Of a stretch of 64,000 nucleotides of DNA, positions 1 to 64,000 are shown piece after piece. The notes beneath the pieces are model-generated. The model had not been told where the DNA came from. It did no database searches and saw nothing but the letters and a program-made list of their open reading frames with translations. Numbering within the stretch: position 1 is the stretch's first letter; the number at the start of each line of letters is the position of its first letter. The DNA lies in NCBI GenBank assembly GCA_016861205.1, contig BOKX01000001.1, positions 520,539 to 584,538 of the forward strand, in the 5' to 3' direction. The position numbers and the translations under genes were made by a program. The DNA is from Patescibacteria group bacterium (lineage in GTDB: Bacteria > Patescibacteriota > Microgenomatia > UBA1400 > PJMF01).

Positions 1-283
1 CAACCCAAACTTCCATACCCAGAAAATAGGTAAAAACACCATTGAGATATATGGCCAAGGGGGCTTTGTAGTCACCAAAGGACCGGAATGAAACTGGCAA
101 TCGTTCTAACCACTCGTCACGACGCTTGGTAATAACTGCGTAACCGTTATAACCAATGGCTGCTTCATCCCACGCTAATCCATGTGGCACCTGGCCTAGC
201 TGGTAAAAACGTAAAAGGGCAGCAACTACCAAAATAGCGACTGCCCACCACCACCATGTTTTTTGTATGACTGCACGCTGCAT
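1..283 (-). CDS. GT-C family (GT39/GT83, PMT/ArnT-like) membrane glycosyltransferase, N-terminal part; the gene continues beyond the window start
   Basis: The reverse complement reads MQRAVIQKTWWWWAVAILVVAALLRFYQLGQVPHGLAWDEAAIGYNGYAV. The first loop carries the WDE motif typical of PMT/ArnT-type GT-C enzymes. The ATG lies at 281-283. Confidence 0.6.
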   Translation of the reverse strand, partial: MQRAVIQKTWWWWAVAILVVAALLRFYQLGQVPHGLAWDEAAIGYNGYAVITKRRDEWLERLPVSFRSFGDYKAPLAIYLNGVFTYFLGMEVWV

Positions 284-336
284 GTTACAACCTTATCATA
301 GCAGACGGAGATCACCCTGCGTGATACTATCATTGC

Positions 337-1830
337 ATGAGATCACGAGTTATGGACCACCCAAGCTGGTGGTGGGGTTGGTGGTTACTTGGCATAGCCC
401 TGACTCTGTGGATGACTCGCTGGATCTGGGGCACTTCAGTCGATATTGAGTATCTGCAAAGTTTCTTCGACCGCTCGCAGTGGCGAATACCACTCAGTGA
501 ACACGTCATCGCTGATAGTGAACTGTACTTGGTCGCTGGTTGGCGACTAGTAACTCGCCACGATTTCTATCAAACCAATCCTGAAGTGCCACCTGTTGGC
601 AAGTATCTTTATGGCCTGACCATGATGGCGACTGGCCAACCCTACCTGGTAACTGTCAGCTTGTACCTAGTGGCAATTTTGAGTTTCGGTTGGTTTGTTC
701 ATCAGTGGCTGCCAAAACCAGCGGCCCGCTTGGCTACCGGCTGGTGGATCTGGAGCGGCTTGTTGAGCTGGCAAGTTAGCCAAACCATGTTAGATCTACC
801 TCAAGTTGTCTTTTTGTTGTGGCATGTGATCATGATCGGCTTGGCGCTCAAAACTACCTCGCGCAAACAGCACCTGTTGGCTTTCGGTGGAGCTGGCGTG
901 ACTCTCGGTCTTTTTGCAGCCACGAAAATTGGGTTGTTCGTACCACTCGTGTTACTAGCCGATACTTGGTTTGCATTGATAACCGGTCAATGGTGGGCAG
1001 TAGGAGTTATCGGATTGCTGAGCGGGTTTACTTACTTAGTTTCCTATGCTGATTTTCTAAGGCAGAACACTATTTTAGATTGGCTAAAAGCCCAAAAATG
1101 GATGTTAAACTTCTATGCTGCTTCCAAGCTCAAACCAATTCCCGGCATGGCAGTGATCACCAGCCTGACTGGCTGGTATCGTGGCTGGTGGCAAACGCAG
1201 GGTTGGCAGTTTGTCCAAGACTGGAACGTGCTTTGGTCACTCGGTGTTTTAAGCTGGCTAGTGGGTATCAAAAAGTGGCAGTGGCGAGTGAGTGCCCGGC
1301 AACCTGAAACAGTTATGGCACACTATGTCCTTCTGCTGGGTGGTCTCATCTTTGTGAGCATGTGTGTGATTCCCTTTTGGCCAAGATACTTCCTGCTGGT
1401 CTTACCATTTGGCATCTATTGGCTGGCCAAAATCATCGCGCCATACCCCAAACTCAGTTGGGTCGTGACAGGCATAGTTGTCATGCAGTGGTTTGTCAGC
1501 ATGGCACCAAACCCAACAGAACGACTGCACTTCATCATAGATGGTTGGCAACAAGAACACTGGGCCGAGCTCTACAGCCTCACAGATCCTCAGTTTCAGA
1601 AACAAGTTAGCCGTGCTGAGTTTTATCGAACGTGGTCCAGTTCCCCAGCCATTCCCAAAACCGCCACTCTGACATCAGCACTAACTCCTTGGCAAACGCA
1701 CGCCTCAGCCGAGCTGGTCTTCCCCACAATCACCGGAGAGGTACGGACCCAGATACTATTAACTCGAGTGGGTAATCAGTGGTTCTGGTCAATTCCTGTC
1801 GAGACACTGTCACCGACAGTGGTTCAATAG
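337..1830 (+). CDS. Polytopic Trp-rich integral membrane protein, putative GT-C-like glycosyltransferase
   Basis: The ORF is 497 aa with many hydrophobic segments. It is divergent from the GT-C gene at the window start. No soluble catalytic motif was seen. Confidence 0.5.
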   Translation: MRSRVMDHPSWWWGWWLLGIALTLWMTRWIWGTSVDIEYLQSFFDRSQWRIPLSEHVIADSELYLVAGWRLVTRHDFYQTNPEVPPVGKYLYGLTMMATGQPYLVTVSLYLVAILSFGWFVHQWLPKPAARLATGWWIWSGLLSWQVSQTMLDLPQVVFLLWHVIMIGLALKTTSRKQHLLAFGGAGVTLGLFAATKIGLFVPLVLLADTWFALITGQWWAVGVIGLLSGFTYLVSYADFLRQNTILDWLKAQKWMLNFYAASKLKPIPGMAVITSLTGWYRGWWQTQGWQFVQDWNVLWSLGVLSWLVGIKKWQWRVSARQPETVMAHYVLLLGGLIFVSMCVIPFWPRYFLLVLPFGIYWLAKIIAPYPKLSWVVTGIVVMQWFVSMAPNPTERLHFIIDGWQQEHWAELYSLTDPQFQKQVSRAEFYRTWSSSPAIPKTATLTSALTPWQTHASAELVFPTITGEVRTQILLTRVGNQWFWSIPVETLSPTVVQ

Positions 1831-1833
1831 GTG

Positions 1834-2718
1834 TTACCAGCCAACTTTTCGAAACTTCCAGGCATGATACGGCAGCCACATCAAGAATTGGAGTTTTTGC
1901 CACCAAGTTGAGTGGACCCAAGCAAAGGTTCTAGTATGTCGCCAACTCCACAACGTCATGGCAGACTCGCCGAACACAGCTTGGTGCGTGGTTTCATGTT
2001 GATGAACCACAACGGCCTCGGTCGCAAACCAAGTTTTCCAGCCACGCTTTTGCGCTCGACGTGAAATATCAATATCTTCCCAGTAAGCAGGGTAGTAACG
2101 CTTATCGAACCCACCCAGCTCTAACCATTTAGCGCGGTCAAACATACCACTGCCACCACTCACCCAAGCCGTTTCTCCAGAAGTGAAGTTCACTGCCCGA
2201 CTGTGCATGAACAAGCCACGCTGAAACCATAGCCGATTTTTGCCACCCCACTGTTCGCCACCTTTATCGTCAGGTTCGCGCTCCAAGCAACCAACCCCAA
2301 ACATCAACTCATCATCGAAGTAGGGCAACAGTGTGTCGATTACATCGGGGGCTGGCGAAACATCATTGTTTAGTAACAAAACAAACGGGTGATGCGCCAA
2401 GCGAAAACCAGCATTGGCATTTGCTCCAAAGCGAACGTTTTTGAGGTGTCGCAGGTACCACATCACCACTGACTTGCGACCCAAATGTACGGTCGCAAAA
2501 TAGAGCTCGGTACCAGCAATCTTGTCGGCTGGGGCAGGCTCGAGATGCCAGGTTTTTTGGGCCCACGTCAAAGAACCATCTGTACCCGCGTCATCAGCAA
2601 TGATCACTTCATCGCCATCTCGAACACACGCTAACACCGCTGGCAGGTTTTTTTTCAATAATTCTTCGCCGTTAAAAGTTGGAATCACCACTGAAACATG
2701 GTGTTTAAGTGTTGGCAT
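1834..2718 (-). CDS. Family 2 glycosyltransferase (GT2)
   Basis: The N-terminus reads VSVVIPTFNGEELLKKNLPAVL....IIADDAGTDGS. The start was moved to the ATG at 2716-2718, which is preceded by a GGAGA ribosome-binding site. Confidence 0.75.
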   Translation of the reverse strand: MPTLKHHVSVVIPTFNGEELLKKNLPAVLACVRDGDEVIIADDAGTDGSLTWAQKTWHLEPAPADKIAGTELYFATVHLGRKSVVMWYLRHLKNVRFGANANAGFRLAHHPFVLLLNNDVSPAPDVIDTLLPYFDDELMFGVGCLEREPDDKGGEQWGGKNRLWFQRGLFMHSRAVNFTSGETAWVSGGSGMFDRAKWLELGGFDKRYYPAYWEDIDISRRAQKRGWKTWFATEAVVVHQHETTHQAVFGESAMTLWSWRHTRTFAWVHSTWWQKLQFLMWLPYHAWKFRKVGW

Positions 2719-3829
2719 GCTGGTCTCCAATCATCTGTCGTAACGTGGCTTTAAATGCAGCCTCACCAAATGAAGCCGCTTGTTTTTGTGCCTGGTGGCT
2801 GGCTGCTGCAACTTGATCAGGATTCTTGATCAGGTCAAGGGTTTTGCGCATCCCATCCGTGGGGGTTTGCCATAACCACATCTTAAGAGCATCACCAACA
2901 ACCTCAGGCTGGCCGCCTTTCCCATGCACTACCGGCACGGCTCCCATAGACATCGCTTCAACTGTACTAATTCCGAAATGTTCTACTTTCATCGGTTCAG
3001 TGGTCTCATCAACTTCCCACCCCGCAGCGTGCCAATAAATTTTGGCTTTTGCATACCACTGCCACACTTCAAACTTAGACAGCGAGTGATAAAACTCGAT
3101 CGGCAAACCTTTGGCTGCACCTTTGACTGCTGCTGCGTACTGTTCATCTTCGACTGCCCCGATGAGCACCAACTTCCAGCCTGCCAGCAACTTCGGTTCT
3201 GTCTTGAGCAGCTCGGTAAACATACTCACCAGAACATCCTGCCGTTTGCTGTGAAGGTGTTTAAAAAACCTACCCACTGATAGGATCACTTTTTCTTTTC
3301 GGATAGTTGCACCTACTTCAAGTGGTGGTACCACCATTGGATAATGCACAAATTGAATCGGTGTGTGCCAAGCCCGAGACACTACTCGCCGGGTGAACAC
3401 TGAGTTGGTGTTGCGAATCGGCCAATTAAAAAGTTTGAGCCGCTGGCTCATACTCAGCGGTTTTGAAAATGGGAACTGAATATGCATGACATTTCGCTTG
3501 GCAGCACTCCACCACATACTGCCATCGGTGAGATAGTAAACAACGTCGAACTGTTTGGTCCATGACAACTTGGACAACCAACTATCACCAGCGTTCATTG
3601 GCGCTGGCACCCACTGAATCCCTGCAAGTGACTCACCCAAAAAAGCTTCGTACGCTTTGATCTTTGCTGTCAGTTGTTCATCAGACACAACTGGGCCTGA
3701 CAACCCAATGGTGACTTTGTGTCCATCGCTTACCAAACACCTTGCCACATCCAAGATGTACTTCTCACCGCCTCCAAAGTGTTTCGGCAAGTAAGGTGAG
3801 TAGAGGCCGATTTTCATTGATGAACCCAT
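2705..3829 (-). CDS. Family 4 (GT-B) glycosyltransferase
   Basis: The C-terminal motif EHFGISTVEAMSMGAVPVV is the GT4 E-x7-E signature. The start is ambiguous between 3817, 3829 and 3850. Confidence 0.7.
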   Translation of the reverse strand: MGSSMKIGLYSPYLPKHFGGGEKYILDVARCLVSDGHKVTIGLSGPVVSDEQLTAKIKAYEAFLGESLAGIQWVPAPMNAGDSWLSKLSWTKQFDVVYYLTDGSMWWSAAKRNVMHIQFPFSKPLSMSQRLKLFNWPIRNTNSVFTRRVVSRAWHTPIQFVHYPMVVPPLEVGATIRKEKVILSVGRFFKHLHSKRQDVLVSMFTELLKTEPKLLAGWKLVLIGAVEDEQYAAAVKGAAKGLPIEFYHSLSKFEVWQWYAKAKIYWHAAGWEVDETTEPMKVEHFGISTVEAMSMGAVPVVHGKGGQPEVVGDALKMWLWQTPTDGMRKTLDLIKNPDQVAAASHQAQKQAASFGEAAFKATLRQMIGDQHANT

Positions 3830-3831
3830 GG

Positions 3832-4683
3832 TCAGACTCGCTTTCGCCACAGTTCGGCCACTAACTCTTCATGCCGACGATATCGAGCTGACAGGGATGG
3901 TTTTTGCTGCAGCTCCCAAACTTGGATGTACACTAACAGCCGATTCGTTGCTTGAACTAAGGCTTCTATCCAACCTGGCAAACCGTCCTTATAACCTTGT
4001 TCTTTAACACCTCGGCGCAACAACTCCATGCCGAACTTCCTGAATAAGGTTGTCAATTTCACTGGTGGAATACCTGACTCAAACAGCAAGCGCGCTTCGA
4101 TGGGTGTCCACTCTGCTGTTTTTAACAAACCTGAGACCACATTGCGATGAGTTAGATGCAAGAGTGGTTGTTGTAACTCGCTTACTTCGCCATCTATGTC
4201 TGCGTGTTCGTGTACCTCACCAGCCCACGTTTTGAGCTTCAGCCGATTGAACAATCGGACCACCCGATCATGCTGCCAGCCGCCATAGTACATTGGGTAT
4301 CCGTACAGTACATTGCTGCGTCGGACTGAGTAAGCAGTTGGGGCATGAGGATTGGTCTCTGATTGAGCTATGGCACTTCGCACTTCATCAGCTAATGCAG
4401 GGACTACTCGCTCATCCGCATCCACATAGAGCACCCAATCAGTTTTGGCTCGACGCAAGGCTTCGTTTCTAAGTTCCGAGAAGCCACCTTTGGTGGTCAC
4501 TACTCGCGCTCCAGCCCGCTTCGCCAACTCGGCAGTGGTATCACTCGAATCGTTGTCCACCACGATCACTTCATCACACCACTGCAAACTGTCGAGACAG
4601 TTGGCAATCATGTCAGCTTCATTCCGAGCTATCACTAACGCAGAAATTGTCGGTTGAGTTTTGGTTTCAGTCATCGTGTTCAT
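3832..4683 (-). CDS. Family 2 glycosyltransferase (GT2)
   Basis: The sequence ISALVIARNEADMIANCLDSL...VVDNDSSDTT is GT2-like. Its start overlaps the stop of the next gene in an ATGA coupling. Confidence 0.75.
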   Translation of the reverse strand: MNTMTETKTQPTISALVIARNEADMIANCLDSLQWCDEVIVVDNDSSDTTAELAKRAGARVVTTKGGFSELRNEALRRAKTDWVLYVDADERVVPALADEVRSAIAQSETNPHAPTAYSVRRSNVLYGYPMYYGGWQHDRVVRLFNRLKLKTWAGEVHEHADIDGEVSELQQPLLHLTHRNVVSGLLKTAEWTPIEARLLFESGIPPVKLTTLFRKFGMELLRRGVKEQGYKDGLPGWIEALVQATNRLLVYIQVWELQQKPSLSARYRRHEELVAELWRKRV

Positions 4684-5594
4684 AAAATAGTTTGCTTTCC
4701 TAGATTACCCACCACCACATCTACAATGGCCCGTCGCTCATAGTAACCACCTCGCCAAGCGAGTCTAACTGCCAAACTGATGACTGTTAGTTTGGTTCTC
4801 CAAGAACCATAGCGCCAGCAGAACCACAATCGATTCCGAGTCTGATAGTACAGATGCAGTGGCGAACCTGGACCCCCAGTTGAACCAGCATTCGTATGCC
4901 AAATTTTGGCAGTTGGACAGAGTTTGAGAGCAAAACCATGATATTTGACCCTCATGCTCCAATCCACATCTTCTAGATAGAGGAAGTATCGATCATCTAA
5001 GCCACCCACAATCTCCAAAACTTTTCTCGGCAGAAGGACACAGCAACCTGTCGCGAAATCCATGTCACTATCCGCAGCAAATTGACCACGATCCAGCTCA
5101 TCAATTCCTCGATGAAAAGCATCGAGGTTGCGCCAGTCTATACTCCCGCCACCGAACCAGAGGACTTTACCGAGATCTTTTGGCTGATAACTCGACTGAT
5201 GGAACTCTCTTCCAGCAGTAAAGTAAATCAACGGATTCACCATCCCAACTTCTGGATGATTAACCAAGTAGGCATGAAGTTCAGTCAAAAAATTCGGTGA
5301 CACAATCGTGTCATTATTCAGCAGTAAGACATAATCTGACTGGTACGTCTCCAGTGCATGTTTGACGAGTAAGTTATTTCCACCCGTAAAACCCAAGTTA
5401 GTTTCGCTGCGCAAAATTTCGAGCGGTAACTCCTGCAACTTAGGTGGCACCGTAAAAATTTCTTTTGAAGCGTTGTCCAAAACGATAATCTGGTACCGAA
5501 AGCGTTTAGCCTCAAGTCGCCGCAGCGAATCAAGACACTTGAGCGTGTCAGCTTCAGCATTGTAGTGGACGATCACGATACTAATGTGGTCCAT
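4680..5594 (-). CDS. Family 2 glycosyltransferase (rhamnosyl/galactosyl-transferase-like)
   Basis: MDHISIVIVHYNAEADTLKCLDSL...VLDNASKE shows the GT2 fold and the DxD region. Confidence 0.75.
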   Translation of the reverse strand: MDHISIVIVHYNAEADTLKCLDSLRRLEAKRFRYQIIVLDNASKEIFTVPPKLQELPLEILRSETNLGFTGGNNLLVKHALETYQSDYVLLLNNDTIVSPNFLTELHAYLVNHPEVGMVNPLIYFTAGREFHQSSYQPKDLGKVLWFGGGSIDWRNLDAFHRGIDELDRGQFAADSDMDFATGCCVLLPRKVLEIVGGLDDRYFLYLEDVDWSMRVKYHGFALKLCPTAKIWHTNAGSTGGPGSPLHLYYQTRNRLWFCWRYGSWRTKLTVISLAVRLAWRGGYYERRAIVDVVVGNLGKQTIL

Positions 5595-5625
5595 ATGTCT
5601 CTCTATTATACGTACTCACGCACTT

Positions 5626-6579
5626 TTAAACTCGAAGTTTGCGTCGCACTCGCCAAACCAGCTGCTCCCAACCTCGAGTCCGCTGGACCTGAGTATCTGC
5701 TAACCAATATGCCAACTGACCACGCAAAGAAGCCAAAGCAGTTACCTCAACGTCCGTCTGCTGGTGGGTGGCCGTTGCCAGCTCTTCTGGCTTGACTAAC
5801 TCGAGGTACTTGAGGTGAACGGCGAGTTCATAGCACCCCTGCATCAGGGCCAAACTGGCTCCGACCGTGCCATCCATGAAACCTTTTTTATGAAAGAAAC
5901 GACTTTGAAACTCATTAAAAAAAGTCTCAATAGCTGAAGTTGGTTGGCTGGGTTGCTTGGTACTCTCGCTTGCTAGCTCCTCAGCTTTCAGATCAGTGTA
6001 ACGATTCAAACGCTCCAAGTATGACTGAACCGTTGGGTAGTTTTGATGCATCAGAGCCACGTTAGGATCGGCTGGCAAGTAAACACTTTCTCCATCAACT
6101 TTGGGCAATCGATGTACACCATCCTCCCAGGTCACTTTACCTTGTTGAAAAAGCCTTGCTTGATGATCAGGCCACCAACCGGTGTGAGCCACCCAGTGAC
6201 CAAAAATGTAGTTCTGCCGCGGCAACCAATAACAAGCAACGGTGCTAGCACTTGGCTGACTGAGAGTTGACCGAATCCAAGTAGCTAAACTGGGGGGAAC
6301 GGTTTCATCAGCGTCTAAAACTAGAATCCATGGCTGCTTAGCTTGGGCGTTGGCAAAGTTGCGGGCGGGATCAGCGTAGCGGTGATTTTTCGTGTAGGTG
6401 ATAACTTGATCGGCATACTTTTTTGCAATCTTAACTGTGTCATCGGTGCTTTGCATGTCGACCACCACCACTTCACTAGCCAAATCTTTGACACTACGAA
6501 GGGCCGCCTCTAACGTTGTTGCGGCGTTTTTGGTGTTGATTACGACACTCAGTGGCAAAGCAGATTTCGGTTCTGTCAT
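5626..6579 (-). CDS. Family 2 glycosyltransferase (GT2)
   Basis: LSVVINTKNAATTLEAALRSV...VVVVDMQSTDDT is GT2-like. The start was trimmed to the ATG at 6577-6579 (MTEPKS), because the longer ORF would overlap the divergent gene. Confidence 0.7.
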   Translation of the reverse strand: MTEPKSALPLSVVINTKNAATTLEAALRSVKDLASEVVVVDMQSTDDTVKIAKKYADQVITYTKNHRYADPARNFANAQAKQPWILVLDADETVPPSLATWIRSTLSQPSASTVACYWLPRQNYIFGHWVAHTGWWPDHQARLFQQGKVTWEDGVHRLPKVDGESVYLPADPNVALMHQNYPTVQSYLERLNRYTDLKAEELASESTKQPSQPTSAIETFFNEFQSRFFHKKGFMDGTVGASLALMQGCYELAVHLKYLELVKPEELATATHQQTDVEVTALASLRGQLAYWLADTQVQRTRGWEQLVWRVRRKLRV

Positions 6580-6616
6580 ACTTGAATGGTACCATTCATT
6601 GTATAGTCTAGAGTGT

Positions 6617-8623
6617 ATGAATACTAGTTTGTGGTTAAGTAATCCAGTGTGGATCGGGTGGCTGCTCTGGGCGGTAGTTGGTTTGATCGTTAGCCTATAC
6701 CTGCCTGGGTCTCTACTTGTATCTCGTTTGAAACTCAAATCAACGAGCATGCATTTTGTGTTGGCTTGGGCTGTCGGCCTCGCACTATGGGCGGCTCAAG
6801 GCGTGCTCTTGGGCTACTTTCAGCTACGTTGGCTCACTTTTGGTTACATTGTTTTGGCACTCGTTGGCACGTGGTTCCAACGCGAAACAGAGCTCCAGCG
6901 ACACCGAGAGTTGTGGTCAAGTTTGCGACGAATGAGTAAGCTCACATGGCTCATGGTAGTAGTCGGGACACTGGTGCAAGTTCTACCTGTCATCGGAACC
7001 GGCTGGCAGTTTGCGGATGGCGTTCATTTTTACCGAATTAATGCGTACGACGGGGTCATGCACCTGGCCTATGTACAAGAACTCGTCCACCACTTCCCAC
7101 CGGCTGAACCTGGCGCATATTGGTTGCCTTTGGTGAACTACCACTACTGGTCAGATGTGGCGATGGCTGAGTTGAGTCGGGTCTGGCAGTTACCAATTAC
7201 CCACGTCGTTTTTCAAATTGCCCCATTAGGGCTTTCTCTTGTGACTGCTGCTGCGACCTATCAATTCTTGCGACAGGTAAGCGGCCGAGCTAGCGCCGGT
7301 CAATGGGGTTTGCTGTTCTTGTACGGAGCTGGTGAACTAACGTACCTGTTCATGTGGTACTTTCAGCGACGACTTGGCTTTGACATTACTCCAGCCATTG
7401 ATAATGGTGCCATGCAGTTCCTCAACCTCCCGCACTGCTTTGCCAAAGCCATTTTTATGAATGGTTTGTTGACTTTGTCGGCGGCTTGGAGTGAGGGTGC
7501 CAAAAACAAGTGGTGGTGGCTCATTTCCTTGGTGCTATTAAGCACGTTGGTTGGATTTAAAATCTACTTTGGCATGTTTGTGGCTCTAGGCTTAGTCCTA
7601 GCTTTGGCTGGTTACGGGCTCCAACAAGGTCATGTCCTGAAGTGGCAGTTACCCAAACTATGGAAAATGGTTTGGTGGCCAGGCGTCAGTGTTGCCTTCA
7701 TTGGATTAGTGATGATGGCTATTTTCTTTCCAGTAAACCATGGTGCGGGTGGACTCTTCTACTCACCGCTCGAATGGCCAAAACTATTTTTGGGCCACAC
7801 CAACTTGAATTGGCAGGGTTGGTGGCTGCGTCGGCAAGTGTATGAGGCGGCCGGTAACACCCGCAACTTGATCATCATGGATAGCTTGGCTATAGCAATC
7901 TGTTTGTTATCTATTCATGGCACCCGACTGTTGGGTTTGTGGCCACGCCGGTGGTGGCTTAAACTTGGTTGGCCCATGTTTTTATTTTTAAGTGGGCCAA
8001 CGCTCATCTTCACTTGGCTCGGTCTTTTTACCTTACAGGAATCAGGACTGTTTAATGTTTTTAATTTTTTTGCGGTCAGCACTATCCCGTTGGCGCTCGC
8101 TACTGCTTTGGTGTGTGACGAGTGGTGGTCTTCGAAGCGATGGTGGCTGAAAACATTCGTCGTTATCGTAGTCCTGTTAAGTATTCCTCGGGCTGTACAC
8201 ACTTCCTATTTTTATCTCGATACCTACCGCCACTCCAAAGTTGAACAAGTAGTCTCACCTGATGAACTGGCGGCTTTCCGGTTTATAGAGACCCAACTCC
8301 CAGCTGCCAGTGTTGTACAAAGTAGTCCACTCAACACTTGGGACAAAACATCACCTTACGTGGCGTACTACAGCCAGCGACCTGCCTACCTCAGCGGCGT
8401 GGGCATGATGGACACCCATAATCAGCCTGTCAGTGACCCGTATGCGGAGTACAAGAAGATGTTTATGGAAGTGGACGGTGTGACCCTGCGCAGCTACCTT
8501 CAGGATCGGGCTGTCACCCACGTGTACTTACGAAAAAAGGCTGATGAACTACCCAGTTACCCACCATCCGAATTGGGCTCCGTGGTTTTCGAAAACGACA
8601 GTGTGATGCTAGTAGCCCTCTAA
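6617..8623 (+). CDS. Large polytopic membrane protein (668 aa), putative GT-C-like glycosyltransferase or polymerase
   Basis: There are many transmembrane segments and Trp-rich loops. The start was set to the ATG at 6617 (MNTSLWLSNPVW). The gene sits inside the glycan cluster. Confidence 0.5.
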   Translation: MNTSLWLSNPVWIGWLLWAVVGLIVSLYLPGSLLVSRLKLKSTSMHFVLAWAVGLALWAAQGVLLGYFQLRWLTFGYIVLALVGTWFQRETELQRHRELWSSLRRMSKLTWLMVVVGTLVQVLPVIGTGWQFADGVHFYRINAYDGVMHLAYVQELVHHFPPAEPGAYWLPLVNYHYWSDVAMAELSRVWQLPITHVVFQIAPLGLSLVTAAATYQFLRQVSGRASAGQWGLLFLYGAGELTYLFMWYFQRRLGFDITPAIDNGAMQFLNLPHCFAKAIFMNGLLTLSAAWSEGAKNKWWWLISLVLLSTLVGFKIYFGMFVALGLVLALAGYGLQQGHVLKWQLPKLWKMVWWPGVSVAFIGLVMMAIFFPVNHGAGGLFYSPLEWPKLFLGHTNLNWQGWWLRRQVYEAAGNTRNLIIMDSLAIAICLLSIHGTRLLGLWPRRWWLKLGWPMFLFLSGPTLIFTWLGLFTLQESGLFNVFNFFAVSTIPLALATALVCDEWWSSKRWWLKTFVVIVVLLSIPRAVHTSYFYLDTYRHSKVEQVVSPDELAAFRFIETQLPAASVVQSSPLNTWDKTSPYVAYYSQRPAYLSGVGMMDTHNQPVSDPYAEYKKMFMEVDGVTLRSYLQDRAVTHVYLRKKADELPSYPPSELGSVVFENDSVMLVAL

Positions 8624-8640
8624 ACGCATCGGTCACCCGA

Positions 8641-10149
8641 CTACTGTTTCTGCCAATAGCGAGCCACCAACTGGCCGACTTCGGCCCGCAGTTGAGACCA
8701 ACCGATAACCACAAACGTGACCCCGTAACTCAAACCGCTCACTACCCCACCAAACAACAACCAGCTATAACTGCGTGCCCACCAGTCTTGCCCAAGCCAA
8801 CCAACGACACTCATTACGACTCCAGCCACCAGTGGTCTCCAGACTTGTGCCCAAATCGCCACATCAACTTCTTTTTTCACTAAGTAGACCGGCAAAATGG
8901 ATGTTAAGGAAATGATTAATGATGCCCACGCTACTCCATTAAATCCATACCAATACACTAACAACGGTGTCAGCAACCACGTCAAACTTAGCCACATACC
9001 CATTAATTTAAGTGACTGTTTAATCTGACCAATTGCGTTTAACGTTGACACTAACGGTGATGAAATTGCGGCTGGGATGATACTCAGCGCAAACAAGGTA
9101 AAGCTGAGTAATGCTGGTTGCCACTTAGCATACCGTGGCACAATTTCTGTTAGCGGACCCATTAAAATAATTGTGCCAATAATCAACGGCACAATCAGCA
9201 AACTGATAAAGAACGTTGTTTTCTCAATTGCTCTTTTTAAAACATGCGGATGCCCTTGCAGTCGCGAGTAGGTTGGGAACATGACAGCAGATACATTGCC
9301 AACTGTTAAGTTATATGGATACATCGACCAATTTTTGGCCCAATTGATGTAGCCAAACTCCGTCAGTGGCAAGAACCACCCCATCACCAAGTAGAATAAG
9401 TTATCCTTCACTCGGGCCAATAGATCATAGAGTTGGAAACGAATTCCGAACCCAACCAGTTGCTTGGTCACTGCCCGATCCCAGCTCAGACCAATGGACC
9501 ACGGTTGCAGGAACCACATGGCAACCACACCCACCAACGACCGGGCCATCGTTGCATAGGCATAGGCAATTACCCCTGCCCCTCGCCAGGCCATTACCAC
9601 CAAAACTCCAAAGAAAGTCAGCTGCTCCAGAATCTGCGGCACAACAACCTTCGAAAACTCCAGTTTTCGTTCGAGCTTGATTGATGAGATGGTTTTCAAA
9701 CTTACTAACGGAAAAGAAATAGCCAAGCTTAGTAACACCCATACGCCGGCTGAACCCGTTTTACTACTCACTAAACCAGTGGCCACCACTCCTAAGCTCA
9801 ACGCCACTATCAGCCACGACAGGAGTTGTTGGATGGTGAAAGCGACTCGGTACTGTTTCAGTGTTGGCTCAGTTTTTTGTTGTACCAAAGTGGCCGCCAG
9901 ACCGACATCGGAGAAAAACACGAGCAACCCAATAATTTGAGTCACAAAACCATAAATGCCAAAGTCAGCCGGATCCAAAAAGGCACTCAATAAAATACCC
10001 GCCACAAAGCCAACGATTTGGAGAAACGCACCGCGAATAAAAAACGACACTACCCCAACCAAACTTTTTTGTTTAATGGCATTTACCTCTGGCGACTCAA
10101 GCACCTCATCTGTTTCTTGGGTAGTATCGGGAGCAGTGTAGTTAATCAT
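8641..10149 (-). CDS. wzx: Wzx-type oligosaccharide/polysaccharide flippase (MOP superfamily)
   Basis: The protein is about 500 aa with 12-14 transmembrane segments. Its N-terminus resembles polysaccharide biosynthesis proteins. The start was set to the ATG at 10147-10149, whose ATGATTAA sequence overlaps the stop of the upstream gene. Confidence 0.65.
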   Translation of the reverse strand: MINYTAPDTTQETDEVLESPEVNAIKQKSLVGVVSFFIRGAFLQIVGFVAGILLSAFLDPADFGIYGFVTQIIGLLVFFSDVGLAATLVQQKTEPTLKQYRVAFTIQQLLSWLIVALSLGVVATGLVSSKTGSAGVWVLLSLAISFPLVSLKTISSIKLERKLEFSKVVVPQILEQLTFFGVLVVMAWRGAGVIAYAYATMARSLVGVVAMWFLQPWSIGLSWDRAVTKQLVGFGIRFQLYDLLARVKDNLFYLVMGWFLPLTEFGYINWAKNWSMYPYNLTVGNVSAVMFPTYSRLQGHPHVLKRAIEKTTFFISLLIVPLIIGTIILMGPLTEIVPRYAKWQPALLSFTLFALSIIPAAISSPLVSTLNAIGQIKQSLKLMGMWLSLTWLLTPLLVYWYGFNGVAWASLIISLTSILPVYLVKKEVDVAIWAQVWRPLVAGVVMSVVGWLGQDWWARSYSWLLFGGVVSGLSYGVTFVVIGWSQLRAEVGQLVARYWQKQ

Positions 10150-11884
10150 GTTTGCGTACTTTCTGAGTTGCCACTGGAACACTCACTTGAGTCTGGGCCA
10201 CCAGTATTCCTATCACAATCAGTACCGCCAAACCACTAACAGTATCACTGACTTGGCGAATCGGGGTCGGGCCAAACTGGACGCCTACCAAGTGTTCACC
10301 AGCTGGCACCGTGACAGCTACCAAACCCGGCGGAACTTGCTGTTTAGCAACCCATTGACCGTCAACAGACACCCGCCAACCAGGGAAATCAGCAATAGAC
10401 CATACCACTTCAGCAGGATCAATCAATGAAACTTTCAATAGCTTTTCGTGCCCTCGATTAACCGCCAGAGCATCAGGTTGGACGGGCTGACCAGCCACGG
10501 TCACTACCTGAGTGGGCGGCAAAATATCGAGTACGCCTGGCATTTGGCTGGGCACATAGTCATTGAGCACTTGACTCAGTTGTGATTGGATGTGGTTGAT
10601 GTCAACAGAGTACAAACCACTGGGATCACGCAACACTGCCTCAGGTTGAAAATAACCCACATTTCCCACTCCAATTACCAGTGACACTATCAGTGCATAA
10701 CTCCACCGCTGGCGAGTGGTTTTGAGCCAACCAGCTACACTTCCGACGGCTAAGGCCAAAAATACACAGGCCGGTCCAAGCCATCGCCATGGGAACTGAA
10801 CATACTGTAGCGGCTGCATCGTCTGCCAAATCGGCATCGATCTACCCAACGTCATGAAAATACTCATCCCGGTCAGCAACATTACTAAACCGTACTTCAG
10901 CAAATCTTGGTTCAGGACTATTTTTCGCCAATTTGACTTGGCGCGAACTTCCCACCAGCGCACAGCCAAGATAATTGATAACAACAACCCCAACCACTGC
11001 CCCCATCCTAAGAAAAAGGACAACCCATCATCCGGGCCCCAACTCGAACCACCATATCCCCAGCCAGGTTTAATGAACTGCCGCAAGTACAAGAAGTGAA
11101 GCGAGTAGTCAAAATAGCCACCCACAATCTGGCTGACTTTTGTAAAGTCTTTTTCAAAGTACGCCGGCACCAAGTAAAAAACTGTCAGCGCCAACCCCAA
11201 CACATAGCTGGCCCCCATTTTCAACAATCGTTGCCACCATGCGCTGGGGCGTTCAATAATCAGTACCCCCACCCCAAAAACAACACTCAACGGAACACAC
11301 AAGATGGTCATCAAGTTGTGACTGAGGCAAAGCGTGGCTAAAGAAAGCACAATCATTAACCAACCATACTTTTCACCCCTCGCAACTTTGATCGTGCCAA
11401 GCAACAACCATGGCAACGCCATAATACCCCAAGCTTCACTTAACGCTCCCCGCACGAAGAGATTAACAGCTCGATACGGAGCCAGGGTCACCGCTGCCGC
11501 CGTCAACAAGCCGGTTGGTTCGTCCCGCCATTTTTTGCCCAAATAGTATCCCCCAACCATTGTCATGAATGAACAACCTGCCCACAGCAACTTGAGCACG
11601 ATCGTCATCGGAACTCCACTCCACCACAGTAAACCACCAACGTAAAACGGTAAGGGGGCATAAAACTCAAATAGAGGCATCCCGTAACCAGTGCCAAAGT
11701 TGGCACTCCATCGGACCGGCCAGTGACCTTCACTAGCTGCCCTGGTCAGCTCTGCTACTCGGGCGGCATGCACAAAGTCGTGAACTCGAAAAAAACCTGG
11801 TCTGAACAGCGACCAAGAACTGGCCAACCAAATCAAACCCAACCAAATGCAAATTGCGAGGCGTGTTCGCCAATTATGTTTCAT
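10142..11884 (-). CDS. Polytopic membrane protein with a C-terminal extracytoplasmic domain, putative GT-C-like glycosyltransferase or polymerase
   Basis: The N-terminus reads FFRVHDFVHAARVAELT...GYGMPLFEFYAPLPFY. There is a multi-TM core, a soluble domain of about 150 aa and a final TM segment. It is co-directional with wzx and tightly coupled to it. Confidence 0.55.
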   Translation of the reverse strand: MKHNWRTRLAICIWLGLIWLASSWSLFRPGFFRVHDFVHAARVAELTRAASEGHWPVRWSANFGTGYGMPLFEFYAPLPFYVGGLLWWSGVPMTIVLKLLWAGCSFMTMVGGYYLGKKWRDEPTGLLTAAAVTLAPYRAVNLFVRGALSEAWGIMALPWLLLGTIKVARGEKYGWLMIVLSLATLCLSHNLMTILCVPLSVVFGVGVLIIERPSAWWQRLLKMGASYVLGLALTVFYLVPAYFEKDFTKVSQIVGGYFDYSLHFLYLRQFIKPGWGYGGSSWGPDDGLSFFLGWGQWLGLLLSIILAVRWWEVRAKSNWRKIVLNQDLLKYGLVMLLTGMSIFMTLGRSMPIWQTMQPLQYVQFPWRWLGPACVFLALAVGSVAGWLKTTRQRWSYALIVSLVIGVGNVGYFQPEAVLRDPSGLYSVDINHIQSQLSQVLNDYVPSQMPGVLDILPPTQVVTVAGQPVQPDALAVNRGHEKLLKVSLIDPAEVVWSIADFPGWRVSVDGQWVAKQQVPPGLVAVTVPAGEHLVGVQFGPTPIRQVSDTVSGLAVLIVIGILVAQTQVSVPVATQKVRKHD

Positions 11885-11939
11885 ACGTCTATTCTAGACT
11901 ATCAGATTTTCTGGAAGTCGTGGCATAATCAATACAGCT

Positions 11940-13064
11940 ATGATGATCGGCGTGCCGACCTCACCACCTTTGCCTCCAGCACCTCAACCTCAACTGAGTC
12001 TAACCAAGTTGTTCCTCAAAACCAGCATCTGGACACTAATCTTTTTGTTCGGCATGTTCATTATAACGGCTGGTGTCGGCGTAGTGTATCTCTGGAGCCA
12101 AGCCCAAATTTTCGCCCGAACGGCGAATGTCGAACTGCCTGCACTTGCGCAACAGATCAATCAAGGCTGGCAACAAACCCCGACACAAACTCAGGGTCGG
12201 AAAATTATTCTGTTGCTGGGGGTTGATACGTTGGCCGGTCGTGGCAACGCCCCCCCACTCACTGACACGATGGCCTTGTTAGCGGTCAATTTTAATGATG
12301 GAACCATCACTAGTTTGCCAATTCCTCGTGACCTGTGGAGTCAAGAGTACCAAACAAAAATTAATGCGTTGTACTGGTATGGCCAAGATCGCTACCCAGA
12401 GCAACCTCAGCAATTTCCAACCGAAGTTATCACTCAGTTAACGGGCTTGCCAATTCACCACACCGTGGTGCTGTCGCTCGATCAGGTTTCAGAGTTAATC
12501 GACCTCCTTGGAGGCGTGGAGATCAATGTCGAGACGGGGTTTGTTGATCATGAGTTCCCCAGACCCGGCGTAGAAGTTGCGACCGAACACGACCCCACCA
12601 AGTTGTACATGACTGTCGAGTTTCAACCAGGTCCACAAATCATGAATGGCGAACGCGCCCTTCAGTTCATGCGGAGCCGGCACAGTGGTGATGATGAAGG
12701 TGACGATGTGGCTCGTGGCCGTCGCCAACAGCAAGTCATTGGAGCAACCATTGCTGCCATCACCAGCCCTCGAAATCTTAAAAACCCGGTGCTCCTTGGA
12801 CACCTCTACCAGTGGTACAGTCGCTTTTTCTCCAGCATCATCCCACTACCTGAAGCGGTTGCCACAGCAAAGGCATTGTTGCCCGTTCGTCGTCAGCTAG
12901 TCTTCACTGGTCAAAGCTTAGGCGTGTATCCTGACGATGAAACTGGCTTACTTATTCATCCTCCTGTCACAGCTCAATATCAAAACCAATGGGTATACAC
13001 TATTCGAGAACCAGCCACGTTTGCGCGTGATGTTCAGGCTCGGTTAGGAATCACACAACTATGA
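11940..13064 (+). CDS. LytR-CpsA-Psr (LCP) family cell-envelope glycopolymer transferase
   Basis: An N-terminal TM anchor is followed by KIILLLGVDT....TDTMALLAVNF, the LCP core motif. Confidence 0.75.
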   Translation: MMIGVPTSPPLPPAPQPQLSLTKLFLKTSIWTLIFLFGMFIITAGVGVVYLWSQAQIFARTANVELPALAQQINQGWQQTPTQTQGRKIILLLGVDTLAGRGNAPPLTDTMALLAVNFNDGTITSLPIPRDLWSQEYQTKINALYWYGQDRYPEQPQQFPTEVITQLTGLPIHHTVVLSLDQVSELIDLLGGVEINVETGFVDHEFPRPGVEVATEHDPTKLYMTVEFQPGPQIMNGERALQFMRSRHSGDDEGDDVARGRRQQQVIGATIAAITSPRNLKNPVLLGHLYQWYSRFFSSIIPLPEAVATAKALLPVRRQLVFTGQSLGVYPDDETGLLIHPPVTAQYQNQWVYTIREPATFARDVQARLGITQL

Positions 13065-13243
13065 CCAAAGACCAACCTTTTAGTCCCACGTTTGTGACCA
13101 GACTCTTAGTGATTCTGACTATCGTGTTTGCCCTGGCTGCCGGCTACTATCGGTCCGTCTTGCTCATTTACCACCGCCAATACGTTAAGCTCGACACGCA
13201 ATACCGCCAACTGCAACTACAAGAAAGAGGAGAAGCACGCTAA
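13061..13243 (+). CDS. Small single-pass membrane protein (60 aa), hypothetical
   Basis: Its start overlaps the LCP stop in an ATGA coupling. The protein has one TM helix. Confidence 0.3.
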   Translation: MTKDQPFSPTFVTRLLVILTIVFALAAGYYRSVLLIYHRQYVKLDTQYRQLQLQERGEAR

Positions 13244-13255
13244 GATAGCATCAGT

Positions 13256-14287
13256 ATGTCACAAACTGTACTCGTCACCGGCGGAGCCGGCTTCATTGGC
13301 TCAAACTTCATTCACTACTGGCTGAAAAACCATCCTGAAGACACTGTCATAAATCTTGATGCGTTAACCTATGCTGGAAACCCTGCTAGTCTGCAAGATA
13401 TCGCGGGCTTACCTAACTATGTGTTTGTGGAAGGCAACATCACTGACGGTGAGCTGGTCAACAAAATCATGGATGATGTTGACGTCGTAGTACACTTTGC
13501 GGCCGAGTCACATGTTGATCGATCAATCTTAGAACCCAGCATCTTCTTAACTACAAACGTTATCGGCACCCAGGTTTTGCTCGACGCTGCACTCAAAAAT
13601 CACGTCAAGCGTTTTCATCACATCTCAACCGACGAAGTCTTTGGTTCACTTGAGCTGAACTCTAGTGAAAAGTTCACCCTCAAAACACCCTACGATCCTC
13701 GCAGCCCTTACTCAGCCAGTAAAGCTGGTTCTGATCACTTAGTCAGAGCCTATGGTGAGACCTACGGCTTGCCATTCACGCTCACCAATTGTTCGAATAA
13801 CTATGGTGAGTTTCAGTTTCCAGAAAAATTGTTCGGGTTGGCGATCACCAATGTTTTGGAAGGCAAAAAAGTGCCTGTCTATGGCGATGGATTGAATGTT
13901 CGTGACTGGCTCTACGTTCAGGATCACTGTTCAGCCATTGAAAAGGTCCTGCTCAATGGTCGTGAAGGCGCCACCTATCTAGTCGGTGGTTTAGTTGGTG
14001 ACATCTCCAATATTGACGTTGTCAAACTCATCTTGAAACTCATGGACCGTGACGACAGCCAAATCGAGTTTGTGAAGGACCGAGCAGGTCACGATCGCCG
14101 CTACGCCATTGACTGGTCGCACTTAAATCAAGAACTCGGTTGGTCCCCGTCAGTGACTTTGGAAGAAGGTCTGCAAAAAACGATTGATTGGTACACCCAA
14201 AATGAAGCTTGGTGGCGACCACTCAAAGCCAGTGCTCAAGCATTTTTTGCTCAAAACTATAAACCTGCCACCGAGGCTCACTCATGA
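13256..14287 (+). CDS. rfbB: dTDP-glucose 4,6-dehydratase
   Basis: VLVTGGAGFIGSNF, the YSASKA active site and the overall sequence are typical of RmlB. Confidence 0.9.
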   Translation: MSQTVLVTGGAGFIGSNFIHYWLKNHPEDTVINLDALTYAGNPASLQDIAGLPNYVFVEGNITDGELVNKIMDDVDVVVHFAAESHVDRSILEPSIFLTTNVIGTQVLLDAALKNHVKRFHHISTDEVFGSLELNSSEKFTLKTPYDPRSPYSASKAGSDHLVRAYGETYGLPFTLTNCSNNYGEFQFPEKLFGLAITNVLEGKKVPVYGDGLNVRDWLYVQDHCSAIEKVLLNGREGATYLVGGLVGDISNIDVVKLILKLMDRDDSQIEFVKDRAGHDRRYAIDWSHLNQELGWSPSVTLEEGLQKTIDWYTQNEAWWRPLKASAQAFFAQNYKPATEAHS

Positions 14288-15156
14288 CAAAGGTTCTCAC
14301 TACCGGTTTAAATGGCTTAGTCGGTTCCAAATTGGCCAGCAGTTTTGCAGATCAGTACGAGTTCGACAACCTCGATATTTCCCACTCAGAACGACCAGTC
14401 GACATCACCAACCTTGAAGCCGTTACAACTGTTTTTGCCGCCAATCCAGCTGAAGTGGTCGTTCACTTTGCAGCGTACACCGACGTAACAGGTGCCTGGA
14501 AACAAACTGGTGATACCAATGGCCTGGCGTATCGGGTCAATGTGGTTGGCACCCAAAACGTAGTGGCTGCAGCAGAGGCCACTCAAAAACACGTCATTCA
14601 CATCTCGACTTCATACGTCTTTGATGGTGAAAAGTCAGAACCATATCTGGAAGATGACACCCCAAAACCAATCGAGTGGTATGGTCAAACCAAAGCACTG
14701 GCTGAAACGGCAGTTACCAATAGTTCGGCACCATGGACCATTTTGCGAATTGATCAACCCTTCCGCAGTGATCCGTTTTCGCGACCTGACGTTGTGCGAC
14801 GCATCGTTGAAAAGCTACAAGCCAACACGCTGCCACCTCAGTTCGCAGATCACTTCATCGGCCCCACCTACATCGATGACTTTGTGAAAGTCATTGACTG
14901 GGTCATCAGAACCCGAGCCACTGGCATTTTTCACGCTAGCAGTGGCGAAATGTGGTCAGACTATGACTTGGCTCTGACTATTAAAGATACACTTCACCTG
15001 CCGGGCACCGTCAGCCGAGGTAGTTTGAGCGAGTATCTCAAAACGAGTAATAGGCCATATCAGCGAAATACAAGTCTAAACTGCCAAAAACTCAGTTCGC
15101 AGCTTGATTTTGAACTAACACCAGTGGCGACAGCCATCGGCCAAGTTCAACTCTGA
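14284..15156 (+). CDS. rfbD: dTDP-4-dehydrorhamnose reductase
   Basis: It is coupled to rfbB by an ATGA overlap. It has a Rossmann N-terminus and an RmlD-like length. Confidence 0.8.
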   Translation: MTKVLTTGLNGLVGSKLASSFADQYEFDNLDISHSERPVDITNLEAVTTVFAANPAEVVVHFAAYTDVTGAWKQTGDTNGLAYRVNVVGTQNVVAAAEATQKHVIHISTSYVFDGEKSEPYLEDDTPKPIEWYGQTKALAETAVTNSSAPWTILRIDQPFRSDPFSRPDVVRRIVEKLQANTLPPQFADHFIGPTYIDDFVKVIDWVIRTRATGIFHASSGEMWSDYDLALTIKDTLHLPGTVSRGSLSEYLKTSNRPYQRNTSLNCQKLSSQLDFELTPVATAIGQVQL

Positions 15157-15183
15157 GAGTCTACTTAAAACCTGGTCTTAACT

Positions 15184-16686
15184 ATGACATCGGACACAAC
15201 TTGGTTAACATGGCTCAAAACTCGACCTCACTGGTGGTGGCTGGGAGTGCTGGTGGTGTTGGCACTCAGCCTTCGCCTGTATCACTTTCGTGAGCTGATG
15301 ATCTTCACCTATGACCAAGGTCGGGATATGTACGTGTTGCAGCAAATCAGCCGCGGCGACATCAAGCTGGTTGGCCCTACGACTGGCCTACCAGGCGTTT
15401 TCTTAGGTCCCTTCTTTTACTATGCCTTGCTACCTGGATTTATCCTGAGTGGCGGCAGTCCCTTTGGGACAGTAATTTGGCAAATGACCGTTATTACCCT
15501 TGGATTACCTCTGCTCTACTTGGTGCTCAAACCAGCTGTGGGCAAACACTGGGCACTCATTGCAGCCGCGCTGATGGTGCTCGCACCTGGATCAATTGAA
15601 GAGGCACGGGTAATGTGGAATCCTTCCTGGACGGTTATGACTTTACTGACCACGTTGGCTTGTCTCTGGCAGTCTCGTCGTCAACCTTGGTGGCTAACTG
15701 CCAGTGCATTAGCATTTGGTCTGTGTTTGCAAACAGAGCTGGCTTACGCCATTTTTATGGCCCCGGTGTTAGGCATCTGGGTACTCTCCCAAATTAAGTG
15801 GTCAAACAAGTCTCAGGGCATCTACACTTGGCAAGTTCTGGCCGCTAGCGTGGTAGCACTGGGACTGACACTGATCCCACAACTGCTGTTTGAAGTTAAG
15901 TATGATGGTTTAATCACCCGCTCACTGATCAAGGAAATGGGTGATACCACCAAACAAGTAGCCTTGAGTCAGGTTTGGGCCGATCGACCATCAGCCATGG
16001 CCAAAGAAATGGTTCGGGTCGTCACTGGCACCACAGTTAATTATCAGTGGTGGTGGCTGGGGTTCTGGTTAATGGGTGCTTGGGCAATCACCCGCCCCAA
16101 ACTTAGCCCTGAAGCGAAAACACTCTGGTGGTTGTGGGCGTTACCCCTTTTTGGCTTTATGTGGCACCGCGGCAACTATGGGTACTTCTTTAACTACTAT
16201 CTGTCTCCACACTATGCTCTGACTTTGGCAGTGTTAGTAATGGCTTTGGCAAACTGGTGGCAAAACCGCCGCTGGCGGTGGTTGGCCGGAACCATCTTGG
16301 TGTTGTACTTGGGTTTCTTTGTGAGATACGCCAAAGCTAACTTTACGATTGCTAACTTTGAGTACACCGCAGCCAAGCAAATTGAGGCGCTGCGTGTGGC
16401 TCGCCAACTGACAGCTAGCCCAACCGCTCCCATTGAGGTGTTTGTGCCTAACTTAGTCCCGGTGGCTTACCAATACCTCAGCGAGTGGCTGTCCCGGACT
16501 GGCCAAGCCGAACCAATTGATTTTGGGTTAAATGGTCAATCAGAGTACATCCTGATTCATGAGCCACCCATCGGTGATGGCAGCCGCAAAGCTTTTGAAG
16601 AGTGGTACCAAGGTCATCACCAAGGAGCAGTATGTCAGCCACCTCTCAAGTTTGGCATCACTACCGTCGAACACTGCCAGCGTTAG
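15184..16686 (+). CDS. Polytopic membrane protein, GT-C-like paralog family carrying a D-Q-G-R-D N-terminal loop motif
   Basis: LRLYHFRELMIFTYDQGRDMYVLQQI...GPFFYY. It is paralogous to the genes at 16632 and 24591. Confidence 0.6.
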   Translation: MTSDTTWLTWLKTRPHWWWLGVLVVLALSLRLYHFRELMIFTYDQGRDMYVLQQISRGDIKLVGPTTGLPGVFLGPFFYYALLPGFILSGGSPFGTVIWQMTVITLGLPLLYLVLKPAVGKHWALIAAALMVLAPGSIEEARVMWNPSWTVMTLLTTLACLWQSRRQPWWLTASALAFGLCLQTELAYAIFMAPVLGIWVLSQIKWSNKSQGIYTWQVLAASVVALGLTLIPQLLFEVKYDGLITRSLIKEMGDTTKQVALSQVWADRPSAMAKEMVRVVTGTTVNYQWWWLGFWLMGAWAITRPKLSPEAKTLWWLWALPLFGFMWHRGNYGYFFNYYLSPHYALTLAVLVMALANWWQNRRWRWLAGTILVLYLGFFVRYAKANFTIANFEYTAAKQIEALRVARQLTASPTAPIEVFVPNLVPVAYQYLSEWLSRTGQAEPIDFGLNGQSEYILIHEPPIGDGSRKAFEEWYQGHHQGAVCQPPLKFGITTVEHCQR

Positions 16687-18230
16687 TTCATCGAGTTCCT
16701 GAGTCTGCTCTCGTTGCGTGTCTCGTGTTGCTGGCCATTGGCGTCCGCTGGTGGTCAATACGAGATAATCATGTCTTTTTTCACTTTGATCAGGCTCGCG
16801 ATGCTTTTGTCGCCCGCGAAATGGTTCAGAACCAAGATCTCAAGATTCAAGGTCCCTCTGCCAGTGGCACCAACGAAACGGTCTACCATGGCGTGGTGTA
16901 CTACTACGTCATCGCTCCACTTTATGCTGTGTTTAACGGCAATCCTTACTTGGTGACTATGGCACTCGCGGTGATCGGTGCCACCGCCGTCATTCCCACC
17001 TACTACCTCACCAAGTCACTCGCCACTTCGCCCGTAGCAGCGGGCCTGGCTGCAGGTCTGGTGGCAGTGTCACTCGAACAAACTCAAGCTTCCACTTGGC
17101 TATCAAATCCCACCTTGGTGGTGACACTCTCGGTCTGGTTTTACTACAGCTTGTGGCAAGTTTGTTGGCAAAATCGCCTCAAGTGGTGGCCAGTGGTCGC
17201 CATCACTCTGGGACTGAACCACCAAGCAGTGGTTGTGATGGTTTTCCTAGGTCTGAGCTTCGCGCTCGGTTTGGGGTGGCAAATGCACCAAACTGGCAAA
17301 CTACCCTGGCAAACTTGGGGATGGCGACGGTTAGGTGGCTTCTCTGCGCTGTACCTGGTGATAGTGGCCAGTATGGTACTCGTCCAAGCCAGGTTGGCGT
17401 GGCAAGGTATCTTTACTCTGTCGGCTCTGAAAACAGCGGCCACCGTCCACGAGTTACCAGAAGCTCAGGCTCTAAAAGTGTTAGGACTGTACTTGCGCAA
17501 AGGCAGCTTGGCTATTTTGCCTGCGTGGCCTGCCGCTTCGGTACTCGCGAGTGGTTGGCTGCTACTCGGGCTCGCCCGACTTCCACTCAACAAACGCGTG
17601 TTCTTGAGTCTTTGGTTGTTAGCCCCCCTGGGCTTGCTGGCCTGGCATGCTCGTAATGCATACCACGCCTTGTTGGGGTTAGAAGTACCACTCTACATCC
17701 TGTTGGCCGCCTGGTTGGCCAACCTTTGGCACAAGCCAGGTTTCGCCAAAATAGCGGTTGTTGGTGTAAGTGGGGCGATCGTTATGAGTCAACTGCTCAC
17801 CGTTCAGCAGTACTGGGCGAATGGCCTGACCACGTTCTCAATTGAGCAGGGTTTATTCTTGAACCAAGAACTGGCCGCGATTGATTACACCTATCAGCAA
17901 GCTTCTGGTCAACCCTTCAGCGTCTCAACCCTGACTGTTCCCTACGGATACAACCTAACTTGGGCATACCTTTACGATTGGTATGGGAGCAAACAGCACG
18001 GTTACCGACCAGACTGGTTTGGCAACTCGCAGGCAGGCACGCTGTGGGAAAGTAGCCTGAGCCCCACCGCTGTGCGACTGCCCCATCACGTGACAATTGC
18101 AGAACAAGTCAGTGGTTTGGAGAGTTGGTTGCGAGCTGAGTTTTTGGCAGCTCAGCCAAGCGCATCCACAGCTGCTGAAACGGTTCAGTTTGGAGCGGCT
18201 CGTGTTACGACTTACTCAGAGGCCCGTTGA
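16632..18230 (+). CDS. Polytopic membrane protein, GT-C-like paralog (DQARD motif)
   Basis: VRWWSIRDNHVFFHFDQARDAFVAREM...VYYYV. The start was set to the ATG at 16632, preceded by an AAGGAG ribosome-binding site. Confidence 0.6.
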   Translation: MSATSQVWHHYRRTLPALVHRVPESALVACLVLLAIGVRWWSIRDNHVFFHFDQARDAFVAREMVQNQDLKIQGPSASGTNETVYHGVVYYYVIAPLYAVFNGNPYLVTMALAVIGATAVIPTYYLTKSLATSPVAAGLAAGLVAVSLEQTQASTWLSNPTLVVTLSVWFYYSLWQVCWQNRLKWWPVVAITLGLNHQAVVVMVFLGLSFALGLGWQMHQTGKLPWQTWGWRRLGGFSALYLVIVASMVLVQARLAWQGIFTLSALKTAATVHELPEAQALKVLGLYLRKGSLAILPAWPAASVLASGWLLLGLARLPLNKRVFLSLWLLAPLGLLAWHARNAYHALLGLEVPLYILLAAWLANLWHKPGFAKIAVVGVSGAIVMSQLLTVQQYWANGLTTFSIEQGLFLNQELAAIDYTYQQASGQPFSVSTLTVPYGYNLTWAYLYDWYGSKQHGYRPDWFGNSQAGTLWESSLSPTAVRLPHHVTIAEQVSGLESWLRAEFLAAQPSASTAAETVQFGAARVTTYSEAR

Positions 18231-18874
18231 CGCTGATCTTGGCGCCACTTCTCAATCTCGGCATGGTGACCACCCAGCAGGGTCGCTGGTACTGACCAAC
18301 CTCGGTACACTTCTGGCCGAGTGTACTGCGGGTAACCCAGTTGGCCTGGTTGATCGTGGGACTCACCTTGATTGCTGGCTTCGTTACCCAGTACGCCAGG
18401 TACTAAGCGGCTGACTGCATCCATGATGACCAAGGCGGCTGGTTCACCACCAGTTAACACGTAGTCCCCAATGCGAACTTCTTCATCTATTAAGTGCTCC
18501 GCCACCCGTTCATCGACACCTTCGTAGTGCCCGCAAATAATGGTCAAACTGTTATACGTAGCATAACGACGAGCTGTTTCTTGGGTAAAGAGCGGCCCTT
18601 TAGCCGAAGTTAAAATGGTGAGATTTTTGGCACCAGGTTGGGGTGGGTGGGCTTGAAGCGCCAAATCAATCGGCTCAACTTTCATGACCATGCCTGGCCC
18701 ACCGCCAAAGGGGCGGTCATCGGTGGTTTGGTGCTTGTCGGTGGCAAACTCGCGAATATCCACCACGTTCACTTTCGTTAAATCCTTAGCCTGGGCCCGT
18801 TTCAGAATTGAGCTGCTCAGGGGTGACTCAAAAAAATCGGGAAAGAGGGTCAAAACTTGAAACTGCATATGCAC
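18212..18874 (-). CDS. trmD: tRNA (guanine37-N1)-methyltransferase
   Basis: LTLFPDFFE...RPFGGGPGMVMKVEPI is the TrmD SPOUT signature. Confidence 0.9.
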   Translation of the reverse strand: MHMQFQVLTLFPDFFESPLSSSILKRAQAKDLTKVNVVDIREFATDKHQTTDDRPFGGGPGMVMKVEPIDLALQAHPPQPGAKNLTILTSAKGPLFTQETARRYATYNSLTIICGHYEGVDERVAEHLIDEEVRIGDYVLTGGEPAALVIMDAVSRLVPGVLGNEASNQGESHDQPGQLGYPQYTRPEVYRGWSVPATLLGGHHAEIEKWRQDQRQRASE

Positions 18875-18880
18875 CTAGTA

Positions 18881-20020
18881 TTACACTATTTCATCTTCAT
18901 CTAGTAAGGCAGTTAGTTTGTCAGCTACTCCCCGCAGTGACATGATATCGTCTTGAGACACACTCTCGGCTGGGGCAGCCTGAATGAACTCATCAATGTA
19001 TCTACATATTTCACCGGTGACACTTCGCCAATCTGACTGTGGGTGCATACCAACGAAAACAGGTCCACCACTGACAGCTACTCTGGCAAAGGTCCGCAAC
19101 ATGAACAGATACCCCTCCAGTCTGGTCATCAACCGCATAAACTTACCTTCAGTTGGTTGAGCTTCCTCGGTTTCTCGGATAGCCTCTTTAAGATGGTTTG
19201 GTACATCAAGCTCTGGTTCCACGTCGTAATGCACTTTGAGGGGCAAACCCAAGGTCATGTACTTGGCAAAATGGCCTTTGACGAGGTCGGCAATTTCCAC
19301 CAAGTCTCTTGTTTCAAACATGCTCAAATCGAGCTGAAGATACACTTTGTTCCAATGATCATCAATAACCTCATCAGGCTGCTCTCCAGATAATGGCCAC
19401 GCCATCAATGGGTTATTGCTATTCTCAACATACAAGTACCATGACTTAATAATCCAAGCCGCCCGCGCCAGTAGTGCTTGTCTGACAAAGGCATTGATAA
19501 CTTGGTACTCCTCTTTGAACCACGGCTCAACTTTGGCAGAGATGTTCAATTGTTTGGGATACCCATGTTCGTCAGCACCATGACGAATGAAACCATTTTT
19601 TTGATTTCGCAGTTGTTGACTCAGTTGCCGCAACTTTTCTAGATCTGAAACGCCCGAACTATCTTGCTCGAGCCAGGCCAAGAGTTGGGCTCGGAATTGT
19701 TCTACTGCATCCTGCTGGTTCTCACTCCAACTCTTAGGCTCTCGAATGCTAGCTTGAATGAGCTCGCAGTACTCCTCTAGCTCTTGAGCTGTCTGCTCAA
19801 TTAACACAGATAGGTTGCTTTCACTTTTTTCTGCTGCAGCCAGCTTTTGATCCCAGGTTTCTCTAGCCTCTGCAATAAACTGTTCACGCCGTTGATCAGC
19901 CAGCGGTTTGCCCGTAAACAAAAACTCAAGCAAAAATGGGAACCAATAGTAAAAAAAGGCTTGGGGAGTTAAATATCGGCTTCGCTCAAAAAGAGCACTT
20001 AAGGCAGGCTTTTCAGACAT
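18881..20020 (-). CDS. Hypothetical cytoplasmic protein (379 aa), immediately upstream of trmD
   Basis: It is a long ORF with even codon usage and no recognisable motif. It occupies the position usually held by rimM. Confidence 0.5.
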   Translation of the reverse strand: MSEKPALSALFERSRYLTPQAFFYYWFPFLLEFLFTGKPLADQRREQFIAEARETWDQKLAAAEKSESNLSVLIEQTAQELEEYCELIQASIREPKSWSENQQDAVEQFRAQLLAWLEQDSSGVSDLEKLRQLSQQLRNQKNGFIRHGADEHGYPKQLNISAKVEPWFKEEYQVINAFVRQALLARAAWIIKSWYLYVENSNNPLMAWPLSGEQPDEVIDDHWNKVYLQLDLSMFETRDLVEIADLVKGHFAKYMTLGLPLKVHYDVEPELDVPNHLKEAIRETEEAQPTEGKFMRLMTRLEGYLFMLRTFARVAVSGGPVFVGMHPQSDWRSVTGEICRYIDEFIQAAPAESVSQDDIMSLRGVADKLTALLDEDEIV

Positions 20021-20138
20021 ACCTAATTATATCAAATAAGATCATATTTCAGGTTTCCAACCCATAGCTTGTGATATACTGGTTTTTGTTAAAACAAGCT
20101 ATCTGCCATCAACTAGAGCTTATCTTAGAAAGTGACCT

Positions 20139-21431
20139 ATGAAGCTAACTGTGATTGGAACTGGATATGTCGGCGTTGTCTCAGCTGCCGTGTACGCCTC
20201 ATTCGGCCATCAAGTCACTGGTCTTGATGTTGACGCTAAAAAAGTCGCGGCCTTAAAAGAAGGCAAGGTACCTTTTTACGAGCCTCACCTCGAAGAGTTA
20301 TTACTGGAGCAACAAGCGGCTGGCAGATTGCGATTTACCACAGAGTACAACGAAGCCATCCCAGATGCCGAAATTGTGATCATTGCTGTTGGCACTCCAT
20401 CAGCAGCAGACGGTCAAGCTGATCTCAAGTACATCAAAGCAGCCACCGAAAGTTTGGCTCCCCTCGTCAGTGATGGCACCATCGTAGTTATCAAGTCAAC
20501 CGTCCCACCGGGAACGCTGAAAATTGTGGATGATCAGCTCAAATCGTTGGGCAAAACCCGCTACTACACTGCGTCGTTGCCCGAGTTTTTGCGTGAGGGC
20601 AGTGCGGTCAATGATACCCTTCATCCTGACCGAGTGGTGATCGGCGCATCTGATGCTTTTGTATTCGATAAGTTGGAAGAACTACACAAGCCCCTGAATG
20701 CCCCAGTGGTTAAGATCACTCCTGAATCAGCACAAATGGCAAAATACGCGGCCAACAACTACTTAGCTACCCGTATCACTTTTGCCAATCAAATTGCTGA
20801 CCTGTGCGATAAAAATGGCGCTGACGTCCAAGAAGTCATTGCCGCCATCGGTCTCGATCAACGGATTGGCAATCACTACTGGTATCCAGGCTTCGGCTAC
20901 GGCGGCTCATGCTTCCCCAAAGATGTCAAAGAACTGGCCGCCTACTCTAGAGCAGTTGGTGAAGCCAACAATCTGTTTAACAAAGTTAATGAGCTTAACG
21001 AAGGTCGGATTCCTCGTCTACTCGAGCTCTACGGCCAAAAAATCGGTGGCTGGGCTGGCAAAAAAGTTGCCATCCTTGGTCTAAGCTTTAAACCAAATAC
21101 CGATGACATGCGTGAAGCACCCAGCACAAAAGTTGTGCCCGAGCTGATCAAAGCCGGTGCCGAGGTGGTCGGTTTTGACCCTCGAGCTGAGTGGTCAGTT
21201 TTCATGCCAAACACACCACTCAACCAAGTTGAGGATATCAAAACTGCTGTCGCTGAAGCCGACGTTATCATGGCTCTCATCGAGTGGCCAGAGATTCTGA
21301 GTTGTGACTTTGGCGCCCTCAAACTTGAAAAGCAACAGTGGTTTATCGATGCTCGAAATCAGTTTACACCTGATCAAGTAGTCGGCTGGGGTTACGCATA
21401 TATTGGAATTGGTCGACCTAGCAGGGAATAA
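20139..21431 (+). CDS. ugd: UDP-glucose 6-dehydrogenase
   Basis: MKLTVIGTGYVGVVSAAV...GGSCFPKD carries the UDPGDH catalytic Cys motif. Confidence 0.9.
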   Translation: MKLTVIGTGYVGVVSAAVYASFGHQVTGLDVDAKKVAALKEGKVPFYEPHLEELLLEQQAAGRLRFTTEYNEAIPDAEIVIIAVGTPSAADGQADLKYIKAATESLAPLVSDGTIVVIKSTVPPGTLKIVDDQLKSLGKTRYYTASLPEFLREGSAVNDTLHPDRVVIGASDAFVFDKLEELHKPLNAPVVKITPESAQMAKYAANNYLATRITFANQIADLCDKNGADVQEVIAAIGLDQRIGNHYWYPGFGYGGSCFPKDVKELAAYSRAVGEANNLFNKVNELNEGRIPRLLELYGQKIGGWAGKKVAILGLSFKPNTDDMREAPSTKVVPELIKAGAEVVGFDPRAEWSVFMPNTPLNQVEDIKTAVAEADVIMALIEWPEILSCDFGALKLEKQQWFIDARNQFTPDQVVGWGYAYIGIGRPSRE

Positions 21432-22390
21432 TGACTGAGCTGCACGAACAACCTATCCTGGTAACTGGCGGAACTGGTTTTGCCGGCTCACATTTGCTCG
21501 AAGCCCTAGCAGAGGCTGGTTACCGAAACCTTCATACCACCAGCTTGCAAGCCAAACGACCAAATTGGGTGTCACCAGATGTTGTTATTCACCAGGTTGA
21601 ATTGACAGATAGTGTGGCCACGGCTGAATTTATTGCCGAACTACAGCCTGTTCATATTTACCATTTGGCTTCGATGGCAGTAGTCGGTCAGAGTTTTGAG
21701 ATTGCCCAAAGTTTGCTCAGTAATAACATCGCCCTTCAGCTCAACGTACTGGAAGCAGTTCGCTCTCATGCTCCAGGGGCTCGGCTTCTGACTATTGGTA
21801 GTGCGGAGGAGTACGGAGCTGTCCGGTTGGGTCCTGACGAGAAAATTAATGAAGGCTACCCGCTCAGCCCAGTAAATCCCTATGCCGTTTCCAAAACAAC
21901 CCAAGACCTCTTAGCCCACGCGTATCACCAAAGTTATCAGCTGCAGATTGTGCGCACTCGACCTTTTAACCACATCGGCGAGCGACAGACTCCGCACTTT
22001 GCCATTTCTAGTTTTGCCAAACAAATTGTCGCTATTGAGCGCGGGCAGCAGTCAGAAATTAAGGTTGGCAACTTACAAGCCGTTCGCGACTTTACCGATG
22101 TCAAAGATATGGTCCGCGCCTACATTACGCTCATGGAACATGGTCGTGTTGGTGAAGTGTACAACATTGGAAGTGGCGTTGGCCGTAGTATTGAAGAACT
22201 CCTTGCTGAACTGTGCCGACAAGCAACAGCACCAATCAAGGTCAGCATCGATCAGAACCTGATTCGCCCTCTTGATGTTCCTCGCTTGGTTGCGGATAAT
22301 GGAAAAATTGCCCAACTTGGATGGTTCCCAACCATCCCCCTGCCTAACACGTTACAACGTATGCTTGAGTATTGGAGAGGCCAATCATGA
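21431..22390 (+). CDS. NAD-dependent sugar-nucleotide epimerase/reductase of the GMD family, likely a GDP-4-keto-6-deoxy-D-mannose reductase (Rmd-like)
   Basis: [14 protein letters not shown] and the YAVSK active site are present. It is coupled to gmd by an ATGA overlap. Confidence 0.7.
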
Positions 22391-23364
22391 AAAAAGCATT
22401 TATTACCGGTATCACAGGTCAAGATGGTTCGTACTTGGCCGAGTTGCTACTCGAAAAAGGTTATCGGGTCTATGGTTTAACTCGCCGCACCAGCACCCAA
22501 AACTTTGCCCGTATCAAACACATTATTCACCATCCACAGTTGGAGCTGGTGTCAGGTGACTTGATTGATCAGCACTCTTTGACAGGTGCCATTCAAGAAA
22601 TCCAACCCGATGAGGTTTACAACTTGGCTGCCCAGTCATTTGTGCAGACCAGTTGGGAACAGCCCATTTTAACCGGTGAGTTCACTGCTATCGGTGTAAC
22701 CAGAATTCTCGAGGCTGTCCGGTTGGTCTGTCCGCACACTAAGTTTTACCAAGCTAGTTCATCAGAGATGTTCGGTAAAGTGCAGCAGGTACCACAAACT
22801 GAGACCACCCCTTTTTACCCTCGTTCACCTTATGGTGTAGCCAAGGTCTACGGTCACTGGATTACTGTTAACTATCGTGAATCCTATGACCTGTTTGCAG
22901 TCTCTGGTATTTTGTTCAATCATGAGTCACCTCGCCGTGGCCTTGAGTTTGTGACTCGTAAAATTGCCAATGGTGTTGCTCGCGTCAAACTCGGCAAACA
23001 ATCTCACATTGAGCTCGGCAACTTGGAAGCCAAACGTGACTGGGGATATGCCAAAGACTACGTTGAAGCCATGTGGCTGATGCTGCAACAAGAGCAACCT
23101 GACGACTATGTGGTCGCTACTGGTGAGACCCACTCGGTTCGCGAATTCTTGCAACTGGCTTGTGAAGCCGCTGGCATCAATGACTGGGAGGCTGTTTACA
23201 AACACAATCCTCGCTACGACCGGCCTGCCGAAGTTGATCTGCTGATTGGTGATCCCACTAAAGCCAAGGAAAAACTCGGTTGGAAACCCAGCGTTACCTT
23301 CCCAGAACTTGTTGATTTAATGATGAAAGCAGAACTCGAGGAAGAAAGCCAAAGTCGAGACTAA
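22387..23364 (+). CDS. gmd: GDP-mannose 4,6-dehydratase
   Basis: [30 protein letters not shown] is the classic Gmd N-terminus. The start was set to the ATG at 22387. Confidence 0.9.
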
Positions 23365-23381
23365 CGGAAGGTCACTGGTGT

Positions 23382-24557
23382 ATGTCACGAGCTGTCGTTA
23401 TCATTCCAACCTACAACGAGCGCGAAAATATTCGCACCACAATTGAAGCGGTCATGAAGCAAGCCGATCTGGTTGGCGAGTGGCAACTTCATGTATTGGT
23501 GGTCGACGACACTTCACCTGATGGCACCGCCGCAGAAGTCGAGCAAATTCAAAAACGTGAGAAGCGCGTGCATCTTTTGATTAACCCAACGAAAGCCGGT
23601 CTTGGAGCTGCCTACCTCAAAGGGATGGAGTATGCGTTTGGTCTGTTGAAGGCAGATGTCATTTTTGAGTTTGATGCTGACCTGTCACATGACCCTACCA
23701 AAATCCCCGCTCTACTCAAAAAAATAGACGCCGGCTATGACATGGCTCTCGGGTCACGCTACATTAAAGGTGGTGGAATTCCCCAAGACTGGGGTTTACA
23801 CCGCAAGTTCCTCAGCGTGGTCGGCAACATCGTGATCATGGTAGTTTTCACTGATTTTCGGATCCGCGACTGGACGAGCGGCTATCGGGCTATTACTAAA
23901 CGGGTTTACGATGCAGTCCACAAAGAATTAACAGGGGAACGTTTTACCGGCTACACTTTCCAAATTGGTTTCTTGTACCAGACGGTGCGCAAAGGCTTCA
24001 ACGTGGCAGAAGTCCCATTTGTGTTTGTTGATCGAGTGCACGGACACTCCAAACTAGGACCTGAATACATTAAGAATAATTTGTTGTATATTTTTAAGAT
24101 GCGTTATCTCGAAATCATCAACAACCGTATTTTCAAGTTTGCCGCAGTAGGTGGCACCGGGGCCATGGTTCAGCTGGTCTCACTGTATTTATGGCGACTG
24201 TTTTTACCGTATCAGGTCGCCTTTTTTGCTTCAATTGAGAGTGCCGTCGTTTCCAACTTTATCTTGAACAATGTCTGGACTTTCTCTGATCGCAAGTTGG
24301 ATCGCAAAAGTCTACCCAGTAAGTTCATTCAGTTTAACTTAGCCTCTTCTGGCTCAATCTTGATTCAGCAAGCTATTGCGTTGGTGGGCGAGTTTGTGAT
24401 CGGGCTGCATCCACTCTTCACGCTGCCCTTTACTTCGATCTTGATCGACACTGGTCACCTCTATGCCGTGGTTGGTATTCTAGTCGGCATGTTCTGGAAC
24501 TTTTTTGCCTACACCAAGTTTATTTGGAAAGCTGGGAAACCCACCAGCCGAAAGTAA
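23382..24557 (+). CDS. Polyprenol-phosphate sugar synthase, a Dpm1/GtrB-like GT2 domain fused to a C-terminal GtrA-like four-TM domain
   Basis: VVIIPTYNERENI...VDDTSPDGT is GT2-like. The C-terminus has four TM helices, including FKFAAVGGTGAMVQLVSLYL, which resembles GtrA. Confidence 0.8.
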   Translation: MSRAVVIIPTYNERENIRTTIEAVMKQADLVGEWQLHVLVVDDTSPDGTAAEVEQIQKREKRVHLLINPTKAGLGAAYLKGMEYAFGLLKADVIFEFDADLSHDPTKIPALLKKIDAGYDMALGSRYIKGGGIPQDWGLHRKFLSVVGNIVIMVVFTDFRIRDWTSGYRAITKRVYDAVHKELTGERFTGYTFQIGFLYQTVRKGFNVAEVPFVFVDRVHGHSKLGPEYIKNNLLYIFKMRYLEIINNRIFKFAAVGGTGAMVQLVSLYLWRLFLPYQVAFFASIESAVVSNFILNNVWTFSDRKLDRKSLPSKFIQFNLASSGSILIQQAIALVGEFVIGLHPLFTLPFTSILIDTGHLYAVVGILVGMFWNFFAYTKFIWKAGKPTSRK

Positions 24558-24590
24558 CACCTGTCTCAAGACAGGTTAAAAACAAACTGT

Positions 24591-26159
24591 ATGCGCTGGA
24601 AACTACCTCGCACTTTTTCTTGGCTGACTATCGCACTGGGGGTGATTCTGCTCGTGGCTAGTTTTGTGCGGCTGTACAACCTGGGTGGAAGTTTGCTCTT
24701 CCAAGGTGACCAAGGTCGCGATGCCATGATTGTGGCTCGGATCTTCAAAGAAGCTGATCTGGTGTTTATTGGACCAGTTACCAGTGTTGGTAACATGTAT
24801 CTTGGTCCTTTGTACTACTACTTCATGCTACCCTGGCTGTGGTTAAGCTATCCCAGCCCACTGGGACCAGCTTATGGAGTGGCCATTTTAGGGATTGTGA
24901 CTGTCTGGCTCATGTATCGGCTTGGCCGAGAGCTCATCGGAGTCAAAGCTAGCTTGATTGCCACTAGTTTATTTGCTGTTTCGGCTGTGGTCGTTCAGTA
25001 CAGTCGGTTCAGTTGGAATCCTAACCCCGCCCCCTTCGTTTCAATCATTATGATGTGGGCCACCTATCGTGCCTGGCAAAAGTCAGGTTGGTACTGGATC
25101 ATTGTAGCCACCTGTTTAGCTGGCTTGATGCAGTTGCATTACTTGGCACTTTTATCTGGTGGTGGCGCTGGGCTGATCTGGCTCTGGCAGCAATTCACTC
25201 TTTTCAAAGAAAAGAACTGGTCTCAACTTCGCACCGCTTGGTTAGGGACCTTGCTCGGAGGACTAGTAGTACTACTGTCTTTAACACCACTTATGCTGTT
25301 TGACTCTAGACATAACTGGTTGAACGTCAAGGCATTCCAAAAACTGTTTACGGAAGAACAAAGTTTCAAAGTCACGAACACACAACCTTGGACAGCTCGA
25401 GTAGCTGACACTGTCAAAGAAATGCACGGCCGATCACTACACATTTTTTGGGAGGTCCCGCTCGGCCAGTCTCGGGAACGGAACACCATTCTCCTGATTG
25501 CAAGTTTACTGATTTGGGCTAGGGTGATGACTAATCTCAAACTGGGACCTACTTCAAAATCGAAAACTGTTAGCTCGACTGCTCCCACCTTGGCTGGATT
25601 AATTGTGATCAGCAGCTTCGCCCTAACAGGCGTGTTGGGAACAGCCGTCTACGACCACACTGTTTTTGACCACTACATCGCGTATCTGTTCCCTGTCACT
25701 TTTTGGGTGTATGGTGTGGCGCTCGGCTGGCTCTGGTCAAAACCAGTTGGCAAGGTAGCAACCATCGCTTTTGTGGCTTACTTCCTCAGCTACAACTTGC
25801 CTCGGTTACCTCTGCGCTCGAATGGCTGGACTATTTATGACATGGAACGTGTCAGTCAAAACGTTCTCAAGGTAGTAAAACCAGGCGAGTCGTACGGTAT
25901 CGTGTTGTTGTCTGAGTCCAAAGACCTCTATGGACAAAACTATCGCTACTTCCTCTCAACGAGTGACCATCCGGCACTCAGTCCAGAACAAGTAAACACG
26001 GCCGATGCCTTAGTTATCATTAATGAGGAAAAGGCAGTCACGGATCCAGAAGCTATTCGATCGCTGCCGATCTGGGAAATAACTACCTTCCCAGCCACCG
26101 GTTCACCTCTGGTATACTGGAACGGCTCAGAACCCGACTTGCTAGTATTGAGAAGATAA
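24591..26159 (+). CDS. Polytopic membrane protein, GT-C-like paralog (DQGRD motif)
   Basis: VRLYNLGGSLLFQGDQGRDAMIVARIF...GPLYYYF. It lies directly downstream of the Dpm1-like gene. Confidence 0.6.
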   Translation: MRWKLPRTFSWLTIALGVILLVASFVRLYNLGGSLLFQGDQGRDAMIVARIFKEADLVFIGPVTSVGNMYLGPLYYYFMLPWLWLSYPSPLGPAYGVAILGIVTVWLMYRLGRELIGVKASLIATSLFAVSAVVVQYSRFSWNPNPAPFVSIIMMWATYRAWQKSGWYWIIVATCLAGLMQLHYLALLSGGGAGLIWLWQQFTLFKEKNWSQLRTAWLGTLLGGLVVLLSLTPLMLFDSRHNWLNVKAFQKLFTEEQSFKVTNTQPWTARVADTVKEMHGRSLHIFWEVPLGQSRERNTILLIASLLIWARVMTNLKLGPTSKSKTVSSTAPTLAGLIVISSFALTGVLGTAVYDHTVFDHYIAYLFPVTFWVYGVALGWLWSKPVGKVATIAFVAYFLSYNLPRLPLRSNGWTIYDMERVSQNVLKVVKPGESYGIVLLSESKDLYGQNYRYFLSTSDHPALSPEQVNTADALVIINEEKAVTDPEAIRSLPIWEITTFPATGSPLVYWNGSEPDLLVLRR

Positions 26160-26161
26160 CT

Positions 26162-26947
26162 ATGGCCATGAACTCAAAACCCTTTCTCTCCGTCATCATT
26201 CCCTCCTACAACGAACAAAAAAACCTCGGCCGCGGCGTGCTTGATGAGGTAGTGACGTACCTCAAAACACAGTCGTATCCTTGGGAAGTCATTCTGAGTG
26301 ATGATGGCTCGAGTGATGGTACCGCCGATTTGCTTGATGATTTTGCCAAAAAACACGGTTCAAGCGTCAAAGTACTGCACAATATTCATGCAGGCAAAGG
26401 GCCCACTGTCCAGTCAGGTATGCTCCAAGCTACTGGCGAATGGCGACTGTTCACCGACTTTGACCAATCGACGCCTCTGGCTGAAGTCGAAAAATTGTTG
26501 AGTTGGGCTGAACAAGGTTATGAAATTGTCATCGGTTCTCGAGAGATCAAAGGTGCTCACCGCGATGAAGAACCCTGGTACCGCCACTTGATGGGCAAAG
26601 GCTTCAATCTGCTAGTTCAAACGCTGGCAGTCCCAGGCATCATGGACACCCAGTGTGGCTTTAAACTTTTCTCGGCGCAAGCCGCTGAACAGTTGTTTGG
26701 CGATCTGCACATCTACGGCCGACAAGAAGAGCGCCACGACGCGTTCACCGGCGCTTTTGACGTGGAAATTTTGTTCCTGGCTCGAAAACGTGGTCTTCGC
26801 ATCAAAGAAGTCCCTATCACTTGGAGTCACCACGAAACAGATCGGGTCAGTCCTGTTAAGGATTCCGCTCGAATGCTTCGCGATATTTTGATGGTCAGAT
26901 TGGCTGACCTCCAAGGCAAGTATGCCCACCGCAATCACAGCTCCTAA
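26162..26947 (+). CDS. Polyprenol-phosphate glycosyltransferase, Dpm1/GtrB-like GT2, soluble
   Basis: LSVIIPSYNEQKNL...LSDDGSSDGT...FDQSTP. It is tightly coupled to its flanking genes. Confidence 0.8.
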   Translation: MAMNSKPFLSVIIPSYNEQKNLGRGVLDEVVTYLKTQSYPWEVILSDDGSSDGTADLLDDFAKKHGSSVKVLHNIHAGKGPTVQSGMLQATGEWRLFTDFDQSTPLAEVEKLLSWAEQGYEIVIGSREIKGAHRDEEPWYRHLMGKGFNLLVQTLAVPGIMDTQCGFKLFSAQAAEQLFGDLHIYGRQEERHDAFTGAFDVEILFLARKRGLRIKEVPITWSHHETDRVSPVKDSARMLRDILMVRLADLQGKYAHRNHSS

Positions 26948-28238
26948 ATCTGGTTGGTGGTGGCTAGCCTGGTTCAGCTGGGGTTTAGGCTGGGCAGTTT
27001 ACATCTGGTTTTCCTACAGTTTGACCGCTCCTAATCTGGTCCTAAGTGGCTCAGCGCCTTTCTGGAAGTTCCAAACCTGGATGTGGAAAACATTTTTTAA
27101 CAACCGGGAACTCCTCGGCAACGTCTATCTGGCGATCATCACCTGGCAAGTAGCGAATTACCTCGGACTACTGTTTTTAACTATCAAAAAACGGCTGCCG
27201 GTACCTTGGTTGATGTGGTTGGGAGGACTGATAGCACTGTTGTTGGCGAATAATGCCCTGTCGTATGACGTTTTTAACTACATTTTTAATGCCAAAATGG
27301 TGGCTGTGTACCAGGTAAATCCCCATGTTCGAGTAGCACTCGACTTTGCCGATGATCCTTGGACTAGGTTCATGCACAACACCCACACCACTGCTCCCTA
27401 CGGCTATGGCTGGACGGCGTTATCCCTGGTGCCATTTTGGCTCGGTTTGGAACGGTTCACCCTAACCTGGCTACTATTCCGAGCTTGGAGTTTGCTGAGC
27501 ATCGGACTAACCTGGCTCAGTCTTGAGTGGTGCATTCGACTACTACGGTCAAAACGAGGTGGCAAGTCACTGGCGGACGCCTGGCAACGCTATCGCCTGG
27601 TGTTGTGGCTCAGTCCCTTATTACTCATCGAGATCATCACCAACAGCCACAACGACTTGTGGATGATGGCGCCGGCACTTGCCAGTTTGGGACTGGCGGC
27701 GGCTAGACCAGCCAAAAAGTGGTGGTGGATGGTGCTACTCAGTTTCGTGCTGCTCGTCGCCTCAGCCAGCATTAAGTACGCTTCACTTGTACTACTACCT
27801 CTGTGGCTAGCCTTGTGGACACAGGAATTGTGGAAACGGTGGCCGCTACTGTCTGGCTGGAGTCGATTGCTGGACTGGAGCTGGCCATGGTTGGCTTCGC
27901 TAGCTTTCTTTGCGCCGCTGCTTACCACTCGCTCACAGCAATTTCACCCCTGGTACTTAACTTGGGTACTGGTCTGGTGGCCATTGAGCTGGAGTCTAGC
28001 TGTTAGTCATCGCGACAGAATCAAGGGCTGGTGGCTGTGGCTACTACAAACGTGGTGGTTCATCGTCTTGTGCTTGTCGATCACCTCGCTGCTGCGATAT
28101 GCACCATACTTTTATGCCGGCGAGTTTAAACTGGGCGTATTGCTACATCAAAAACAAATCACTTGGTCTGGAGTTGGCCTAGGCCTTGGGTTGAGCCTGC
28201 TTACGAGGTGGTCGCCGCTCAAGCGTCAGGTCTCCTGA
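26922..28238 (+). CDS. Polytopic membrane protein (438 aa), putative GT-C-like transferase
   Basis: Many Trp-rich TM segments. Its start overlaps the end of the GT2 gene at 26162. The pairing resembles GtrB with GtrC. Confidence 0.5.
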   Translation: MPTAITAPKSGWWWLAWFSWGLGWAVYIWFSYSLTAPNLVLSGSAPFWKFQTWMWKTFFNNRELLGNVYLAIITWQVANYLGLLFLTIKKRLPVPWLMWLGGLIALLLANNALSYDVFNYIFNAKMVAVYQVNPHVRVALDFADDPWTRFMHNTHTTAPYGYGWTALSLVPFWLGLERFTLTWLLFRAWSLLSIGLTWLSLEWCIRLLRSKRGGKSLADAWQRYRLVLWLSPLLLIEIITNSHNDLWMMAPALASLGLAAARPAKKWWWMVLLSFVLLVASASIKYASLVLLPLWLALWTQELWKRWPLLSGWSRLLDWSWPWLASLAFFAPLLTTRSQQFHPWYLTWVLVWWPLSWSLAVSHRDRIKGWWLWLLQTWWFIVLCLSITSLLRYAPYFYAGEFKLGVLLHQKQITWSGVGLGLGLSLLTRWSPLKRQVS

Positions 28239-28609
28239 AATCCAGGCTGCTAAGAATATCGCACCCATTGGACCTACCATGACTAGCATAGTAAAGAGAA
28301 GATCATTCCACATTAGTGAGGCTCCTTTCGGCTGCCCAAGTTTAGCATTATGAGCCAGATAAAACAATAAAAGGCCAGGCCCGGAAACACAATGTAGACT
28401 CGATGCTGCCCGATGAGTTCATTAACAACCAAGGCAGCTAACAATATATTCAAGGCGTCCATACCTTTATCTGTGACGAGCAGATATCTTTGATGTGGCA
28501 AAACCAATGATTTGGGCATCTTCATACTTGTAGTAGATCACATATGCCTTGCCTGAAGCTTTACTCTCCCCAGTCACCAGTGAGTTCCGCAAAATATACC
28601 CTATAACTA

Positions 28610-28638
28610 TTGACTTTCGGCTGTATTTTTCATATAAT
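28610..28638 (+). promoter_or_regulatory. Consensus sigma70-type promoter (TTGACT, 17-nt spacer, TATAAT)
   Basis: TTGACT lies at 28610-28615 and TATAAT at 28633-28638 with a 17-nt spacer. The site is about 95 nt upstream of the ATG at 28733. Confidence 0.5.
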
Positions 28639-28732
28639 CCCCCTCTATTGATCTAGAAATAGGTCTTTGTGTATCAAATTACCTCTGCCGTGACGGGCGA
28701 AAAGCCTAATCGCCGGCAGAAAGGAGCCGCAC

Positions 28733-29092
28733 ATGAGTCTAGTTAAACTCACCCTGGCCACTACCCTGGCCGCCGCTCTGACGCTGGCGATGAGTTCTAC
28801 TGCTTTGGCTGACACTGTCAAACAAGAGCAAGAACTTAACACCAAGTCAGAGGTCAAAGTGACCTGCACCACCGGTGCTTATGGTCAAAGTAACACCTGT
28901 ACCGCTGAAGCTGACGCTGAGGCCAACGGTAAACAGTCACAAGAAATTGTGTACCGCACCAATGGTCGAGCCATCGTCGCTCACAAACCAGTCGATACTG
29001 GCGCTGACGTAGCTACCACTGCTGCCGTTTCTGGCACTGTGTTAGCTGGCGCTGCTGCCGCTGTAGTCCAGATTAAATCTCGCTTACAATAA
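28733..29092 (+). CDS. Small secreted protein (119 aa) with a signal peptide and an Ala/Thr-rich C-terminus
   Basis: There is an AAAGGAG ribosome-binding site. The N-terminus has the signal peptide TLATTLAAALTLAMSSTALA. A terminator hairpin follows the gene. Confidence 0.5.
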   Translation: MSLVKLTLATTLAAALTLAMSSTALADTVKQEQELNTKSEVKVTCTTGAYGQSNTCTAEADAEANGKQSQEIVYRTNGRAIVAHKPVDTGADVATTAAVSGTVLAGAAAAVVQIKSRLQ

Positions 29093-29115
29093 GCAGTTGC
29101 TGTAACAAGCATTTG

Positions 29116-29150
29116 AACCGCCAGGCCTAGTACGTCTGGCGGTTTTTGTT
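29116..29150 (+). terminator. Rho-independent terminator
   Basis: The hairpin AACCGCCAGGC....GTCTGGCGGTT is followed by a T run. Confidence 0.55.
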
Positions 29151-29200
29151 CCAGCCTCATGTTCCAGGCTGGAGCGTGAGACTGGTCCAAGTTCCTGCCT

Positions 29201-30469
29201 ATGTCCAATTCTGAATCACTGTCCACCCATCTTATCGATCCAAACATGATCGGTGTTGTGCGTCGGGCTGAGCTCCATCATCCAGCAGATAAAACCGATG
29301 CTCGCCACTTAGGTCGATACTACAGACCCGGGCATAAAAACAATCCATTTCCCGATAGCCATACGATCGAGGTCGAGCACAAAGTCACCGACAGAGAGTA
29401 CTGGGTGGACTTTACGCATCAAGCTATTGCCGAACTTCACGCCGGTAACTACTCCAAGAAAGATCGTGTTTTAGTGGCCCGCTACACAAACAAGCTGCTG
29501 CAACTCTTAGATGAAATGGTACAAGATCCAAACTTCGGCAGCGAAGCTGTCTTGGTTGTTCGCCACCATGAAAACACCCACGTTTTGCAAGAGGTGAAGT
29601 GGCAGATTTCTACTTTGATTCAACACGATTTACCTAATCTTCAGTATGCTACCCGCACCATGCCAAGTAGCCGGCGAGAGCTCTGGTTTTGGCGATTGCT
29701 GTTGAGCGCTGAGATGGAGGTCCAGGCATTTGCTGAGCAAGGTCGCCACCTCAACACTCCCACAGCCAAACTGATGCTCTGGCTGACGCTGCGACGCGCA
29801 GTCGGGTTACTCCAGCTTCACCAGCCAGGCCAGGCGGATCCCTTAACCCTCCTGCGTCAGGATGCGTTTTCCGAAACAACCACAGATGATCAGCTCGCCT
29901 ATCGGCTGGCCGCCATGAAGTTGCTACTACCCGATAGTGACACAATTGTTAACCTCGTCACACTCGAGCCAGCTCAAACCAGAGTTGTTTTAGCCCAAGC
30001 TCTTCAAACATGGTTAGATCGACCTGAAGAGGCTTTGCGGTCCGTCCATCATTCGACTTTTGCCCAACAACAAAATGATCATCTAGCTGAGTTATGTCAG
30101 CAGGCTCGGACACGTTTAACTGAACTATGGCAAAGTACCGGGTGTTTATCTTTTAACGCATTTTTGGCGTTACCACCTGAGAAACAAGTCAGTAATTTGC
30201 TGCCTGAATCAATCGCCTTTAGTGTGGCGATACTCAAGGTTTTGTATGCACTGAGCACCCATAAAGCCACCACCAGAGAACAACTGCTCCAGGACACTAG
30301 CTTGAATGAGCGTGCACTGAGCCAGACATTAGCCGAGCTCATCGCCTCTGGCTACGTTATCCAGCGCGAAGCTGCTGATCAGCCAACTATCTACTCTGTC
30401 AAACAGTTCATCAAAGATCTGATTCTGGGCCCGGTCGACCGGGAGTGGCAGCGACGAGACCAGGGTTAG
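29201..30469 (+). CDS. Hypothetical protein (422 aa) with a C-terminal winged-helix-like domain
   Basis: The C-terminus reads ILKVLYALSTHKATTREQLLQDTSLNERALSQTLAELIASGYVIQRE, which resembles a MarR/ArsR-type winged HTH. Confidence 0.45.
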   Translation: MSNSESLSTHLIDPNMIGVVRRAELHHPADKTDARHLGRYYRPGHKNNPFPDSHTIEVEHKVTDREYWVDFTHQAIAELHAGNYSKKDRVLVARYTNKLLQLLDEMVQDPNFGSEAVLVVRHHENTHVLQEVKWQISTLIQHDLPNLQYATRTMPSSRRELWFWRLLLSAEMEVQAFAEQGRHLNTPTAKLMLWLTLRRAVGLLQLHQPGQADPLTLLRQDAFSETTTDDQLAYRLAAMKLLLPDSDTIVNLVTLEPAQTRVVLAQALQTWLDRPEEALRSVHHSTFAQQQNDHLAELCQQARTRLTELWQSTGCLSFNAFLALPPEKQVSNLLPESIAFSVAILKVLYALSTHKATTREQLLQDTSLNERALSQTLAELIASGYVIQREAADQPTIYSVKQFIKDLILGPVDREWQRRDQG

Positions 30470-30522
30470 GCTGCTGTCGCAGGCAACGAGCTAGAAATAC
30501 AAAACCAGCTGTGTTACCACTA

Positions 30523-30550
30523 AAAAACCGCCCTAAATGGCGGTTTTTTC
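30523..30550 (+). terminator. Rho-independent terminator
   Basis: The hairpin AAAAACCGCC-CTAAAT-GGCGGTTTTTT. Confidence 0.6.
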
Positions 30551-30644
30551 CTGACGTACTGTTGGTACAGTTTTTAGCGCCAACCCTCCGAATTGAAGTG
30601 AATATATCAAATCACTAGTCGAAAAGCAAGTTTTACTCTCGTCG

Positions 30645-30712
30645 TGGAGGTGAGGAGAATCGAACTCCCACGCCAACGTTCGGAGGGTTGGCTCTGTACC
30701 AACAGCACCCCC
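30645..30712 (-). tRNA. tRNA-like element, possibly a degenerate tRNA with a candidate CCG (Arg) anticodon
   Basis: The minus strand has a T-arm GGGAG-TTCGATT-CTCCT. A 7-bp acceptor GGGGGTG/CACCTCC contains one G-U pair. An anticodon-like hairpin CCAAC-(c)CTCCGAA(c)-GTTGG has U33 and A37. The D-arm is non-canonical and no CCA is encoded. Confidence 0.3.
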
Positions 30713-30766
30713 ACGATACCCAGAGTATGCTTGAGAAAGCTTGCACCAGGCTTGGATGCGTCATAT

Positions 30767-30795
30767 TTGATTTTAAGCCTATAATTTGCTATACT
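30767..30795 (+). promoter_or_regulatory. Promoter (TTGATT, 17-nt spacer, TATACT), paralogous to the promoter at 31288
   Basis: The hexamer spacing fits sigma70. The sequence aligns with the promoter at 31288-31316. Confidence 0.4.
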
Positions 30796-30850
30796 TGGCC
30801 TATTGATCCGACTGATTGAGGCAGTCAAATTGCTTGACTCCCCTCGCTCA

Positions 30851-30950
30851 GCCTGGAGCACCTTAACAAGTATCGGTTATTTCCTGGGGAACTGTCCCGC
30901 AGGTTGGGTTTAAGTATGGCTTGAACTCAGGCTGCGGGACGGTACTACAA
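30851..30950 (+). ncRNA. Structured 5' leader motif A of the ORF at 30991: an outer 9-bp stem encloses an 8-bp hairpin
   Basis: The outer stem pairs GTCCCGCAG (30894-30902) with CTGCGGGAC (30932-30940). The inner hairpin pairs GTTTAAGT with ACTTGAAC-like sequence. The same architecture with compensatory changes occurs at 31565-31617. Confidence 0.4.
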
Positions 30951-30990
30951 CGGTCGCCACAAAGCGACCACCGTAGCCCTGGAGGATGAG

Positions 30991-31218
30991 ATGGAACGCT
31001 TTAAGATAGCGATTGCATTTTTGTTTGTTGTCACATTGCTGGTTCTGGGAGCTTTAGTTCTGACTGATGGTCAGGGCCAAGAAATCGCACCAACTTTTCA
31101 AGTTGTACCAACGCCGCCTACCCAGGCGGCAACCCAGACAAGCATTGTCCCAACCCCAATGATTATTCCCACCCCCAATCTTGAAAAGGGGGTGGTGTTA
31201 AGCCCATCCCCCAAATAG
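30991..31218 (+). CDS. Small membrane-anchored or secreted Pro/Thr-rich protein (75 aa)
   Basis: A strong GGAGGA ribosome-binding site is followed by an N-terminal hydrophobic helix and a PT-rich tail. A terminator follows. Confidence 0.45.
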   Translation: MERFKIAIAFLFVVTLLVLGALVLTDGQGQEIAPTFQVVPTPPTQAATQTSIVPTPMIIPTPNLEKGVVLSPSPK

Positions 31219-31233
31219 CCCTACTTGTAATCT

Positions 31234-31265
31234 GGGCCGGCCTCAAAAGCCGGCCCACTTTTTTG
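31234..31265 (+). terminator. Rho-independent terminator
   Basis: GGGCCGGCC-TCAAAA-GCCGGCCC followed by ACTTTTTT. Confidence 0.6.
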
Positions 31266-31287
31266 CCTGGTTTTTAGTCCTATAACA

Positions 31288-31316
31288 TTGACTTTTGGCC
31301 TATAAAATGCTACAAT
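31288..31316 (+). promoter_or_regulatory. Promoter (TTGACT, 17-nt spacer, TACAAT)
   Basis: Near-consensus hexamers with a 17-nt spacer. It is paralogous to the promoter at 30767. Confidence 0.45.
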
Positions 31317-31500
31317 GTGATTCTTAATATATCGAATGCAAACAGCTCAGTGAGCTGGTCTGCAGAGTCCTGGAATTATTGATTCTGTGACTCTACAGAT
31401 CTCCAAGTCATCAGTTGAGCAGTTACATTTGCGTAACTCTCTCAACTTAGACTTTGAACTGTAGACAAGGGAACTTCTGGACACAGAAGGTTACAGGCTT

Positions 31501-31620
31501 GCCTGGACACCACTCTGCGACCGAAGGGCACCTTAACAGAGATACAGGTTATTCCTTACGGGAAACTGTTCCGCATGGTGAGTTTAAGTGTGACTTGAAC
31601 TTAGCCTGCGGAACAGTATA
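31501..31620 (+). ncRNA. Structured 5' leader motif B of the ORF at 31666, homologous to motif A
   Basis: The outer 11-bp stem pairs ACTGTTCCGCA (31565-31575) with TGCGGAACAGT (31607-31617). The inner hairpin pairs AGTTTAAGT with ACTTGAACT. Confidence 0.4.
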
Positions 31621-31665
31621 AAAGCTTGCCAATTTAGGCCAAGCTCTGTACCCCGCGAGGAGATC

Positions 31666-32511
31666 ATGTTCAAAAAACTCGTAATCCTTTTTGTTGTAGC
31701 CAACTTCGTGTTGGCCGTATCTGGGGGCGCAATCCCGGCACTCGCTCAGGATTCGTCTAATTGCAACCCTACCTACCATGAATCCGATGGCTCATGGACG
31801 TTTCCGGGCTGTACCCGGGCGGAAGTTGAAGAATGGTTGGGCGAAGAAATTGCTACCAACGATGCCACCGTCGAAGATGAAGAAAACAGCATCGCTCCCA
31901 CTTTGTTCGATGCCGACAGCTGTGCCCCCGAAATGGGGTGGTGCAGCTTTGACATTGGCACCAAAGAAGGGCAGATTACGTTGGTGTTTGGCGTTGATCT
32001 TAAATGGGGAACTGGCCTGCGTGCCCAACCGAGCAACCGTTGTGAAGTTGTCGTTTTGACCGAGGAAACTTGGTTCGAAAATTTTGGCTTGCGCGACGCC
32101 CGCTATGAGGTGTATCAGACTGCCGAAGGCAGCTGGTATGCTGGCTGGCTTCAAACGTTGGTTTCACAGCGTCTCGCTGAACAGGCAGGAAATTACACTT
32201 GCCCCAATGATGTCGGACACGTTAAGGTCTGGGATGCTGACACCGAGGAATTTATTTCCCTTGAAGACAGTACCTTGTGGCCCAATGATGATGCAACCAC
32301 GACCATTGTTGAGGGTGAATGGACTCCCACCGGCGAAGATGGCACTTTGTCTTTCGAGGCCGGGTGGTCCGTTATTGGGTGGGAAATTGCCATCGGTGAC
32401 ACTACCTATAGTGACTGCTATTTCGCGTCTGCGCCTGCTGCGGGTACGGTAACCTCTGGGGTCATTTGGCCCTATGAGGATGAAATCTCCGCAGCGGTCC
32501 CCTGCGAGTAA
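31666..32511 (+). CDS. Secreted acidic Cys-rich protein (281 aa), hypothetical
   Basis: Signal peptide MFKKLVILFVVANFVLAVSGGAIPALA. There are 10 Cys residues and the protein is rich in Asp, Glu, Thr and Trp. Confidence 0.5.
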   Translation: MFKKLVILFVVANFVLAVSGGAIPALAQDSSNCNPTYHESDGSWTFPGCTRAEVEEWLGEEIATNDATVEDEENSIAPTLFDADSCAPEMGWCSFDIGTKEGQITLVFGVDLKWGTGLRAQPSNRCEVVVLTEETWFENFGLRDARYEVYQTAEGSWYAGWLQTLVSQRLAEQAGNYTCPNDVGHVKVWDADTEEFISLEDSTLWPNDDATTTIVEGEWTPTGEDGTLSFEAGWSVIGWEIAIGDTTYSDCYFASAPAAGTVTSGVIWPYEDEISAAVPCE

Positions 32512-32624
32512 GATTCTCCTGTCTCTCTGTTTTTCCCCCACACCTCACAGTGTGGGGGATACCCAAAGTTCATCTGACTTTTGCCAGGTGAATTTCGGGT
32601 ATCAAGTAACAAAAAGGAAACCCT

Positions 32625-32858
32625 ATGAAACACATCATGCCTTTCCTAACTGTCGTGATTCTGGCGGGAGCTTTTTTAGCGACGATTTTTGTGCAGACTA
32701 CTAGCTTGCTTAGCATCAAGGCTAGTGAAGCTCGCTCAGCAGCCGTTGATGGTTGTTTGAATGCGTCTTCATACACCTACTCAAAAGATGGCGTGACCAC
32801 TGTCGAACCAATCGAAAAAGCTGTCACGAAATGTTTAGAACTTAAAAACATTAAATAA
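32625..32858 (+). CDS. Small secreted or membrane-anchored protein (77 aa, 2 Cys)
   Basis: AAAGGAAA ribosome-binding site and an N-terminal hydrophobic segment. Confidence 0.4.
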   Translation: MKHIMPFLTVVILAGAFLATIFVQTTSLLSIKASEARSAAVDGCLNASSYTYSKDGVTTVEPIEKAVTKCLELKNIK

Positions 32859-32886
32859 CATTCAGCGCAAAACTTTAGCAGTCACT

Positions 32887-33780
32887 ATGTCAAAATTAAA
32901 GACAAACCAACCGCTCGTCTCTGTCATCATGCCGATGTTTAATGCAGTGGAATTTGTGGCGGAAACAATCAGGAGTATTCAAAATCAAACCTACCCAAAC
33001 TGGGAACTGATCATCATTGATGACTACTCAACTGATGCTTCACGAGCCTTGGCTAAAAAAATTGCTAAACAAGATAACCGAATCTCCGTTTTTCGTAATG
33101 GCAAACATCGTGGCGTGTCAGGAGCAGCCAACCTGGCTTTGGCTAAAGCCAAAGGCCAGTTCGTTGCTCGGATGGACGCAGACGACTTATCTAGCCCAGA
33201 TCGACTAGCCAAGCAAGTGCGATTTTTGCAAAAACACAAGCAAGTCGTGGCCGTAGGGAGTCAGTGTTATTTGATCGACAAACATGGTCAGAAAACTGGT
33301 ACCAAAACCTTTCCACTGGATTTTGAGTCCGTGAAAAACATGATGTTTTACAGCATCCCATTGCAGCAGCCATCTTTAATGGTGAACCGAAATCTGCTGC
33401 CCAGTAACTTTGTGTGGTACCGAGAAAATTATCAAACTGCTGAAGAAGTTGAACTTTTATTTAAGTTTTTCAAGTACGGAGAAGTGGTAAATCTGCCCGA
33501 TTACCTCTTGTCGTATCGGATTCATGGCAACAATATTTCACTCAGACACCCTAAGTCCACATTTTTTCTAACATTCAAAACTCGTTGGTTGGCAGTTTGG
33601 CACTTTGGTTATAAACCAACTGTTAAAGGTATTTTCATTACCTTAGCTCAAGCTGCGGTCGTGTTCATTTTGCCAGAACCTTGGATTTTTCCGCTCTATG
33701 CATTCCTACGAGGATTCCGGAAACGTAAGTGGCCGAGCATAACTGTCACTTGGCCAAACTGGTCATGGCAAACCAGTTAA
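32887..33780 (+). CDS. Family 2 glycosyltransferase (GT2)
   Basis: VSVIMPMFNAVEFVAETIRSIQNQTYPNWELIIIDDYSTD...RMDADD. Confidence 0.8.
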   Translation: MSKLKTNQPLVSVIMPMFNAVEFVAETIRSIQNQTYPNWELIIIDDYSTDASRALAKKIAKQDNRISVFRNGKHRGVSGAANLALAKAKGQFVARMDADDLSSPDRLAKQVRFLQKHKQVVAVGSQCYLIDKHGQKTGTKTFPLDFESVKNMMFYSIPLQQPSLMVNRNLLPSNFVWYRENYQTAEEVELLFKFFKYGEVVNLPDYLLSYRIHGNNISLRHPKSTFFLTFKTRWLAVWHFGYKPTVKGIFITLAQAAVVFILPEPWIFPLYAFLRGFRKRKWPSITVTWPNWSWQTS

Positions 33781-33818
33781 CCTTTTTTACACTCAAGTTT
33801 GCTAAGATAGCTTCAGCA

Positions 33819-36800
33819 ATGCTGAAGCCGTGGGTTAAAAAAACTCTCAATCACTGGCCCGTAACACTTATTCTTTCGGTGTGGCTGTGTCTGCTTCTCA
33901 CCAACACTTATAATGATACTTGGCTGTTAGGTTGGGATAGTGTCGCCCCTGAGTTCAATCTCAAAGTAAACTTTATGAGAGCCGTGTTCCCTGCTTGGCA
34001 AGAGTTTCAGGGTTTAGGATTGGCAGGTGGAATGGGACATGGATCAGATCTGACGCGGTTGCCTTGGTTAGCCTTGAGTACTTTTATTTTGCCAGCTAAT
34101 CTTATCCGCTACAGCTGGCTGTGGTTGATGGTGCTGGCTGGACCACTGGGCGTCTATGCCTTGGGCTTAAGACTATTTCGCCACCAACAGAATTGGGTCA
34201 ATTCACTAGCAGCTGCAACTGCGGCTTTGTTTTACTTGGCTAACTTGGCCACAATTCAGTACTTCTTTGTACCACTTGAGACATTTTCTAGTTTTTTTGG
34301 TTGGTTACCCTGGCTAACATGGGCTGTTATCACTTACTGGGAAGAACCCAAAGCAAGCCAGCTGGCTAGGTGGTGGTTGGTGAGCCTGCTCAGCACCAGT
34401 GCCTTTTACGTACAAACACTACTGGTGGTATTTGGCTTTGTATTTGGCGGACTGGCCATCGAACATAGTCTGCGGCGTCGGCTTCACGGTTTGCTATCTG
34501 TTGGATTAGCCGGAATCATGCTTGGTGTCACACAGTTTTTTTGGTTTGCGCCGGTTGCCTACTTCACCTTAACTGCAGCAGATACAACCGTTAATGCCTT
34601 ACAAAATCGCTTAGCCACGCCAGAGGTTCAAGCCATGAATCATAGTTTTGGAGGTTGGTTTGAGAGTTTACGCTTGCGTGGCTATTGGTTCGAGTATGCC
34701 GATGTCAGCTTGGGCGATCCTATCCAATCCCGCTACTTGCTAGAAAAATGGCGCACTTTCACAGCACAACCACATATCATTAGTATTGAGTGGGCACTGA
34801 CAATCTTGGCAGGGGTTGGACTGATTCTTGCTGTTGTCCGGCGGCAAAAATGGAGTTTTGCCTGGCTTGGCATAGGAACCTGGAGCTTGGTTATGCTTTC
34901 GGCTGGCAATGGCTGGCTCGGTTGGATATTTAATCAGCTTGTAACAGCAATCCCACTGTTTGGACAGATGTTTAGAGTGGCTTTTACTAAGTGGTCACTG
35001 GTAACTGCACTGAGTTTCTCACTTGGTCTTGGTTGGTCGGTAGCTATCATAAGCGCAATTGTACCGACCAAGTTTAAAGCTAGTACAGCTGTCATCTCTA
35101 GCCTACTCATTATGAGTCTAAGCCTTGGCAGCGTTTGGCCAGCTTTTCAAGGCCAATTCTTATATCAAGGTGTCAAACCCAAGCTGCCTGTTGCGTATCT
35201 GCACGTTCAATCTTTCTTCCAATCTCAACCAACTCAGACACGGATTGCCATCCTGCCAATTCCTGATTTCTGGGGGTGGAGCTTTACCAACTGGGGCTAC
35301 CGTGGCAGTGGATTCCTTTGGTATGGCATCCCGCAACCAATTCTAGACCGCAATTTTGATGTATGGTCTTCCGCCAATGAAACTTTTTATCACCAATTAA
35401 GCACAGCGCTTTATGGTCGGAACATACCGGCCATCAAGGCGATCCTAGATCAATATGATGTTACCTACTTGCTCTTGGATTCCAGTATAGCCGTACCTGG
35501 CAAAAACCAAGAACTCCTCCGCTACACAGAGCTGCCGACCATCCTCGATCGCGTCGGGGCAAAACCTATCTGGAGCGAGGGTAGTTTGACTGTCTACCAA
35601 CTCATGCCTGCTCCAGTGGCTTCGTTCGTGACGGCACCTGGTAGCTTCCGAATTGCGAGTGCTGACACACTGTACTCACGGGTTGATCCCGTCTATCAGC
35701 AGCTCGGCAACTACATCGAGCCGATACCGACTGTACCAAGCCAAACGGTGTTCCCATTCGCCAACCTGACCACAACCTGGTTGACCAACGTACGCTATGA
35801 AGCTGATGGCGTCCATTTAATTGGCGAACTCCCGGCCACCACCGAGCAACTGAGACTTGTTATTCCCACTCCGGCTGTTGGGGAGCAATATACGACACCT
35901 GTTAGCGTGCTCCGAACCGCTGACGGTTTACTGCTAGAGTTCGCTCATCCGGGTGAGCTGCGAGTCGCCGGCCAACGTGTTTCACTACCACAGTTACCTC
36001 AGCTTGATTTACCACTGACAGCTAAAGTGGCAGCCACCACGCAGTTTACTATTTCACTCGGTGACCAGCGGTATGAGCTAGCCTCGACTGCTGCTCAACT
36101 CCAAGTTATGGTACCTCTTGAGTTTGGTCGCAGCTTGCCAATCAAAGTCAGTTACCAATCAGGTACTTCCAAATCAGCGCGCACTGACACCTTTACACTG
36201 CCAGCCGAAATTTGGCGAAACTTGGCCCAGCCACCGGAGCTCATCATTCCACCAGGGACTACTCAGCTGGAAGCAGTAGTAGCTAGCCAAGCTATCGAGC
36301 TCCCGTTTGTTAACTTACCTGGCACCAACTGTGATGTGTTACAACGAGGTAATAGTCGTCAAGAACAGGGACAAAGTACTGTCTCGTACTTTGCTGACCA
36401 GTATGGTGCTTGGTGTACTGGTTTGCCTATTTCGCAGTTGAACACTAATCAAAGTTGGCTGCTCCGTTGGCGAGGTGAAAACCGACAAGGCCGAAGCCTT
36501 AAGTGGTATCTGACAAACCAATCCACCCAACATACAGACTTGGAAGAGCTCCTGCCCAGTGGACAGTTTGACCGCACCTCCCCAGTCCTGGCCTGGACAC
36601 TCTTACCAACAGCTGGATATAGCCTTAACTGGGAAACCCGCTCTTTTGGCCAACCCAGCCAGAATCTATTGGCTGCTGTCACCGCTTATCCTTTGCCACT
36701 CTCGACACTCACTCAGCTACAGGTCATTCCGGTAACCGGCAGCTATCCGCTCACTGCCTTTAGTAATCAAGTCACCATTCGCAACCTCCGCAAAACTGGT

Positions 36801-37130
36801 ACCTATCAATACCAATTCACTGCTGATGTCACGAGCTCGAATGGACTAATCACCTTGTCACAAGGATATGATGCTGGGTGGCTGGGTTTTGTCCAGCCTT
36901 CTGGCAGCCGCTGGCCGTGGCAATGGCAACGACTCGCCCACACCCGCTACAACGGCTGGGCGAATGCCTGGATTATTCCCGATCGCGGCACCCACACTGT
37001 TCTTCTGTTCTACTGGCCTCAGTTGTTGAGTTTTGCCGGATTTATCGCCTTAGGAGTCAGTGGTGGTGTGATTCTGACATGGTCAACGCTACGCTTCGTG
37101 CAAGCTTCGCGATCTAAGATGAGCTCATGA
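33819..37130 (+). CDS. Giant membrane protein (about 1100 aa) with an N-terminal multi-TM GT-C-like domain, a large extracytoplasmic C-terminal domain and a terminal TM anchor (Emb/AftD/YfhO-like architecture)
   Basis: The ORF is continuous from 33729. The ATG at 33819 is the first start after the stop of the upstream GT2 gene. About 13 TM helices occupy the first 530 aa, followed by a beta-rich soluble region and a final TM segment. Confidence 0.55.
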   Translation: MLKPWVKKTLNHWPVTLILSVWLCLLLTNTYNDTWLLGWDSVAPEFNLKVNFMRAVFPAWQEFQGLGLAGGMGHGSDLTRLPWLALSTFILPANLIRYSWLWLMVLAGPLGVYALGLRLFRHQQNWVNSLAAATAALFYLANLATIQYFFVPLETFSSFFGWLPWLTWAVITYWEEPKASQLARWWLVSLLSTSAFYVQTLLVVFGFVFGGLAIEHSLRRRLHGLLSVGLAGIMLGVTQFFWFAPVAYFTLTAADTTVNALQNRLATPEVQAMNHSFGGWFESLRLRGYWFEYADVSLGDPIQSRYLLEKWRTFTAQPHIISIEWALTILAGVGLILAVVRRQKWSFAWLGIGTWSLVMLSAGNGWLGWIFNQLVTAIPLFGQMFRVAFTKWSLVTALSFSLGLGWSVAIISAIVPTKFKASTAVISSLLIMSLSLGSVWPAFQGQFLYQGVKPKLPVAYLHVQSFFQSQPTQTRIAILPIPDFWGWSFTNWGYRGSGFLWYGIPQPILDRNFDVWSSANETFYHQLSTALYGRNIPAIKAILDQYDVTYLLLDSSIAVPGKNQELLRYTELPTILDRVGAKPIWSEGSLTVYQLMPAPVASFVTAPGSFRIASADTLYSRVDPVYQQLGNYIEPIPTVPSQTVFPFANLTTTWLTNVRYEADGVHLIGELPATTEQLRLVIPTPAVGEQYTTPVSVLRTADGLLLEFAHPGELRVAGQRVSLPQLPQLDLPLTAKVAATTQFTISLGDQRYELASTAAQLQVMVPLEFGRSLPIKVSYQSGTSKSARTDTFTLPAEIWRNLAQPPELIIPPGTTQLEAVVASQAIELPFVNLPGTNCDVLQRGNSRQEQGQSTVSYFADQYGAWCTGLPISQLNTNQSWLLRWRGENRQGRSLKWYLTNQSTQHTDLEELLPSGQFDRTSPVLAWTLLPTAGYSLNWETRSFGQPSQNLLAAVTAYPLPLSTLTQLQVIPVTGSYPLTAFSNQVTIRNLRKTGTYQYQFTADVTSSNGLITLSQGYDAGWLGFVQPSGSRWPWQWQRLAHTRYNGWANAWIIPDRGTHTVLLFYWPQLLSFAGFIALGVSGGVILTWSTLRFVQASRSKMSS

Positions 37131-38416
37131 AGCTCTTCACTCAGTTGATCACCTGGACCGGCCTCGGATTGGCCTACCTGGCGATTGTTACTCCAGTTCA
37201 GGCGCAAGTGGTTATCAATGAAGTTGCCCCCTATCTCACTACCTCGTCAGAATGGATCGAGTTGTACAACGCTGGCTCGACTCCAGTGGACATTGGGAGT
37301 TGGCTGCTGCGCGACCAGTTGGCCACCCCCAGCGACCTCAAAGAGTTTGAACTCGAAACCATCCTCGAACCACATGGTTACTTCATCATCGAAACCATCA
37401 ACAAACTCAACAACACTGCTGATGGCGTCACGCTACTTACCGACACTGGTGAGGTTGTTGACCAAATGTCATTCACCTCATCAACTCAAAATCTAAGCTG
37501 GGCCAGAGTGCCAGATGCCGACAGCAACTGGGTGTTGAGCACACCTACGAAGGGCCAGCCCAATCCCAACAGCTTGCCTACCCCGACACCTTCTCCCACA
37601 CCTTCGGTTGCACCAACTCCATCTCCCTCTGCAACCCCGCAATCTAGTCCAACACCCATCCCCAGCTCTTCGCCGACCCCAGCACCTACCCCAGTCACCA
37701 TACCCGAACCGAGTCAGTGGCAACCATCCGAGATCATGGCGTGCCCAAGTAGTGGCGAAGCCGAATGGTTGGAACTCTATAATCCCGATCCTGTTAGCTA
37801 TAGTTTTACCAATTGGTTAGTTCGCGACTCACAAGGCAGTCTGAGGTCAGTCTCGTTCGAGCTACCGGCCTTTGGGTTTGGAGTAGCCTCTTGGGCAAGT
37901 GGTTTGCTCAACAACACCGGTGACTCACTGAGCCTCCTTAGACCTGATCAATCACTGGTTTTTACTGTTGACCTGTCAGCCTGTCAAAGTGGTCACAGCT
38001 GGGTGTTAGGCAGCAGTGGTTGGGAACTTAGTTCAACACCAACCCTTGGCACCCGTAACCAAAATGAACCATCTCCTACACCTTCACCTAGTGCCACTCC
38101 TGACAGTACCGCATCACTACCGTATGACAACTTTGCTTCTTCACTGCCACTATCAGCCAGTTTGAAATCCAGGCCAACTCCGATGACCAAATCGGCAGCC
38201 ACCACTGCAACCAAAAAACCAGCAGCCACTACTAAGTCACCAGCCAACGCAGCTTCACCTCAGCCTGAACCACCAGAAAGCCTCGAGATTACTGGTCCTA
38301 CCATCAAAACTTGGCCATTCATAAGTGTTATAATGGGTGGCGCCTTGATACTGGGCGCGGGTATCTATGATCTTGAAATCGCGCCGTTGGTCCAGTGGTT
38401 GGCTCGCATGGGTTAA
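37127..38416 (+). CDS. Secreted surface protein with two lamin-tail domains (LTD), separated by Pro/Thr/Ser-rich linkers, with a C-terminal TM anchor
   Basis: It has a signal peptide. Two LTD cores are present: VINEVAPY..SEWIELYN...TADGVTLLTDTGEVVDQ and SEIMACPSSGEAEWLELYN...NTGDSLSLLRPDQS. The linkers read PTPTPSPTPS. Confidence 0.7.
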   Translation: MKLFTQLITWTGLGLAYLAIVTPVQAQVVINEVAPYLTTSSEWIELYNAGSTPVDIGSWLLRDQLATPSDLKEFELETILEPHGYFIIETINKLNNTADGVTLLTDTGEVVDQMSFTSSTQNLSWARVPDADSNWVLSTPTKGQPNPNSLPTPTPSPTPSVAPTPSPSATPQSSPTPIPSSSPTPAPTPVTIPEPSQWQPSEIMACPSSGEAEWLELYNPDPVSYSFTNWLVRDSQGSLRSVSFELPAFGFGVASWASGLLNNTGDSLSLLRPDQSLVFTVDLSACQSGHSWVLGSSGWELSSTPTLGTRNQNEPSPTPSPSATPDSTASLPYDNFASSLPLSASLKSRPTPMTKSAATTATKKPAATTKSPANAASPQPEPPESLEITGPTIKTWPFISVIMGGALILGAGIYDLEIAPLVQWLARMG

Positions 38417-38768
38417 TGGTTACTTACCAGTTATCCTCTGGGCTTTAGTTATCTTCAGCTTTTCAGCCCAACCGGTGCTACCCAGTATTGAAGTCAGTAC
38501 CCTCGACTTTGTGTTTAAGAAGTTCGCCCACATGGGGGTCTACGCAGTACTGTACATCCTGTTGGTTCGAGCCCAGTACTTAACGTTTCCAGCTACCAAA
38601 CCATCGCAAGTGTATCGATTGCCACTACTGATTTGTTTTATTTACGCCTTGACTGACGAACTACATCAATCTATAACAGGAGGTAGTCGAAGTCCAAGCG
38701 CACGGGACGTGGTGTACGACATGTTGGGAGCCGGAATTATCCTGCTTCGCCAATACAAATACATATAA
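38367..38768 (+). CDS. VanZ-like family membrane protein
   Basis: Four TM helices and the motif TDELHQSITGGSRSPSARDVVYDMLGAGI, which matches the VanZ DExHQ..R..D signature. Confidence 0.6.
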   Translation: MILKSRRWSSGWLAWVNGYLPVILWALVIFSFSAQPVLPSIEVSTLDFVFKKFAHMGVYAVLYILLVRAQYLTFPATKPSQVYRLPLLICFIYALTDELHQSITGGSRSPSARDVVYDMLGAGIILLRQYKYI

Positions 38769-38833
38769 TCGGTCCTTGACTCCATATCATTTTCGCTTAG
38801 ACTTCATTACTACATACGCCGTAGAAAGGTACC

Positions 38834-39109
38834 ATGACTAAATCTCAACTGATTGCCATTGTTGCTAAGAAAGCTCACCTCACCAAACGCGCTTCCGAAG
38901 AAGCCATAGAGGCCTTGTTTGAAGAGGTAATCCGCTCACTACGTAAAGGTGAAAAAGTGGTAATCTCTGGTTTTGGCACTTTCTACTTGGGCAAAGTTAA
39001 AGACAAACAAGTGGTGCCTTTTGGTCAAGAAAACAAACGCCAAACTATCAAAGGTCATCGCGTGGTCAACTTCCGCGTTGGCAAACCTCTCAAGAAAACT
39101 GTTTGGTAA
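38834..39109 (+). CDS. hup: HU family DNA-binding protein
   Basis: MTKSQLIAIVAKKAHLTKRASEEAIEALFEEV...GFGTF...R.G.NP is a close match to HU/IHF. Confidence 0.85.
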   Translation: MTKSQLIAIVAKKAHLTKRASEEAIEALFEEVIRSLRKGEKVVISGFGTFYLGKVKDKQVVPFGQENKRQTIKGHRVVNFRVGKPLKKTVW

Positions 39110-39183
39110 GCTAGGTTTTCGCACAAGTCTCACTTTGAACACCTCTTCCTGTTGAAGCTACCAGGCAGTGATACAATCGTGGG

Positions 39184-39984
39184 ATGGGTAGAAAAGCCTT
39201 ACACGTTCTCAAAAAAGCTTTTATCGCCGCCATCACCTATCGCAGTGAAATTTGGCTGTGGTTTGTGCTGGATCAAATTCCCATCATCGTCACCATGCTG
39301 GTCTGGATTAGCCTGATGCAGTCTCACGACACCATTGCTGGCTATGACTTGCCGAGCATGCTGCTGTACTACTTTCTCAGCTCATTCCTAACAGGCTTGA
39401 CAGGCACCCACTTTGAAACTTGGCGGGTGGAAGAAATTCGGATGGGTCGTATCGATTTTTACCTTACCCGACCAATGTCATACATTTGGCAGGTGTTTTG
39501 GCATGATATCGGTGGCAAAACATTCTATCTTTTAACAAGTTTGCCTGGTTATGCAGTGCTGTTTTGGATTATCAATCAAAATTTTCCGCTAGCCCAACTC
39601 CAGTTCACTTGGCTGTCATCGCTGCAGTTTTTGTGGCTCTTACTATTTGCCTATGGGGTCGATTTTTCCCTCGCCATGTTGACTGTTTTGATGGGCTTTT
39701 GGTTTGAAGGTGCAGAAGGTTTACAACATTTTAAGTGGATCACGTTATCATTATTGACTGGCTCAATGATGCCCGTGGCAGTTATGCCAACGTGGTTGCA
39801 AACCGTCATCGCTTACTTGCCATTCCGATACATGATCAGCGTACCGATTGGGATTATCCAAGGTACTGCCCAGTTGCAACTGAGTGATTTGAGCTGGATG
39901 GTAGGTTACATAGCGGTCTTTTCACTCAGCATTATCTGGCTCTGGCGACAAGCTCGCTATGCTTACGCGTCAGCAGGTGGTTAA
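39184..39984 (+). CDS. ABC-2 family transporter permease, first of four
   Basis: 266 aa and six TM helices. It is in an operon with the ATPase at 40811. Confidence 0.6.
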   Translation: MGRKALHVLKKAFIAAITYRSEIWLWFVLDQIPIIVTMLVWISLMQSHDTIAGYDLPSMLLYYFLSSFLTGLTGTHFETWRVEEIRMGRIDFYLTRPMSYIWQVFWHDIGGKTFYLLTSLPGYAVLFWIINQNFPLAQLQFTWLSSLQFLWLLLFAYGVDFSLAMLTVLMGFWFEGAEGLQHFKWITLSLLTGSMMPVAVMPTWLQTVIAYLPFRYMISVPIGIIQGTAQLQLSDLSWMVGYIAVFSLSIIWLWRQARYAYASAGG

Positions 39985-39987
39985 GAT

Positions 39988-40791
39988 ATGACCCGCAAGG
40001 ATGTCCAAAAATACTGGCGACTGTTTTGGAAGTTTCGACAACTCCACTTGATGAGAACGTTGGAGTATCGAAGCAATTTCCTGTTCTGGACAGTGGTCAC
40101 GTCATTCTGGACCATCGTTAACATTTTCTTTTTTGGCATTTTGAGTGGGATCGGTAATGGTATCGGTGGCTGGACCCAATCTGAGATGCTTTTCCTGTTG
40201 GGTGTGTTCACCTTTTTAGACGGGATTATCTGGTCATTTTTCTACCACACCATGTCTTTTTACACCAAATCAGTTTTTAATGGCGAGCTGAGTCGATTTT
40301 TGCTGATGCCAGTTGATGCCCAATACATTTTGATGGTTCATACCAATAGTTACAGTAATATTTTCCGGCTCCTAACCGGGCTAGTAATGATGGGCTACGC
40401 CATCTACTTAATGAATATCCCCATCACAATTTGGTTGTTGGCAGGTGTGGTTTTTTGGCTGACCGTGGGCTCAGTCTTTATTTACACACTGTGGTTTTTA
40501 CTCAGCACGTTCGCATTTTGGGTTGAGAAGCTGGATAACATCAATGAATTAGTGCCGAGCCTGCGCAGTTTTTGGCAGATTCCCAAAAGTGTGTTGCACG
40601 GTTGGCTGTCGGTTATGTTTGGCTGGATTTTGCCTATCGCCTTAATAAGCACAGTTCCCAGTGAGTATGTGTTAGGTCGATTAGCATGGCAAACTGCAAC
40701 AGTTTTCTTATTGGCAACGATAGTCACTGCCACTGCCTCCCGCTGGTTTTTTCTCCACTCTGTTAAAAAATTTACTGGTGCTGGAAGCTAA
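39988..40791 (+). CDS. ABC-2 family transporter permease, second of four
   Basis: 267 aa and six TM helices. Confidence 0.6.
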   Translation: MTRKDVQKYWRLFWKFRQLHLMRTLEYRSNFLFWTVVTSFWTIVNIFFFGILSGIGNGIGGWTQSEMLFLLGVFTFLDGIIWSFFYHTMSFYTKSVFNGELSRFLLMPVDAQYILMVHTNSYSNIFRLLTGLVMMGYAIYLMNIPITIWLLAGVVFWLTVGSVFIYTLWFLLSTFAFWVEKLDNINELVPSLRSFWQIPKSVLHGWLSVMFGWILPIALISTVPSEYVLGRLAWQTATVFLLATIVTATASRWFFLHSVKKFTGAGS

Positions 40792-40810
40792 AAGAAAGGT
40801 AAAATAGGCT

Positions 40811-41806
40811 ATGTCTGACGCCGTCATTCAAGTTGATCATCTCAGCAAATACTTCAAGGTTTACCACAAAGAGGCGGGACTGTGGGGCTCGGTCAAATCG
40901 CTCGTCCATCGCGAGTACCACGAAGTGAAAGCTGTCGATGACGTCAGTTTTGAAATCAAACAGGGTGAAATTGTTGGTTTTATCGGCCAAAATGGGGCTG
41001 GCAAAACCACTACCCTGAAAGTCCTCTCGGGATTACTATATCCAACCAACGGCCAAGTCCGGGTTCTCGGCTACAATCCGTGGGATCGGCAACCCGCCTT
41101 TCAAAAACAGTTTGCACTAGTCATGGGTCAAAAAAATCAGTTGTGGTGGGACTTACCAGCTATTGAAACTTTCTTACTAAATCAGGCTATTTATGAAATC
41201 CCAGAAGCTCAGTTCAAAAAGACGCTGAACAAACTGGTTGAGCTGCTTGATGTCAGTGACATCCTTAATGTCCAAGTTCGCAAGTTGTCACTAGGTCAAC
41301 GCATGAAGTGTGAATTAATCGCAGCATTACTGCACAATCCCAAAGTGTTGTTTCTTGATGAACCTACTATTGGCCTGGATGTGGTGATGCAAAAAGTGCT
41401 GCGCGACTTTATTCGTACCTACAATGCAGAGTTTAACTCCACCATCATTTTGACCAGCCATTATATGGGTGATGTTAAAGAGCTTTGTGAACGGGCCATT
41501 ATCATCGACAAAGGTCATAAAATTTTCGATGGCAAACTCCAAAGCATTATCGATCGCTACGCACGCAACAAAATTTTGTCACTCATCATGTCCGAAAATG
41601 TCAGCCTCAAACAGCTTGAAAAATACGGGGAAGTCAAAGAGTTTGAGTTGCCAAAAGTCACGTTATTGGTGCCACGTGCCCAAGCCACCAAAGTTGCTGG
41701 CCAAATTTTAACCCACCTGCCGGTGCTCGATGTGAACATCGAAGAACCACCCATCGAAGCCATCATTCGTGAAGTGTTTGAAACTAAAGCAGACTTACAA
41801 GTCTGA
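40811..41806 (+). CDS. ABC transporter ATP-binding protein
   Basis: Walker A GQNGAGKTT, signature LSLGQRMK, Walker B LFLDEPT and H-loop TSHYM are all present. Confidence 0.9.
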   Translation: MSDAVIQVDHLSKYFKVYHKEAGLWGSVKSLVHREYHEVKAVDDVSFEIKQGEIVGFIGQNGAGKTTTLKVLSGLLYPTNGQVRVLGYNPWDRQPAFQKQFALVMGQKNQLWWDLPAIETFLLNQAIYEIPEAQFKKTLNKLVELLDVSDILNVQVRKLSLGQRMKCELIAALLHNPKVLFLDEPTIGLDVVMQKVLRDFIRTYNAEFNSTIILTSHYMGDVKELCERAIIIDKGHKIFDGKLQSIIDRYARNKILSLIMSENVSLKQLEKYGEVKEFELPKVTLLVPRAQATKVAGQILTHLPVLDVNIEEPPIEAIIREVFETKADLQV

Positions 41807-41808
41807 CC

Positions 41809-42627
41809 TTGTTCATGAACTTAATGCCACAATCGCTGTCTAAGTATTACCGATTGTTTGTGCTCTCCTGGCAAAATGGCTTGGTTTATCGTACCAGCTT
41901 ACTGATTTGGCGTTTGCGGCAGTTGCTCTCAACATTGATGGCCCTCACCATTTGGAGCGTTATTTTTACTGATCAAAGCTCTGCGTTCAGTTACACCCGG
42001 TCTGAAATGATCAGCTATGTGTTCTTGGTTTCTATTTTGCAGAGCCTTATTCTAGCCAGTAGCCTGCACAGTTTGGCCGGTGATATCTACAATGGCAACA
42101 TTAGTCAGCAACTCTTGAAACCCCAGAACTTGTTTATGCACTTTTCGGCTCTGGAGGTAGCGGACAAACTTCGGAATGTTTTTTTTAGTTTGATAGAGGG
42201 TGCTGCACTATATGCCTTGTTTATGCCCACTATCATTTGGCCTTCATTACAAACCTGGTTTGTTTTCATTATCTGGGCTATTTTAGGCACCGTAATTCAT
42301 TTTTTTATCACCATCATTTTTGGCTCAATTGGGTTTTGGAGTCCAGAAACTTGGGGTCCTAAGTTCTTATTTTTCATGATCCTTGATTTCACCGCTGGCA
42401 AACTTTACCCACTCGATATTTTACCGCGTGCCGTTCAGCAGGTCCTATTGATCACACCCTTTCCCTATTTATCATACGTACAAATCCAGCTGTTCTTAGG
42501 TCGATTGACATCAACCCAGATGGCGTGGGGTTGGATTAGTTTGTTGATCTGGACGGTCATTACCTGGCTAGTCGCCCAGTGGGTCTGGACCAAAGGTACC
42601 AAAGGTTATGAAGCTAACGGACTTTAG
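41809..42627 (+). CDS. ABC-2 family transporter permease, third of four
   Basis: 272 aa and six TM helices. Confidence 0.6.
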   Translation: MFMNLMPQSLSKYYRLFVLSWQNGLVYRTSLLIWRLRQLLSTLMALTIWSVIFTDQSSAFSYTRSEMISYVFLVSILQSLILASSLHSLAGDIYNGNISQQLLKPQNLFMHFSALEVADKLRNVFFSLIEGAALYALFMPTIIWPSLQTWFVFIIWAILGTVIHFFITIIFGSIGFWSPETWGPKFLFFMILDFTAGKLYPLDILPRAVQQVLLITPFPYLSYVQIQLFLGRLTSTQMAWGWISLLIWTVITWLVAQWVWTKGTKGYEANGL

Positions 42628-42633
42628 TTAACT

Positions 42634-43431
42634 ATGCGATCGCGCTTGAACACCTACTTTAAAGTTTGGTGGCTAACAGCCGCTAATGCAGCTCAGTCAG
42701 CTTTCATCAATCGCTGGAGTAACGCCTTATTCATGCTAGGTAAAATTTTGCGTCTCATCATGATGTTGGTGTTTTTATTTCTATTGAAAGATCGTCAGCT
42801 TTCGATAGCTGGCTATAGTAGTGATCAAGTCGTGTTGTTTTTTCTCACTTACCAGATTATTGATGTCACCGCCCAAATTTTCTATCGCGGCGTGTATGTC
42901 TTCAGTCAAAAAATCCGAACAGGTGAGTTTGATTTTTACTTGCTGCGCCCTATTAGCGCGCTATTTCGGGCTTTAACTGGCCAACCAGACCTCAATGATG
43001 CTCTCTTTCTGGTGTTGTTCTTGCCTGTCATGGTGGCCGTGGTCTGGCAACTTGATGTACATATCACGTTGCCATCACTATTGGGATATCTTGTGCTACT
43101 GCTCAACAGTTTTATGATTGTAACGGCCCTGCATATTGCAGTCTTAACAATTGGAGTTTTGACCACTGAAGTGGATAACATTATCTGGATGTACCGGGAC
43201 TTGATTCGCCTCGGTCAGTTCCCTGTCACGATGTACTGGGCACCGATTCGGTTTGTCTTATTTTTCGTTGTGCCAATTGGATTGATGATTACGATCCCCG
43301 CCCAAGTCCTCCTTAACGTACCACCAAGCGTGAATCTTGGTTTAGCAACCTTACTGGGGATTGGATCAGTGATTATCAGTTTGCAGGCTTGGCACTGGGC
43401 TTTGAAACAGTACAGCAGCGCCAGCAGTTGA
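42634..43431 (+). CDS. ABC-2 family transporter permease, fourth of four
   Basis: 265 aa and six TM helices. Confidence 0.6.
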   Translation: MRSRLNTYFKVWWLTAANAAQSAFINRWSNALFMLGKILRLIMMLVFLFLLKDRQLSIAGYSSDQVVLFFLTYQIIDVTAQIFYRGVYVFSQKIRTGEFDFYLLRPISALFRALTGQPDLNDALFLVLFLPVMVAVVWQLDVHITLPSLLGYLVLLLNSFMIVTALHIAVLTIGVLTTEVDNIIWMYRDLIRLGQFPVTMYWAPIRFVLFFVVPIGLMITIPAQVLLNVPPSVNLGLATLLGIGSVIISLQAWHWALKQYSSASS

Positions 43432-43467
43432 GACCAACTACGTTGAACCAAAATATGAACCAACGGA

Positions 43468-43974
43468 TTACCGTTTGGGAGATTGACGCTTGCGGCGAGC
43501 TTTACCACCGGTACCGATCTTGCGAGTTTCTTTCATGCGATCATCGCGAGTCAGCAAACCAGCTTGCTTGAGTGACAAACGGTACTCAGGGTTGAACTTG
43601 ACCAAAGCGCGAGCGATACCGTGAATAACGGCTTCCATCTGAGCTTTAGCACCTGAACCACTGACTTTAGCAGTCACAGCAAATTGATTCTTGGTGTCAG
43701 TAATTTCGAAAGGTCGGTTGTAGAGCACTGGTGAGTGCAAAATGGTGTTGAAGTATTGGCCGATAGCTAAACCATTCACCACGAAGTCACCAGCGGTGTG
43801 ATACAAACGAACTCGAGCGGTTGCAGTCTTGCGACGACCAACAGCTTCGGTGTAGTCACCTTTTGGCGCCACCATTGGTTGAGCACCGGCTGCGTGTGAC
43901 ACAGCACTAACTGGCTTCACCTTCTTGATGACTTTTTGGACTTTGGTGTTTTTCTTAGCTAGTTTACGAGCCAT
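43468..43974 (-). CDS. rpsI: 30S ribosomal protein S9 with a Lys-rich N-terminal extension
   Basis: GRRKTATARV...KARRKRQSPKR is the S9 C-terminal signature. Confidence 0.9.
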   Translation of the reverse strand: MARKLAKKNTKVQKVIKKVKPVSAVSHAAGAQPMVAPKGDYTEAVGRRKTATARVRLYHTAGDFVVNGLAIGQYFNTILHSPVLYNRPFEITDTKNQFAVTAKVSGSGAKAQMEAVIHGIARALVKFNPEYRLSLKQAGLLTRDDRMKETRKIGTGGKARRKRQSPKR

Positions 43975-43984
43975 ATATCAGACC

Positions 43985-44404
43985 TTAAGCTACAGTGATT
44001 TGACCTTGGTGGGGGTGTTCGGCCCCAGTATATACTTTTAAGCGTTTCATTCTGTCAGTCCGCAGTTTGTTCTTTGGCAACATATTATACACAGCTGCCT
44101 CGATGATGCGTTCTGGGTACTTAGCCAGCAATTCGGCAAAGTTCTGGACTCGTAAGCCACCAGGGAAACCTGAGTAACTGTAGTACATTTTGTCTTGAAC
44201 TTTGTTACCACTGACTTCAACTTGAGCCGCATTGATGACGACCACATAGTCACCACCATCGACGTGAGGGGTGAAAGTTGGCTTGTGTTTGCCAATAATT
44301 TTACTGGCAATCTCAGTGGCCACTTGACCCAAAACACGACCCTTGGCATCGATAATGTGCCATGAACGTGTAACTTCTGCTGGTTTTTGACTATAGGTTT
44401 TCAT
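43985..44404 (-). CDS. rplM: 50S ribosomal protein L13
   Basis: [30 protein letters not shown]. Confidence 0.9.
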
Positions 44405-44406
44405 AC

Positions 44407-44916
44407 TTATTTGGTTTTCTCAACTTTTTTAGCTGCTGGTTTAGCTTTGGCCACTTTTTTAGGAGCCTCAGCTTTGGCAGCTGGTTTAGCTGCGACGGTT
44501 TTTTTGACAGTAGTTTTAACCGCATGCTCTTTACCACTCTTGAGTGTACCGACGGTAGCTGGTTTGTTGACCAATGACACAGTCGCCAACTCAGCGTTGT
44601 CACCACGGCGCAAGCCAGCGGTAGCGATGCGAGTGAAACCTGAACTACGATCGTTCATAGCTGGGGCAACTCGCTCAACCAGCGTGTTCACCACGTCTCG
44701 GCGGCCGAAGAATCGGTGCAGAGTGCGACGGGTGGTCACGGTATCAGTTTGAGCCTTATGGATCAACTTATCAGCTAAACGCTTCAACTCTTTGGCCTTG
44801 GTCACTGTAGTAGTGACTTGACCTTCGACAACTAAGCCACGCACCAAGTTCTTAAGCAAGGCCTTGCGGTGGTTGCTGTCACGGTTGAAGTGCTTGTGAG
44901 CAATTCTGTGTCTCAT
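44407..44916 (-). CDS. rplQ: 50S ribosomal protein L17 with a Lys/Ala-rich C-terminal tail
   Basis: [24 protein letters not shown]. The tail reads [27 protein letters not shown]. Confidence 0.9.
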
Positions 44917-45860
44917 TACTCTCCTAGGCTAACGCCCTTCTTTTGCAAAGCTTCATTGATAACATCTACACTCTTCTCACCCAAGTTTTTGACTTTAGCG
45001 ACGGTGTTCTTAGGAGCACCAACTAAGTCTCCAACGGTCTTGAAACCACCTTTGCGCAAAGCGTTGGCGATGCGGGTTGGTAGGTCAAGCTCTTCGACAG
45101 TCAGTCGTAAAACTTCAGCTTCTTCAGGACTAATGTTTAAGTCCTCAACAGCTTGGCTCTCAACGACTGGCTCGAACACTTGAGTAAATTGGCGAGCTAA
45201 AATCTGAGCAGATTGTTTTACAGCTTCAACTGGTGACACACTACCGTCAGTTTCCAGCACCATGACCAATCGGTCATAGTCAGTTTTTCGACCAACACGA
45301 GTTGCCTCGACTTGGTAAGAAACTTTCACCACCGGTGAGAACAGTGAATCGACTGGGATTTCACCAATCACACTGGTCTTGCGGTCAGTAGCCATCACAT
45401 AGCCAACACCTGACTCAACAGTCATTTCGACAGTTAAGGTTTTACCCTTAGCAACTTCAGCGATGTGGAGATCTGGGTTAACAACTTCAAAACCAGCCTC
45501 AGCCTCGATGTCGGCTGCAGTCACAGTTTTTGGACCTTTGACATCAAGTCGCAAAGTACCTGGTTGGTCAGACACGGTTTTGACTCGAACTTGCTTCAAG
45601 TTCAAGATCAATTCCACAATGTCTTCACTCAAACCATCCATAGTGGTGTATTGATGATCGACACCTTGAATACGAACGGCGGTAACAGCTGCACCTGGTA
45701 AAGAGGTGAGCAGTACTCGGCGTAAAGCATTACCCAAAGTGTGGCCATAGCCCTGCTCCAAAGGCTCGATGATTAAGGTCGCGCCAGTGGCAGTCACCTC
45801 GGTCTCCTTGATTTGGAAGCGAGGGTTAAAAGTGGGATAAGCACTTAAGTTGTGACTCAT
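44916..45860 (-). CDS. rpoA: DNA-directed RNA polymerase subunit alpha
   Basis: The N-terminal domain with GHTLGNALRRVLLTSLPGAAV is present. The start was set to the ATG at 45858-45860 (MSHNL), which is preceded by an AAGGAG ribosome-binding site. The ORF track extends the frame further with a TTG start. Confidence 0.85.
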   Translation of the reverse strand: MSHNLSAYPTFNPRFQIKETEVTATGATLIIEPLEQGYGHTLGNALRRVLLTSLPGAAVTAVRIQGVDHQYTTMDGLSEDIVELILNLKQVRVKTVSDQPGTLRLDVKGPKTVTAADIEAEAGFEVVNPDLHIAEVAKGKTLTVEMTVESGVGYVMATDRKTSVIGEIPVDSLFSPVVKVSYQVEATRVGRKTDYDRLVMVLETDGSVSPVEAVKQSAQILARQFTQVFEPVVESQAVEDLNISPEEAEVLRLTVEELDLPTRIANALRKGGFKTVGDLVGAPKNTVAKVKNLGEKSVDVINEALQKKGVSLGE

Positions 45861-45945
45861 ATAATTTTCTCCTTGTTTCTCCTCTCTCGCTGGTGGCGAG
45901 AAATCTGTAACCGGATTGGTATTATTACTACTAATTACTCCTTGA

Positions 45946-46554
45946 TTATCGTGAGTAGTACTCAACGATCAGCTGCTCATCAATGACTTCACTGATATCA
46001 GCTCGTTCTGGCAGTCGTTTGACTGTCCCAATGGTTGATTTTCGTTCTAACCAAGCTGGGATAGCTCGACTGTCATCTTTTAATAACTCGGCCACTACAG
46101 GAATGTGAGCGGCTTTACTCTTCAAAACTACCACATCATCGACGTCAACTTGGTACGATGGAATGGTCATTTTGCGGTCATTAACAGCTACGTGACCATG
46201 GTTTACCATTTGGCGCGCTGCGGCTCGAGTTGGAGCCCAGCCCAAACGGTAGATCACATTGTCCAAGCGTCGCTCTAACAAACTCAGCAGAGCTGCGCCG
46301 GTAGCGGTTGGGTTTTTACTAGCGGTGACGTACAAACGGTGCAGTTGTTTTTCCAACACACCATAGATGTACTTCACTTTTTGCTTCTCTTTCAGTTGCA
46401 CACCAAAGTCAGATACTTTGCGGCGACCACGAGCTCCGTGCTGGCCTGGTCGGATGGTCAATCGCTTGGCCACCTTAACCGCGTTGGTTTTCAGACCGAG
46501 GTCTTCACCAACTTGGCGAGCTAACTTGTTTTTTGGTCCAGAATGACGTGCCAT
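45946..46554 (-). CDS. rpsD: 30S ribosomal protein S4
   Basis: MARHSGPKNKLARQVGEDL. Confidence 0.9.
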   Translation of the reverse strand: MARHSGPKNKLARQVGEDLGLKTNAVKVAKRLTIRPGQHGARGRRKVSDFGVQLKEKQKVKYIYGVLEKQLHRLYVTASKNPTATGAALLSLLERRLDNVIYRLGWAPTRAAARQMVNHGHVAVNDRKMTIPSYQVDVDDVVVLKSKAAHIPVVAELLKDDSRAIPAWLERKSTIGTVKRLPERADISEVIDEQLIVEYYSR

Positions 46555-46568
46555 ATCTTAAATCTCAC

Positions 46569-46964
46569 TTATTTGTTATGCTTCGCTTTCCGAGGCTTAG
46601 TACCATTGTGTGGTAAAGGTGTCATGTCAGCAATCATGCCAACTTTGATACCTTGAGCGCGGATGACCCGCAGCGCCACATCTCGACCAGGGCCAGGGCC
46701 CTTGATGAAAATATCCATCACATTCATTCCGAAAGCTCGGGCTTTGTGAACGGCGTTTTCAATCGTAATGGTGGCAGCGTAAGGAGTTGACTTGCGAGAA
46801 CCAGTGAAACCTGATTCACCGGTAGTTGACCAACACAACACGTTACCCTTTTCGTCAGTGATACTGGCTAAGGTACTGTTGAAGGTGGCGGTCACGTATA
46901 ACCGACCTTTTGGTACGGCTTTGGTGATGACTTTCTTGGCGTTACTGACTGGCTTCCTCGGCAT
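46569..46964 (-). CDS. rpsK: 30S ribosomal protein S11
   Basis: GRLYVTATFNSTLASITDEKGNVLCWSTTG. Confidence 0.9.
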   Translation of the reverse strand: MPRKPVSNAKKVITKAVPKGRLYVTATFNSTLASITDEKGNVLCWSTTGESGFTGSRKSTPYAATITIENAVHKARAFGMNVMDIFIKGPGPGRDVALRVIRAQGIKVGMIADMTPLPHNGTKPRKAKHNK

Positions 46965-46973
46965 GATACGTCC

Positions 46974-47378
46974 TTATTTAGCTTTCTTGGCTGCATCTAA
47001 TTTTGCGGCCGCTTCTTTAGTCATAGCACCAATGGTTCGGCGAGCGCCTCGTTTGGTCCGACTATTAGAACGGGTTCGCTGACCTCGCACTGGCAAACCA
47101 GCTTGATGTCGCATTCCGCGGTAGGCTTTCACACGTTTTAATCGATCAATGTTGTCATTGATGATGCGTCGTAAGTTACCTTCCACGTTATGCTTTTCGA
47201 GAACACGCTGGATACGACTAATCTCGTCACCACTCAGGTCACGAGCTCGTTTCTCAGGATCAACTTTTGCCTCTGACAAAACTGCATCAGCAATCTTTGG
47301 GCCAACTCCATAGAGATAGCGCAAAGAAAAGCGAATTTTTTTGTGTTCTGGGAGGTCGATACCGGCAATACGTGGCAT
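46974..47378 (-). CDS. rpsM: 30S ribosomal protein S13
   Basis: MPRIAGIDLPEHKKIRFSLRYLYGVG. Confidence 0.9.
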   Translation of the reverse strand: MPRIAGIDLPEHKKIRFSLRYLYGVGPKIADAVLSEAKVDPEKRARDLSGDEISRIQRVLEKHNVEGNLRRIINDNIDRLKRVKAYRGMRHQAGLPVRGQRTRSNSRTKRGARRTIGAMTKEAAAKLDAAKKAK

Positions 47379-47386
47379 AGGAAAGA

Positions 47387-47500
47387 TTACCCTTGGCGTT
47401 GTTTGTGCTTAGGATTGGTGCACACCACTCGAAGCACACCACGGCGCTTGATCAGCTTACAGTGCATACACATGGCTTTGACTGATGAGCGAACTTTCAT
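47387..47500 (-). CDS. rpmJ: 50S ribosomal protein L36 (37 aa); not in the ORF track because it is shorter than 60 aa
   Basis: The reverse complement of 47387-47500 translates to [37 protein letters not shown] and ends in a TAA stop. Confidence 0.85.
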
Positions 47501-47572
47501 AAGTTTTATAGCTTGATACAATGTATAAAGACAAAGGTGAACTATACCTCAAGAGAGGCAAATCATCAAGGT

Positions 47573-47902
47573 CTAATTTTGCTGCGGACCCTTTTTCATT
47601 GATCTATACGTAATTTTACACTTATTGAGGTCATATTTTGACACGTATCCCTTGACGGAATCGCCGGGCATAACGCGAATTCGGTACAATCGCATCTTAC
47701 CAGCCAGTGTACCAATCAAAACTCTGTCCATCATCTGAGGGACATTGGAGTTGGTCACTTTGACTCGGAACATCGTGTTTGGCAAACACTCTTCAACAGT
47801 GCCTTCAATCTCAAAGCGGTCATCTCGATCTGCACTTTCAGTGGTCAAATCGACTTGACGCTTAGCTTTGGCGGCTCGTTTGTGGTCTTGGACTCTACCC
47901 AT
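47573..47902 (-). CDS. infA: Translation initiation factor IF-1 with N- and C-terminal extensions
   Basis: EGTVEECLPNTMFRVKVTNSNV...GKMRLYRIRVMPGDSVK is the S1-like OB fold of IF-1. Confidence 0.85.
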   Translation of the reverse strand: MGRVQDHKRAAKAKRQVDLTTESADRDDRFEIEGTVEECLPNTMFRVKVTNSNVPQMMDRVLIGTLAGKMRLYRIRVMPGDSVKGYVSKYDLNKCKITYRSMKKGPQQN

Positions 47903-47966
47903 ATCCGGGTATTATACCTTAAACCAGGCCTTTTTTCAAAACTGGGGGTCTCATAGACAGAATCAA

Positions 47967-48524
47967 CTACCTTGTTGGCTTGAGAACTTTGGCCAGCTTG
48001 AGATAGTAGGAGAGCAACAGTCCACGAACTTCTTCTCGATCATCAATGCTCAGTTTGTCATGTGGATGCTTGGCCAACCACATCATAATCGCCACTCGCT
48101 GCACGCCCAAACCCCAGGAATCTTCGTCAGTTAAACTGTAAATTTTCTCCTGCAAAGCACTAAAGTAGACTTCAGCGTCTTCCCAGCGCTGATCGGCTAT
48201 GGCCTGCCGGTAGTCAGTTTCCCACCCTACCAGGGTTGAAACTTGAGCACTCCGGTTTCTCAGCTCAGTCACGAGCTCGGTGTAGTACTGAGCCATCAGG
48301 ACTTGGAACGTTGGTGGGTGATTTTGGAACATCAACCCAGCCACATCGGCAACTTCGGTCAACACCACGGCAGTCAGTTCTGGTAAATCAAACAGCAACT
48401 GTCGCAATAAAACCCGGGCGGCTAAGGCAGCCAGCGGATCTGGGTTCTCGCCACGCTGGGCTTCAATGAGCTGCATTTCCTGCTGCATAGCGGTTACAAA
48501 GTCGAGTTCAAAACGTTTTGTCAT
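47967..48524 (-). CDS. Hypothetical protein (185 aa) inserted between map and infA
   Basis: Long ORF on the same strand as the ribosomal operon. No recognisable motif. Confidence 0.45.
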   Translation of the reverse strand: MTKRFELDFVTAMQQEMQLIEAQRGENPDPLAALAARVLLRQLLFDLPELTAVVLTEVADVAGLMFQNHPPTFQVLMAQYYTELVTELRNRSAQVSTLVGWETDYRQAIADQRWEDAEVYFSALQEKIYSLTDEDSWGLGVQRVAIMMWLAKHPHDKLSIDDREEVRGLLLSYYLKLAKVLKPTR

Positions 48525-48533
48525 AGAGATTCT

Positions 48534-49280
48534 TTACTTGGTTAGAACTTCTGGTTCTCCATCGGTAACTAAAACTGTTTCCTCAAACATCCCTGACAGA
48601 GAGCCGTCAATAGTTTGATACGTCCAGCCATCTTTGCCAACTTCTAAGTCTGGATAACCAGCTGTATACATAATCTCGATAGCTAGTGTCATACCAGGGA
48701 CCACCTTAATCTTTTTGTCAGACTTCTGGGCTACACACGGGATACTGGGCCAGGCGTGCAACTCCCGACCAATGCCGTGGCCTGTTAGTTGATACACAGC
48801 GCCATATCCATAGTTTTCAACCCCTTTTTGCATGGCTCGGCTGATGTCATAAATCGTAGAACCAACCCGAGCTTTGGCGATCGCTTTATCAACAGCCTGT
48901 CGGCCTCGTGCTAGAAAGTCTTTCACTTCCTGAGAAACAGGCGCCACTGCGACCGTAGTAGTGGTATCGAGATGATAACCTTGCCAAATCAAACCCACGT
49001 CAATGGTGATAACATCACCAGCTTCCACACGTTTGCCTTTGGGAATACCGTGACAAACTTCGTCGTTTCTCATCAGACACGTGGCCCAGTGGTACCCAGG
49101 CACTGTGGAAAAGCTGGGCACCGCCCCTTCGGCTTTAATGAGAGCTTGGGCCTTCGCCTCGATCGACTCGAACGTCACACCAGGTTTGACCATGGCTGCC
49201 AGTGCGTGTTTAACCCGCCCCAAAGCTGGACCGCCTTGACGCATGGCTGCAATTTTTTGTTGATCTACCTGAGATTTCAT
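48534..49280 (-). CDS. map: Methionine aminopeptidase, type I
   Basis: CHGIPKGKRVEAGDVITIDVG...HLDTTTTVAV are the MetAP metal-ligand motifs. The ATG at 49278-49280 was chosen as the start; the ORF track uses a TTG at 49298. Confidence 0.85.
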   Translation of the reverse strand: MKSQVDQQKIAAMRQGGPALGRVKHALAAMVKPGVTFESIEAKAQALIKAEGAVPSFSTVPGYHWATCLMRNDEVCHGIPKGKRVEAGDVITIDVGLIWQGYHLDTTTTVAVAPVSQEVKDFLARGRQAVDKAIAKARVGSTIYDISRAMQKGVENYGYGAVYQLTGHGIGRELHAWPSIPCVAQKSDKKIKVVPGMTLAIEIMYTAGYPDLEVGKDGWTYQTIDGSLSGMFEETVLVTDGEPEVLTK

Positions 49281-49318
49281 CCCGCTATTATACTCCAAAC
49301 CAGCTGAGCATCACTTGT

Positions 49319-49780
49319 TTAGGTGTCAGAGCCCGTTTGACTCAATAGTTTGAGTAACCGACCAAGATAGATATCTAGCGCCCCTGCGTTGGTGTCTTTG
49401 TTTTTGTAGGTCTTACCAATCTCGTATTGGGTGACTTCCCATCGGCCACGAGTGGTTTCCCCAGTTTTGAGGTTTTTGACCTGCGCTTCTGTTGTTTGAG
49501 GATAGATGATCTGAGCGGCGATGAGTGGCTCCGCGGTCAGCTCCCACGGATTCCAGTACGAGATTTGAATGACGGCGTGACCACCATTGATAAAACCTAA
49601 AAACACTAATCTATCTGGACTGGGCAATACTAACCGCCAAAAGCCGACTTCAGCATCGCCTCCTAATGAGAACTCAAGGGGAGCTGTCCAGGGACCTTTG
49701 GTCACAAACTGATCTTGAAAGTCTTCACTTTCAACTACAGCTTTGAGGCGGGCAGCTCGTTCTGGACGAATGGCTGACAT
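49319..49780 (-). CDS. Hypothetical protein (153 aa) inserted between adk and map
   Basis: A co-directional ORF with no recognisable motif. Confidence 0.45.
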   Translation of the reverse strand: MSAIRPERAARLKAVVESEDFQDQFVTKGPWTAPLEFSLGGDAEVGFWRLVLPSPDRLVFLGFINGGHAVIQISYWNPWELTAEPLIAAQIIYPQTTEAQVKNLKTGETTRGRWEVTQYEIGKTYKNKDTNAGALDIYLGRLLKLLSQTGSDT

Positions 49781-49798
49781 GATCGGTCCAAAAAACGA

Positions 49799-50335
49799 CT
49801 AGGCTTTGATGTGTTTCATGATGTCGGCAAAGACACCTTCAACATCTTGCTCGCCGTTTACGTCAATAAGCTTGCCGTGTTGACGATAGTACTCGATAAC
49901 TGGCTCAGTTTTTTCGTGGAACAACTCAATTCGTTTACGAATCGCGTTGAGCGTCTCGTCCTCTCGATCAGAAACTCGACCTGAAATTCGCCACAAGGCC
50001 TCTCGGTCTGAGACATCAATCAAAATAACTTTTTCAGCTTCATCGGCAAAAGCCTCGGCTTGAGGCACTGTGCGAGGAAAACCATCCAAGATATAACCCT
50101 TACTGTATTCTGGTCTTTTCAGATAGGTCAAAATAATTTCTAAGGTGGTGTCGTCTGGAATCAAGATGCCGGCGTTCAACGTTTCTTTCAGCCAACGACC
50201 TAATTTAGTTTTTTCTTTAGCCATTTCTCGGAACACGTGGCCAGATGAGAGGTAAGGAATTCCCAACTCAGCTGACAGCATATTCCCTTGAGTGGACTTG
50301 CCCGCTCCTTGAATGCCAATCAAAACTAGTTTCAT
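49799..50335 (-). CDS. adk: Adenylate kinase
   Basis: MKLVLIGIQGAGKSTQG contains the P-loop. The start was set to the ATG at 50333-50335, preceded by an AAGGAG ribosome-binding site. Confidence 0.9.
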   Translation of the reverse strand: MKLVLIGIQGAGKSTQGNMLSAELGIPYLSSGHVFREMAKEKTKLGRWLKETLNAGILIPDDTTLEIILTYLKRPEYSKGYILDGFPRTVPQAEAFADEAEKVILIDVSDREALWRISGRVSDREDETLNAIRKRIELFHEKTEPVIEYYRQHGKLIDVNGEQDVEGVFADIMKHIKA

Positions 50336-50357
50336 AGTGCTCCTTTGTGGGTGAATG

Positions 50358-51644
50358 TTAGGTGTATTGTTCGTAATTTTGGCCAACCAGTTGACTCTGA
50401 ACTTGTTTGGCTGTCTCTAAAATAACTGAGACCACAATTAAAACACTGGTACCACCAATCGCCAACGACTGGATTCCCGTGGCAGCTTGAGCCACTGAAG
50501 GCAACAACGCAATGAAACCCAGGAAGACTGCACCAGCCACGGTGATGCGACTGACCACGAACTCCAGGAAGTGCTTGGTGGGCGCACCAGGCCGAATGCC
50601 TGGCACAAAGGCGCCACTCTTCTTGAGTTCATCAGCCAAGTCACCGGCATTGAAGAAAATCAGGGCTGAGAAAAACGTAAACGCAAACACAATTGAGAAG
50701 TACACAGCCATATAGATTGGCGAAGTCTGGGAAAACCAGACACTTAGTCGTTGCCCCCACTCGAGCAAGGCCGGCTGACCACTACCGGTCATCAACCGCG
50801 CCACAAAACCGGGAACCAACATGATGGAGACAGCAAAAATGATCGGCAAAACGCCAGTCACGTTCACCCGAATGGGCAAATGCGTAGTCTGACCACCGTA
50901 CATGCGGCTGCCACGCTGTCGCTTGGCGTACTGGATCTGGACCTTACGAATCGCTTCGTTCATGAACACAACTAGACCAATCACCCCCAAGAAAACCAGC
51001 GCAAACACAGCCACAGTCAAGTACTGCTGGGCGGTAATCGTCACACTGGCTTGAGCCAGTGCCACCGGCAACTGACTGACGATACCGGCAAACAAGACCA
51101 TCGAGATACCATTGCCGATACCATATAAACTAACGAGTTCACCCAGCCACAACAACACCATCGATCCTGCTACCAGAGTGGTGATCAAAGCCACCAAGCT
51201 CAGAGGATCACTGGCAGCCAGCAAACCTTGAGAACGTAACAGAGCTAGCACCGACATACTCTGCACCACGGCGAGTGGCACAGCCAAAAAGCGAGTGTAT
51301 TGGTTCAAACGTTCACGACCGGCTTCGCCATCTTTCTGCAGCTCTTTGAGCTTGGGAAACACCATGGTAGAAAGCTGGACTACGATTGAAGCCGTAATGT
51401 ACGGGTTGATACCCACCGCCATGATTGAGAAGTTAGCTAAAGTACCACCAGAGAAGATGTTCAGCAAACTCAAAAATTGATTACCGGCAAACAACGCTCG
51501 AAGTTGAGCGACATCTACACCCGGTAAGGGCACATGCGCAAAAAGGCGGAAAACCAGGAAAATAAGTGCGGTAAAAATGAGCTTTTTGCGAAGCTCCCGG
51601 TTGTGCCAGATCGTGGTCACTGTTTGCCACATGTAGTTGGTCAC
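50358..51644 (-). CDS. secY: Preprotein translocase subunit SecY
   Basis: 428 aa with ten TM helices and a SecY-like N-terminus. It occupies the conserved position between rplO and adk. Confidence 0.9.
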
Positions 51645-51675
51645 CCGTCCGTCGTAATGCTAGTAGCTGTTCAAG

Positions 51676-52113
51676 TTACTGAACTTGGCCACCAGCTTTA
51701 ATAATCAGCTCTTTGGCAGCTTGTGAGACTCGCAGACCTTGGACAGTCACAGCTCGACTCAAACTACCAGTAGCGATAATTTTAGCTTGTTTAAACTCAG
51801 GAGCAATCAGCTTTTCAAGCTTGAGTGTTTCCAGAGTTACGACTTCATTCTTCATTTTCTGCAGATCACTCAAGGTAATTTCAGCAGTCGGTCGAACCAC
51901 GTTGAAACGTGATTTACCCCGCATCATTGGCAAGCGCTTGATCAAAGGCAGTTGACCACCTTCAAACCAGTCGCGTGATTGACCATCTTTGCGGGCTTTG
52001 TGACCCTTGGTACCACGGCCAATGGTGTGAGCACCCTTGCCTGAACCATGACCACGACCTAAGCGTTTGCTGGCCTTAGTGGTAATGCTGGGTAGAGTGT
52101 GCAGTATAGACAT
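51676..52113 (-). CDS. rplO: 50S ribosomal protein L15
   Basis: KRLGRGHGSGKGAHTIGRGTKG. Confidence 0.9.
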   Translation of the reverse strand: MSILHTLPSITTKASKRLGRGHGSGKGAHTIGRGTKGHKARKDGQSRDWFEGGQLPLIKRLPMMRGKSRFNVVRPTAEITLSDLQKMKNEVVTLETLKLEKLIAPEFKQAKIIATGSLSRAVTVQGLRVSQAAKELIIKAGGQVQ

Positions 52114-52125
52114 ATAAATCCTGTA

Positions 52126-52818
52126 TTAAGCGGCTGCTTCTTTCTTTTCAGCTTTTGGCTTGGCAGGTTTGGCAGCTGGTTTTTTAGCTGGCTTGGCTGC
52201 TTTAGCGGCTGGTTGCTCAGCTTTTTTCTCGGCTGTGGCTGGCTTGGTTGTCTTAGCAGCTTTAGCTTGAGCTTGCAGCTCTTCGAGTTTTTTAGCTTCC
52301 TGGGCTTCCAGCTCAGCAATTGACTTGAGCTTAATGCCTTTGAGCTTGACGATCTTTTCGATTTGTTTCAAAGCTTCAAAGGTAGCATACACATTTGAGG
52401 CTTTATTGTTGGTCCCTAAAATCTTACTCGAGATGTCTCGAACACCAGCGGCTTCAACCACTGCTCGGACTGGACCACCCGCGATAACACCAGAACCTTT
52501 AGGAGCTGGCTTCAGCATTACTCTACCGGCACCTTGTTTAACACTGATAGAAAATGGAATGGTTGTCCCATCCAATGGCACGGTAATCATTTTTTTCTTA
52601 GCTCGTTTCACACCTTTACGCATAGCGGCCAGTACGTCTTTGGCTTTACCCAAACCGACACCGACTCGACCTTTGCGGTCACCAACCACCATTAGGATTG
52701 AGAAACCCATTTTGTTTCCACCCTTGGTTTTCTTGGACACCCGAGAAATTTGAATGACTTTCTCTTCAAACTCACTTGGGGTTTGGCTTTGAGCTAGGGT
52801 TTTAACATCGTGCGACAT
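52126..52818 (-). CDS. rpsE: 30S ribosomal protein S5 with a long Lys/Ala/Pro-rich C-terminal tail
   Basis: The S5 core is followed by the tail AKAAKTTKPATAEKKAEQPAAKAAKPAKKPAAKPAKPKAEKK. rplO lies directly adjacent, with no L30 gene between them. Confidence 0.9.
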   Translation of the reverse strand: MSHDVKTLAQSQTPSEFEEKVIQISRVSKKTKGGNKMGFSILMVVGDRKGRVGVGLGKAKDVLAAMRKGVKRAKKKMITVPLDGTTIPFSISVKQGAGRVMLKPAPKGSGVIAGGPVRAVVEAAGVRDISSKILGTNNKASNVYATFEALKQIEKIVKLKGIKLKSIAELEAQEAKKLEELQAQAKAAKTTKPATAEKKAEQPAAKAAKPAKKPAAKPAKPKAEKKEAAA

Positions 52819-52821
52819 GAA

Positions 52822-53172
52822 CTATACCTCCACTCCCGCTGCGCGGACTGCGTCAGCGATGGCTCGAATTCGACCATGATAGCGGTATGGACCGCGATCT
52901 AAGATAACAGCCTTAATTCCGGCTTTTTTCAGTAATTCAGCTACGTTGGTAGCCACTTCTTGAGCTCGTTCGGTTTTGGTGCCTTTAGTGGCCTTATAAT
53001 CGCTGCCAGCTGCTACAGTAACACCCAATTGATCGTTGATTGCCTGAATGCTGGTGTAACGGTTTGATCGATAGATCGACAATCGAGGTCGTTCCGCAGT
53101 TCCAACCATGTGGTTGCGAACCCGCATTTTTCGTTTAGTAGCACTCGAGGTTTTGTGATTAATTGTTGGCAT
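52822..53172 (-). CDS. rplR: 50S ribosomal protein L18
   Basis: RPRLSIYRSNRYTSIQAIND. Confidence 0.9.
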   Translation of the reverse strand: MPTINHKTSSATKRKMRVRNHMVGTAERPRLSIYRSNRYTSIQAINDQLGVTVAAGSDYKATKGTKTERAQEVATNVAELLKKAGIKAVILDRGPYRYHGRIRAIADAVRAAGVEV

Positions 53173-53176
53173 AGTC

Positions 53177-53713
53177 TTAAGCCGCGGCTTTACCTTGCTT
53201 ACGTCGAACTACTTCATCTTCATAACGGATACCTTTACCCTTGTAAGGTTCAGGTGGTTTGATCTTGCGAATGTTAGCTGCCATTTGGCCCACTACTTGC
53301 TTGTCGATACCCTCAATGTGAATAGTATCGGTGCCATCGATTGACAGCTTGATACCTGGTTCGGCTTTGATATCAACTGGATGTGAGAAACCCAGTGACA
53401 GACTGAGACCGGCCCCCTTCATGGTGACGCGATACCCAGTACCAACCAACTTCAAGGTTTTCTTATAACCAGTCGTGACACCAATCACTGCATTGTTCAG
53501 CAAACTGCGAACCAAACCATGATGAGCGCGCAGCTCTTTGGTCTCTTGTTGACGACCCACAGTTAGTTCATTGTCGGCGACAGTGACAGTGATACCAGCG
53601 GTAACTGGAACCATGACCTGACCTTTGGGGCCTGCCACAGTGACAGAATCAGCGTTAACGGTAACGGTGACTCCACTGGGAATACTGATAGCTTTACGTC
53701 CAATTCGTGACAT
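53177..53713 (-). CDS. rplF: 50S ribosomal protein L6
   Basis: MSRIGRKAISIPSGVTVTV. The start was set to the ATG at 53711-53713. Confidence 0.9.
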   Translation of the reverse strand: MSRIGRKAISIPSGVTVTVNADSVTVAGPKGQVMVPVTAGITVTVADNELTVGRQQETKELRAHHGLVRSLLNNAVIGVTTGYKKTLKLVGTGYRVTMKGAGLSLSLGFSHPVDIKAEPGIKLSIDGTDTIHIEGIDKQVVGQMAANIRKIKPPEPYKGKGIRYEDEVVRRKQGKAAA

Positions 53714-53715
53714 AT

Positions 53716-54105
53716 TTACCAAACCTGACACATAATTTCGCCACCCACATTGAGTTTGCGAGCTTCGGCATCGGTGACGATCCCCTTACTGGTGGAGACA
53801 ATCGTAATTCCATAGCCACCCAAAGCTTGTGGCACTTTGTCTGCTGGAGCGTATAACCGACGTCCAGGTTTTGAGACCCGTTTCACATCAGTAATAGCTG
53901 GCAGCTTACCTACATATTTTAACTTCAACACCAGTTCAGCCTGAGGCTTAACTGGATTGACCTCTACCGCTTCTAAATAGTTGTTTTCCAACAACACTTT
54001 AGCGACCGCCTCTTTAAGTTTTGAGTGTGGCACAATCACCTGACTGTGGCGCACCAACAGGGCGTTTTTAATGCGGATCATCATGTCTGCGATCGGATCG
54101 GTCAT
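53716..54105 (-). CDS. rpsH: 30S ribosomal protein S8
   Basis: MTDPIADMMIRIKNA. Confidence 0.9.
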   Translation of the reverse strand: MTDPIADMMIRIKNALLVRHSQVIVPHSKLKEAVAKVLLENNYLEAVEVNPVKPQAELVLKLKYVGKLPAITDVKRVSKPGRRLYAPADKVPQALGGYGITIVSTSKGIVTDAEARKLNVGGEIMCQVW

Positions 54106-54108
54106 ACC

Positions 54109-54339
54109 TTATTTGCTCGCTTTCACTACACCTGGTAACTCACCTCGGACAGCCATTTCACGGAACGTCAACCGGCTGAGTCCGAAGTAGCGCATGTAGC
54201 CTCTAGGGCGGCCTGTTATTTTACACCGGTTTTGCCCTCGAGTCGACACGCGATTTACTTTTTTAACACCACTCGCCAATAACATGGCTCGCTTTTCATT
54301 CAAGCGAAGTGTCTTAGCGATTTTTGATTTTTTAGCCAT
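54109..54339 (-). CDS. rpsN: 30S ribosomal protein S14 (short, Z-type)
   Basis: A 76-aa basic protein in the conserved position between rplE and rpsH. Confidence 0.8.
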
Positions 54340-54358
54340 AGTTATTTACTTCCGCCGT

Positions 54359-54913
54359 TTACTTGGTTTTCGCGAACGGCATTCCTAACATATCTAACAA
54401 CTCTCGAGCTGCTTCATCCTCTCGAGCGGTTGTGGTAATAACCACTTGTAAGCTCCGGATTGAGTCGATTTTGTCGTACTCAATCTCTGGGAAGATGATT
54501 TGCTCCTCAATACCCATACTGTAGTTACCTTGCCCATCAAAAGCAGTTCGTGACACACCTTGGAAGTCTTTCACCCGAGGCAAAGCGATCGAGATCAACT
54601 TGTCGAGAAACTCCCACATGTACTGACCTCGCAGTGTGACCATGACCCCCATTGGGTCGCCTTTTCGCAACTTAAAGTTGGAAATGGCTTGGCGAGCTCG
54701 AGTGGTCTGTGGTTGTTGGCCACTGATCAACTTGAACTGAGCTAACACATTTTCGATCACATCTTTACGAGCCCGAGGATCTTGAGGCTTAGTAATACCA
54801 GTGTTGATCACAATTTTGGTCAACCGTGGCACAGCCATCACACTCTTCACCCCCAATTTTTTCTGGAGGGCTGGACGGACTTCGTCGTTGTATTTTTGTT
54901 GTAAGCGATTCAT
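54359..54913 (-). CDS. rplE: 50S ribosomal protein L5
   Basis: MNRLQQKYNDEVRPALQKKLG. Confidence 0.9.
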   Translation of the reverse strand: MNRLQQKYNDEVRPALQKKLGVKSVMAVPRLTKIVINTGITKPQDPRARKDVIENVLAQFKLISGQQPQTTRARQAISNFKLRKGDPMGVMVTLRGQYMWEFLDKLISIALPRVKDFQGVSRTAFDGQGNYSMGIEEQIIFPEIEYDKIDSIRSLQVVITTTAREDEAARELLDMLGMPFAKTK

Positions 54914-54916
54914 ACG

Positions 54917-55330
54917 TTAGGCTTTTTTAGTTTTACTCTTAGTTACTTTTGCTTCTTTAGCTGGTTTGTCAGTTTTCTTTTCAGTTTTCTCGACTTTTTT
55001 GGCGGCTGCCTTGACTTGCTTGGCTGCTTCACCAATCACTGTGCCAGTTTTTTTAAAGATACGCTCTTTGCCGGCAGCAGTAACGCGATAACCGACTCGA
55101 TCAGGTTGACCTTTTTCGTTCAAGATGGCCACTTTGGCGGTTGGCAGTGGACGTTCTCGGCGGACTCGCTCTCCAGCTCGCTCACCGTAGGGCTTGATGT
55201 GCTTGACGTACAAGTTCATGCCCTCGACTACCACAGCATCGAGTTTTGGCAAAACGCGGGTAACTTTACCCTGCTTGCCTTTGTCTTTGCCAGCTGTCAC
55301 CAGTACTTGATCACCAACGCGTAACTTCAT
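54917..55330 (-). CDS. rplX: 50S ribosomal protein L24 with a Lys-rich C-terminal tail
   Basis: MKLRVGDQVLVTAGKDKGKQGKV contains the KOW motif. The tail reads [29 protein letters not shown]. Confidence 0.9.
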   Translation of the reverse strand: MKLRVGDQVLVTAGKDKGKQGKVTRVLPKLDAVVVEGMNLYVKHIKPYGERAGERVRRERPLPTAKVAILNEKGQPDRVGYRVTAAGKERIFKKTGTVIGEAAKQVKAAAKKVEKTEKKTDKPAKEAKVTKSKTKKA

Positions 55331-55338
55331 ATATCCCT

Positions 55339-55713
55339 TTAGAGCACCTCCGGAGCTAAACTCGCGATCTTGGCAAAACCTCGATCTTTAACTTCACGAG
55401 CGATCGGTCCGAACACCCGAGTCCCAAGTGGGTTAGGGTTGCTGAGTGACTCGATCACTACGGCGGCGTTATCATCAAAGCGAATGTACTCTCCATTTGA
55501 ACGGCGAGTTTCTTTGTGAGCCCGAACGATTACTGCTTTCACCTTTTCACCTTTTTTTAGGTTACCTTTAGGATCAGCACTGATCACAGACGCACTCACC
55601 ACGTCCCCTACGAAACCGAAGCGTCGTTTGGAACCACCGTGGACTTGCATCACTCGGAGCTTTTTGGCCCCGCTGTTGTCAGCCACTTGGAGGATTGTTC
55701 GTAATTGAATCAT
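55339..55713 (-). CDS. rplN: 50S ribosomal protein L14
   Basis: [18 protein letters not shown]. Confidence 0.9.
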
Positions 55714-55715
55714 AC

Positions 55716-55949
55716 TTAGTTCTCAACCTTTGACATTACTTTAAATCGTTTGGTCTTACTGATTGGGCGGCACTCTTGGATAACCACGGTGTCACCTTCA
55801 GCCAAGGTTACGTTTTCGTAGTGACAAGCATATTTTTTACTACGCTTGACGTACTTCTTATAAATTGGGTGTTGCCAGCGATTCGTCACCACCACCGTTA
55901 CGGTTTTGGCTTGTTTGAGCGAGCTGACGACACCTTGTAATGTTTTCAT
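55716..55949 (-). CDS. rpsQ: 30S ribosomal protein S17
   Basis: 77 aa in the conserved position between rpmC and rplN. Confidence 0.85.
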
Positions 55950-55958
55950 ACTAAATCC

Positions 55959-56180
55959 TTATTCGTTCTCTCCTGAGACAGTAGCTAGTTCTTGCTGTCG
56001 TAAAACAGTTTTCAAACGAGCCACTGTATCTGCCAAACGGCTCAGACTACGTAAGTCTGATAATTTACCGACTCGCTTGGCCAGGCGTTTCTCACCGAGT
56101 TCGCGTGACAAGGTGTCCAGTTGAGCTTGAATCTCAGCTGGGCTTTTGGCGGCTAGTTGGCGAAAATCGCGTCGTTTCAT
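55959..56180 (-). CDS. rpmC: 50S ribosomal protein L29
   Basis: 73 aa, helical, in the conserved position. Confidence 0.85.
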   Translation of the reverse strand: MKRRDFRQLAAKSPAEIQAQLDTLSRELGEKRLAKRVGKLSDLRSLSRLADTVARLKTVLRQQELATVSGENE

Positions 56181-56193
56181 ACTGTGTTTATCT

Positions 56194-56598
56194 TTATTTC
56201 TTTACAAAAGTGGTTTTGACTGACAACTTGTGCCCGGCTTTGGTAAAAGCTTCCCGAGCGGCTTGTTCAGTCACACCACTGATCTCAAACAAAATCATAC
56301 CTGGTTTAACTACTGCTACATATTTATCGATATCACCTTTACCGGAACCCATTTTGACACCCACTGGCTTGTGAGTAATGGGCTTGTGTGGGAACAACCG
56401 CATCCAGTAGCGGCCAGCGCGTTTGGTAGCGTAGGTGATTTTTTTACGAGCGGCTTCAATTTGACGAGCTGAAACCCAACCAACAGTGGTAGCTTTCAGA
56501 CCGTACTCACCGAAGGCCACCGTCGAACCACGCAAAGCCACACCGCGGCGTTTGCCTCGAAATTCTTTGCGGAATTTTGATTTCTTAGGTTGTAACAT
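56194..56598 (-). CDS. rplP: 50S ribosomal protein L16
   Basis: MLQPKKSKFRKEFRGKRRG. Confidence 0.9.
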   Translation of the reverse strand: MLQPKKSKFRKEFRGKRRGVALRGSTVAFGEYGLKATTVGWVSARQIEAARKKITYATKRAGRYWMRLFPHKPITHKPVGVKMGSGKGDIDKYVAVVKPGMILFEISGVTEQAAREAFTKAGHKLSVKTTFVKK

Positions 56599-56600
56599 GG

Positions 56601-57251
56601 TTAGACTACTTCGCCTTTATAAATCCAGACTTTAATCCCGACATAACCAGACCGGGTTCGAGCCGGAGCCTGGAAATAATCGATGTTAGCCCGCAGGGTT
56701 TGGGTAGGCACCTTGCCCTGGAAATACTTCTCTGATCGAGCAATTTCTGATCCACCTATTCTACCAGATAAGGCAATCTTGACGCCTTCAGCACCAGCAG
56801 TCATGACTTTTTCCAAAGCTTGCGTAACAGCTCGGCGGTGAGGATAACGCTTGATCAATTGATCAGCAATTCGCTCAGCCACCAGCTTGGCACTCAAATC
56901 TGGTTTCTTGATTTCTTCAACTTTGACATCAACTCGAACTTTGTCTTTCTTTTGCTTTGACACGTTCAAGATTCGCTCGATATCTTTCTTCACATCTTCT
57001 AAGTTAGCGCCACCTTTGCCGATCACGACACCTGGTCGAGATACGTACAAAGTGACTTTAATAGTGGTGATAGATCGATCAATATCAATCTGCACAACAC
57101 CAGCGTTACTGAGCTTAGCCAACAGGTGTTGACGCAGCTTATAGTCCTCAATCACTTGATTTGAGTAGGACTTCGCATCGGCAAACCAACGAGACTTCCA
57201 AGTGAAGGTGTTGCCTAAGCGGAAACCGGTTGGGTTAACTTTTTGTCCCAT
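56601..57251 (-). CDS. rpsC: 30S ribosomal protein S3
   Basis: MGQKVNPTGFRLG is followed by a KH domain. Confidence 0.9.
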   Translation of the reverse strand: MGQKVNPTGFRLGNTFTWKSRWFADAKSYSNQVIEDYKLRQHLLAKLSNAGVVQIDIDRSITTIKVTLYVSRPGVVIGKGGANLEDVKKDIERILNVSKQKKDKVRVDVKVEEIKKPDLSAKLVAERIADQLIKRYPHRRAVTQALEKVMTAGAEGVKIALSGRIGGSEIARSEKYFQGKVPTQTLRANIDYFQAPARTRSGYVGIKVWIYKGEVV

Positions 57252-57254
57252 ACG

Positions 57255-57653
57255 TTATTTTGACTCCTTATTGGCTGCAGCCACTTTGGTTTTGGCTGGA
57301 GCGGGCTTAACTTCGTCTTTAGTAACTAAAGTCACCGTCACGTGACTGGTTCGTTTGATTATTTCGTGAGCTCGGCCACGACTCACCGCTTGATAACGGC
57401 GATAACGTGGACCTTCAGTGACATGGATGTCTTTAAGGACCAAGTCACTGAACTGTAAGTGATGATTGTTGATGGCGTTCGCAATTGCTTGCTTCATCAC
57501 CTTCATAATCACCAAAGTGGATTTGCGCTCAATCACAGCCAACTGTCGGATAGCTTGCTCTAAAGGCAGCTTTTTGACAGTATTCGCCACCAATCGCAAC
57601 TTGCGAGGGGTTTGGCGTGAGTAGGATTGTCGAGCTTGAATCTGCATATACAC
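57255..57653 (-). CDS. rplV: 50S ribosomal protein L22
   Basis: 132 aa in the conserved position. Confidence 0.85.
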   Translation of the reverse strand: MYMQIQARQSYSRQTPRKLRLVANTVKKLPLEQAIRQLAVIERKSTLVIMKVMKQAIANAINNHHLQFSDLVLKDIHVTEGPRYRRYQAVSRGRAHEIIKRTSHVTVTLVTKDEVKPAPAKTKVAAANKESK

Positions 57654-57656
57654 TCT

Positions 57657-57941
57657 TTACGTCTTGGTTAAGAGCCGTTTGACGACTTTTCCGTGGCCGC
57701 GGAAGGTTCGGGTTGGGGCAAACTCGCCCAATCGGTGACCAACCATGGCTTCACTCACAAATACTTCCACAAACTTACGACCCTGATGCACCATAAAAGT
57801 GTGGCCAACAAAATCTGGAGAAATCACGCAGGCGCGACTCCAAGTTTTGATAGGCTCTTTTTTACCTGAATCCTTCTGCTTCATGACCTTGGTCAGCAGC
57901 TTGGGATCGATAAATGGTCCTTTTTTCGATGATCTTGACAT
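57657..57941 (-). CDS. rpsS: 30S ribosomal protein S19
   Basis: [16 protein letters not shown]. Confidence 0.9.
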
Positions 57942-57947
57942 AAGCTG

Positions 57948-58781
57948 TTACTTACTGCGTCTATCTCTCACAATATATTTACTACTCAACTTGCGCTTGT
58001 TGCGAGTCTTGGTACCCAAAGCATGTTTACCCCATGGGGTCTTTGGATACTTGAGACCAACACCACTTCGGCCTTCACCACCACCATGGGGGTGACTGTC
58101 AGGATGCTGGGCCGTACCACGCACAGTTGGCCGGATGCCCATTAATCGTTTGCGTCCGGCTTTACCAATTTTCTGATTTTTATGATCTTGATTTCCGACT
58201 TGGCCGATTGTAGCGAAACACTCGCCATTTATCAATCGGATCTCTCGAGATGGTAACAATACTGTCACCATGTCACCCTCTTTTGCTTGGATGAACGCTG
58301 AGGTACCGGCACCCCGCACAACCTGGGCACCCTTGCCTGGAGTCAGCTCTAAGTTGTGAATAGCGGTACCAACTGGAATCAATCTCAGTGGCAAAGCATT
58401 ACCAACTTTTACTTCAGCTTTATCACCTGACATGACTTCTGCGCCAACGTTCAAACCGTCTGGGGCTACCATGTAGCGTTTTTCGCCGTCTTTATAGACA
58501 ACTAAAGCAACGTGGGCACTGCGCATAGGATCGTACTCTAAACGACTCACTACGGCTGGAATGCCGCGCTTGTCACGACGCCAATCAATGATGCGCATTT
58601 TCTTCTTCACGCCACCACCTCGATGACGCACTGTCACATGACCTTTGTGGCCACGACCTTGGCGCTTAACGTGACCAGTCATCAAAAGTGAGCGTTCTGG
58701 CTCGCCTTTGTAAAGTTCACTGCGATCAACCACAACTTGGTTGCGACGACCGGCACTGGTGGGTTTGCGTACGATTAACAT
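57948..58781 (-). CDS. rplB: 50S ribosomal protein L2
   Basis: 277 aa. The C-terminus GRRNQ...HPHGGGEG is L2-like. Confidence 0.9.
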
Positions 58782-58790
58782 ATAGTTCCG

Positions 58791-59093
58791 TTAGGCTTGG
58801 CCTCCTGATAAATCAAAGAGGGCGATAGTTTGACCTGGTTTTAACATGACTAAAGCTTTTTTGGTCGAACTTTGAACTCGCTTGATGCGTTTGCGACCAG
58901 TGGCTTTTTGACTGCGGTGACCAACGATGGTGTTAACTGAAGTCACTTCCACCTTGTACAGATCTTCCACAGCTTGTTGGATCTGAGTTTTGGAAGCTGA
59001 ACGTGCTACCTCAAAGGTGTATGTGTTAGCCAAACTGGCTAAGCGCAGCGTCTTTTCGGTAATAACTGGTTGTTTCACAATAAACGTATGCAT
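58791..59093 (-). CDS. rplW: 50S ribosomal protein L23
   Basis: 100 aa in the conserved position. Confidence 0.85.
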   Translation of the reverse strand: MHTFIVKQPVITEKTLRLASLANTYTFEVARSASKTQIQQAVEDLYKVEVTSVNTIVGHRSQKATGRKRIKRVQSSTKKALVMLKPGQTIALFDLSGGQA

Positions 59094-59095
59094 GG

Positions 59096-59830
59096 TTACT
59101 TGGTTGCCTTAGCTGTTTTTGCAACTTTTTTGACTGGCTTGGCAGCTGGTTTAGCTTTGGCAACTTTTTTAGGCGCTTCAGCTGCAACTTTTGGCTGCTC
59201 AGCTTTTGCGATGCTAGCCATTAAGCGAGTCTCTAAAACTTTCAGGGCTTCAGCGGTAGTCACGACCTTATCGGCGGCGGCTACTTCTAAGGCGGTCACT
59301 CGACCGGCGGTCATAGTCAACACATTAGCCAAGTTGGCTAAACTGCGAACGACAGCTGGCTGGGTTTCACTCAGGATCACGAGAACTCGAGCGTCTCGAC
59401 CAGCGGCGGTAGCCACTAATTGAGCTGCAGCTTTGGTCTTACCCTTGAGCTCGCTCAGACCATCGTGAATCACGACGTTCTCGATTTGAGCTAAGAGGGC
59501 TGAGTGCAAGGCTTGATGCTTGGCTCGTTGGGGCAGTGATCGCACCCAGTTTTGCATACCGTTTGGACCATGGGAAATACCACCACCAACAAAGATGTTA
59601 GCAGTTCGAGCACCATGACGGGCATTACCTGTCCCTTTTTGCTTAAACCACTTCTTTTTGGTGCGGTTCACTTCGCTACGAGTCTTTACTTTGCTGGTAC
59701 CTTGGCGGGCGTTGCTGCGGTAAACCCGGATGGCTTTGGCCAGTTCTACATCATTGACTTCACCACTCAACCAAGCTGGAAGAGCCATTTGGGACTGAGT
59801 GCCGGTAGTAGTGTAGTGAGTTAATTTCAT
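59096..59830 (-). CDS. rplD: 50S ribosomal protein L4 with a Lys/Ala-rich C-terminal tail
   Basis: The L4 core is followed by the tail [31 protein letters not shown]. Confidence 0.9.
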   Translation of the reverse strand: MKLTHYTTTGTQSQMALPAWLSGEVNDVELAKAIRVYRSNARQGTSKVKTRSEVNRTKKKWFKQKGTGNARHGARTANIFVGGGISHGPNGMQNWVRSLPQRAKHQALHSALLAQIENVVIHDGLSELKGKTKAAAQLVATAAGRDARVLVILSETQPAVVRSLANLANVLTMTAGRVTALEVAAADKVVTTAEALKVLETRLMASIAKAEQPKVAAEAPKKVAKAKPAAKPVKKVAKTAKATK

Positions 59831-59834
59831 ATGA

Positions 59835-60626
59835 TTAAGCAGCTACTTCCTCAGTAGTTGGCTGACTTGCTTCGGCTGGTACTTCAGGTTGAGCTTCAGT
59901 TTCAACTTCAGTTGCTGGAGCTGACACTGGCTCTAAACCGGCACTTGCCAAATCTAGCTCAACTGGACGAGTCTCGCCAGTTTTCTCGATGACCACTCGT
60001 GAAGTGGCGAAACCTGGCACTGGGCCACTCAGCCAAACTTCTTTGGTACTTGGATCAATGTGCAATACCACCAAACCTTTAACAGTTTGTGTTTCGGTTC
60101 CAAAGTGACCTGGCATGCGTTGACCCTTGAGAACGCGACCTGGTGTGGTACCAGCACCAATAGAACCGACGGCCCGACCTCGGTCAGATTGACCATGGGT
60201 CTTAGGACCACCGTGGAAACCGTGTCGCTTCATCGCCCCAGCAAAACCGCGACCTTTGGTCACGCCTTGCACTTGGACAACATCGCCAACACTCAGGACT
60301 TGATCTAAAGCAATTTCTTGACCAACTTGGAGAGGAGCGGCTTCGCCCTCGGCAGGTTTGGCAACTCGCAGACCAGTGATTTGTCGAACACCAAATGAAA
60401 AACCACCCTTTTCTAATCTAGAGCGGAGTGGTTTGGACATGTTTTTCAGCTTCTTAGCGCCGTAACCAATTTCGAAAATGAGGTGATCTTGAACTGCAGG
60501 TTGGGTACCGACCACCACGTTAGGTTCGACTTGACAACGTGTGACAGCCACACGTTTACCAGCCTTGGTCCAGGCTTGGGTCATGCCTAATTTGGTCGCA
60601 AACACCGTCGTTACCATATATTCCAT
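59835..60626 (-). CDS. rplC: 50S ribosomal protein L3 with an acidic C-terminal tail
   Basis: TKLGMTQAW...GKGFAG is the L3 core. The tail reads TEVETEAQPEVPAEASQPTTEEVAA. The true start may instead be the ATG at 60617. Confidence 0.85.
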   Translation of the reverse strand: MEYMVTTVFATKLGMTQAWTKAGKRVAVTRCQVEPNVVVGTQPAVQDHLIFEIGYGAKKLKNMSKPLRSRLEKGGFSFGVRQITGLRVAKPAEGEAAPLQVGQEIALDQVLSVGDVVQVQGVTKGRGFAGAMKRHGFHGGPKTHGQSDRGRAVGSIGAGTTPGRVLKGQRMPGHFGTETQTVKGLVVLHIDPSTKEVWLSGPVPGFATSRVVIEKTGETRPVELDLASAGLEPVSAPATEVETEAQPEVPAEASQPTTEEVAA

Positions 60627-60688
60627 TATCGAGCCAGCTAGTCAAAGCCTTAACGGCTAAGGGCTGTGTGAGCAAATTGCTCCTCCAT

Positions 60689-61015
60689 TTACATTTTTAT
60701 CTGAATATCAACCCCTGCTGGCAACTCTAAGTGCATCAGGGAATCGATAGTCTTGTTGGTTGGGTTGATAATTTCGATCAACCGCTTGTGAGTTCGAATC
60801 TGGTAGTGCTCTTGTGCATCCTTGTCGGTATGCGGAGACACTAACACGGTGAACCACTTGATGTGGGTTGGCAAAGGAACCGGGCCCACAACTTTGGCTC
60901 CAGTCGAGAGTGCCGTTTCAATAATCTTTTTGGCGGCTTCGTCGATTACACGATGGTCAAACGCTTTGAGTCTGACTCGAATCTTATAACCGGCTGAGGT
61001 TGGACTGGCTACCAT
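60689..61015 (-). CDS. rpsJ: 30S ribosomal protein S10
   Basis: [25 protein letters not shown]. Confidence 0.9.
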
Positions 61016-61172
61016 GTTGTACTTTGTTAAATGTCTGGTTAGTTAATTACTACTTGGGCTTGTTGCACCACTGCATACAAACACAGAGCGTGATTATACC
61101 GGTTCAACGACCAGATGTAAATACTTCAGTTTGAAGTGCGTATCTTTTAGTACCAGATCAAAGTTACTGTAT

Positions 61173-61796
61173 CTAAGGCATAACCGAATTTATTTGATCA
61201 GCCAACCATATTCTGAGTTCATATAAAAACACATCTCGCATCTGCTTGAGCTCTATCCACAGCCCCATACCAACAGACTCATCATGCAAGACAGCTTCGA
61301 CCATCGGCAAATCAAAAGCTTGATCAACCAAAGGGGCGGTGGAGTCATAGCTATTGCACGGCACCCGGACCTGAATAGCTAGTTGGGCATCACCTAGGGT
61401 TAACAGAAACGTGTATGACTCCATAAAGCCTGAAAACACCTCTGAAGTCGGTGGTACCTCAAAGACCAGGTCTGGCAATCGATGAACTACATCAATGCTC
61501 TCCCACCTGTCTGGCCGAGTCACATCACTTTGTTGCAAATCATATGCTTCACCAGTGAGGGCTAGTTGTTCCGCATGGACTGGTTGAAAACGGGCCAGTT
61601 TTTGGACTACCTCAGCTTCAGTTCGTTGCTCGCGCTGTGCCAGCAGCTGATAGAGCTCAGGAGCTTCCACCAACATATATCCCCACTTTAAATCGAGCGC
61701 GCGATACTGGACTGACTCAGTTTCTCTGGAAGGATTGCTCATTTCAAACCTATCATACGATTGGTGACGCTCTAGGTCAAAATGTAACCAATACAT
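61173..61796 (-). CDS. Hypothetical protein (about 190-207 aa) between tuf and rpsJ
   Basis: An acidic protein with no known motif. Possible start codons lie at 61796 and 61742. Confidence 0.4.
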   Translation of the reverse strand: MYWLHFDLERHQSYDRFEMSNPSRETESVQYRALDLKWGYMLVEAPELYQLLAQREQRTEAEVVQKLARFQPVHAEQLALTGEAYDLQQSDVTRPDRWESIDVVHRLPDLVFEVPPTSEVFSGFMESYTFLLTLGDAQLAIQVRVPCNSYDSTAPLVDQAFDLPMVEAVLHDESVGMGLWIELKQMRDVFLYELRIWLADQINSVMP

Positions 61797-61832
61797 CTAA
61801 GTGGGTTGGATTTATTTGCAATTAAACAAATA

Positions 61833-62204
61833 TTACTCTGCCTCTAGTGTTTGAAACCCAGCCTCCAGTTCACTAAGAATGGCCATGATTTGGCTTGATT
61901 TTTCAAGCCAGACAATATCACTTGTAATAAAAAGCAACTGAAAAAAGAGTGTAGACTTTTGTTCAATGTGACTATGCAATTTCTTCTCAAAGAGTAACTG
62001 GACAGCAACGGATTCTAAAACCCAGCTTTTAATATTCTTGTTTAAGTAATCGCGTAAAACGTGTGCAAAAACAATTTTTGCTTCTGTTCCTGTCAATTTT
62101 TCTTTTGAAAAGCTAAATTCGTCTAGATACGCTAAAAGTACTTCTTCGGCTGTTGCAGCTAACAAAGGAAAACGTAATTTTTCGTATTTTTTTTTGATGG
62201 TCAT
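61833..62204 (-). CDS. Hypothetical small helical protein (about 123 aa) in an AT-rich insertion; candidate immunity or antitoxin-like partner
   Basis: The start was set to the ATG at 62202-62204 (MTIKKKYEKL). Local GC is low. It is paired with the ORF at 62266. Confidence 0.4.
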   Translation of the reverse strand: MTIKKKYEKLRFPLLAATAEEVLLAYLDEFSFSKEKLTGTEAKIVFAHVLRDYLNKNIKSWVLESVAVQLLFEKKLHSHIEQKSTLFFQLLFITSDIVWLEKSSQIMAILSELEAGFQTLEAE

Positions 62205-62265
62205 AACTCTCAAATTGAAATTGGGGAGAGAAGGTTGACTCCTCTCCCCAAATGGAGGCAGAGAC

Positions 62266-62610
62266 TTATGTAATGATTAAAGAACTTGTCCGACGCTGAA
62301 GCGCATCTTTCCATGTCACTTCGTTGCCGGGGTCCCATCTAATTACGTCTCCGGGGCCATTTGGTCTCTCATGACCACTTCCCACAATGTAGCAATGAGC
62401 GCCCTTGAAAACAACAGTGTCATAGCTTATATGACGATTTATATCTGCGTTATAGTAAACCGTATGATACACATCGTCACCATCCAATGTTGTTCCCATT
62501 CGCTTCTGCTCAACATTTTGGGCATTTCGCAGATCTGTTTTTCTGCCACTGCCATAATACAATTCGCTCAAAATTGCACCTCCTATGCTAACTGGGCGAA
62601 TCCCCTGCAT
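62266..62610 (-). CDS. Hypothetical protein (114 aa) in an AT-rich insertion; candidate toxin-like partner
   Basis: MQGIRPVSIGG...GAHCYIVGSGHERPNGPGDVIRWDPGNE shows no confident family match. An 8-bp hairpin, GGGGAGAG..CTCTCCCC at 62214-62242, separates it from the downstream ORF. Confidence 0.4.
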   Translation of the reverse strand: MQGIRPVSIGGAILSELYYGSGRKTDLRNAQNVEQKRMGTTLDGDDVYHTVYYNADINRHISYDTVVFKGAHCYIVGSGHERPNGPGDVIRWDPGNEVTWKDALQRRTSSLIIT

Positions 62611-62697
62611 CCTCGCAATTGAGAATCAGGGACTAACATTATGTTGGTTGCAGTAGAGTTTTGGAATGCATCAAATATACATATCTCATGGAAAATC

Positions 62698-62730
62698 AAA
62701 AAGCCCCTCACAAATGTGAGGGGCTTTCAT
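62698..62730 (-). terminator. Rho-independent terminator downstream of tuf (the hairpin could act in either direction)
   Basis: AAAGCCCCTCACA-AAT-GTGAGGGGCTTT is followed on the minus strand by TTTTGATTTT. Confidence 0.6.
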
Positions 62731-62749
62731 TTCTAAAATTACGCCAAAA

Positions 62750-63946
62750 TTATTTGATAACTTTGGTAATGGCACCAGCACCAATGGTGTGACCACCCTC
62801 GCGGATGGCGAAGCGCAAGCCCTCGTTCAGAGCGACTGGCACAATCAGCTTCACACTCATCTTGGCGTTGTCGCCTGGCATGACCATTTCCACACCTTCT
62901 GGGAGTTTGATCTCACCAGTCACGTCAGTGGTTCGGATGTAGAACTGAGGTCGGTAACCAGTGAAGAATGGCTTGTGTCGGCCACCTTCTTCTTTGGTTA
63001 AGATGTACACTTCAGCCTCGAACTCGGTGTGAGGAGTCACGGTACCTGGTTTGGCCAGTACTTGACCACGCTCGACGTCGTCTTTTTCGATGCCTCGCAA
63101 GAGGATACCGACGTTGTCACCAGCTTGACCCTCGTCCAGCATTTTGCGGAACATTTCGACACCAGTAACGGTAGTCTTTCGAGTGTCTTTCAAGCCAACA
63201 ACTTCGATTTCTTCACCAACTTTGATCTTGCCTGAGTCGATACGACCAGTCACGACGGTACCACGACCCTTGATTGAGAAGACGTCTTCAACGCCCATCA
63301 AGAATGGTTTGTCGAGGTCACGAACTGGATCTGGGACGTACTCGTCGACAGTGTTCATCAGTTCCATGATCTTGTCTTGGTAGGTGGCATCACCTTCCAA
63401 AGCTTTGAGAGCTGAAACACGGACGATAGGAGTGTTGTCACCATCGTAACCGTATTTACTCAGCAACTCGCGGATTTCCATCTCAACGAGGTCGAGCAGT
63501 TCAGCGTCATCGACCATGTCACATTTGTTGAGAGCCACGACCAATTTTGGCACGTTGACCTGTTTGGCCAACAGAATGTGCTCTCGAGTTTGTGGCATAG
63601 GACCGTCGGTCGCAGCCACCACCAAAATAGCACCGTCCATCTGGGCGGCACCGGTGATCATGTTCTTGATGTAGTCAGCGTGACCTGGAGCGTCGATGTG
63701 AGCGTAGTGACGCTTGGCGGTTTCGTACTCTAAGTGTGAGATGTTAATAGTAACACCACGAGCTGCCTCTTCAGGAGCGTTGTCGATGTCACCATAACCC
63801 ATAGCCTTGTTCAAAGGTGATGGAACCTTGGCAGCCAAAGTTGTAGTGATGGCGGCTGACAGGGTGGTTTTACCATGGTCAACGTGACCGATGGTACCAA
63901 TGTTGACGTGAGGTTTGTTGCGAACAAACTTTTGGGCGTCTGCCAT
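62750..63946 (-). CDS. tuf: Elongation factor Tu
   Basis: [18 protein letters not shown] and NKCD GTPase motifs; 398 aa. Confidence 0.95.
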
Positions 63947-64000
63947 ATTTGTTTCCTCCAGTGAGTACGATTTAACTGTACCTACTTGTTATTACGTATT

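Follow-up and report, generated by a model that had tools for sequence, protein, structure and literature searches.

The locus described here most probably (we would put the odds at about two in three) directs the synthesis of a cell-envelope glycan: a wall-linked glycopolymer that is made in the cytoplasm and flipped, then elaborated on the outside by GT-C enzymes, with an LCP transferase to anchor it; O-glycosylation of Pro/Thr-rich surface proteins is a likely second output. The host is an uncultivated Microgenomates-type (CPR/Patescibacteria) bacterium with a genome of about 1.15 Mb, of which more than 30 kb is given over to building and decorating surface sugars on the outside of its membrane. 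The family or fold of the parts, their catalytic motifs and the gene order can be read directly. Positions 1-28,238 of the window (the whole stretch of 64,000 nucleotides analysed) hold eight genes for GT-C-type polytopic membrane glycosyltransferases, one of them truncated by the window edge, two Dpm1/ArnC-type polyprenyl-phosphate-sugar synthases whose DxD motifs are intact, one Wzx-type flippase, one LCP transferase, and sugar-nucleotide genes for RfbB, an RmlD-family reductase, Ugd, Gmd and an Rmd-type Gmd paralog. This is much as an initial annotation had proposed, including its minimum of eight GT-C-like proteins; the cytoplasmic GT2/GT4 genes (1834-6579, minus strand), however, number five where it had counted six. 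As 21 of the 23 genes in this range are glycan-related and the arrangement recurs in other genomes, the grouping goes beyond chance. The annotation's notion of a 28-kb supercluster holds as to gene content but not as to its limits, which are wrong on both sides: two further GT-C genes lie to the left of the window and one (AftD-like, 33,765-37,130) to the right of that range, and the region is at least two juxtaposed modules, each separately conserved, rather than one unit.

The first, module A, would span about 1-18.2 kb together with the two GT-C genes left of the window. Its features, and the two genes that interrupt the cluster after it, are:

1..283, minus strand: ArnT/PMT_2-like GT-C; the window holds only the first 94 codons of the 547-aa gene
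337..1830, plus strand: GT39/PMT-like GT-C of 492-497 aa; outer domain at the C-terminus, NTF2-like (MecA_N-type)
1834..2730, minus strand: cytoplasmic GT2 without TM segment (Pfam Glyco_tranf_2_3 and Glycos_transf_2)
2705..3850, minus strand: cytoplasmic GT4 (GT-B; Pfam Glycos_transf_1, 62 bits, and Glyco_transf_4)
3832..4683, minus strand: cytoplasmic GT2 (Pfam Glycos_transf_2, 59.5 bits)
4680..5594, minus strand: cytoplasmic GT2 (Pfam GT2), C-terminal part weakly rhamnosyltransferase-like (TIGR01556, 7e-14, below cut-off)
5626..6579, minus strand: cytoplasmic GT2 (Pfam GT2, 66.7 bits)
6617..8623, plus strand: GT-C-fold enzyme of an unannotated family, 668 aa (AF2 and Foldseek)
8641..10182, minus strand: Wzx-type (MOP family) flippase, about 12 TM segments (Pfam Polysacc_synt_3, 164.5 bits; Polysacc_synt, 72.5 bits)
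10142..11884, minus strand: YfhO/PTPS_related-type GT-C, 580 aa (weak own matches and homologs' Pfam matches)
11940..13064, plus strand: LCP (LytR-CpsA-Psr) phosphotransferase, one TM segment as N-terminal anchor (Pfam LytR_cpsA_psr, 95.7 bits against a cut-off of 24.6)
13256..14287, plus strand: dTDP-glucose 4,6-dehydratase, RfbB/RmlB (TIGR01181, 472.8 bits against 365.1)
14284..15156, plus strand: RmlD-family 4-ketoreductase (Pfam RmlD_sub_bind, 168.9 bits)
15184..16686, plus strand: PMT_2-like GT-C paralog, DQGRD motif
16602..18230, plus strand: PMT_2-like GT-C paralog, DQARD motif
18212..18874: trmD
18881..20020: adjoining, unrelated 379-aa ORF without TM segment or Pfam match

Among the cytoplasmic enzymes, those at 3832-4683 and 5626-6579 are paralogs (33% identity); the closest solved structures to the latter are GmaR and SunS, not DPMS or GtrB, and its homolog adjoins a 6617-type GT-C in most related loci. 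The four GT2 and one GT4 enzymes would make a lipid-linked glycan from nucleotide sugars, among them a dTDP-6-deoxyhexose that RfbB and the RmlD-like reductase would provide. The glycan would be exported via the flippase and joined to peptidoglycan by the LCP transferase, and may be extended or decorated outside by the ArnT/PMT_2-like, GT39-like and YfhO-like GT-Cs and by the unannotated 6617-8623 family. The earlier reading of the reductase as rfbD is sustained by its strong RmlD_sub_bind match, but not at the equivalog level (TIGR01214, 156.7 bits, under the cut-off of 224). No RmlA- or RmlC-type domain turned up among the scanned ORFs of the window, in agreement with the remark that rfbA and rfbC are missing from it, and neither an initiating phosphoglycosyltransferase nor a Wzy-type polymerase was found there; these gaps tell against the wall-polymer reading.

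Predicted structures show a GT-C fold for two proteins that lack any Pfam match, 6617-8623 and the AftD-like 33765-37130. The former (pLDDT 91.5) has no Pfam, NCBIfam or PDB sequence match, and its top 20 Foldseek matches in the PDB are all GT-C enzymes; its fold matches include STT3/PglB/AglB, DPY19, AftA, ArnT and ALG6. The family, for which no Pfam model exists, has so far been seen at 32 genome loci, in Microgenomates-type MAGs only, with D145, H149 and N174-Y175-H176 invariant. The remaining GT-Cs appear to belong to the PMT_2, PMT, PTPS_related, YfhO and MptA_B families, judging by their own or their homologs' Pfam matches; six of the eight calls within 1-28,238 draw on below-cut-off matches, paralogy, or homologs' or precomputed matches, without a structural model. 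The complete 547-aa gene that the window edge truncates is on contig L007, identical to the window (100%) over 11,830 nt; in its family alignment (A5) PMT_2 is matched by 26 of 32 members and PMT by 11, the family profile matches ArnT (5EZM, E 6e-4), and E40, D71 and K73 are invariant. The 337-1830 protein itself has no Pfam match; its homologs (E 1e-60 to 1e-80) carry PF02366/PF13231 under the NCBI name GT39, the C-terminal part of the family matches the PBP2a/PBP5 N-terminal domain, and the first-loop residue D60 is invariant. The 10142-11884 protein weakly matches YfhO (1.4e-5), PTPS_related (7e-4) and PgfM2 (2.6e-7), and most of the best 120 of its 808 homologs (42-55% identity, bar one near-identical at 89%) carry PF10131, many also PF09586, PF13231 or PF11847. 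The two DQ-motif proteins were assigned by paralogy to the PMT_2-family enzyme at 24591-26159 (BLASTP 1.5e-18 for 15184-16686 and 9e-9 for 16602-18230), their own matches to PMT (3.4e-4) and PMT_2 (5e-3), respectively, being below cut-off; they were aligned together, and D44 is kept in 24 of 25 members of the 15184-16686 family. In each GT-C family aligned, the first outer loop has an acidic residue that never varies.

Module B (20.1-28.2 kb) would form one operon of ugd, the Rmd-type reductase, gmd and two synthase/GT-C pairs, in which a Dpm1-like synthase directly precedes a PMT_2 GT-C and an ArnC/Ppm1-like one directly precedes an MptA/B-like GT-C:

20139..21431, plus strand: UDP-glucose 6-dehydrogenase, Ugd (three UDPG_MGDP_dh Pfam domains)
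21431..22390, plus strand: extended SDR, Rmd-type Gmd paralog (30% identity to Gmd)
22372..23364, plus strand: GDP-mannose 4,6-dehydratase, Gmd (TIGR01472, 449.4 bits against 415)
23382..24557, plus strand: Dpm1-type polyprenyl-phosphate-sugar synthase fused to a GtrA-like domain of 4 TM segments
24591..26159, plus strand: PMT_2-family GT-C, 522 aa (Pfam PMT_2, 37.4 bits against 26.1)
26162..26947, plus strand: ArnC/Ppm1-type polyprenyl-phosphate-sugar synthase (PDB sequence matches)
26922..28238, plus strand: MptA/MptB-family GT-C, 438 aa (precomputed Pfam PF26314, MptA_B_family)

Ugd scores 411.8 bits with TIGR03026, the model for the NDP-sugar dehydrogenase subfamily (cut-off 189.8), and the calls of rfbB, ugd and gmd stand. 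The SDR, which had likewise been called Rmd-like, passes no equivalog cut-off, and its best annotated matches are Pseudomonas plasmid genes of roughly 312 aa named GDP-mannose 4,6-dehydratase, each plasmid record having two matching places; it is probably a GDP-4-keto-6-deoxymannose reductase. The first synthase matches P. furiosus DPMS (5MLZ) at full length (residues 4-358, E 5e-43) and carries Pfam Glycos_transf_2 and GtrA_DPMS_TM. The second matches ArnC (3.4e-16), DPMS (3.7e-15) and GtrB (3e-8), as well as the NCBIfam models for ArnC, PgfS and Dol-P-hexose transferase, each below cut-off; it has no TM segment, and its membrane association is putative. In both enzymes the DxD motif and further catalytic-region residues are conserved, D98-A-D100-L-S-H (DAD) in 53 homologs of the first, and D47-D48 with D99-F-D101 (DFD, at the same position as DAD) in 67 homologs of the second. 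The partner GT-Cs keep D40, Q41, R43 and D44 (24591-26159, 55 homologs) and D116, D145, E237, H243-N244-D245, K285 and R337 (26922-28238, 77 homologs); the PF26314 match of the latter was not reproduced by a local Pfam hmmscan. The proposed coupling of synthase to GT-C is backed by conserved adjacency: an MptA/B-like gene, whose start here overlaps the synthase gene, lies directly 3' of the 26162-like GT2 in 63 of 64 metagenome loci, and that GT2 lies 3' of a 24591-like GT-C in 60 of 63. On the cytoplasmic face each synthase would put one sugar on polyprenyl phosphate, the lipid-sugar may be flipped, with the fused GtrA-like domain of the first synthase as a possible flippase, and on the outer face the adjacent GT-C would pass the sugar to an acceptor; 24591-26159 presumably uses the product of the synthase upstream.

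A third element (32.9-38.4 kb) would combine a GT2, an AftD-like GT-C whose outer domains are of carbohydrate-binding type, and a surface protein rich in Pro/Thr:

32887..33780, plus strand: GT2 with a hydrophobic C-terminal tail (Pfam Glycos_transf_2, 129 bits)
33765..37130, plus strand: AftD-like GT-C, 1121 aa (AF2 and Foldseek)
37127..38416, plus strand: surface protein with signal peptide, Lamin-tail domain and C-terminal TM anchor (Pfam LTD, 77.8 bits, 2 stretches)

Among solved structures, the GT2 comes closest to chondroitin and heparosan synthases rather than to DPMS. The AftD-like model (pLDDT 89.4) begins with a TM GT-C domain, continues in large beta-sandwich domains on the outside and ends in a TM helix; Foldseek returns AftD (6W98/6WBY/6WBX, E 1e-17 to 1.5e-16), with OST subunits next. 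Homologs number 1740 representatives at E <= 0.001, W57-D58 is invariant in the family, and PF11847 is matched by 5 of 38 homologs. The surface protein gene opens with a start codon that overlaps the AftD-like stop; its product has Pro/Ser/Thr-rich linkers (S/T/P at 25 of 30 residues around residue 155) and may be a glycosylation acceptor. A 75-aa secreted Pro/Thr-rich peptide is encoded at 30991-31218.

The modules are conserved separately in metagenome contigs of Microgenomates and other candidate phyla (CPR). The module A order, in which GT2, GT4, GT2, GT2, GT2 and the 6617-type GT-C are followed by Wzx and the YfhO-like gene and then LCP, rfbB and rmlD, is kept in three loci (L022, L031, L040) and partly in five (L010, a short contig, L011, L018, L019, L039). 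At most 6 kb from module B homologs, a DPMS-like gene is present in 54 of 80 loci, gmd in 50, the SDR in 47 and ugd in 33. Of 20 loci that are 15 kb or longer, 17 have at least three GT-C-like ORFs (median 5), and the number and order of the paralogs differ between related loci. From these observations we would infer the donors, the order of steps, the acceptor (the wall polymer, plus probably Pro/Thr-rich proteins) and the cooperation of the modules, the last being so graded because trmD and an unrelated ORF lie between them and because module A genes are rare within 6 kb of module B homolog loci.

Protein O-glycosylation could instead be the main output, the Pmt/GT39-like and PgfM/YfhO-like GT-Cs using polyprenyl-phosphate-sugars to modify Ser/Thr within Pro/Thr-rich regions of secreted and membrane-anchored proteins, on the model of actinobacterial Ppm1/Pmt, Caldicellulosiruptor GT39, and streptococcal GtrB/PgtC2 and PgfS/PgfM1. 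Such regions are indeed O-glycosylated by GT39 enzymes and by GtrB or PgfS/GT-C pairs (PMC6151902, PMC11092751), and here the GT39/PMT homologs of 337-1830, the NCBIfam matches to PgfS (both synthases) and PgfM2 (10142-11884), all far below cut-off, the translational coupling of the S/T/P-rich surface protein to the AftD-like GT-C, and the secreted peptide point the same way. We nonetheless find this unlikely. Wzx, five cytoplasmic glycosyltransferases, LCP and a dTDP-6-deoxyhexose branch are what marks out a peptidoglycan-attached, lipid-linked polymer from single-sugar protein modification; the MptA/B and AftD relatives, in the hosts from which they are known, have glycans as their targets, and at least ten GT-C paralogs are more than known protein O-glycosylation systems require.

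That the region is no single system but a glycan island, a chance or recombination-driven pile-up of independent envelope genes whose GT-C paralogs have unrelated acceptors and may in part be redundant or inactive, would accord with its separately conserved modules, its interruption and its variable paralogs. We judge this improbable, however, given that every ORF is intact with catalytic-loop residues under purifying selection, that genes within modules overlap or are closely spaced, and that the synthase/GT-C adjacency is kept in nearly all loci while the module A order is seen again in several species. The least probable reading is that the GT-Cs make a membrane-anchored lipoglycan or glycolipid with no wall-linked polymer, the Ppm1-like and MptA/B-like enzymes extending a lipid-anchored mannan by analogy with lipomannan/lipoarabinomannan. 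The MptA_B match, the TM-less Ppm1-like synthase immediately 5' of the matching gene, the AftD-like enzyme, and gmd and GDP-sugar genes in the same operon would suit it; yet the MptA/B likeness is at family level only, PimA/PimB/PimE-type and acyltransferase genes were not detected in the window, and the LCP transferase of module A indicates attachment to peptidoglycan.

The wall-linked glycopolymer proposed here would follow the logic of "cytoplasmic start, extracytoplasmic finish" established for the wall polysaccharides of Gram-positives and the arabinogalactan/lipomannan of corynebacteria, and LCP-anchored rhamnose polysaccharides and teichoic acids are decorated by systems of GT-A synthase, flippase and GT-C (PMC8035078). 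The parts are of known kinds throughout, and Firmicutes and Corynebacteriales have close functional analogues of them; what is new is their number, one unannotated enzyme family and conservation across the lineage. We found no account of such a cluster in CPR bacteria in the literature consulted, in line with the earlier suggestion of an elaborate surface glycan or O-glycosylation system not previously described. The clustering of GT-C genes is a clade-wide Microgenomates trait, not peculiar to this host genome.

The genes predicted to serve surface glycosylation in the window lie in module A (about 1-18.2 kb, together with two GT-C genes left of the window), module B (20.1-28.2 kb) and a third element at 32.9-38.4 kb, which holds a GT2, an AftD-like GT-C and a Pro/Thr-rich surface protein. 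The initial annotation had confined this cluster to 1-28,238, and these limits prove too narrow: the cluster is larger, taking in the AftD-like gene to the right and extending left onto L007, a contig that shares 11,830 nt with the window at 100% identity and on which two further GT-C-like genes, and then a Peptidase_M23 gene, lie left of the window. The genes concerned are, from left to right:

L007, left of the window: GT-C-like gene of 606 aa, ArnT/PMT_2-like
L007, left of the window: GT-C-like gene of 499 aa, a DQxRD paralog
1-283, minus strand: N-terminal part of a GT-C-like protein (whole 547-aa gene on L007)
337-1830, plus strand: GT-C-like, no Pfam match of its own; homologs PMT/PMT_2, named GT39
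1834-6579, minus strand: five cytoplasmic glycosyltransferases in the order GT2, GT4, GT2, GT2, GT2
6617-8623: GT-C fold by AF2 and Foldseek, 668 aa
8641-10182: Wzx-type MOP flippase (Polysacc_synt_3, 164 bits)
10142-11884: GT-C-like, weak YfhO, PTPS_related and PgfM2 matches
11940-13064: LCP transferase (LytR_cpsA_psr, 95.7 bits vs a cut-off of 24.6) with an N-terminal anchor (TM residues 24-42)
13256-14287: RfbB (TIGR01181, 473 vs a cut-off of 365)
14284-15156: RmlD-family reductase (Pfam 169 bits; equivalog 157, below the cut-off of 224)
15184-16686: GT-C-like, BLAST paralog of 24591-26159 at 1.5e-18, first-loop motif DQxRD
16602-18230: GT-C-like, BLAST paralog of 24591-26159 at 9e-9, first-loop motif DQxRD
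20139-21431: Ugd
21431-22390: extended SDR, 30% identity to Gmd
22372-23364: Gmd (equivalog 449 vs a cut-off of 415)
23382-24557: DPMS-like synthase
24591-26159: GT-C-like (PMT_2 37.4, above the cut-off of 26.1)
26162-26947: ArnC/DPMS-like synthase
26922-28238: GT-C-like, precomputed PF26314 MptA_B_family match
32887-33780: GT2
33765-37130: AftD-like GT-C, 1121 aa
37127-38416, plus strand: surface protein

Eight GT-C-like proteins had been counted between 1 and 28,238, and this number is upheld, with support that ranges from structural (one gene in that range) to family-level; the six GT2/GT4 genes claimed alongside them come down to five. A hydropathy scan (threshold 1.3) found 7-12 segments in each of 337-1830, 6437-8623, 10142-11884, 15184-16686, 16602-18230, 24591-26159 and 33729-37130, ten in the full 547-aa gene, and only five, by this crude method, in 26922-28238; the AF2 models of 6617-8623 and 33765-37130 each contain about 13-15 long helices, and the polytopic architecture of at least eight TM helices that defines GT-C proteins is present. 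The acidic first-loop residue (modified DxD) is invariant or at least 90% conserved, being D145 in the relatives of 6617-8623 (the 6617 family), D60 in the 337 family, D58 in the AftD-like family, D44 in the DQxRD paralogs, D40/D44 in the 24591 homologs, E40 in the ArnT-like family and D116 in the MptA/B-like family, with the first loops placed on the outer face by the positive-inside rule. The GT-C fold presumed for the membrane proteins was recovered by structure prediction in both that were modelled, 6617-8623 and 33765-37130, and the other seven would belong to GT-C by Pfam GT-C-clan matches of the protein or its homologs.

Among these seven, the 547-aa gene has no Pfam match of its own, and its 32 aligned relatives from related loci match PMT_2 (26/32) and PMT (11/32); the family profile aligns to ArnT (5EZM) at E 6e-4, including the region of an invariant GDYK lysine. 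Homologs of 337-1830 match PMT/PMT_2 at E 1e-60 to 1e-80, and this family carries a C-terminal PBP2a-N-terminal-like domain, related to the NTF2-like domain of PBP2a/PBP5 (MecA_N), of which 337-1830 itself retains just the first part. In profile searches of the PDB this C-terminal domain gave the only strong match (PBP3, PBP5 and PBP2a at E 1e-20 to 1e-12; Pmt2 at E 1.5), and the fusion of a GT39-like enzyme with a MecA_N-type domain hints at a peptidoglycan-proximal acceptor. The best 120 of the 808 homologs of 10142-11884 share 42-55% identity with it, save one near-identical protein at 89%; most of these match PTPS_related, and many also match YfhO, PMT_2 or GT-C_AftD. PDB sequence searches with 24591-26159 and with 26922-28238 returned nothing useful, and the PF26314 match of the latter was not reproduced in a local Pfam scan (E <= 10); its 77 homologs strongly conserve the loop NALSxDxFNY and further D/E/H/K/R positions. 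Comparison of families by hhalign gave low probabilities (family alignment A2 vs 24591-26159, 14%; A1 vs A2, 6%).

Two genes of module B encode the synthases. 23382-24557 aligns with P. furiosus DPMS (5MLZ) over residues 4-358 at E 5e-43, TM domain included, with FEFDADLSHDP on the catalytic DAD (D98-A-D100 aligned to DPMS D89-A-D91) and a Pfam GtrA_DPMS_TM domain at 63 bits. The PDB relatives of 26162-26947 are ArnC (3.4e-16), DPMS (3.7e-15) and GtrB (3e-8), and D99-F-D101 occupies the DAD position of ArnC and DPMS. The catalytic residues on which a Dpm1-like assignment depends are intact in both, and in their homologs (53 and 67, respectively) conservation reaches at least 90% at the DxD, at the nucleotide-binding DD(G)S and at numerous further positions. 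The closest solved relatives of both are DPMS, ArnC and GtrB, not glycan-extending GT2 enzymes. Neither reached the NCBIfam equivalog cut-offs for ArnC, PgfS, PpgS or Dol-P-hexose transferase, with scores far below them (e.g. ArnC 66 vs 529 bits, PgfS 67 vs 500), and neither gene is orthologous to a named enzyme. No TM segment was found in 26162-26947, which could, like the TM-less Ppm1 or GacI, need a membrane partner. Two other GT2 genes were ruled out as Dpm1-like synthases, the nearest solved relatives being GT2 enzymes that modify glycans or proteins: GmaR and SunS for 5626-6579, and chondroitin and heparosan synthases for 32887-33780.

An alternating order of synthase and GT-C genes is the signature of gtrB-gtrC, arnC-arnT and csbB-yfhO. 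The same alternation is kept here over deep divergence, which by analogy with those systems supports polyprenyl-phosphate-sugar-dependent transfer on the outer face; from this conserved adjacency, the GT-C enzymes are predicted to use a polyprenyl-(pyro)phosphate-linked sugar donor. In a metagenome scan with 26922-28238 (80 loci, 36-51% identity), its homolog lay directly after a 26162-like GT2 in 63 of the 64 loci with room upstream, and that GT2 in turn followed a 24591-like GT-C in 60 of 63. Within 6 kb of the 26922-28238 homologs in the 80 loci were DPMS-like genes (54), gmd (50), SDR (47) and ugd (33), and therefore ugd-SDR-gmd-synthase-GT-C-synthase-GT-C constitutes a conserved operon. 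Module A genes were rarely found within these 6-kb flanks, and module B is distinct from module A. A scan for the 6617 family, limited to one genome per species, gave 32 loci, and the module A order of [GT2, GT4, GT2, GT2, GT2], [6617-type GT-C], [Wzx, YfhO-like] and [LCP, rfbB, rmlD] recurs in three of them (L022, L031, L040) and in part in L010 (a short contig), L011, L018, L019 and L039. At least three GT-C-like ORFs were present in 17 of the 20 loci of at least 15 kb, with a median of five.

As to sugar nucleotides, rfbB and rfbD had been reported without rfbA and rfbC. The absence stands, as the ORFs scanned in the 64-kb window yielded no domain of RmlA or RmlC type, and RfbB exceeds its equivalog cut-off; rfbD holds only as an RmlD-family gene below its own. 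The four-enzyme dTDP-L-rhamnose pathway is not complete within the window, and the rfbB-rmlD pair also occurs in related loci with neither A nor C nearby. The best annotated relatives of the SDR 21431-22390 are Gmd paralogs of about 312 aa on Pseudomonas plasmids, with two matching places per record, which fits, and does not prove, a putative Rmd-type reductase. Between the LCP gene and rfbB, at 13,061-13,243 (plus strand), there is a 60-aa single-TM ORF that gene calls include on three independent contigs (L004-L006); a small membrane partner like GacJ is a candidate role for it.

The cluster is interrupted at 18,212-20,020, on the minus strand, by trmD (18212-18874) and an adjoining soluble, acidic ORF of 379 aa (18881-20020), the latter ruled out as a GT-C because it has neither a TM segment nor a match in Pfam or NCBIfam. 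The usual context of trmD is rpsP-rimM-trmD-rplS; in the related locus L010 it stands in the same place as here, after a PMT_2-like paralog.

The third element rests on the AftD-like protein, whose AF2 model (pLDDT 89.4) has beta-rich outer domains and a C-terminal helix and matches mycobacterial AftD (6W98) over its full length at a Foldseek E of 1.1e-17. By sequence, the profile reached AftD at E 0.02 only, and PF11847 was matched by five of its 38 homologs and not by the protein itself. As modelled, 33765-37130 has the predicted architecture of an AftD-type GT-C, with an N-terminal GT-C domain and large carbohydrate-binding-type outer domains. Its stop codon overlaps the start of the translationally coupled gene 37127-38416, which encodes a signal peptide, Lamin-tail domain matches, linkers with up to 25 of 30 residues Ser/Thr/Pro and a C-terminal TM anchor, and is a candidate glycoprotein substrate. 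A VanZ-family membrane protein follows at 38,367-38,768 (plus strand), and the interval that separates the glycosylation region from the ribosomal operon holds, at 39,184-43,431 (plus strand), one ABC ATPase gene (40,811-41,806) surrounded by four permease genes, all of them ABC2_membrane_6 paralogs.

Left of this element, at 30,858-30,945 and 31,529-31,620 (plus strand), a leader-like sequence occurs twice, with 82% identity between the copies over about 160 nt. In both, GCACCTTAAC...GGTTATT precedes a hairpin of 24-25 bp, in which the two copies differ in a compensatory manner. Promoter-like boxes stand before each copy, and an ATG follows about 45 nt downstream; the ATG at 30,991 opens a 75-aa secreted Pro/Thr-rich peptide, and that at 31,666 a 281-aa secreted protein with no Pfam match. 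The anchor pattern occurs at these two sites only in the window (0 expected by chance), and an Rfam search of the elements returned no family match (best E 0.25). At 30,556-30,712, on the minus strand and inside a long inverted repeat (30,556-30,592 / 30,679-30,708), there is a tRNA-like 3' half, GGGAGTTCGATTCTCCTCACCTCCA, comprising T-arm and acceptor strand (Rfam tRNA-Sec 22.8 bits, E 0.37; none by ARAGORN), which could represent a fragment of a tRNA, the remnant of an integration site or a tRNA of atypical form. The 64-kb window holds no tRNA gene and no Rfam match at gathering level.

The G+C content of the window is 49%, and its right third is a standard ribosomal-protein/secY/adk/map/rpoA operon with tuf, within which two minus-strand ORFs of 185 and 207 aa (47,967-48,524 and 61,173-61,796) have no Pfam match at E <= 1e-5. 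Identical copies of the region's proteins are present on Logan metagenome contigs and on one NCBI contig of 1,149,156 bp. The description of a small CPR-type genome is reasonable, because the MAGs that contain homologs carry the labels Levyibacteriota, Woesebacteria, Roizmanbacteria, Cerribacteria and Paceibacterota/Patescibacteria; several records bear the implausible labels 'Pseudomonadales' or 'Gammaproteobacteria' and are evidently mislabelled.

The least conventional member of the cluster is 6617-8623, for which no Pfam, NCBIfam or PDB sequence match was found and a profile search of the PDB was likewise without useful result. Its ORF start at 6437 is too far upstream, because the homologs are 650-690 aa long. 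The AF2 model (40 homologs; pLDDT 91.5, pTM 0.92) found exclusively GT-C structures among its top 20 Foldseek matches in the PDB (STT3, PglB, AglB, DPY19, AftA, ArnT, ALG6), the best at E 7.5e-8 and TM about 0.45 over near full length, followed by unrelated transporters at a probability of at most 0.07. Invariant in the family are D145, H149, N174-Y175-H176, K315, Y317 and R437, and by the positive-inside rule the D145 loop probably faces outward. STT3, PglB and AglB are the closest structural matches, and the position between the cytoplasmic GT block and the Wzx flippase is that of an en-bloc transferase; however, DPY19, AftA and ArnT fit the model nearly as well, and with no STT3 match in Pfam or PDB sequence searches and no WWD motif (WWDYG type) at conserved positions, membership of STT3 is rejected, the fold alone being similar. 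No Wzy/O-antigen-ligase-type or PGT-type Pfam match was found in the window, though a Wzx-type protein is present, and Wzy and the initiating phosphoglycosyltransferase may be encoded elsewhere in the genome. We think it rather unlikely that the 6617 family is a new enzyme class with a flipped undecaprenyl-pyrophosphate-linked oligosaccharide as its donor, acting as a Wzy-replacing polymerase or as an en-bloc oligosaccharyltransferase. Were this so, the polymerase would be a GT-C-fold functional stand-in for the missing Wzy, or the oligosaccharyltransferase would have protein or wall as its acceptor; in that case, Microgenomates would use some ten GT-C enzymes to assemble, on the outer side of the membrane, a wall heteropolysaccharide with multiple branches, and ultra-small bacteria would possess their own, independent counterpart of mycobacterial arabinogalactan/LAM.

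Corynebacteriales assemble arabinogalactan and LM/LAM with Ppm1, MptA/MptB/MptC, AftA-D, EmbA-C, Pmt, Lcp1 and RmlABCD. In a comparison drawn partly from PMC5882110 and PMC3460810, the cluster resembles this assembly in its many GT-C enzymes and few polyprenyl-phosphate-sugar donors, in a predicted cytoplasmic start with extension outside the membrane, in an LCP that would ligate polymer to peptidoglycan, and in having family-level relatives of Ppm1, MptA/B, AftD and Pmt, which mirror the corynebacterial set. It differs in its predicted sugars, 6-deoxyhexoses and glucuronic acid, and in belonging to an unrelated lineage; sequence identities reach no further than superfamily or family level, and neither a decaprenyl-phospho-arabinose pathway nor galactofuranosyl or PIM genes came to light. 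In Gram-positive transmembrane glycosylation (CsbB/GtcA/YfhO; GtlA/GtlB; GacI-GacJ-GacK-GacL of the S. pyogenes rhamnose polysaccharide; lactococcal CWPS decoration), a GT-A/GT2 supplies C55-P-sugar, which a GtrA- or Wzx-type flippase brings across the membrane for a GT-C to transfer the sugar outside (PMC8035078, PMC5836110); the rhamnose polysaccharides of streptococci and lactococci are LCP-anchored and decorated outside by GT-C enzymes (PMC8035078). Module A, with its cytoplasmic GTs, Wzx, LCP and dTDP-6-deoxyhexose branch, mirrors these systems, sharing a polymer predicted to be cytoplasmically built and LCP-anchored, rhamnose-pathway genes in the cluster and a TM-less GT-A synthase (theirs being GacI, which depends on GacJ). 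Unlike them, the cluster sets 8-11 GT-C genes against two recognisable synthases, one of them archaeal/eukaryotic Dpm1-like with a fused GtrA-type domain; its GT-C set includes MptA/B-like, AftD-like and one unannotated family, and its host is an uncultivated CPR bacterium with a genome of about 1.15 Mb.

The Ugd, ArnC-like GT2 and ArnT/PMT_2-like GT-C are reminiscent of lipid A modification (Ugd-ArnA-ArnB-ArnC-ArnT); however, no ArnA, ArnB or ArnD homologs or lipid A genes were found in the window. CPR bacteria are not known to produce lipid A. Protein O-glycosylation proceeds through Ppm1/Pmt in Actinobacteria, GT39 in Caldicellulosiruptor bescii, and GtrB/PgtC2 and PgfS/PgfM1/PgfM2 in streptococci (PMC5882110, PMC6151902, PMC11092751). 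The Dpm1/GtrB-type synthases with outward-facing GT-C enzymes, the GT39/PMT-family relatives and the Pro/Thr-rich extracytoplasmic proteins encoded beside GT-C genes are all in keeping with such systems, which, in contrast, use one or two GT-C enzymes; the PgfS/PgfM equivalog cut-offs were not reached here, and protein glycosylation leaves Wzx, LCP and the five cytoplasmic GTs unexplained. Protein O-glycosylation is a likely additional output, by analogy, because Pro/Thr-rich surface proteins adjoin the GT-C genes and GT39 relatives are present (PMC6151902, PMC11092751). The donors, the acceptors and the cooperation of modules A and B are those that we infer.

No component falls outside known folds and families, and no new mechanism is revealed, since the established GT-A synthase/flippase/GT-C scheme fits all parts. 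What is new is the extent of the GT-C expansion and its clustering in a genome of about 1.15 Mb, the conservation of this clustering in Microgenomates-type genomes, the 6617 family of GT-C enzymes, which Pfam does not cover and for which a confident structure model and a few invariant residues are now at hand, and a seven-gene operon, conserved in dozens of metagenome contigs, that includes two synthase/GT-C pairs. The open-access literature searched held no account of GT-C clusters in CPR bacteria. The two synthase/GT-C pairs, the seven-gene operon, the new GT-C family and the candidate glycoprotein substrate are testable units. Most CPR/Patescibacteria have yet to be cultivated, many live attached to host cells, and next to nothing is known of the chemistry of their envelopes. 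The devotion of more than 30 kb of a genome of about 1.15 Mb to extracytoplasmic glycosylation, and its conservation, point to surface glycans as a major, selected trait of these organisms, with plausible roles in attachment, phage evasion and envelope stability.

Follow-up and report, generated by a model that had tools for sequence, protein, structure and literature searches.

A narrowly distributed RNA leader that most likely hides the ribosome-binding site of secreted-protein genes in a Patescibacteria group bacterium

RESULTS

Two neighboring secreted-protein genes share a promoter and a folded 5' untranslated RNA

The window, a stretch of 64,000 nucleotides (nt) from a Patescibacteria group bacterium, contains two neighboring secreted-protein genes that are preceded by copies of one promoter and one folded 5' untranslated RNA (units A and B; Table 1). 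All sequence features that an initial annotation had listed for this region were found in their places. Both open reading frames (ORFs) begin with hydrophobic signal-type N termini, in agreement with the signal peptides assigned to them, and the strong ribosome-binding sites noted upstream are present as GGAGGA-N4-ATG (positions 30981 to 30993) in unit A and as GAGGAG-N3-ATG (31657 to 31668) in unit B. The predicted structure of the 281-amino-acid (aa) protein (pLDDT of 83.6) has no significant fold match in the PDB, and word-indexed homologue searches with the 281-aa, 422-aa, and 75-aa proteins retrieved the same species only.

The two promoters share a string that occurs at just these two sites in the 64-kb window (0.01 expected). 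The −10 box of both is preceded by TG, and the TTGACT-17-TACAAT part of promoter B spans positions 31288 to 31316. Units A and B are identical at 22 of 29 promoter positions and at 73 of 93 positions of the leader core; between promoter and core, 53 of 212 positions match, which makes this interval effectively unalignable. The similarity of the two units is therefore not that of a recent wholesale duplication, and the duplication of promoter DNA that the initial annotation had raised as the competing account was not borne out. Strain L010 has an identical promoter A (100%), and strain L028 is 95% identical over promoter and leader together. Promoters orthologous to promoter B are carried by two distant relatives, L037 and L038.

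Transcription starts and transcript ends are predictions from sequence. Measured from the predicted promoters, the 5' untranslated region (UTR) is ~190 nt long in unit A and about 340 to 350 nt long in unit B. The long 5' UTR of unit B contains an upstream hairpin, H1, and both strands of its stem are kept in the distant relative L037 around a different interior. The rho-independent terminator annotated after the first ORF (31234 to 31265) is present, one nucleotide longer at either end, and is reused behind other cassettes. An enrichment of the GSCCTATWR box was dropped as a candidate feature, with four occurrences in the window versus two expected.

In strain comparisons, identity stops exactly at the Shine-Dalgarno (SD) sequence or start codon and resumes at the terminator (100%, 69%, and 90%). 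ORF A is hypervariable between strains, with 69% DNA identity versus 100% in the leader. Several different ORFs are flanked by the same terminator and promoter types, and at least five assemblies have a contig break just upstream. The promoter-leader-ORF-terminator unit is a reused cassette, terminator included. The idea of an always-adjacent regulator was dropped, as the protein of 123 aa that precedes unit A in L028 bears no relation to the C terminus of the 422-aa protein.

TABLE 1 Positions of the features of units A and B in the window
Feature	Positions	Strand	Description
Promoter A	30767-30795	+	TTGATT, 17-nt spacer containing GCCTATAA, TGcTATACT
Invariant 5' motif, leader A	30858-30867	+	GCACCUUAAC; anti-SD-like (CACCUU), purines GGA just before
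P1 5' strand, leader A	30882-30889	+	UCCU (anti-SD) and GGGG; predicted from folds
P2, leader A	30891-30943	+	12 bp, GxG 1x1 internal loop, 12 bp, loop AUG; 5 G-U pairs
P3, leader A	30952-30969	+	Hairpin GGUCGC / GCGACC
P1 3' strand, leader A	30977-30990	+	CCCU, GG, AGGA; takes in SD GGAGGA (30981-30986) and 4-nt spacer
ORF A	30991-31218	+	75 aa; N-terminal transmembrane or signal segment, Pro/Thr-rich tail
Intrinsic terminator	31233-31266	+	GGGCCGGCC-loop-GGCCGGCCC (to 31257), then T-run
Promoter B	31279-31316	+	CCTATAA box (31279-31285), TTGACT, 17-nt spacer with GCCTATAA, TGcTACAAT
Upstream hairpin H1	31360-31398	+	Long 5' UTR of unit B; CUGCAGAGU ... ACUCUACAG
Invariant 5' motif, leader B	31528-31537	+	GCACCUUAAC
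P1 5' strand, leader B	31553-31562	+	UCCU, UA, CGGG
P2, leader B	31565-31617	+	11 bp, irregular UGG/GCC junction retaining GxG mismatch, 11 bp, loop GUG
P3, leader B	31623-31645	+	AGCUUGCC / GG(C)CAAGCU
P1 3' strand, leader B	31652-31665	+	CCCG, CG, AGGA; takes in SD GAGGAG (31657-31662) and spacer
ORF B	31666-32511	+	281-aa Sec-signal protein, uncharacterized two-domain secreted family

The leader is predicted to fold into a three-way junction

The leaders occupy positions 30856 to 30990 (A) and 31526 to 31665 (B), and each ends in the strong SD sequence that is followed by the signal-peptide ORF. The homologous cores that had been described within them (30856 to 30946 and 31526 to 31620) are the only two copies in the 64-kb window, as found with a covariance model, R1, run without filters (99 and 110 bits, versus 13 bits for the next-best match). 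The folding check suggested for both leaders showed that they fold far better than shuffled sequence (z of −5.6 and −6.5). The predicted folds describe a three-way junction of helices P1, P2, and P3, in which the closing helix P1 pairs an anti-SD sequence with the SD sequence. The most conserved element of the leader is a single-stranded anti-SD-like 9-mer, GCACCUUAA, which we take to resemble the 3' tail of 16S rRNA; within the window, its exact sequence is confined to the two leaders.

The outer stems were recovered as proposed, with GTCCCGCAG/CTGCGGGAC in copy A and ACTGTTCCGCA/TGCGGAACAGT in copy B, and with a C-G to U-A double change at alignment columns 47/89; the inner hairpin is likewise conserved and contains the U-G wobble (columns 62/74). 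In all leaders, P2 has two to five G-U pairs and folds better on the sense strand than on the antisense strand by 8 to 19 kcal/mol (−39.1 versus −22.4 kcal/mol in leader A), which argues that it works as a sense-strand RNA. Model R1 gives 99 to 110 bits on the plus strand versus 31 to 35 bits on the minus strand.

Paired positions covary within the species

Four leader variants beyond the window copies A and B were recovered from related strains. The resulting alignment, which was made by hand and N-padded for MAFFT, contains six distinct variants from one species, about four of them independent. Across these six variants, the 38 proposed pairs are 99.5% canonical and six pairs show double-sided changes, with at least one each in P1, outer P2, inner P2, and P3. 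The covariation first seen as a T-to-C change matched by an A-to-G change thus extends to six double-change pairs with more sequences. Slid-register controls gave zero or one double-change pair, and the observed covariation score was reached by none of 500 shuffles. P1 is 100% paired among the variants, with GU, AU, and CG variants at columns 35/142, and its sole natural polymorphism is a G-to-A change in strain L023 that replaces a G-U pair by an A-U pair. Double compensatory changes occur at three pairs of P3, a count inflated by an alignment that was hand-fitted to the structure.

Distant relatives keep the shape of the leader with unrelated sequence

An exhaustive HMMER search for protein homologues led to L037 and L038, distant syntenic relatives whose downstream protein is only ~35% identical. 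Together with the four same-species variants, these two are the further instances recovered, and the leader is narrowly distributed, with three related lineages found. The 9-mer GCACCUUAA occurs once per 10- to 12-kb locus in L037 and L038, at −136 and −154, and lies 133 to 154 nt 5' of the start codon in all three lineages. In each of them it is followed 22 to 28 nt downstream by a P2 hairpin of 21 to 24 bp (24, 21, and 24 bp).

The P2 sequences of L037 and L038 are unrelated to those of the window species, as are the junction strands and the 22- to 28-nt linker between the motif and P2, and one GxG mismatch is always kept. The hairpins are built as 14 bp-GxG-7 bp and 16 bp-GxG-8 bp in L037 and L038 versus 12 bp-GxG-12 bp in leader A, and they have z scores of −10 and −7 in the two relatives. 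In a structural alignment of P2 across lineages, 139 of 140 pairs are canonical at ~25% identity between lineages (counted in Python), a number again inflated by fitting to the structure by hand. What stays constant across lineages is confined to the 9-mer, the GxG mismatch, and the SD sequence; the junctions and the linker vary even within the species. The leader RNA is kept by selection in the distant relatives.

The SD sequence is predicted to be sequestered in all three lineages

Pairing of the SD sequence with an anti-SD sequence is common to the folds of the three lineages, the anti-SD being either the motif itself or a nearby UCCU. In the minimum free energy (MFE) and centroid folds of leaders A, A', B, and C, UCCU pairs with AGGA, and in those of L037 and L038, GAGC.CCUU or GCACCUU pairs with the SD region. 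The partner of the SD sequence thus differs by lineage, with the proximal UCCU used in the window species versus the 5' motif in L037 and L038, and P1 as drawn is therefore not one homologous helix.

The predicted probability that the SD sequence is unpaired is 0.05 to 0.3 for the leaders overall, with 0.2 to 0.3 in leader A and about 0.05 to 0.07 in leader B. Compared with 25 window genes taken as a crude background (median, 0.32), sequestration in leader A is unexceptional and only unit B stands out, its SD sequence being the second most sequestered of the 25. Freeing the SD sequence is predicted to cost 3.4 kcal/mol in leader A and 4.2 kcal/mol in leader B, within a range of 3.4 to 9 kcal/mol. 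In A and B, folds constrained to keep the SD sequence open place the anti-SD in an alternative hairpin, P0. The 5' strand of P0 is invariant, which leaves no possibility of covariation, and a G-to-A change in strain L028 weakens this hairpin. Between 15 and 45°C, the predicted accessibility of the SD sequence is almost flat, with shifts of about 0.1 or less, for example from 0.15 to 0.26 in A and from 0.03 to 0.08 in B.

The leader matches no known RNA family

In agreement with the initial view that the leader belongs to no known riboswitch class, Rfam 15 (4227 models) gave no match at gathering thresholds in the window, in strains L028 and L030, or in L037 and L038. At an E value of ≤10, the leaders matched only the miRNA-hairpin model mir-9193, by chance (25 bits versus a threshold of 55). 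No described equivalent of the leader was found in the literature. Among the roles suggested initially (a cis-regulatory leader, an attenuator, or a protein-binding element), the conserved RNA structure that they imply is upheld by the covariation and by the shape of P2, but attenuation is not, since there is no internal terminator: the sense strand has no terminator-like site from either promoter to its start codon, and on reading of the sequence neither P2 nor P3 has a U-run behind it. A leader peptide was rejected, as was an antisense promoter, of which a lone match (31642 to 31615) is absent from unit A and within chance expectation.

Genome contigs scanned with the inner-stem pattern GTTTAAGTNTGNCTTGAACT gave eight chance matches, and viral contigs gave three. 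Metagenome contigs scanned with GCACCTTAAC..GGTTA..AACTGT gave 10 matches, none with the leader stems; at least 7 of these 10 encode a conserved ...GTLTEWL/KWL... peptide, which seems to belong to lipoyl-attachment proteins, and the six loci scored with model R1 gave no match. The genome and metagenome scans are weak negatives, as their patterns demanded P2 sequence, GGTTA, and AACTGT, which are absent from the distant relatives. Phage and plasmid collections contained no BLAST match to unit A.

DISCUSSION

The leader described here is a real, narrowly distributed regulatory leader that most likely hides the ribosome-binding site. From its elements, their conservation and covariation, the sense-strand bias, and the predicted pairing of the SD sequence, we infer translational control. 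The account that we favor, with moderate confidence, is that the leader acts in cis on translation by sequestering the SD sequence and is reused in a cassette around fast-evolving secreted proteins. Each unit would be transcribed from a sigma-70-type promoter into a long 5' UTR, the last ~135 nt of which would act as the translational-control leader. The anti-SD would be UCCU together with GGGG or CGGG just 5' of P2 in the window species and the invariant 5' motif GCACCUU itself in the distant relatives. The ribosome-binding site would be hidden by default, and expression would need the anti-SD to be removed. Either the anti-SD could be captured in the alternative hairpin P0, where a purine-rich stretch preceding the motif is the partner, or the long P2 could be cut or bound, and the anti-SD on its 5' side would lose its link to the SD sequence. 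As the trigger of this opening, we guess at cleavage by RNase III or at a protein that binds the long helix.

The leader represents a new family within a known kind of element, the SD-sequestering translational leaders. In these leaders, which include the expression platforms of translational riboswitches and type I toxin mRNAs with long-range anti-SD pairing such as hok and aapA1, a pyrimidine-rich anti-SD upstream likewise pairs with the SD sequence across a structured domain; an alternative local hairpin can likewise hold the anti-SD, and the states are a few kilocalories per mole apart. In contrast to SD-sequestering riboswitches and type I toxin mRNAs, no conserved ligand pocket, antisense RNA, or antisense promoter is seen here, and the products are secreted proteins of 75, 281, and 422 aa, unlike the hydrophobic type I toxins of ~60 aa or less.

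Of the other explanations, the one that survives best, although we consider it unlikely, is that the leader is a processing or stability element, with P2 as a site for RNase III or another double-stranded RNA nuclease or as a 5' stabilizer against RNase Y- or RNase J-type decay. Cutting of P2 would then set the half-life of the mRNA or activate translation irreversibly, with no reversible switch. RNase III-processed 5' leaders are found in lambda N and in E. coli adhE, pnp, and rnc; in these, too, a helix with an internal mismatch, some two turns long, separates an inhibitory strand on its upstream side from the ribosome-binding site. P2 has the ~20 bp or more of double-stranded RNA that is characteristic of such leaders. 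Its 21 to 24 bp with a single GxG mismatch in three lineages, whatever the sequence, fit recognition of shape and not a ligand pocket, and a cut would uncouple the anti-SD on its 5' side from the SD sequence on its 3' side. However, the position of the mismatch varies (12, 14, or 16 bp from the base), the invariant 9-mer is left unexplained, and no RNase III signature was found in the window or the loci scanned, which cover a small part of the ~1.15-Mb genome. These known leaders have no sequence relation to the one described here, in which cleavage is hypothetical.

Gram-positive 5' mRNA stabilizers, such as the aprE leader, ermC, and the cryIIIA STAB-SD, offer a second comparison. Here, as in these stabilizers of highly expressed genes, a long structured 5' UTR precedes secreted-protein genes and a purine-rich SD-like stretch (here GGAG, AGGG, or AAGGAG) lies far upstream of the real SD sequence. 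RNase Y is also common to both, its gene lying 2 kb from the leader in L038, which suggests Firmicute-type 5'-end-dependent decay in the group. Unlike in these stabilizers, the conserved element here is anti-SD-like and the structure lies 55 to 200 nt from the predicted 5' end. Processing of P2 overlaps with sequestration of the SD sequence and does not exclude it.

A metabolite or ion riboswitch, with the three-way junction and the conserved 5' motif as its aptamer, is improbable. Many riboswitches are likewise three-way junctions with the SD sequence in the helix that closes them, the single-stranded 9-mer is invariant, and the predicted ON and OFF conformers lie within 3 to 5 kcal/mol of one another. 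Against this, the junction strands J12, J23, and J31 vary within the species (ACUACAAC, AUAAA, and AACCAUGAACG) and are unrelated in L037 and L038; the downstream genes encode secreted proteins without an assigned function, which are neither transporters nor enzymes; and the distribution is very narrow, with no Rfam riboswitch scoring even at an E value of ≤10.

An RNA thermometer, in which warming would melt P1 and release the SD sequence, is less credible again. The SD sequence is indeed held by a short (4 + 4 bp) helix with G-U pairs, but the predicted shift in its accessibility between 15 and 45°C is small, and an elaborate P2, P3, or 340-nt UTR would not be needed. Sequence of the fourU or ROSE type is absent, as is a match to the corresponding Rfam models at an E value of ≤10, and pairing of the SD sequence with UCCU or CACCUU in the closing helix of a three-way junction is unlike the simple hairpin of these thermometers, whose SD sequence is held by a UUUU or U(U/C)GCU stretch.

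Equally remote is an explanation at the DNA level, in which the blocks would be homology arms or recombination sites for cassette swaps, or neutral leftovers of duplication, without a selected RNA structure: identity boundaries at the SD sequence or start codon and at the terminator, the shared terminator and promoter types, and the contig breaks upstream all fit it, but every helix carries compensatory double substitutions, the relatives have swapped P2 for unrelated sequence of the same shape, its G-U pairs leave the hairpin much less stable when formed by the opposite strand or by DNA, and the flanks of A and B are unalignable. Integron cassettes with attC sites are likewise modular, with variable ORFs that are replaced between strains and lie between hairpin-forming conserved blocks. 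Unlike attC, which lies 3' of the ORF in a promoterless cassette, the hairpin here lies 5' of the ORF and acts in the sense RNA, and the cassettes come with a promoter and a terminator of their own. Neither an integrase domain nor R''/R' attC core sites (RYYYAAC/GTTRRRY) were found among the neighboring proteins scanned and in the sequence. Cassette exchange may well use the conserved blocks, and such exchange would still leave the covariation unexplained.

With the SD-sequestering leader as the preferred reading, the promoter, leader, and shared terminator would form a constant scaffold around fast-diverging ORFs. The unit would be ancestral to the gene for the secreted two-domain protein (unit B in the window, and single copies in L037 and L038), and in the window species it would have been copied onto a small membrane or secreted ORF (unit A). 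More speculatively, and in our judgment doubtful, a factor acting in trans, be it an RNA, a protein, or a nuclease of the RNase III type, might read GCACCUUAA, the two-turn helix with its GxG mismatch, or both, and unlock translation of the fast-evolving surface or secreted proteins, with the scaffold doubling as a portable cassette through which strains swap these ORFs while keeping them under common control; this would be an undescribed post-transcriptional system of small, CPR-like genomes.

Ultra-small uncultivated bacteria have few classical regulators, and little is known of how their genes are regulated. The leader is a concrete example of candidate post-transcriptional control in such a bacterium, with an anti-SD mimic shared by hypervariable secreted-protein genes, and its cassette offers an entry point for studying the expression and exchange of host-facing proteins.

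Two promoter and leader units

Units A and B each comprise a promoter, a structured leader, a strong ribosome-binding site and an ORF with a hydrophobic N terminus, and a terminator follows ORF A, all as the initial annotation had described (see table). The two promoters, claimed there to be homologous, are identical at 22 of 29 positions and share the string TTGAYTTTNNGCCTATAANNTGCTA, which has no third site in the window (0.01 expected). The leader cores, also described as homologous, are identical at 73 of 93 positions and fold far more stably than shuffled sequence (z of −5.6 and −6.5). In an unfiltered search of the 64-kb window, covariance model R1, built on the core, scored the two copies strongly, at 99 and 110 bits, but retrieved no further copy, the next best match reaching 13 bits. 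A recent wholesale duplication of the region was rejected: the stretch from promoter to core (60 nt in A, 210 nt in B) is effectively unalignable, with 53 of 212 positions identical.

The statement that this is not a known riboswitch class agrees with Rfam 15, to which neither the window nor any of four related loci gave a match at gathering thresholds. At a permissive E of ≤10, the leaders matched a chance hairpin model alone (positions 30400 to 31800). Phage and plasmid collections contained nothing resembling the unit.

Positions of features in the window and related loci
Feature	Description	Position
Promoter A	TTGATT-17-TATACT, TG extended −10; promoter scan	30767-30795
Promoter B	TTGACT-17-TACAAT, TG extended −10; promoter scan	31288-31316
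SD, unit A	GGAGGA-N4-ATG	30981-30993
SD, unit B	GAGGAG-N3-ATG	31657-31668
ORF A	75 aa, hydrophobic N terminus	30991-31218
ORF A copies		L010:7791-8018; L028:4628-4846
ORF B	281 aa, hydrophobic N terminus, classical ...ALA/QD signal peptide	31666-32511
Terminator	31233-31257 without T-run	31233-31266
Terminator copies		L010:8033-8065 and 9673-9705; L028:4864-4896
Leader A'	variant of leader A	L028:4493-4630
Leader C	third leader	L010:8245-8392
422-aa gene	behind leader C	L010:8390-9658
H1	hairpin, distal 5' UTR of unit B	31360-31398
H1 counterpart		L037:4691-4741
CCTATAA/CCCATAA box		31279-31285; L037 ~4611-4617; L038 ~4947-4953; L010 ~9718-9724; L028 ~4933-4939
332-aa gene cassette		L010:10010-10190
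Replacement segment	1.35 kb	L028:3045-4403
tRNA-like element	71 nt, − strand	30642-30712
Inverted partial copy	5' half of tRNA-like element, + strand	30556-30592
Contig ends/starts	public assemblies	~30544-30563
Bidirectional terminator		30522-30549
S5 and L15 genes	− strand	51676-52818

Covariation among leader variants

Same-species strain loci were obtained by exact-protein look-ups in public assemblies. Loci L028 and L029 carry A', the L023 leader differs by a single base, and leader C lies downstream in L010, where it precedes a different signal-peptide gene; the 422-aa product shares the first domain of the window's 281-aa protein. The covariation sample consisted of six distinct leader sequences, hand-aligned by structure and kept unchanged as alignment A6. 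Its 38 proposed pairs are 99.5% canonical and 6 of them change on both sides, at least one in every helix, counts to be read with the caveat that the sequences are few and mutually related and that the short hairpin P3 is hand-aligned. The double changes are at columns 35/142 in the closing helix P1 (GU/AU/CG), 47/89 and 63/73 in the outer and inner parts of the long hairpin P2 (CG/UA and AU/GC), and 108/126 (GC/CG), 109/125 (UA/CG/UG) and 110/124 (CG/UA) in P3. The pair at 47/89 is the outer-stem compensatory change spotted initially. When the 3' partners were slid by 1 to 3 columns, 0 to 1 double-change pairs resulted and pairing was 33 to 51%, and 0 of 500 shuffles reached the observed covariation score.

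Across all three lineages (the distant relatives described below included), each P2 contains 2 to 5 G-U pairs, and its sense fold beats the antisense fold by 8 to 19 kcal/mol in all six sequences compared. R1 likewise scores 31 to 35 bits on the minus strand against 99 to 110 on the plus strand. This points to a leader that acts as sense-strand RNA, not as a DNA palindrome.

Leaders in distant relatives

The 281-aa protein appeared orphan-like in a word-indexed search, and an exhaustive HMMER search retrieved 159 representative homologues with approximately 30 to 50% identity over matched stretches. They form an uncharacterised two-domain secreted family (159 representative clusters) with beta-rich domains and conserved motifs such as DIGV..GQ.G.VFG, C.LVVL, GWYENL, DGRYEVY and QRA.EQ..Y.CP; a confident AF2 model of the 281-aa protein (pLDDT 83.6) matches no PDB fold significantly. 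Two of the homologues sit in loci syntenic with the window: the gene order 281 aa, 77 aa, GT2, 1133 aa and LTD of the window is paralleled in L037 by 270 aa, 77 aa, GT2, ~1100 aa and LTD, and in L038/L039 by 214 aa, GT2 and 1092 aa.

In L037 and L038 the upstream intergenic region spans ~460 to 490 nt, with a UTR of 340 to 400 nt and the same type of promoter (CCTATAA-like box, TTGAC(T/A), 17 nt, TATACT or TACACT). Each contains one exact copy of the invariant 5' motif GCACCUUAA, at −136 and −154 relative to the start codon, compared with −133 in A, −138 in B and −143 in C; in the window, the motif is confined to the two leaders. A long hairpin 22 to 28 nt 3' of the motif has the shape of P2 and an unrelated sequence: 14 bp, GxG, 7 bp and a 3-nt loop in L037 (z of −10) and 16 bp, GxG, 8 bp and a 4-nt loop in L038 (z of −7), against 12 bp, GxG, 12 bp and a 3-nt loop in unit A (z not computed for P2 alone). 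In a structure-anchored alignment, 139 of 140 P2 pairs are canonical at a between-lineage identity of roughly 18 to 31%, and the internal-loop GxG is present in 6 of 6 sequences. Because this alignment was fitted to structure, the count must be read accordingly, and the real evidence is that each lineage has, at the corresponding position, its own independent two-turn hairpin with near-perfect pairing.

H1 has the stem CUGCAGAGU/ACUCUACAG with a conserved CxA mismatch; L037 keeps both strands and differs in the interior. The ~340-nt UTR of unit B may contain additional functional structure. Only one unit is present in L037 and in L038, and the 75-aa gene is absent there, which makes unit B ancestral; unit A arose at the species level as a copy of unit B's regulatory region.

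Double changes in all helices, a P2 of the same shape in relatives and the sense-strand bias bear out the conserved cis-leader RNA structure proposed initially. The leader is very probably an RNA structure of the sense strand, kept by selection within the 5' UTR and belonging to an undescribed, narrowly distributed family.

Regulatory blocks and variable ORFs

A near-identical terminator, GGGCCGGCCTCAAAA(A/G)CCGGCCC plus T-run, follows several unrelated ORFs and is succeeded by the same promoter type. Promoter A and leader A are 100% identical between the window and L010 or L030 to L032, and the 75-aa ORF falls to 69% (terminator ~90% in L010). Across its three copies, this ORF, which encodes a transmembrane segment and a Pro/Thr-rich tail, has a DNA identity of 64 to 69% between flanks of 95 to 100% (leader) and 68 to 90% (terminator), and is either hypervariable or an exchanged cassette. 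Constant promoter, leader and terminator around a changing ORF mean that regulatory blocks frame rapidly changing ORFs, and these blocks probably also serve as homology for exchange. That role cannot alone explain the leader similarity, since exchange homology by itself cannot yield compensatory changes.

In L028, 290 bp upstream of promoter A are swapped for 1.35 kb, with the breakpoint directly before the −35. This segment replaces the tRNA-like region and contains several very small membrane-type ORFs (minus strand); a 123-aa protein encoded there has no Pfam match. The tRNA-like element, missing from L028, aligns with the Rfam tmRNA model at its two ends, with 26 nt replacing the 328-nt interior (27 bits; E of 8.8e-9 for a search of 1.4 kb). 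Its acceptor stem is 7 bp long and includes G3:U70, its T-loop reads UUCGAUU and its 3' end is ACGA instead of ACCA; its inverted partial copy lies 86 to 123 nt off. ARAGORN does not call it, and the 64-kb window has no tRNA genes. The element may be what is left of a tmRNA or tRNA gene at a hot spot for integration. Just past the bidirectional terminator, contigs end or start in at least five independent public assemblies, which suggests an assembly-graph branch point at the onset of strain heterogeneity.

Of six promoters of this type, five have a CCTATAA (or CCCATAA) box 2 to 3 nt 5' of the −35 hexamer, and the spacers of both A and B contain a related GCCTATAA. The box, which shows no enrichment across the window, could represent an operator, an overlapping −10 or an element resembling UP. 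The next cassette in L010, a 332-aa gene, has its own ~400-nt leader with a degenerate motif, GCUCUUUAAC, and a long hairpin whose outer stem (CCCGCA/UGCGGG) encloses the annotated ATG; a second UCCUUAACAGG directly precedes a better SD-ATG at ~10186. This leader is possibly a diverged relative of the family, and the annotated start may be wrong. Elsewhere in the window, the S5 gene is followed directly by L15 with no L30 gene between, and orphan and glycosyltransferase genes are numerous, which suggests a candidate-phyla-radiation (Patescibacteria-like) bacterium.

Predicted sequestration of the SD

MFE and centroid folds of A, A', B and C present a three-way junction, with a predicted closing helix of UCCU:AGGA plus GGGG:CCCU (or CGGG:CCCG), so that the SD lies within this helix. 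The predicted folds of L037 and L038 lack the proximal UCCU partner or use it otherwise; there, the partner of the SD region is the invariant motif, whose CACCUU is itself anti-SD-like (pairings: GAGC.CCUU with GAGG..GCUC in L037, GCACCUU with GGAGGUGC in L038). The constant theme of these models is an anti-SD 5' of P2 paired with an SD 3' of P3. The predicted unpaired probability of the SD is 0.05 to 0.3, and the predicted cost of forcing it open is 3.4 to 5.3 kcal/mol for leaders of the window species, 4.5 for L038 and 9.0 for L037. When the SD of A or B is forced open in the model, the anti-SD shifts into an alternative 5' hairpin (P0) with the purine-rich GGAG or AGGG directly before the motif; an invariant 5' strand puts P0 beyond the reach of covariation. 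Against 25 window genes, a crude background with a median of 0.32, SD sequestration in unit B is the second strongest and that in unit A is unremarkable. Taken as modeled, these folds make it reasonably probable that the leader works through SD sequestration.

Candidate triggers

Three features are conserved, namely the 9-mer, a two-turn helix with a single GxG, and pairing of the SD. This set is consistent with a leader that a protein or nuclease recognises, or with one that is purely a structural brake on translation. Among the triggers, action of a nuclease or protein on P2 or on the motif ranks first: as in RNase III-activated leaders, a cut in the helix would part the anti-SD from the SD, cleavage here being a proposal. 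A signature search of the window and related loci, a small part of the genome, found no RNase III signature; an RNase Y gene lies near the leader in L038. A constitutive brake or stabiliser ranks second. A riboswitch ranks third; neither the junctions nor the linker are conserved in sequence, and this speaks against a metabolite pocket. A thermometer ranks last, and between 15 and 45°C the predicted accessibility of the SD hardly changes. The transcription attenuator offered as one option by the initial annotation is excluded, with a terminator-like site in neither leader.

The leader thus represents a new family of a known kind of system, limited in breadth and with a mechanism so far not new, and offers a clean example on which post-transcriptional control can be tested in a group about which little is understood.

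Follow-up and report, generated by a model that had tools for sequence, protein, structure and literature searches.

A giant membrane protein of predicted AftD-like architecture beside an LTD-VanZ gene pair in Patescibacteria

AftD is the mycobacterial alpha-(1->3)-arabinofuranosyltransferase (PDB 6W98, 6WBX and 6WBY; Pfam PF11847). Residues K39, D41, E251, K361 and D474 are essential in it, as is the TM13-16 bundle, which binds the acyl carrier protein (ACP), and homologues were reported only across Actinobacteria in the AftD structure paper. In streptococci, GtrB/PgtC2 and PgfS/PgfM1, the latter adjoining Cnm, CnaB and CbpA, which are adhesins, glycosylate Ser/Thr-rich disordered regions. 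The VanZ-2 family is defined by RKxxH and DxxxD motifs, and in Patescibacteria the pairing of a lamin-tail-domain (LTD) gene with VanZ lies within an ABC-peptidase-LTD-VanZ operon for wall modification (Burroughs, Nicastro and Aravind, eLife 2025, PMC12419801).

Four co-directional genes of the window, by which we mean the whole 64-kb stretch of patescibacterial DNA analysed, had been interpreted from the letters alone (the sequence-only reading) as an operon for an adhesin-like surface protein and its dedicated glycosylation machinery. The four reading frames and their abutting or overlapping ends lie where that reading had placed them, and its GT2, LTD and VanZ domain calls are borne out by Pfam and NCBIfam matches. 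The genes and their surroundings are as follows.

31233-31257, + strand: terminator-like hairpin (9-bp stem, 8 G-C pairs, T-tract)
31288-31316, + strand: sigma-70-like site, the region's best (TTGACT-17-TACAAT, 10/12 matches, TG extension)
31666-32511, + strand: up281, secreted protein, conserved on the 5' side of the GT2A-giant cassette
32625-32858, + strand: up77, small protein, hydrophobic segment near its N-terminus, directly 5' of GT2
32887-33780, + strand: GT2 (ORF, 297 aa)
33819-37130, + strand: giant membrane protein, "the giant" (ORF, 1103 aa)
37127-38416, + strand: LTD protein (ORF, 429 aa)
38367-38768, + strand: VanZ (ORF, 133 aa)
38834-39109, + strand: HU-family DNA-binding protein (Pfam Bac_DNA_binding, 1.5e-19)
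39184-43431, + strand: ABC-2-type transporter genes, permeases and ATPase (Pfam ABC2_membrane_6)

A 38-nt gap separates GT2 from the giant gene, or an overlap of 16 or 52 nt if the alternative starts ATG 33765 or GTG 33729 are used. The LTD gene starts within the giant's end through a 4-nt ATGA overlap, and LTD and VanZ overlap by 50 nt, with overlaps of 32-59 nt also present in the independent gene calls of relatives. The four genes are probably co-transcribed in the window. Their transcription unit probably begins 5' of 32887-38768, the best promoter-like site preceding two conserved upstream genes; the hairpin and this site (31233-31316) are suggestive of its probable 5' boundary, with promoter-like sites in the overall scan of the region being no more numerous than in shuffled controls. 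Neither up281 nor up77 matches a family in Pfam or NCBIfam. Homologues of up281 lie 5' of GT2 in many related loci (L004, L006, L007, L011, L024, L032, L042, L046, L047, L054, L080, L081 and L083), and those of up77 are found in close relatives (L004, L019, L081 and L083). On the other side, the HU gene follows VanZ in nearly all loci and probably has its own promoter, to judge by a promoter-like site at 38776-38803. The ABC-2 genes follow HU in the same order in L002, L018, L019, L082, L083, L086, L088, L094 and L099. By gene order they represent conserved local synteny, not demonstrably within the system, and they are unrelated to the published operon's ABC transporter.

For the giant itself there is no match in Pfam or NCBIfam. 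The AlphaFold model of the protein (pLDDT 91.5, pTM 0.90) is divided as follows.

33819-35153, + strand: 11-TM GT-C domain (model)
33936-33938, + strand: Asp40, invariant residue in the first external loop
35154-35618, + strand: soluble alpha/beta domain (model)
35619-37013, + strand: beta-sandwich domains (model)
37017-37124, + strand: single C-terminal TM helix, residues 1067-1102 (model)

After TM1, loop 1 holds a pair of short helices; TM3 is broken, the TM helices number about 11, and the alpha/beta domain comes next. The multi-pass core seen in the sequence-only reading is therefore present; its count of about 13 TM helices gives way to about 11 plus one at the C-terminus. In Foldseek, the best match is AftD (6W98_A, E 7e-18), over the whole length and with TM-scores of 0.46/0.39. 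Ranks 1-9 (E up to 1e-05) are all GT-C proteins, namely AftD and STT3-containing complexes. STT3/PglB come next (E 3e-07 to 5e-05), and Emb (4e-03) and Pmt4 (8e-03, at rank 45) are weaker; PglB, Emb and Pmt4 stand lower in the list, interleaved with beta-sandwich toxin and CBM domains. The beta-rich ectodomain resembles CBM-like domains in the same search (Vip3 C-terminal domains, SGBP-B and CBM 2c26). The earlier proposal of a GT-C-like core with an Emb/AftD-like architecture is thus upheld, with AftD much the closer of the two.

Sequence comparisons point the same way. Searched against the PDB, the profile of the giant's family matches AftD chains only (AftD residues 1160-1255, E 0.06), and the two align in sequence over the C-terminal beta-sandwich motif GW...NGW.NGW. 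PF11847 (GT-C_AftD) is matched at E<=1 by 6 of 45 homologues, and the window's giant has no match at that threshold. The full-length homologue P0019 scores above the PF11847 cutoff (39.9 bits against 26, residues 81-575), P0088 falls below it, and among the homologues inspected individually only P0019 is above; the link between the giant and PF11847 is therefore transitive, not direct. Asp40, part of a GWD motif 10 residues past TM1, is invariant in the 45 homologues. Both terminal tails of the giant are positively charged, and from the charge of the N-terminus we infer that Asp40 faces outward. The family comprises 7,682 clusters at 50% identity (E<=1e-3), patescibacterial where named, and occurs in at least 502 species genomes; no description of it in Patescibacteria was found in the literature searched. 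Taken together, the model and these comparisons indicate that the giant is a GT-C-fold membrane glycosyltransferase of AftD-like architecture. The giant is not of the Pmt type: PMT, PMT_2 and MIR are found neither in it nor among the families that its 45 homologues hit, Pmt4 is a weak structural match, and more Pmt-like GT-Cs lie elsewhere in the window.

GT2 matches Pfam Glycos_transf_2 (1.7e-37), and in NCBIfam it comes closest to TuaG and EpsE. Its model (pLDDT 91.5) has as top Foldseek matches the heparosan and chondroitin synthases, SpsA, WrtF, a PglI-like enzyme, TarS, TarP and RmlT; DPMS, GtrB and ArnC are absent from the top 50. It carries a DADD motif (nt 33175-33186), not DADLQ, and its C-terminal part forms three helices (aa 222-274, nt 33550-33708), of which one is hydrophobic. 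By sequence and model, this GT2 of "type A" (GT2A) is best described as a TuaG/EpsE-like Leloir GT-A enzyme with a nucleotide-sugar donor. A role as polyprenyl-phosphate sugar synthase was considered and rejected on the best family matches, the DADD motif and the Leloir-type structural neighbours. Other parts of the window encode more Pmt-like GT-Cs with polyprenyl-phosphate sugar synthase partners, classical GT-A/GT-C pairs (23382-26159 and 26162-28238), a GtrA/DPMS TM domain fused to another GT2 (23382-24557), and a Wzx-type flippase (8641-10182).

In 73 of 80 related loci the giant has a Leloir glycosyltransferase gene beside it in the same direction, against a background of 5 GT2 genes per 477 genes situated more than 3 kb from the giant. 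Alternative partners are genes for GT4-like enzymes, DPMS-like GT2B and FkbM methyltransferases, which are typical of glycan clusters. The GT4-like enzyme is the only visible partner in at least 17 loci. In some relatives a DPMS/ArnC-like GT2B with the DADLQ motif adjoins the cassette, and several encode double-GT2 proteins that match GT2B-type sequences in their second half.

Adjoining GT-A and GT-C genes are the hallmark of three-component systems such as CsbB/GtcA/YfhO, and on that pattern GT2 would make a polyprenyl-phosphate monosaccharide, a flippase would export it, and the giant would decorate a wall polymer with it. The C-terminal helices of GT2 could tether it to the membrane, and the relatives with GT2B or double-GT2 proteins are consistent with such a scheme. 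However, the window's GT2 groups with TuaG, EpsE, SpsA, TarS, TarP and polymer synthases, while its sequence matches to DPMS and ArnC are much weaker, and both are missing, with GtrB, from its 50 best structural matches. No GtrA-type or other dedicated flippase is encoded within 32887-38768, and the loci in which a GT4-like enzyme is the sole visible partner also argue against this scheme, which we consider distinctly improbable. The STT3 and PglB matches, next best after AftD, raise the alternative of an oligosaccharyl- or polysaccharyltransferase, or a polymerase. Its donor would be a polyprenyl-diphosphate glycan built by the adjacent Leloir enzymes, attached en bloc to peptidoglycan, a lipid anchor or a protein. 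GT2A does resemble extenders of Und-PP-linked glycans (PglI-like, WrtF, TuaG and EpsE), GT4-like and FkbM partners are typical of repeat-unit assembly, and the window's Wzx-type flippase would suit such a donor. But AftD itself structurally resembles STT3/PglB, so that this likeness is generic to the fold class, and relatives of the AftD, Emb and YfhO types use monosaccharide donors. We judge en bloc transfer very unlikely.

The LTD protein matches Pfam LTD in two stretches (9.9e-22; 77.8 bits against a cutoff of 34.3) and is organized as follows.

37208-37546, + strand: LTD1 (aa 28-140), after an N-terminal signal-like segment
37547-37726, + strand: P/S/T linker (aa 141-200), 35% Pro and 35% Ser+Thr
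37727-38041, + strand: LTD2 (Pfam LTD)
38042-38296, + strand: S/T/P/A-rich stalk (composition)
38309-38377, + strand: TM anchor (aa 395-417; hydropathy)

Linker, stalk and anchor agree with the P/T-rich linkers previously noticed between the LTD modules and before the C-terminal anchor; Pro, Ser and Thr reach 82% over one 40-aa stretch of the linker. VanZ (Pfam VanZ 1.9e-11; NCBIfam vanZ_1 2.1e-17) has eight invariant residues, K52, H55, D97, E98, H100, Q101, D114 and D118. Both motifs, KKFAH (KKxxH) and DVVYD (DxxxD), are present and conserved, and by these sequence features the protein is classed as a VanZ-2-type lipocone membrane protein.

LTD lies directly 5' of VanZ in all 14 testable VanZ-anchored loci. 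The proposed VanZ-LTD association is thus real, and it had already been published. Synteny of the giant with LTD is another matter: LTD is directly 3' of the giant in only 5 of 65 testable loci, and in the tree of giant proteins all five fall in a single sub-clade. LTD-VanZ occurs without a nearby giant in four of ten testable loci (L091, L093, L097 and L102), and in L082 two opposite-strand genes separate the giant from LTD-VanZ. Since the two gene pairs are independent of each other and adjoin only within one small bacterial group, an operon dedicated to an adhesin and its glycosylation is unsupported. The arrangement is still more than chance, as the same four-gene order recurs in relatives whose giants are only ~40% identical.

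A narrower form of the adhesin idea is that the giant O-glycosylates extracytoplasmic S/T/P-rich linkers, including those of the adjacent LTD protein, with a lipid-phosphate sugar whose synthesis is encoded in another part of the genome, by analogy with GtrB/PgtC2 and PgfS/PgfM1 of streptococci and TfpW of Pseudomonas. The 4-nt overlap of the two genes and the composition of the linker fit this. On streptococcal precedent the LTD linkers may be modified: YfhO-family GT-Cs act there on Ser/Thr-rich regions, and the pgf cluster of S. mutans adjoins its adhesin genes. TfpW, which glycosylates pilins, resembles arabinosyltransferases, and polyprenyl-phosphate sugar synthase-type GT2s are encoded in the window. 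Members of the giant's family also weakly match PTPS_related models, which, like YfhO, we take to be GT-C family models placed near each other in Pfam. Set against this are the rarity of LTD directly after the giant and the existence of LTD-VanZ pairs with no giant nearby. P/S/T linkers are present with or without an adjacent giant, and they are weak in the giant-adjacent LTD proteins of L084 and L085. AftD, the nearest structural relative, acts on a polysaccharide, the ectodomain is CBM-like, and the PMT- and PMT_2-type GT-Cs of the window are closer to known protein O-mannosyltransferases. Linker glycosylation by the giant therefore appears unlikely.

Comparison of the loci places these genes relative to the published operon. 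In L102, FtsE, FtsX, peptidase, LTD and VanZ follow one another directly. L001, L010, L019 and L081 have the order FtsX-peptidase...GT2-giant-LTD, with FtsE also in L019 and L081 and VanZ in L010, L019 and L081; the L001 contig ends at LTD. L082 keeps this order from the peptidase onward. In all, L001, L010, L019, L020, L081 and L102 have both FtsX and peptidase genes on the 5' side, while L082 has the peptidase; no homologue of either was found in the 64-kb window. Judged by this gene order, the GT2-giant pair of the window's clade is inside the published operon, between the peptidase and LTD genes.

The reading we favor, and hold to be somewhat probable, is that independently conserved modules have been juxtaposed here (up281-up77-GT2-giant, and LTD-VanZ followed by HU), and that they do not form a single dedicated operon. 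The first would be a cell-envelope glycan module. Through its 11-TM domain the giant would have the invariant Asp40 at the outer membrane face; on the model of AftD, Emb and YfhO it would use a polyprenyl-phosphate-linked sugar donor and transfer the sugar to an extracytoplasmic acceptor held by the beta-sandwich, CBM-like ectodomain. The acceptor would most likely be a wall or membrane glycopolymer, and the adjacent membrane-tethered GT2 would be an ordinary nucleotide-sugar (Leloir) enzyme. The second module would be the distal part of the published FtsE-FtsX-peptidase-LTD-VanZ operon, in which a membrane-anchored LTD protein would bind an extracellular polymer, and the VanZ-2 lipocone enzyme is predicted to act on the head groups of polyisoprenoid lipids. 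A protein acceptor could also be accommodated, as the fold cannot separate it from a glycopolymer. As to juxtaposition, the abutting genes and the order kept at ~40% giant identity could speak for functional coupling. The GT2-giant cassette would then have been recruited into the wall-remodelling operon through coupled functions, instead of being a passive neighbor, a scenario that we regard as doubtful. In one version of it, the AftD-like enzyme may glycosylate the P/S/T-rich linkers of the LTD protein, which if true would make it the first AftD-type protein O-glycosyltransferase. In another, it may build an envelope glycopolymer bound by the LTD protein, with VanZ-2 processing the polymer's polyprenyl-linked precursor.

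Patescibacteria are ultra-small, mostly uncultured bacteria whose cell-envelope chemistry is almost unknown. The present comparisons assign a fold, on the basis of the model, and by analogy a probable activity, to a very large family now labelled "hypothetical". They extend the AftD-type architecture beyond Actinobacteria, in a minimal form without the acyl-carrier-protein module, and the conserved partner genes point to an envelope glycopolymer pathway. The published LTD-VanZ association is independently corroborated, and the glycan cassette that one clade has inside the LTD-VanZ operon is a place to seek functional links of surface glycosylation with wall remodelling and with a lipid-head-group enzyme.

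Among known systems, AftD is the closest to the giant, being its best whole-length structural match. The domain order is common to both: the 11-TM GT-C domain, in which TM3 is broken and two helices are juxtamembrane, precedes a soluble alpha/beta domain, to which beta-sandwich domains and a re-entrant TM helix succeed. In each, an acidic residue comes after TM1 (D40 in the giant, D41 in AftD). However, the giant is ~300 aa shorter and ends at residue 1103, after one C-terminal helix, and so lacks the ACP-binding TM13-16 bundle. It is also patescibacterial and partnered with Leloir GT2 or GT4 genes, and there is no sign of arabinan. Actinobacterial Pmt enzymes (GT39) have a GT-C fold too and act on Ser/Thr-rich secreted proteins, but the fold match is weak (Pmt4) and both PMT and MIR domains are missing. 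As in the CsbB/GtcA/YfhO, GtrABC, Csd and Gac systems, a GT-A gene adjoins a large GT-C gene, whose product has an extracellular, probably carbohydrate-binding domain, in a Gram-positive-type envelope; here, though, the neighboring GT-A belongs to a type other than CsbB/GtrB/DPMS, and no GtrA flippase gene adjoins. Streptococcal O-glycosylation resembles the model of the sequence-only reading in that GT-A, GT-C and an S/T-rich surface protein are clustered in S. mutans. Its enzymes, however, are a YfhO-family GT-C and a GtrB-type GT-A, as opposed to the AftD-like and TuaG/EpsE-like pair described here, whose proximity to the surface-protein gene is not kept among relatives. Finally, as in the published VanZ-2 operon, a VanZ-2-type gene directly follows that of a TM protein with external LTDs, while in the window's clade the GT2-giant cassette and small secreted-protein genes are set between the peptidase and LTD genes.

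The four genes that a sequence-only reading had described as a surface-glycoprotein operon are all present as open reading frames on the forward strand, abutting or overlapping one another:

32887-33780, + strand, GT2 glycosyltransferase, 297 aa
33819-37130, + strand, giant membrane protein ("the giant"), 1103 aa; alternative starts ATG 33765 and GTG 33729
37127-38416, + strand, lamin-tail-domain (LTD) protein, 429 aa
38367-38768, + strand, VanZ-like protein, 133 aa

The GT2 and giant genes are separated by a 38-nt gap, which the alternative starts turn into a 16- or 52-nt overlap. The giant and LTD genes share a 4-nt ATGA overlap, and LTD and VanZ overlap by 50 nt. Pfam and NCBIfam scans identify three of the four products, namely the GT2 (1.7e-37), the two LTD modules (9.9e-22) and VanZ (1.9e-11 and 2.1e-17, respectively), while neither library has a match for the giant. 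Between a signal-like N-terminus and an anchor at the C-terminal end, the LTD protein comprises two LTDs, a linker (35% Pro, 35% Ser+Thr) and an S/T/P/A stalk. Since the ORFs, junctions, family matches and LTD layout all agree with that description, the observation itself is confirmed; its interpretation, a surface protein encoded together with its own glycosylation machinery, is partly supported. Overall promoter and terminator site counts do not exceed those of shuffled controls, so the operon boundaries are proposed from gene spacing and weak consensus matches.

The AlphaFold model of the giant, built on a 45-sequence alignment, is of high confidence (pLDDT 91.5, pTM 0.90). It has a membrane domain of about 11 helices, in which loop 1 carries two short helices and the third transmembrane (TM) helix is broken, followed by a soluble α/β domain, β-sandwich domains spanning about 460 residues and a single final TM helix. 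The predicted model has about 11+1 TM helices instead of the 13 or so first counted. Among the possible kinships to Emb, AftD or YfhO raised beforehand, AftD comes first: the top PDB match in Foldseek is mycobacterial AftD (6W98), over the whole length and at E 7e-18, followed by STT3/PglB (3e-07 to 5e-05), with Emb at 4e-03 and Pmt4 at 8e-03. In sequence, the only PDB matches of the family profile are AftD chains; the common element is a C-terminal β-sandwich motif, and the E value, 0.06, is marginal. Neither the window protein, the family profile nor the homologue P0019 aligns directly to the AftD N-terminal domain, the alignments being confined to the C-terminal β-sandwich. Pfam GT-C_AftD is matched by 6 of the 45 homologues; P0019, which is 34% identical to the window giant over its full length, scores above the gathering cutoff (39.9 bits vs 26, residues 81-575), and the window giant falls below it. 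D40, the Asp of a GWD motif ten residues past TM1, is invariant among the homologues and may correspond to AftD's essential D41. The AftD-like character of the giant is therefore borne out by the Foldseek match and the P0019 score.

The family is large, although its members are named at source only as "hypothetical protein". A word-indexed search returned at least 155 homologues, and all those carrying an organism name are patescibacterial. An exhaustive profile search yielded 7,682 clusters at 50% identity with E <= 1e-3, including 1,837 with E <= 1e-30, and relatives are encoded in 502 species-level genomes. No account of this family in CPR bacteria was found in the literature searched. Many of the contigs (L004-L008 and many others) bear the public titles "uncultured Pseudomonadales" or "uncultured Gammaproteobacteria", labels that look wrong, and one complete genome (L033, CP011212.1) is titled "candidate division TM6".

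One candidate role for the adjacent GT2 was donor synthase for the giant, making the lipid-phosphate sugar as in classical three-component systems. Its nearest sequence matches are TuaG and EpsE, together with chondroitin/heparosan synthases, GalT1, TarS and TarP; DPMS (6e-08) and ArnC (3e-06) match far less well. The structural neighbours of its model (pLDDT 91.5) are glycan- or polymer-extending GT-A enzymes of the Leloir type, and none of its top 50 structural matches is DPMS, GtrB or ArnC. One of the GT2's three C-terminal helices is hydrophobic, and its motif is DADD, not of the DADLQ type that marks DPMS/GtrB/ArnC-type enzymes. Because sequence, structure and motif group it with Leloir enzymes, this GT2 is predicted to be of the Leloir type and is unlikely to be a lipid-phosphate sugar synthase, a role rejected as the leading reading. 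Elsewhere in the window, a polyprenyl-phosphate sugar synthase is twice paired with a GT-C in the classical manner:

23382-26159, GT2 fused to a GtrA/DPMS TM domain (23382-24557), then directly a PMT_2 GT-C
26162-28238, ArnC/PgfS-like GT2 of 261 aa (26162-26947), overlapping the start of a 438-aa membrane protein with no family match

Pmt-like or YfhO-like glycosylation is more readily ascribed to these two pairs than to the giant. With these more Pmt-like GT-Cs nearby, and so modest a fold match to Pmt4, the analogy once drawn between the giant and Pmt is not supported. Positions 1-28238 form a dense envelope-glycan region with several GT2 and GT4 genes, and also include the following (the last three as judged by N-terminal sequences alone):

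337-1830, 6437-8623 and 16602-18230, large membrane proteins with no Pfam match
8641-10182, Wzx-type flippase
10142-11884, YfhO/PTPS_related-like protein
15184-16686, PMT-like protein
13256-15156, look like RmlB/RmlD-type enzymes
20139-21431, looks like a UDP-glucose dehydrogenase
22372-23364, looks like a GDP-mannose dehydratase

A co-directional Leloir glycosyltransferase flanks the giant in 73 of the 80 relatives' loci anchored on it, and four of the remaining seven have essentially no upstream sequence. The background rate of GT2 genes more than 3 kb away is 5 in 477 genes. With neighbour classes assigned by seed-based classification, the arrangements include GT2A-giant, as in the window (23 loci, plus variants), GT4-like-giant (17), GT2B-GT4-like-giant, where GT2B is the DPMS/ArnC-like type (9), and GT4-like-giant-GT2A (7). 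A count of GT2 in 71/80 loci was dropped, single-linkage clustering having chained GT2, GT4-like and FkbM proteins together. In L001, a 100-N scaffold gap gives the false appearance of a GT2-giant fusion (single ORF, 6795-11159); the GT2 of that locus is a double-GT2 protein. Directly upstream of GT2A-giant are genes for a 281-aa secreted protein (31666-32511) and a 77-aa protein (32625-32858), neither with a family. They are conserved in a dozen or more relatives, accompany the giant more often than the LTD protein does, and probably share its transcription unit. FkbM-type methyltransferase genes lie within some of the cassettes (L022 7199-8029, L035 6086-6964, L037 1017-1853), which suggests possible methylation of the glycan's sugars. 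One sub-clade has six loci (L042 11264-13405 and five others) in which a VirD4/TraG/HerA-like ATPase gene directly follows the giant. A 422-aa ORF of the window with no Pfam match (29201-30469) is unrelated to its neighbourhood.

The LTD gene is found directly 3' of the giant in only 5 of the 65 loci with enough sequence, and on the tree of giant proteins this adjacency goes no further than the window's sub-clade and a few of its neighbours. In that sub-clade the order GT2-giant-LTD-VanZ-HU(-ABC-2) is well preserved (L081, L083, L086, L090, L099); in L082, two opposite-strand genes separate giant and LTD. Short "LTD" proteins in L012, L013 and L022 were excluded as drift of an iterated profile; that of L012, the one scanned, has no Pfam LTD match. 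The converse view comes from 19 metagenome loci anchored on VanZ and scanned with a 6-sequence alignment, a 12-sequence one being too divergent for use and a word-indexed homologue search giving only 5 proteins. Wherever the upstream sequence suffices (14 loci), LTD is immediately 5' of VanZ and usually overlaps it. VanZ is nearly always followed by an HU gene, after a gap of about 65-120 nt:

38776-39109, HU and preceding gap, with a promoter-like site in the VanZ-HU gap

HU is tied to LTD-VanZ more tightly than the giant gene is: the latter lies upstream in six of ten testable VanZ-anchored loci, once on the opposite strand, and is absent from L091, L093, L097 and L102. The P/S/T-rich linker and C-terminal anchor are general in these LTD proteins, whether or not a giant is adjacent. 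Thus, of the proposed synteny, the association of LTD with VanZ is real, and that of the giant with LTD belongs mainly to one sub-clade; a dedicated operon is not supported.

VanZ is assigned to the lipocone superfamily, with phospholipid or polyisoprenoid-lipid head groups as the predicted targets (Burroughs, Nicastro and Aravind, eLife 2025, PMC12419801). The same work describes a patescibacterial operon of VanZ-2, an ABC ATPase transporter, a coiled-coil peptidase and a TM protein with external LTDs, interpreted as a lineage-specific peptidoglycan modification system. The window VanZ carries VanZ-2 motifs, and L102 has the published form (FtsE-FtsX-peptidase-LTD-VanZ). In L001, L010, L019 and L081, FtsX and peptidase genes lie a few kilobases 5' of LTD-VanZ, with small secreted-protein genes and GT2-giant in between. 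L082 keeps this order from the peptidase on, and L020 has the upstream part, its contig stopping inside the giant gene. No FtsX or peptidase gene occurs within the window's 64 kb, where 28733-29092 encodes a homologue of one small protein from that interval. Most simply, the window's clade would have gained the glycan cassette by insertion within or beside an FtsEX-peptidase-LTD-VanZ operon that it already had. A small secreted Cys-containing protein is conserved between FtsEX-peptidase and the cassette (window 28733-29092; L001 3979-4347; L019 3487-3843; L081 3089-3436). [quoted passage not shown]

From the observed fold, family relationships, motifs and synteny, we infer the roles of donor, acceptor and partners. 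On the outer side of the membrane, the giant would use a donor linked to polyprenyl phosphate and act on an acceptor held by its CBM-like ectodomain, whose Foldseek matches are the Vip3 C-terminal domains, SGBP-B and the CBM 2c26. The acceptor would most likely be an envelope glycopolymer, and the Leloir partners would build or prime a lipid-linked glycan in the cytoplasm. By analogy, the giant may instead O-glycosylate the LTD linkers, as first proposed: in streptococci, disordered Ser/Thr-rich stretches of membrane proteins are O-glycosylated by GT-Cs of the YfhO family, with the S. mutans pgf genes beside adhesin genes, and the arabinosyltransferase-like TfpW modifies pilins. Since such systems act on many targets encoded elsewhere, weak synteny does not refute a protein acceptor. 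However, no result here points specifically to the LTD protein as a dedicated substrate, and the window's more Pmt-like GT-Cs also weigh against it. In L012 only, a gene with a prepilin-type N-terminal methylation motif (11471-12073) overlaps the giant's 3' end, a neighbour that recalls TfpW, a pilin-glycosylating GT-C.

The VanZ-LTD association had already been published (PMC12419801); the AftD-like family in Patescibacteria offers a handle on the envelope glycobiology of this group. The AftD structure paper reports homologues only across Actinobacteria. It describes 11 GT-C TM helices, a soluble GT-C domain, three CBMs and a β-sandwich, then TM12 and an essential TM13-16 bundle that binds ACP. 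The giant shares this domain order, but it stops past the TM12 equivalent and is without the ACP module. Because this defining feature is absent and the window protein fails the Pfam threshold, the giant falls outside the AftD family as strictly defined and is best called an AftD-like GT-C of a new, shorter variety.
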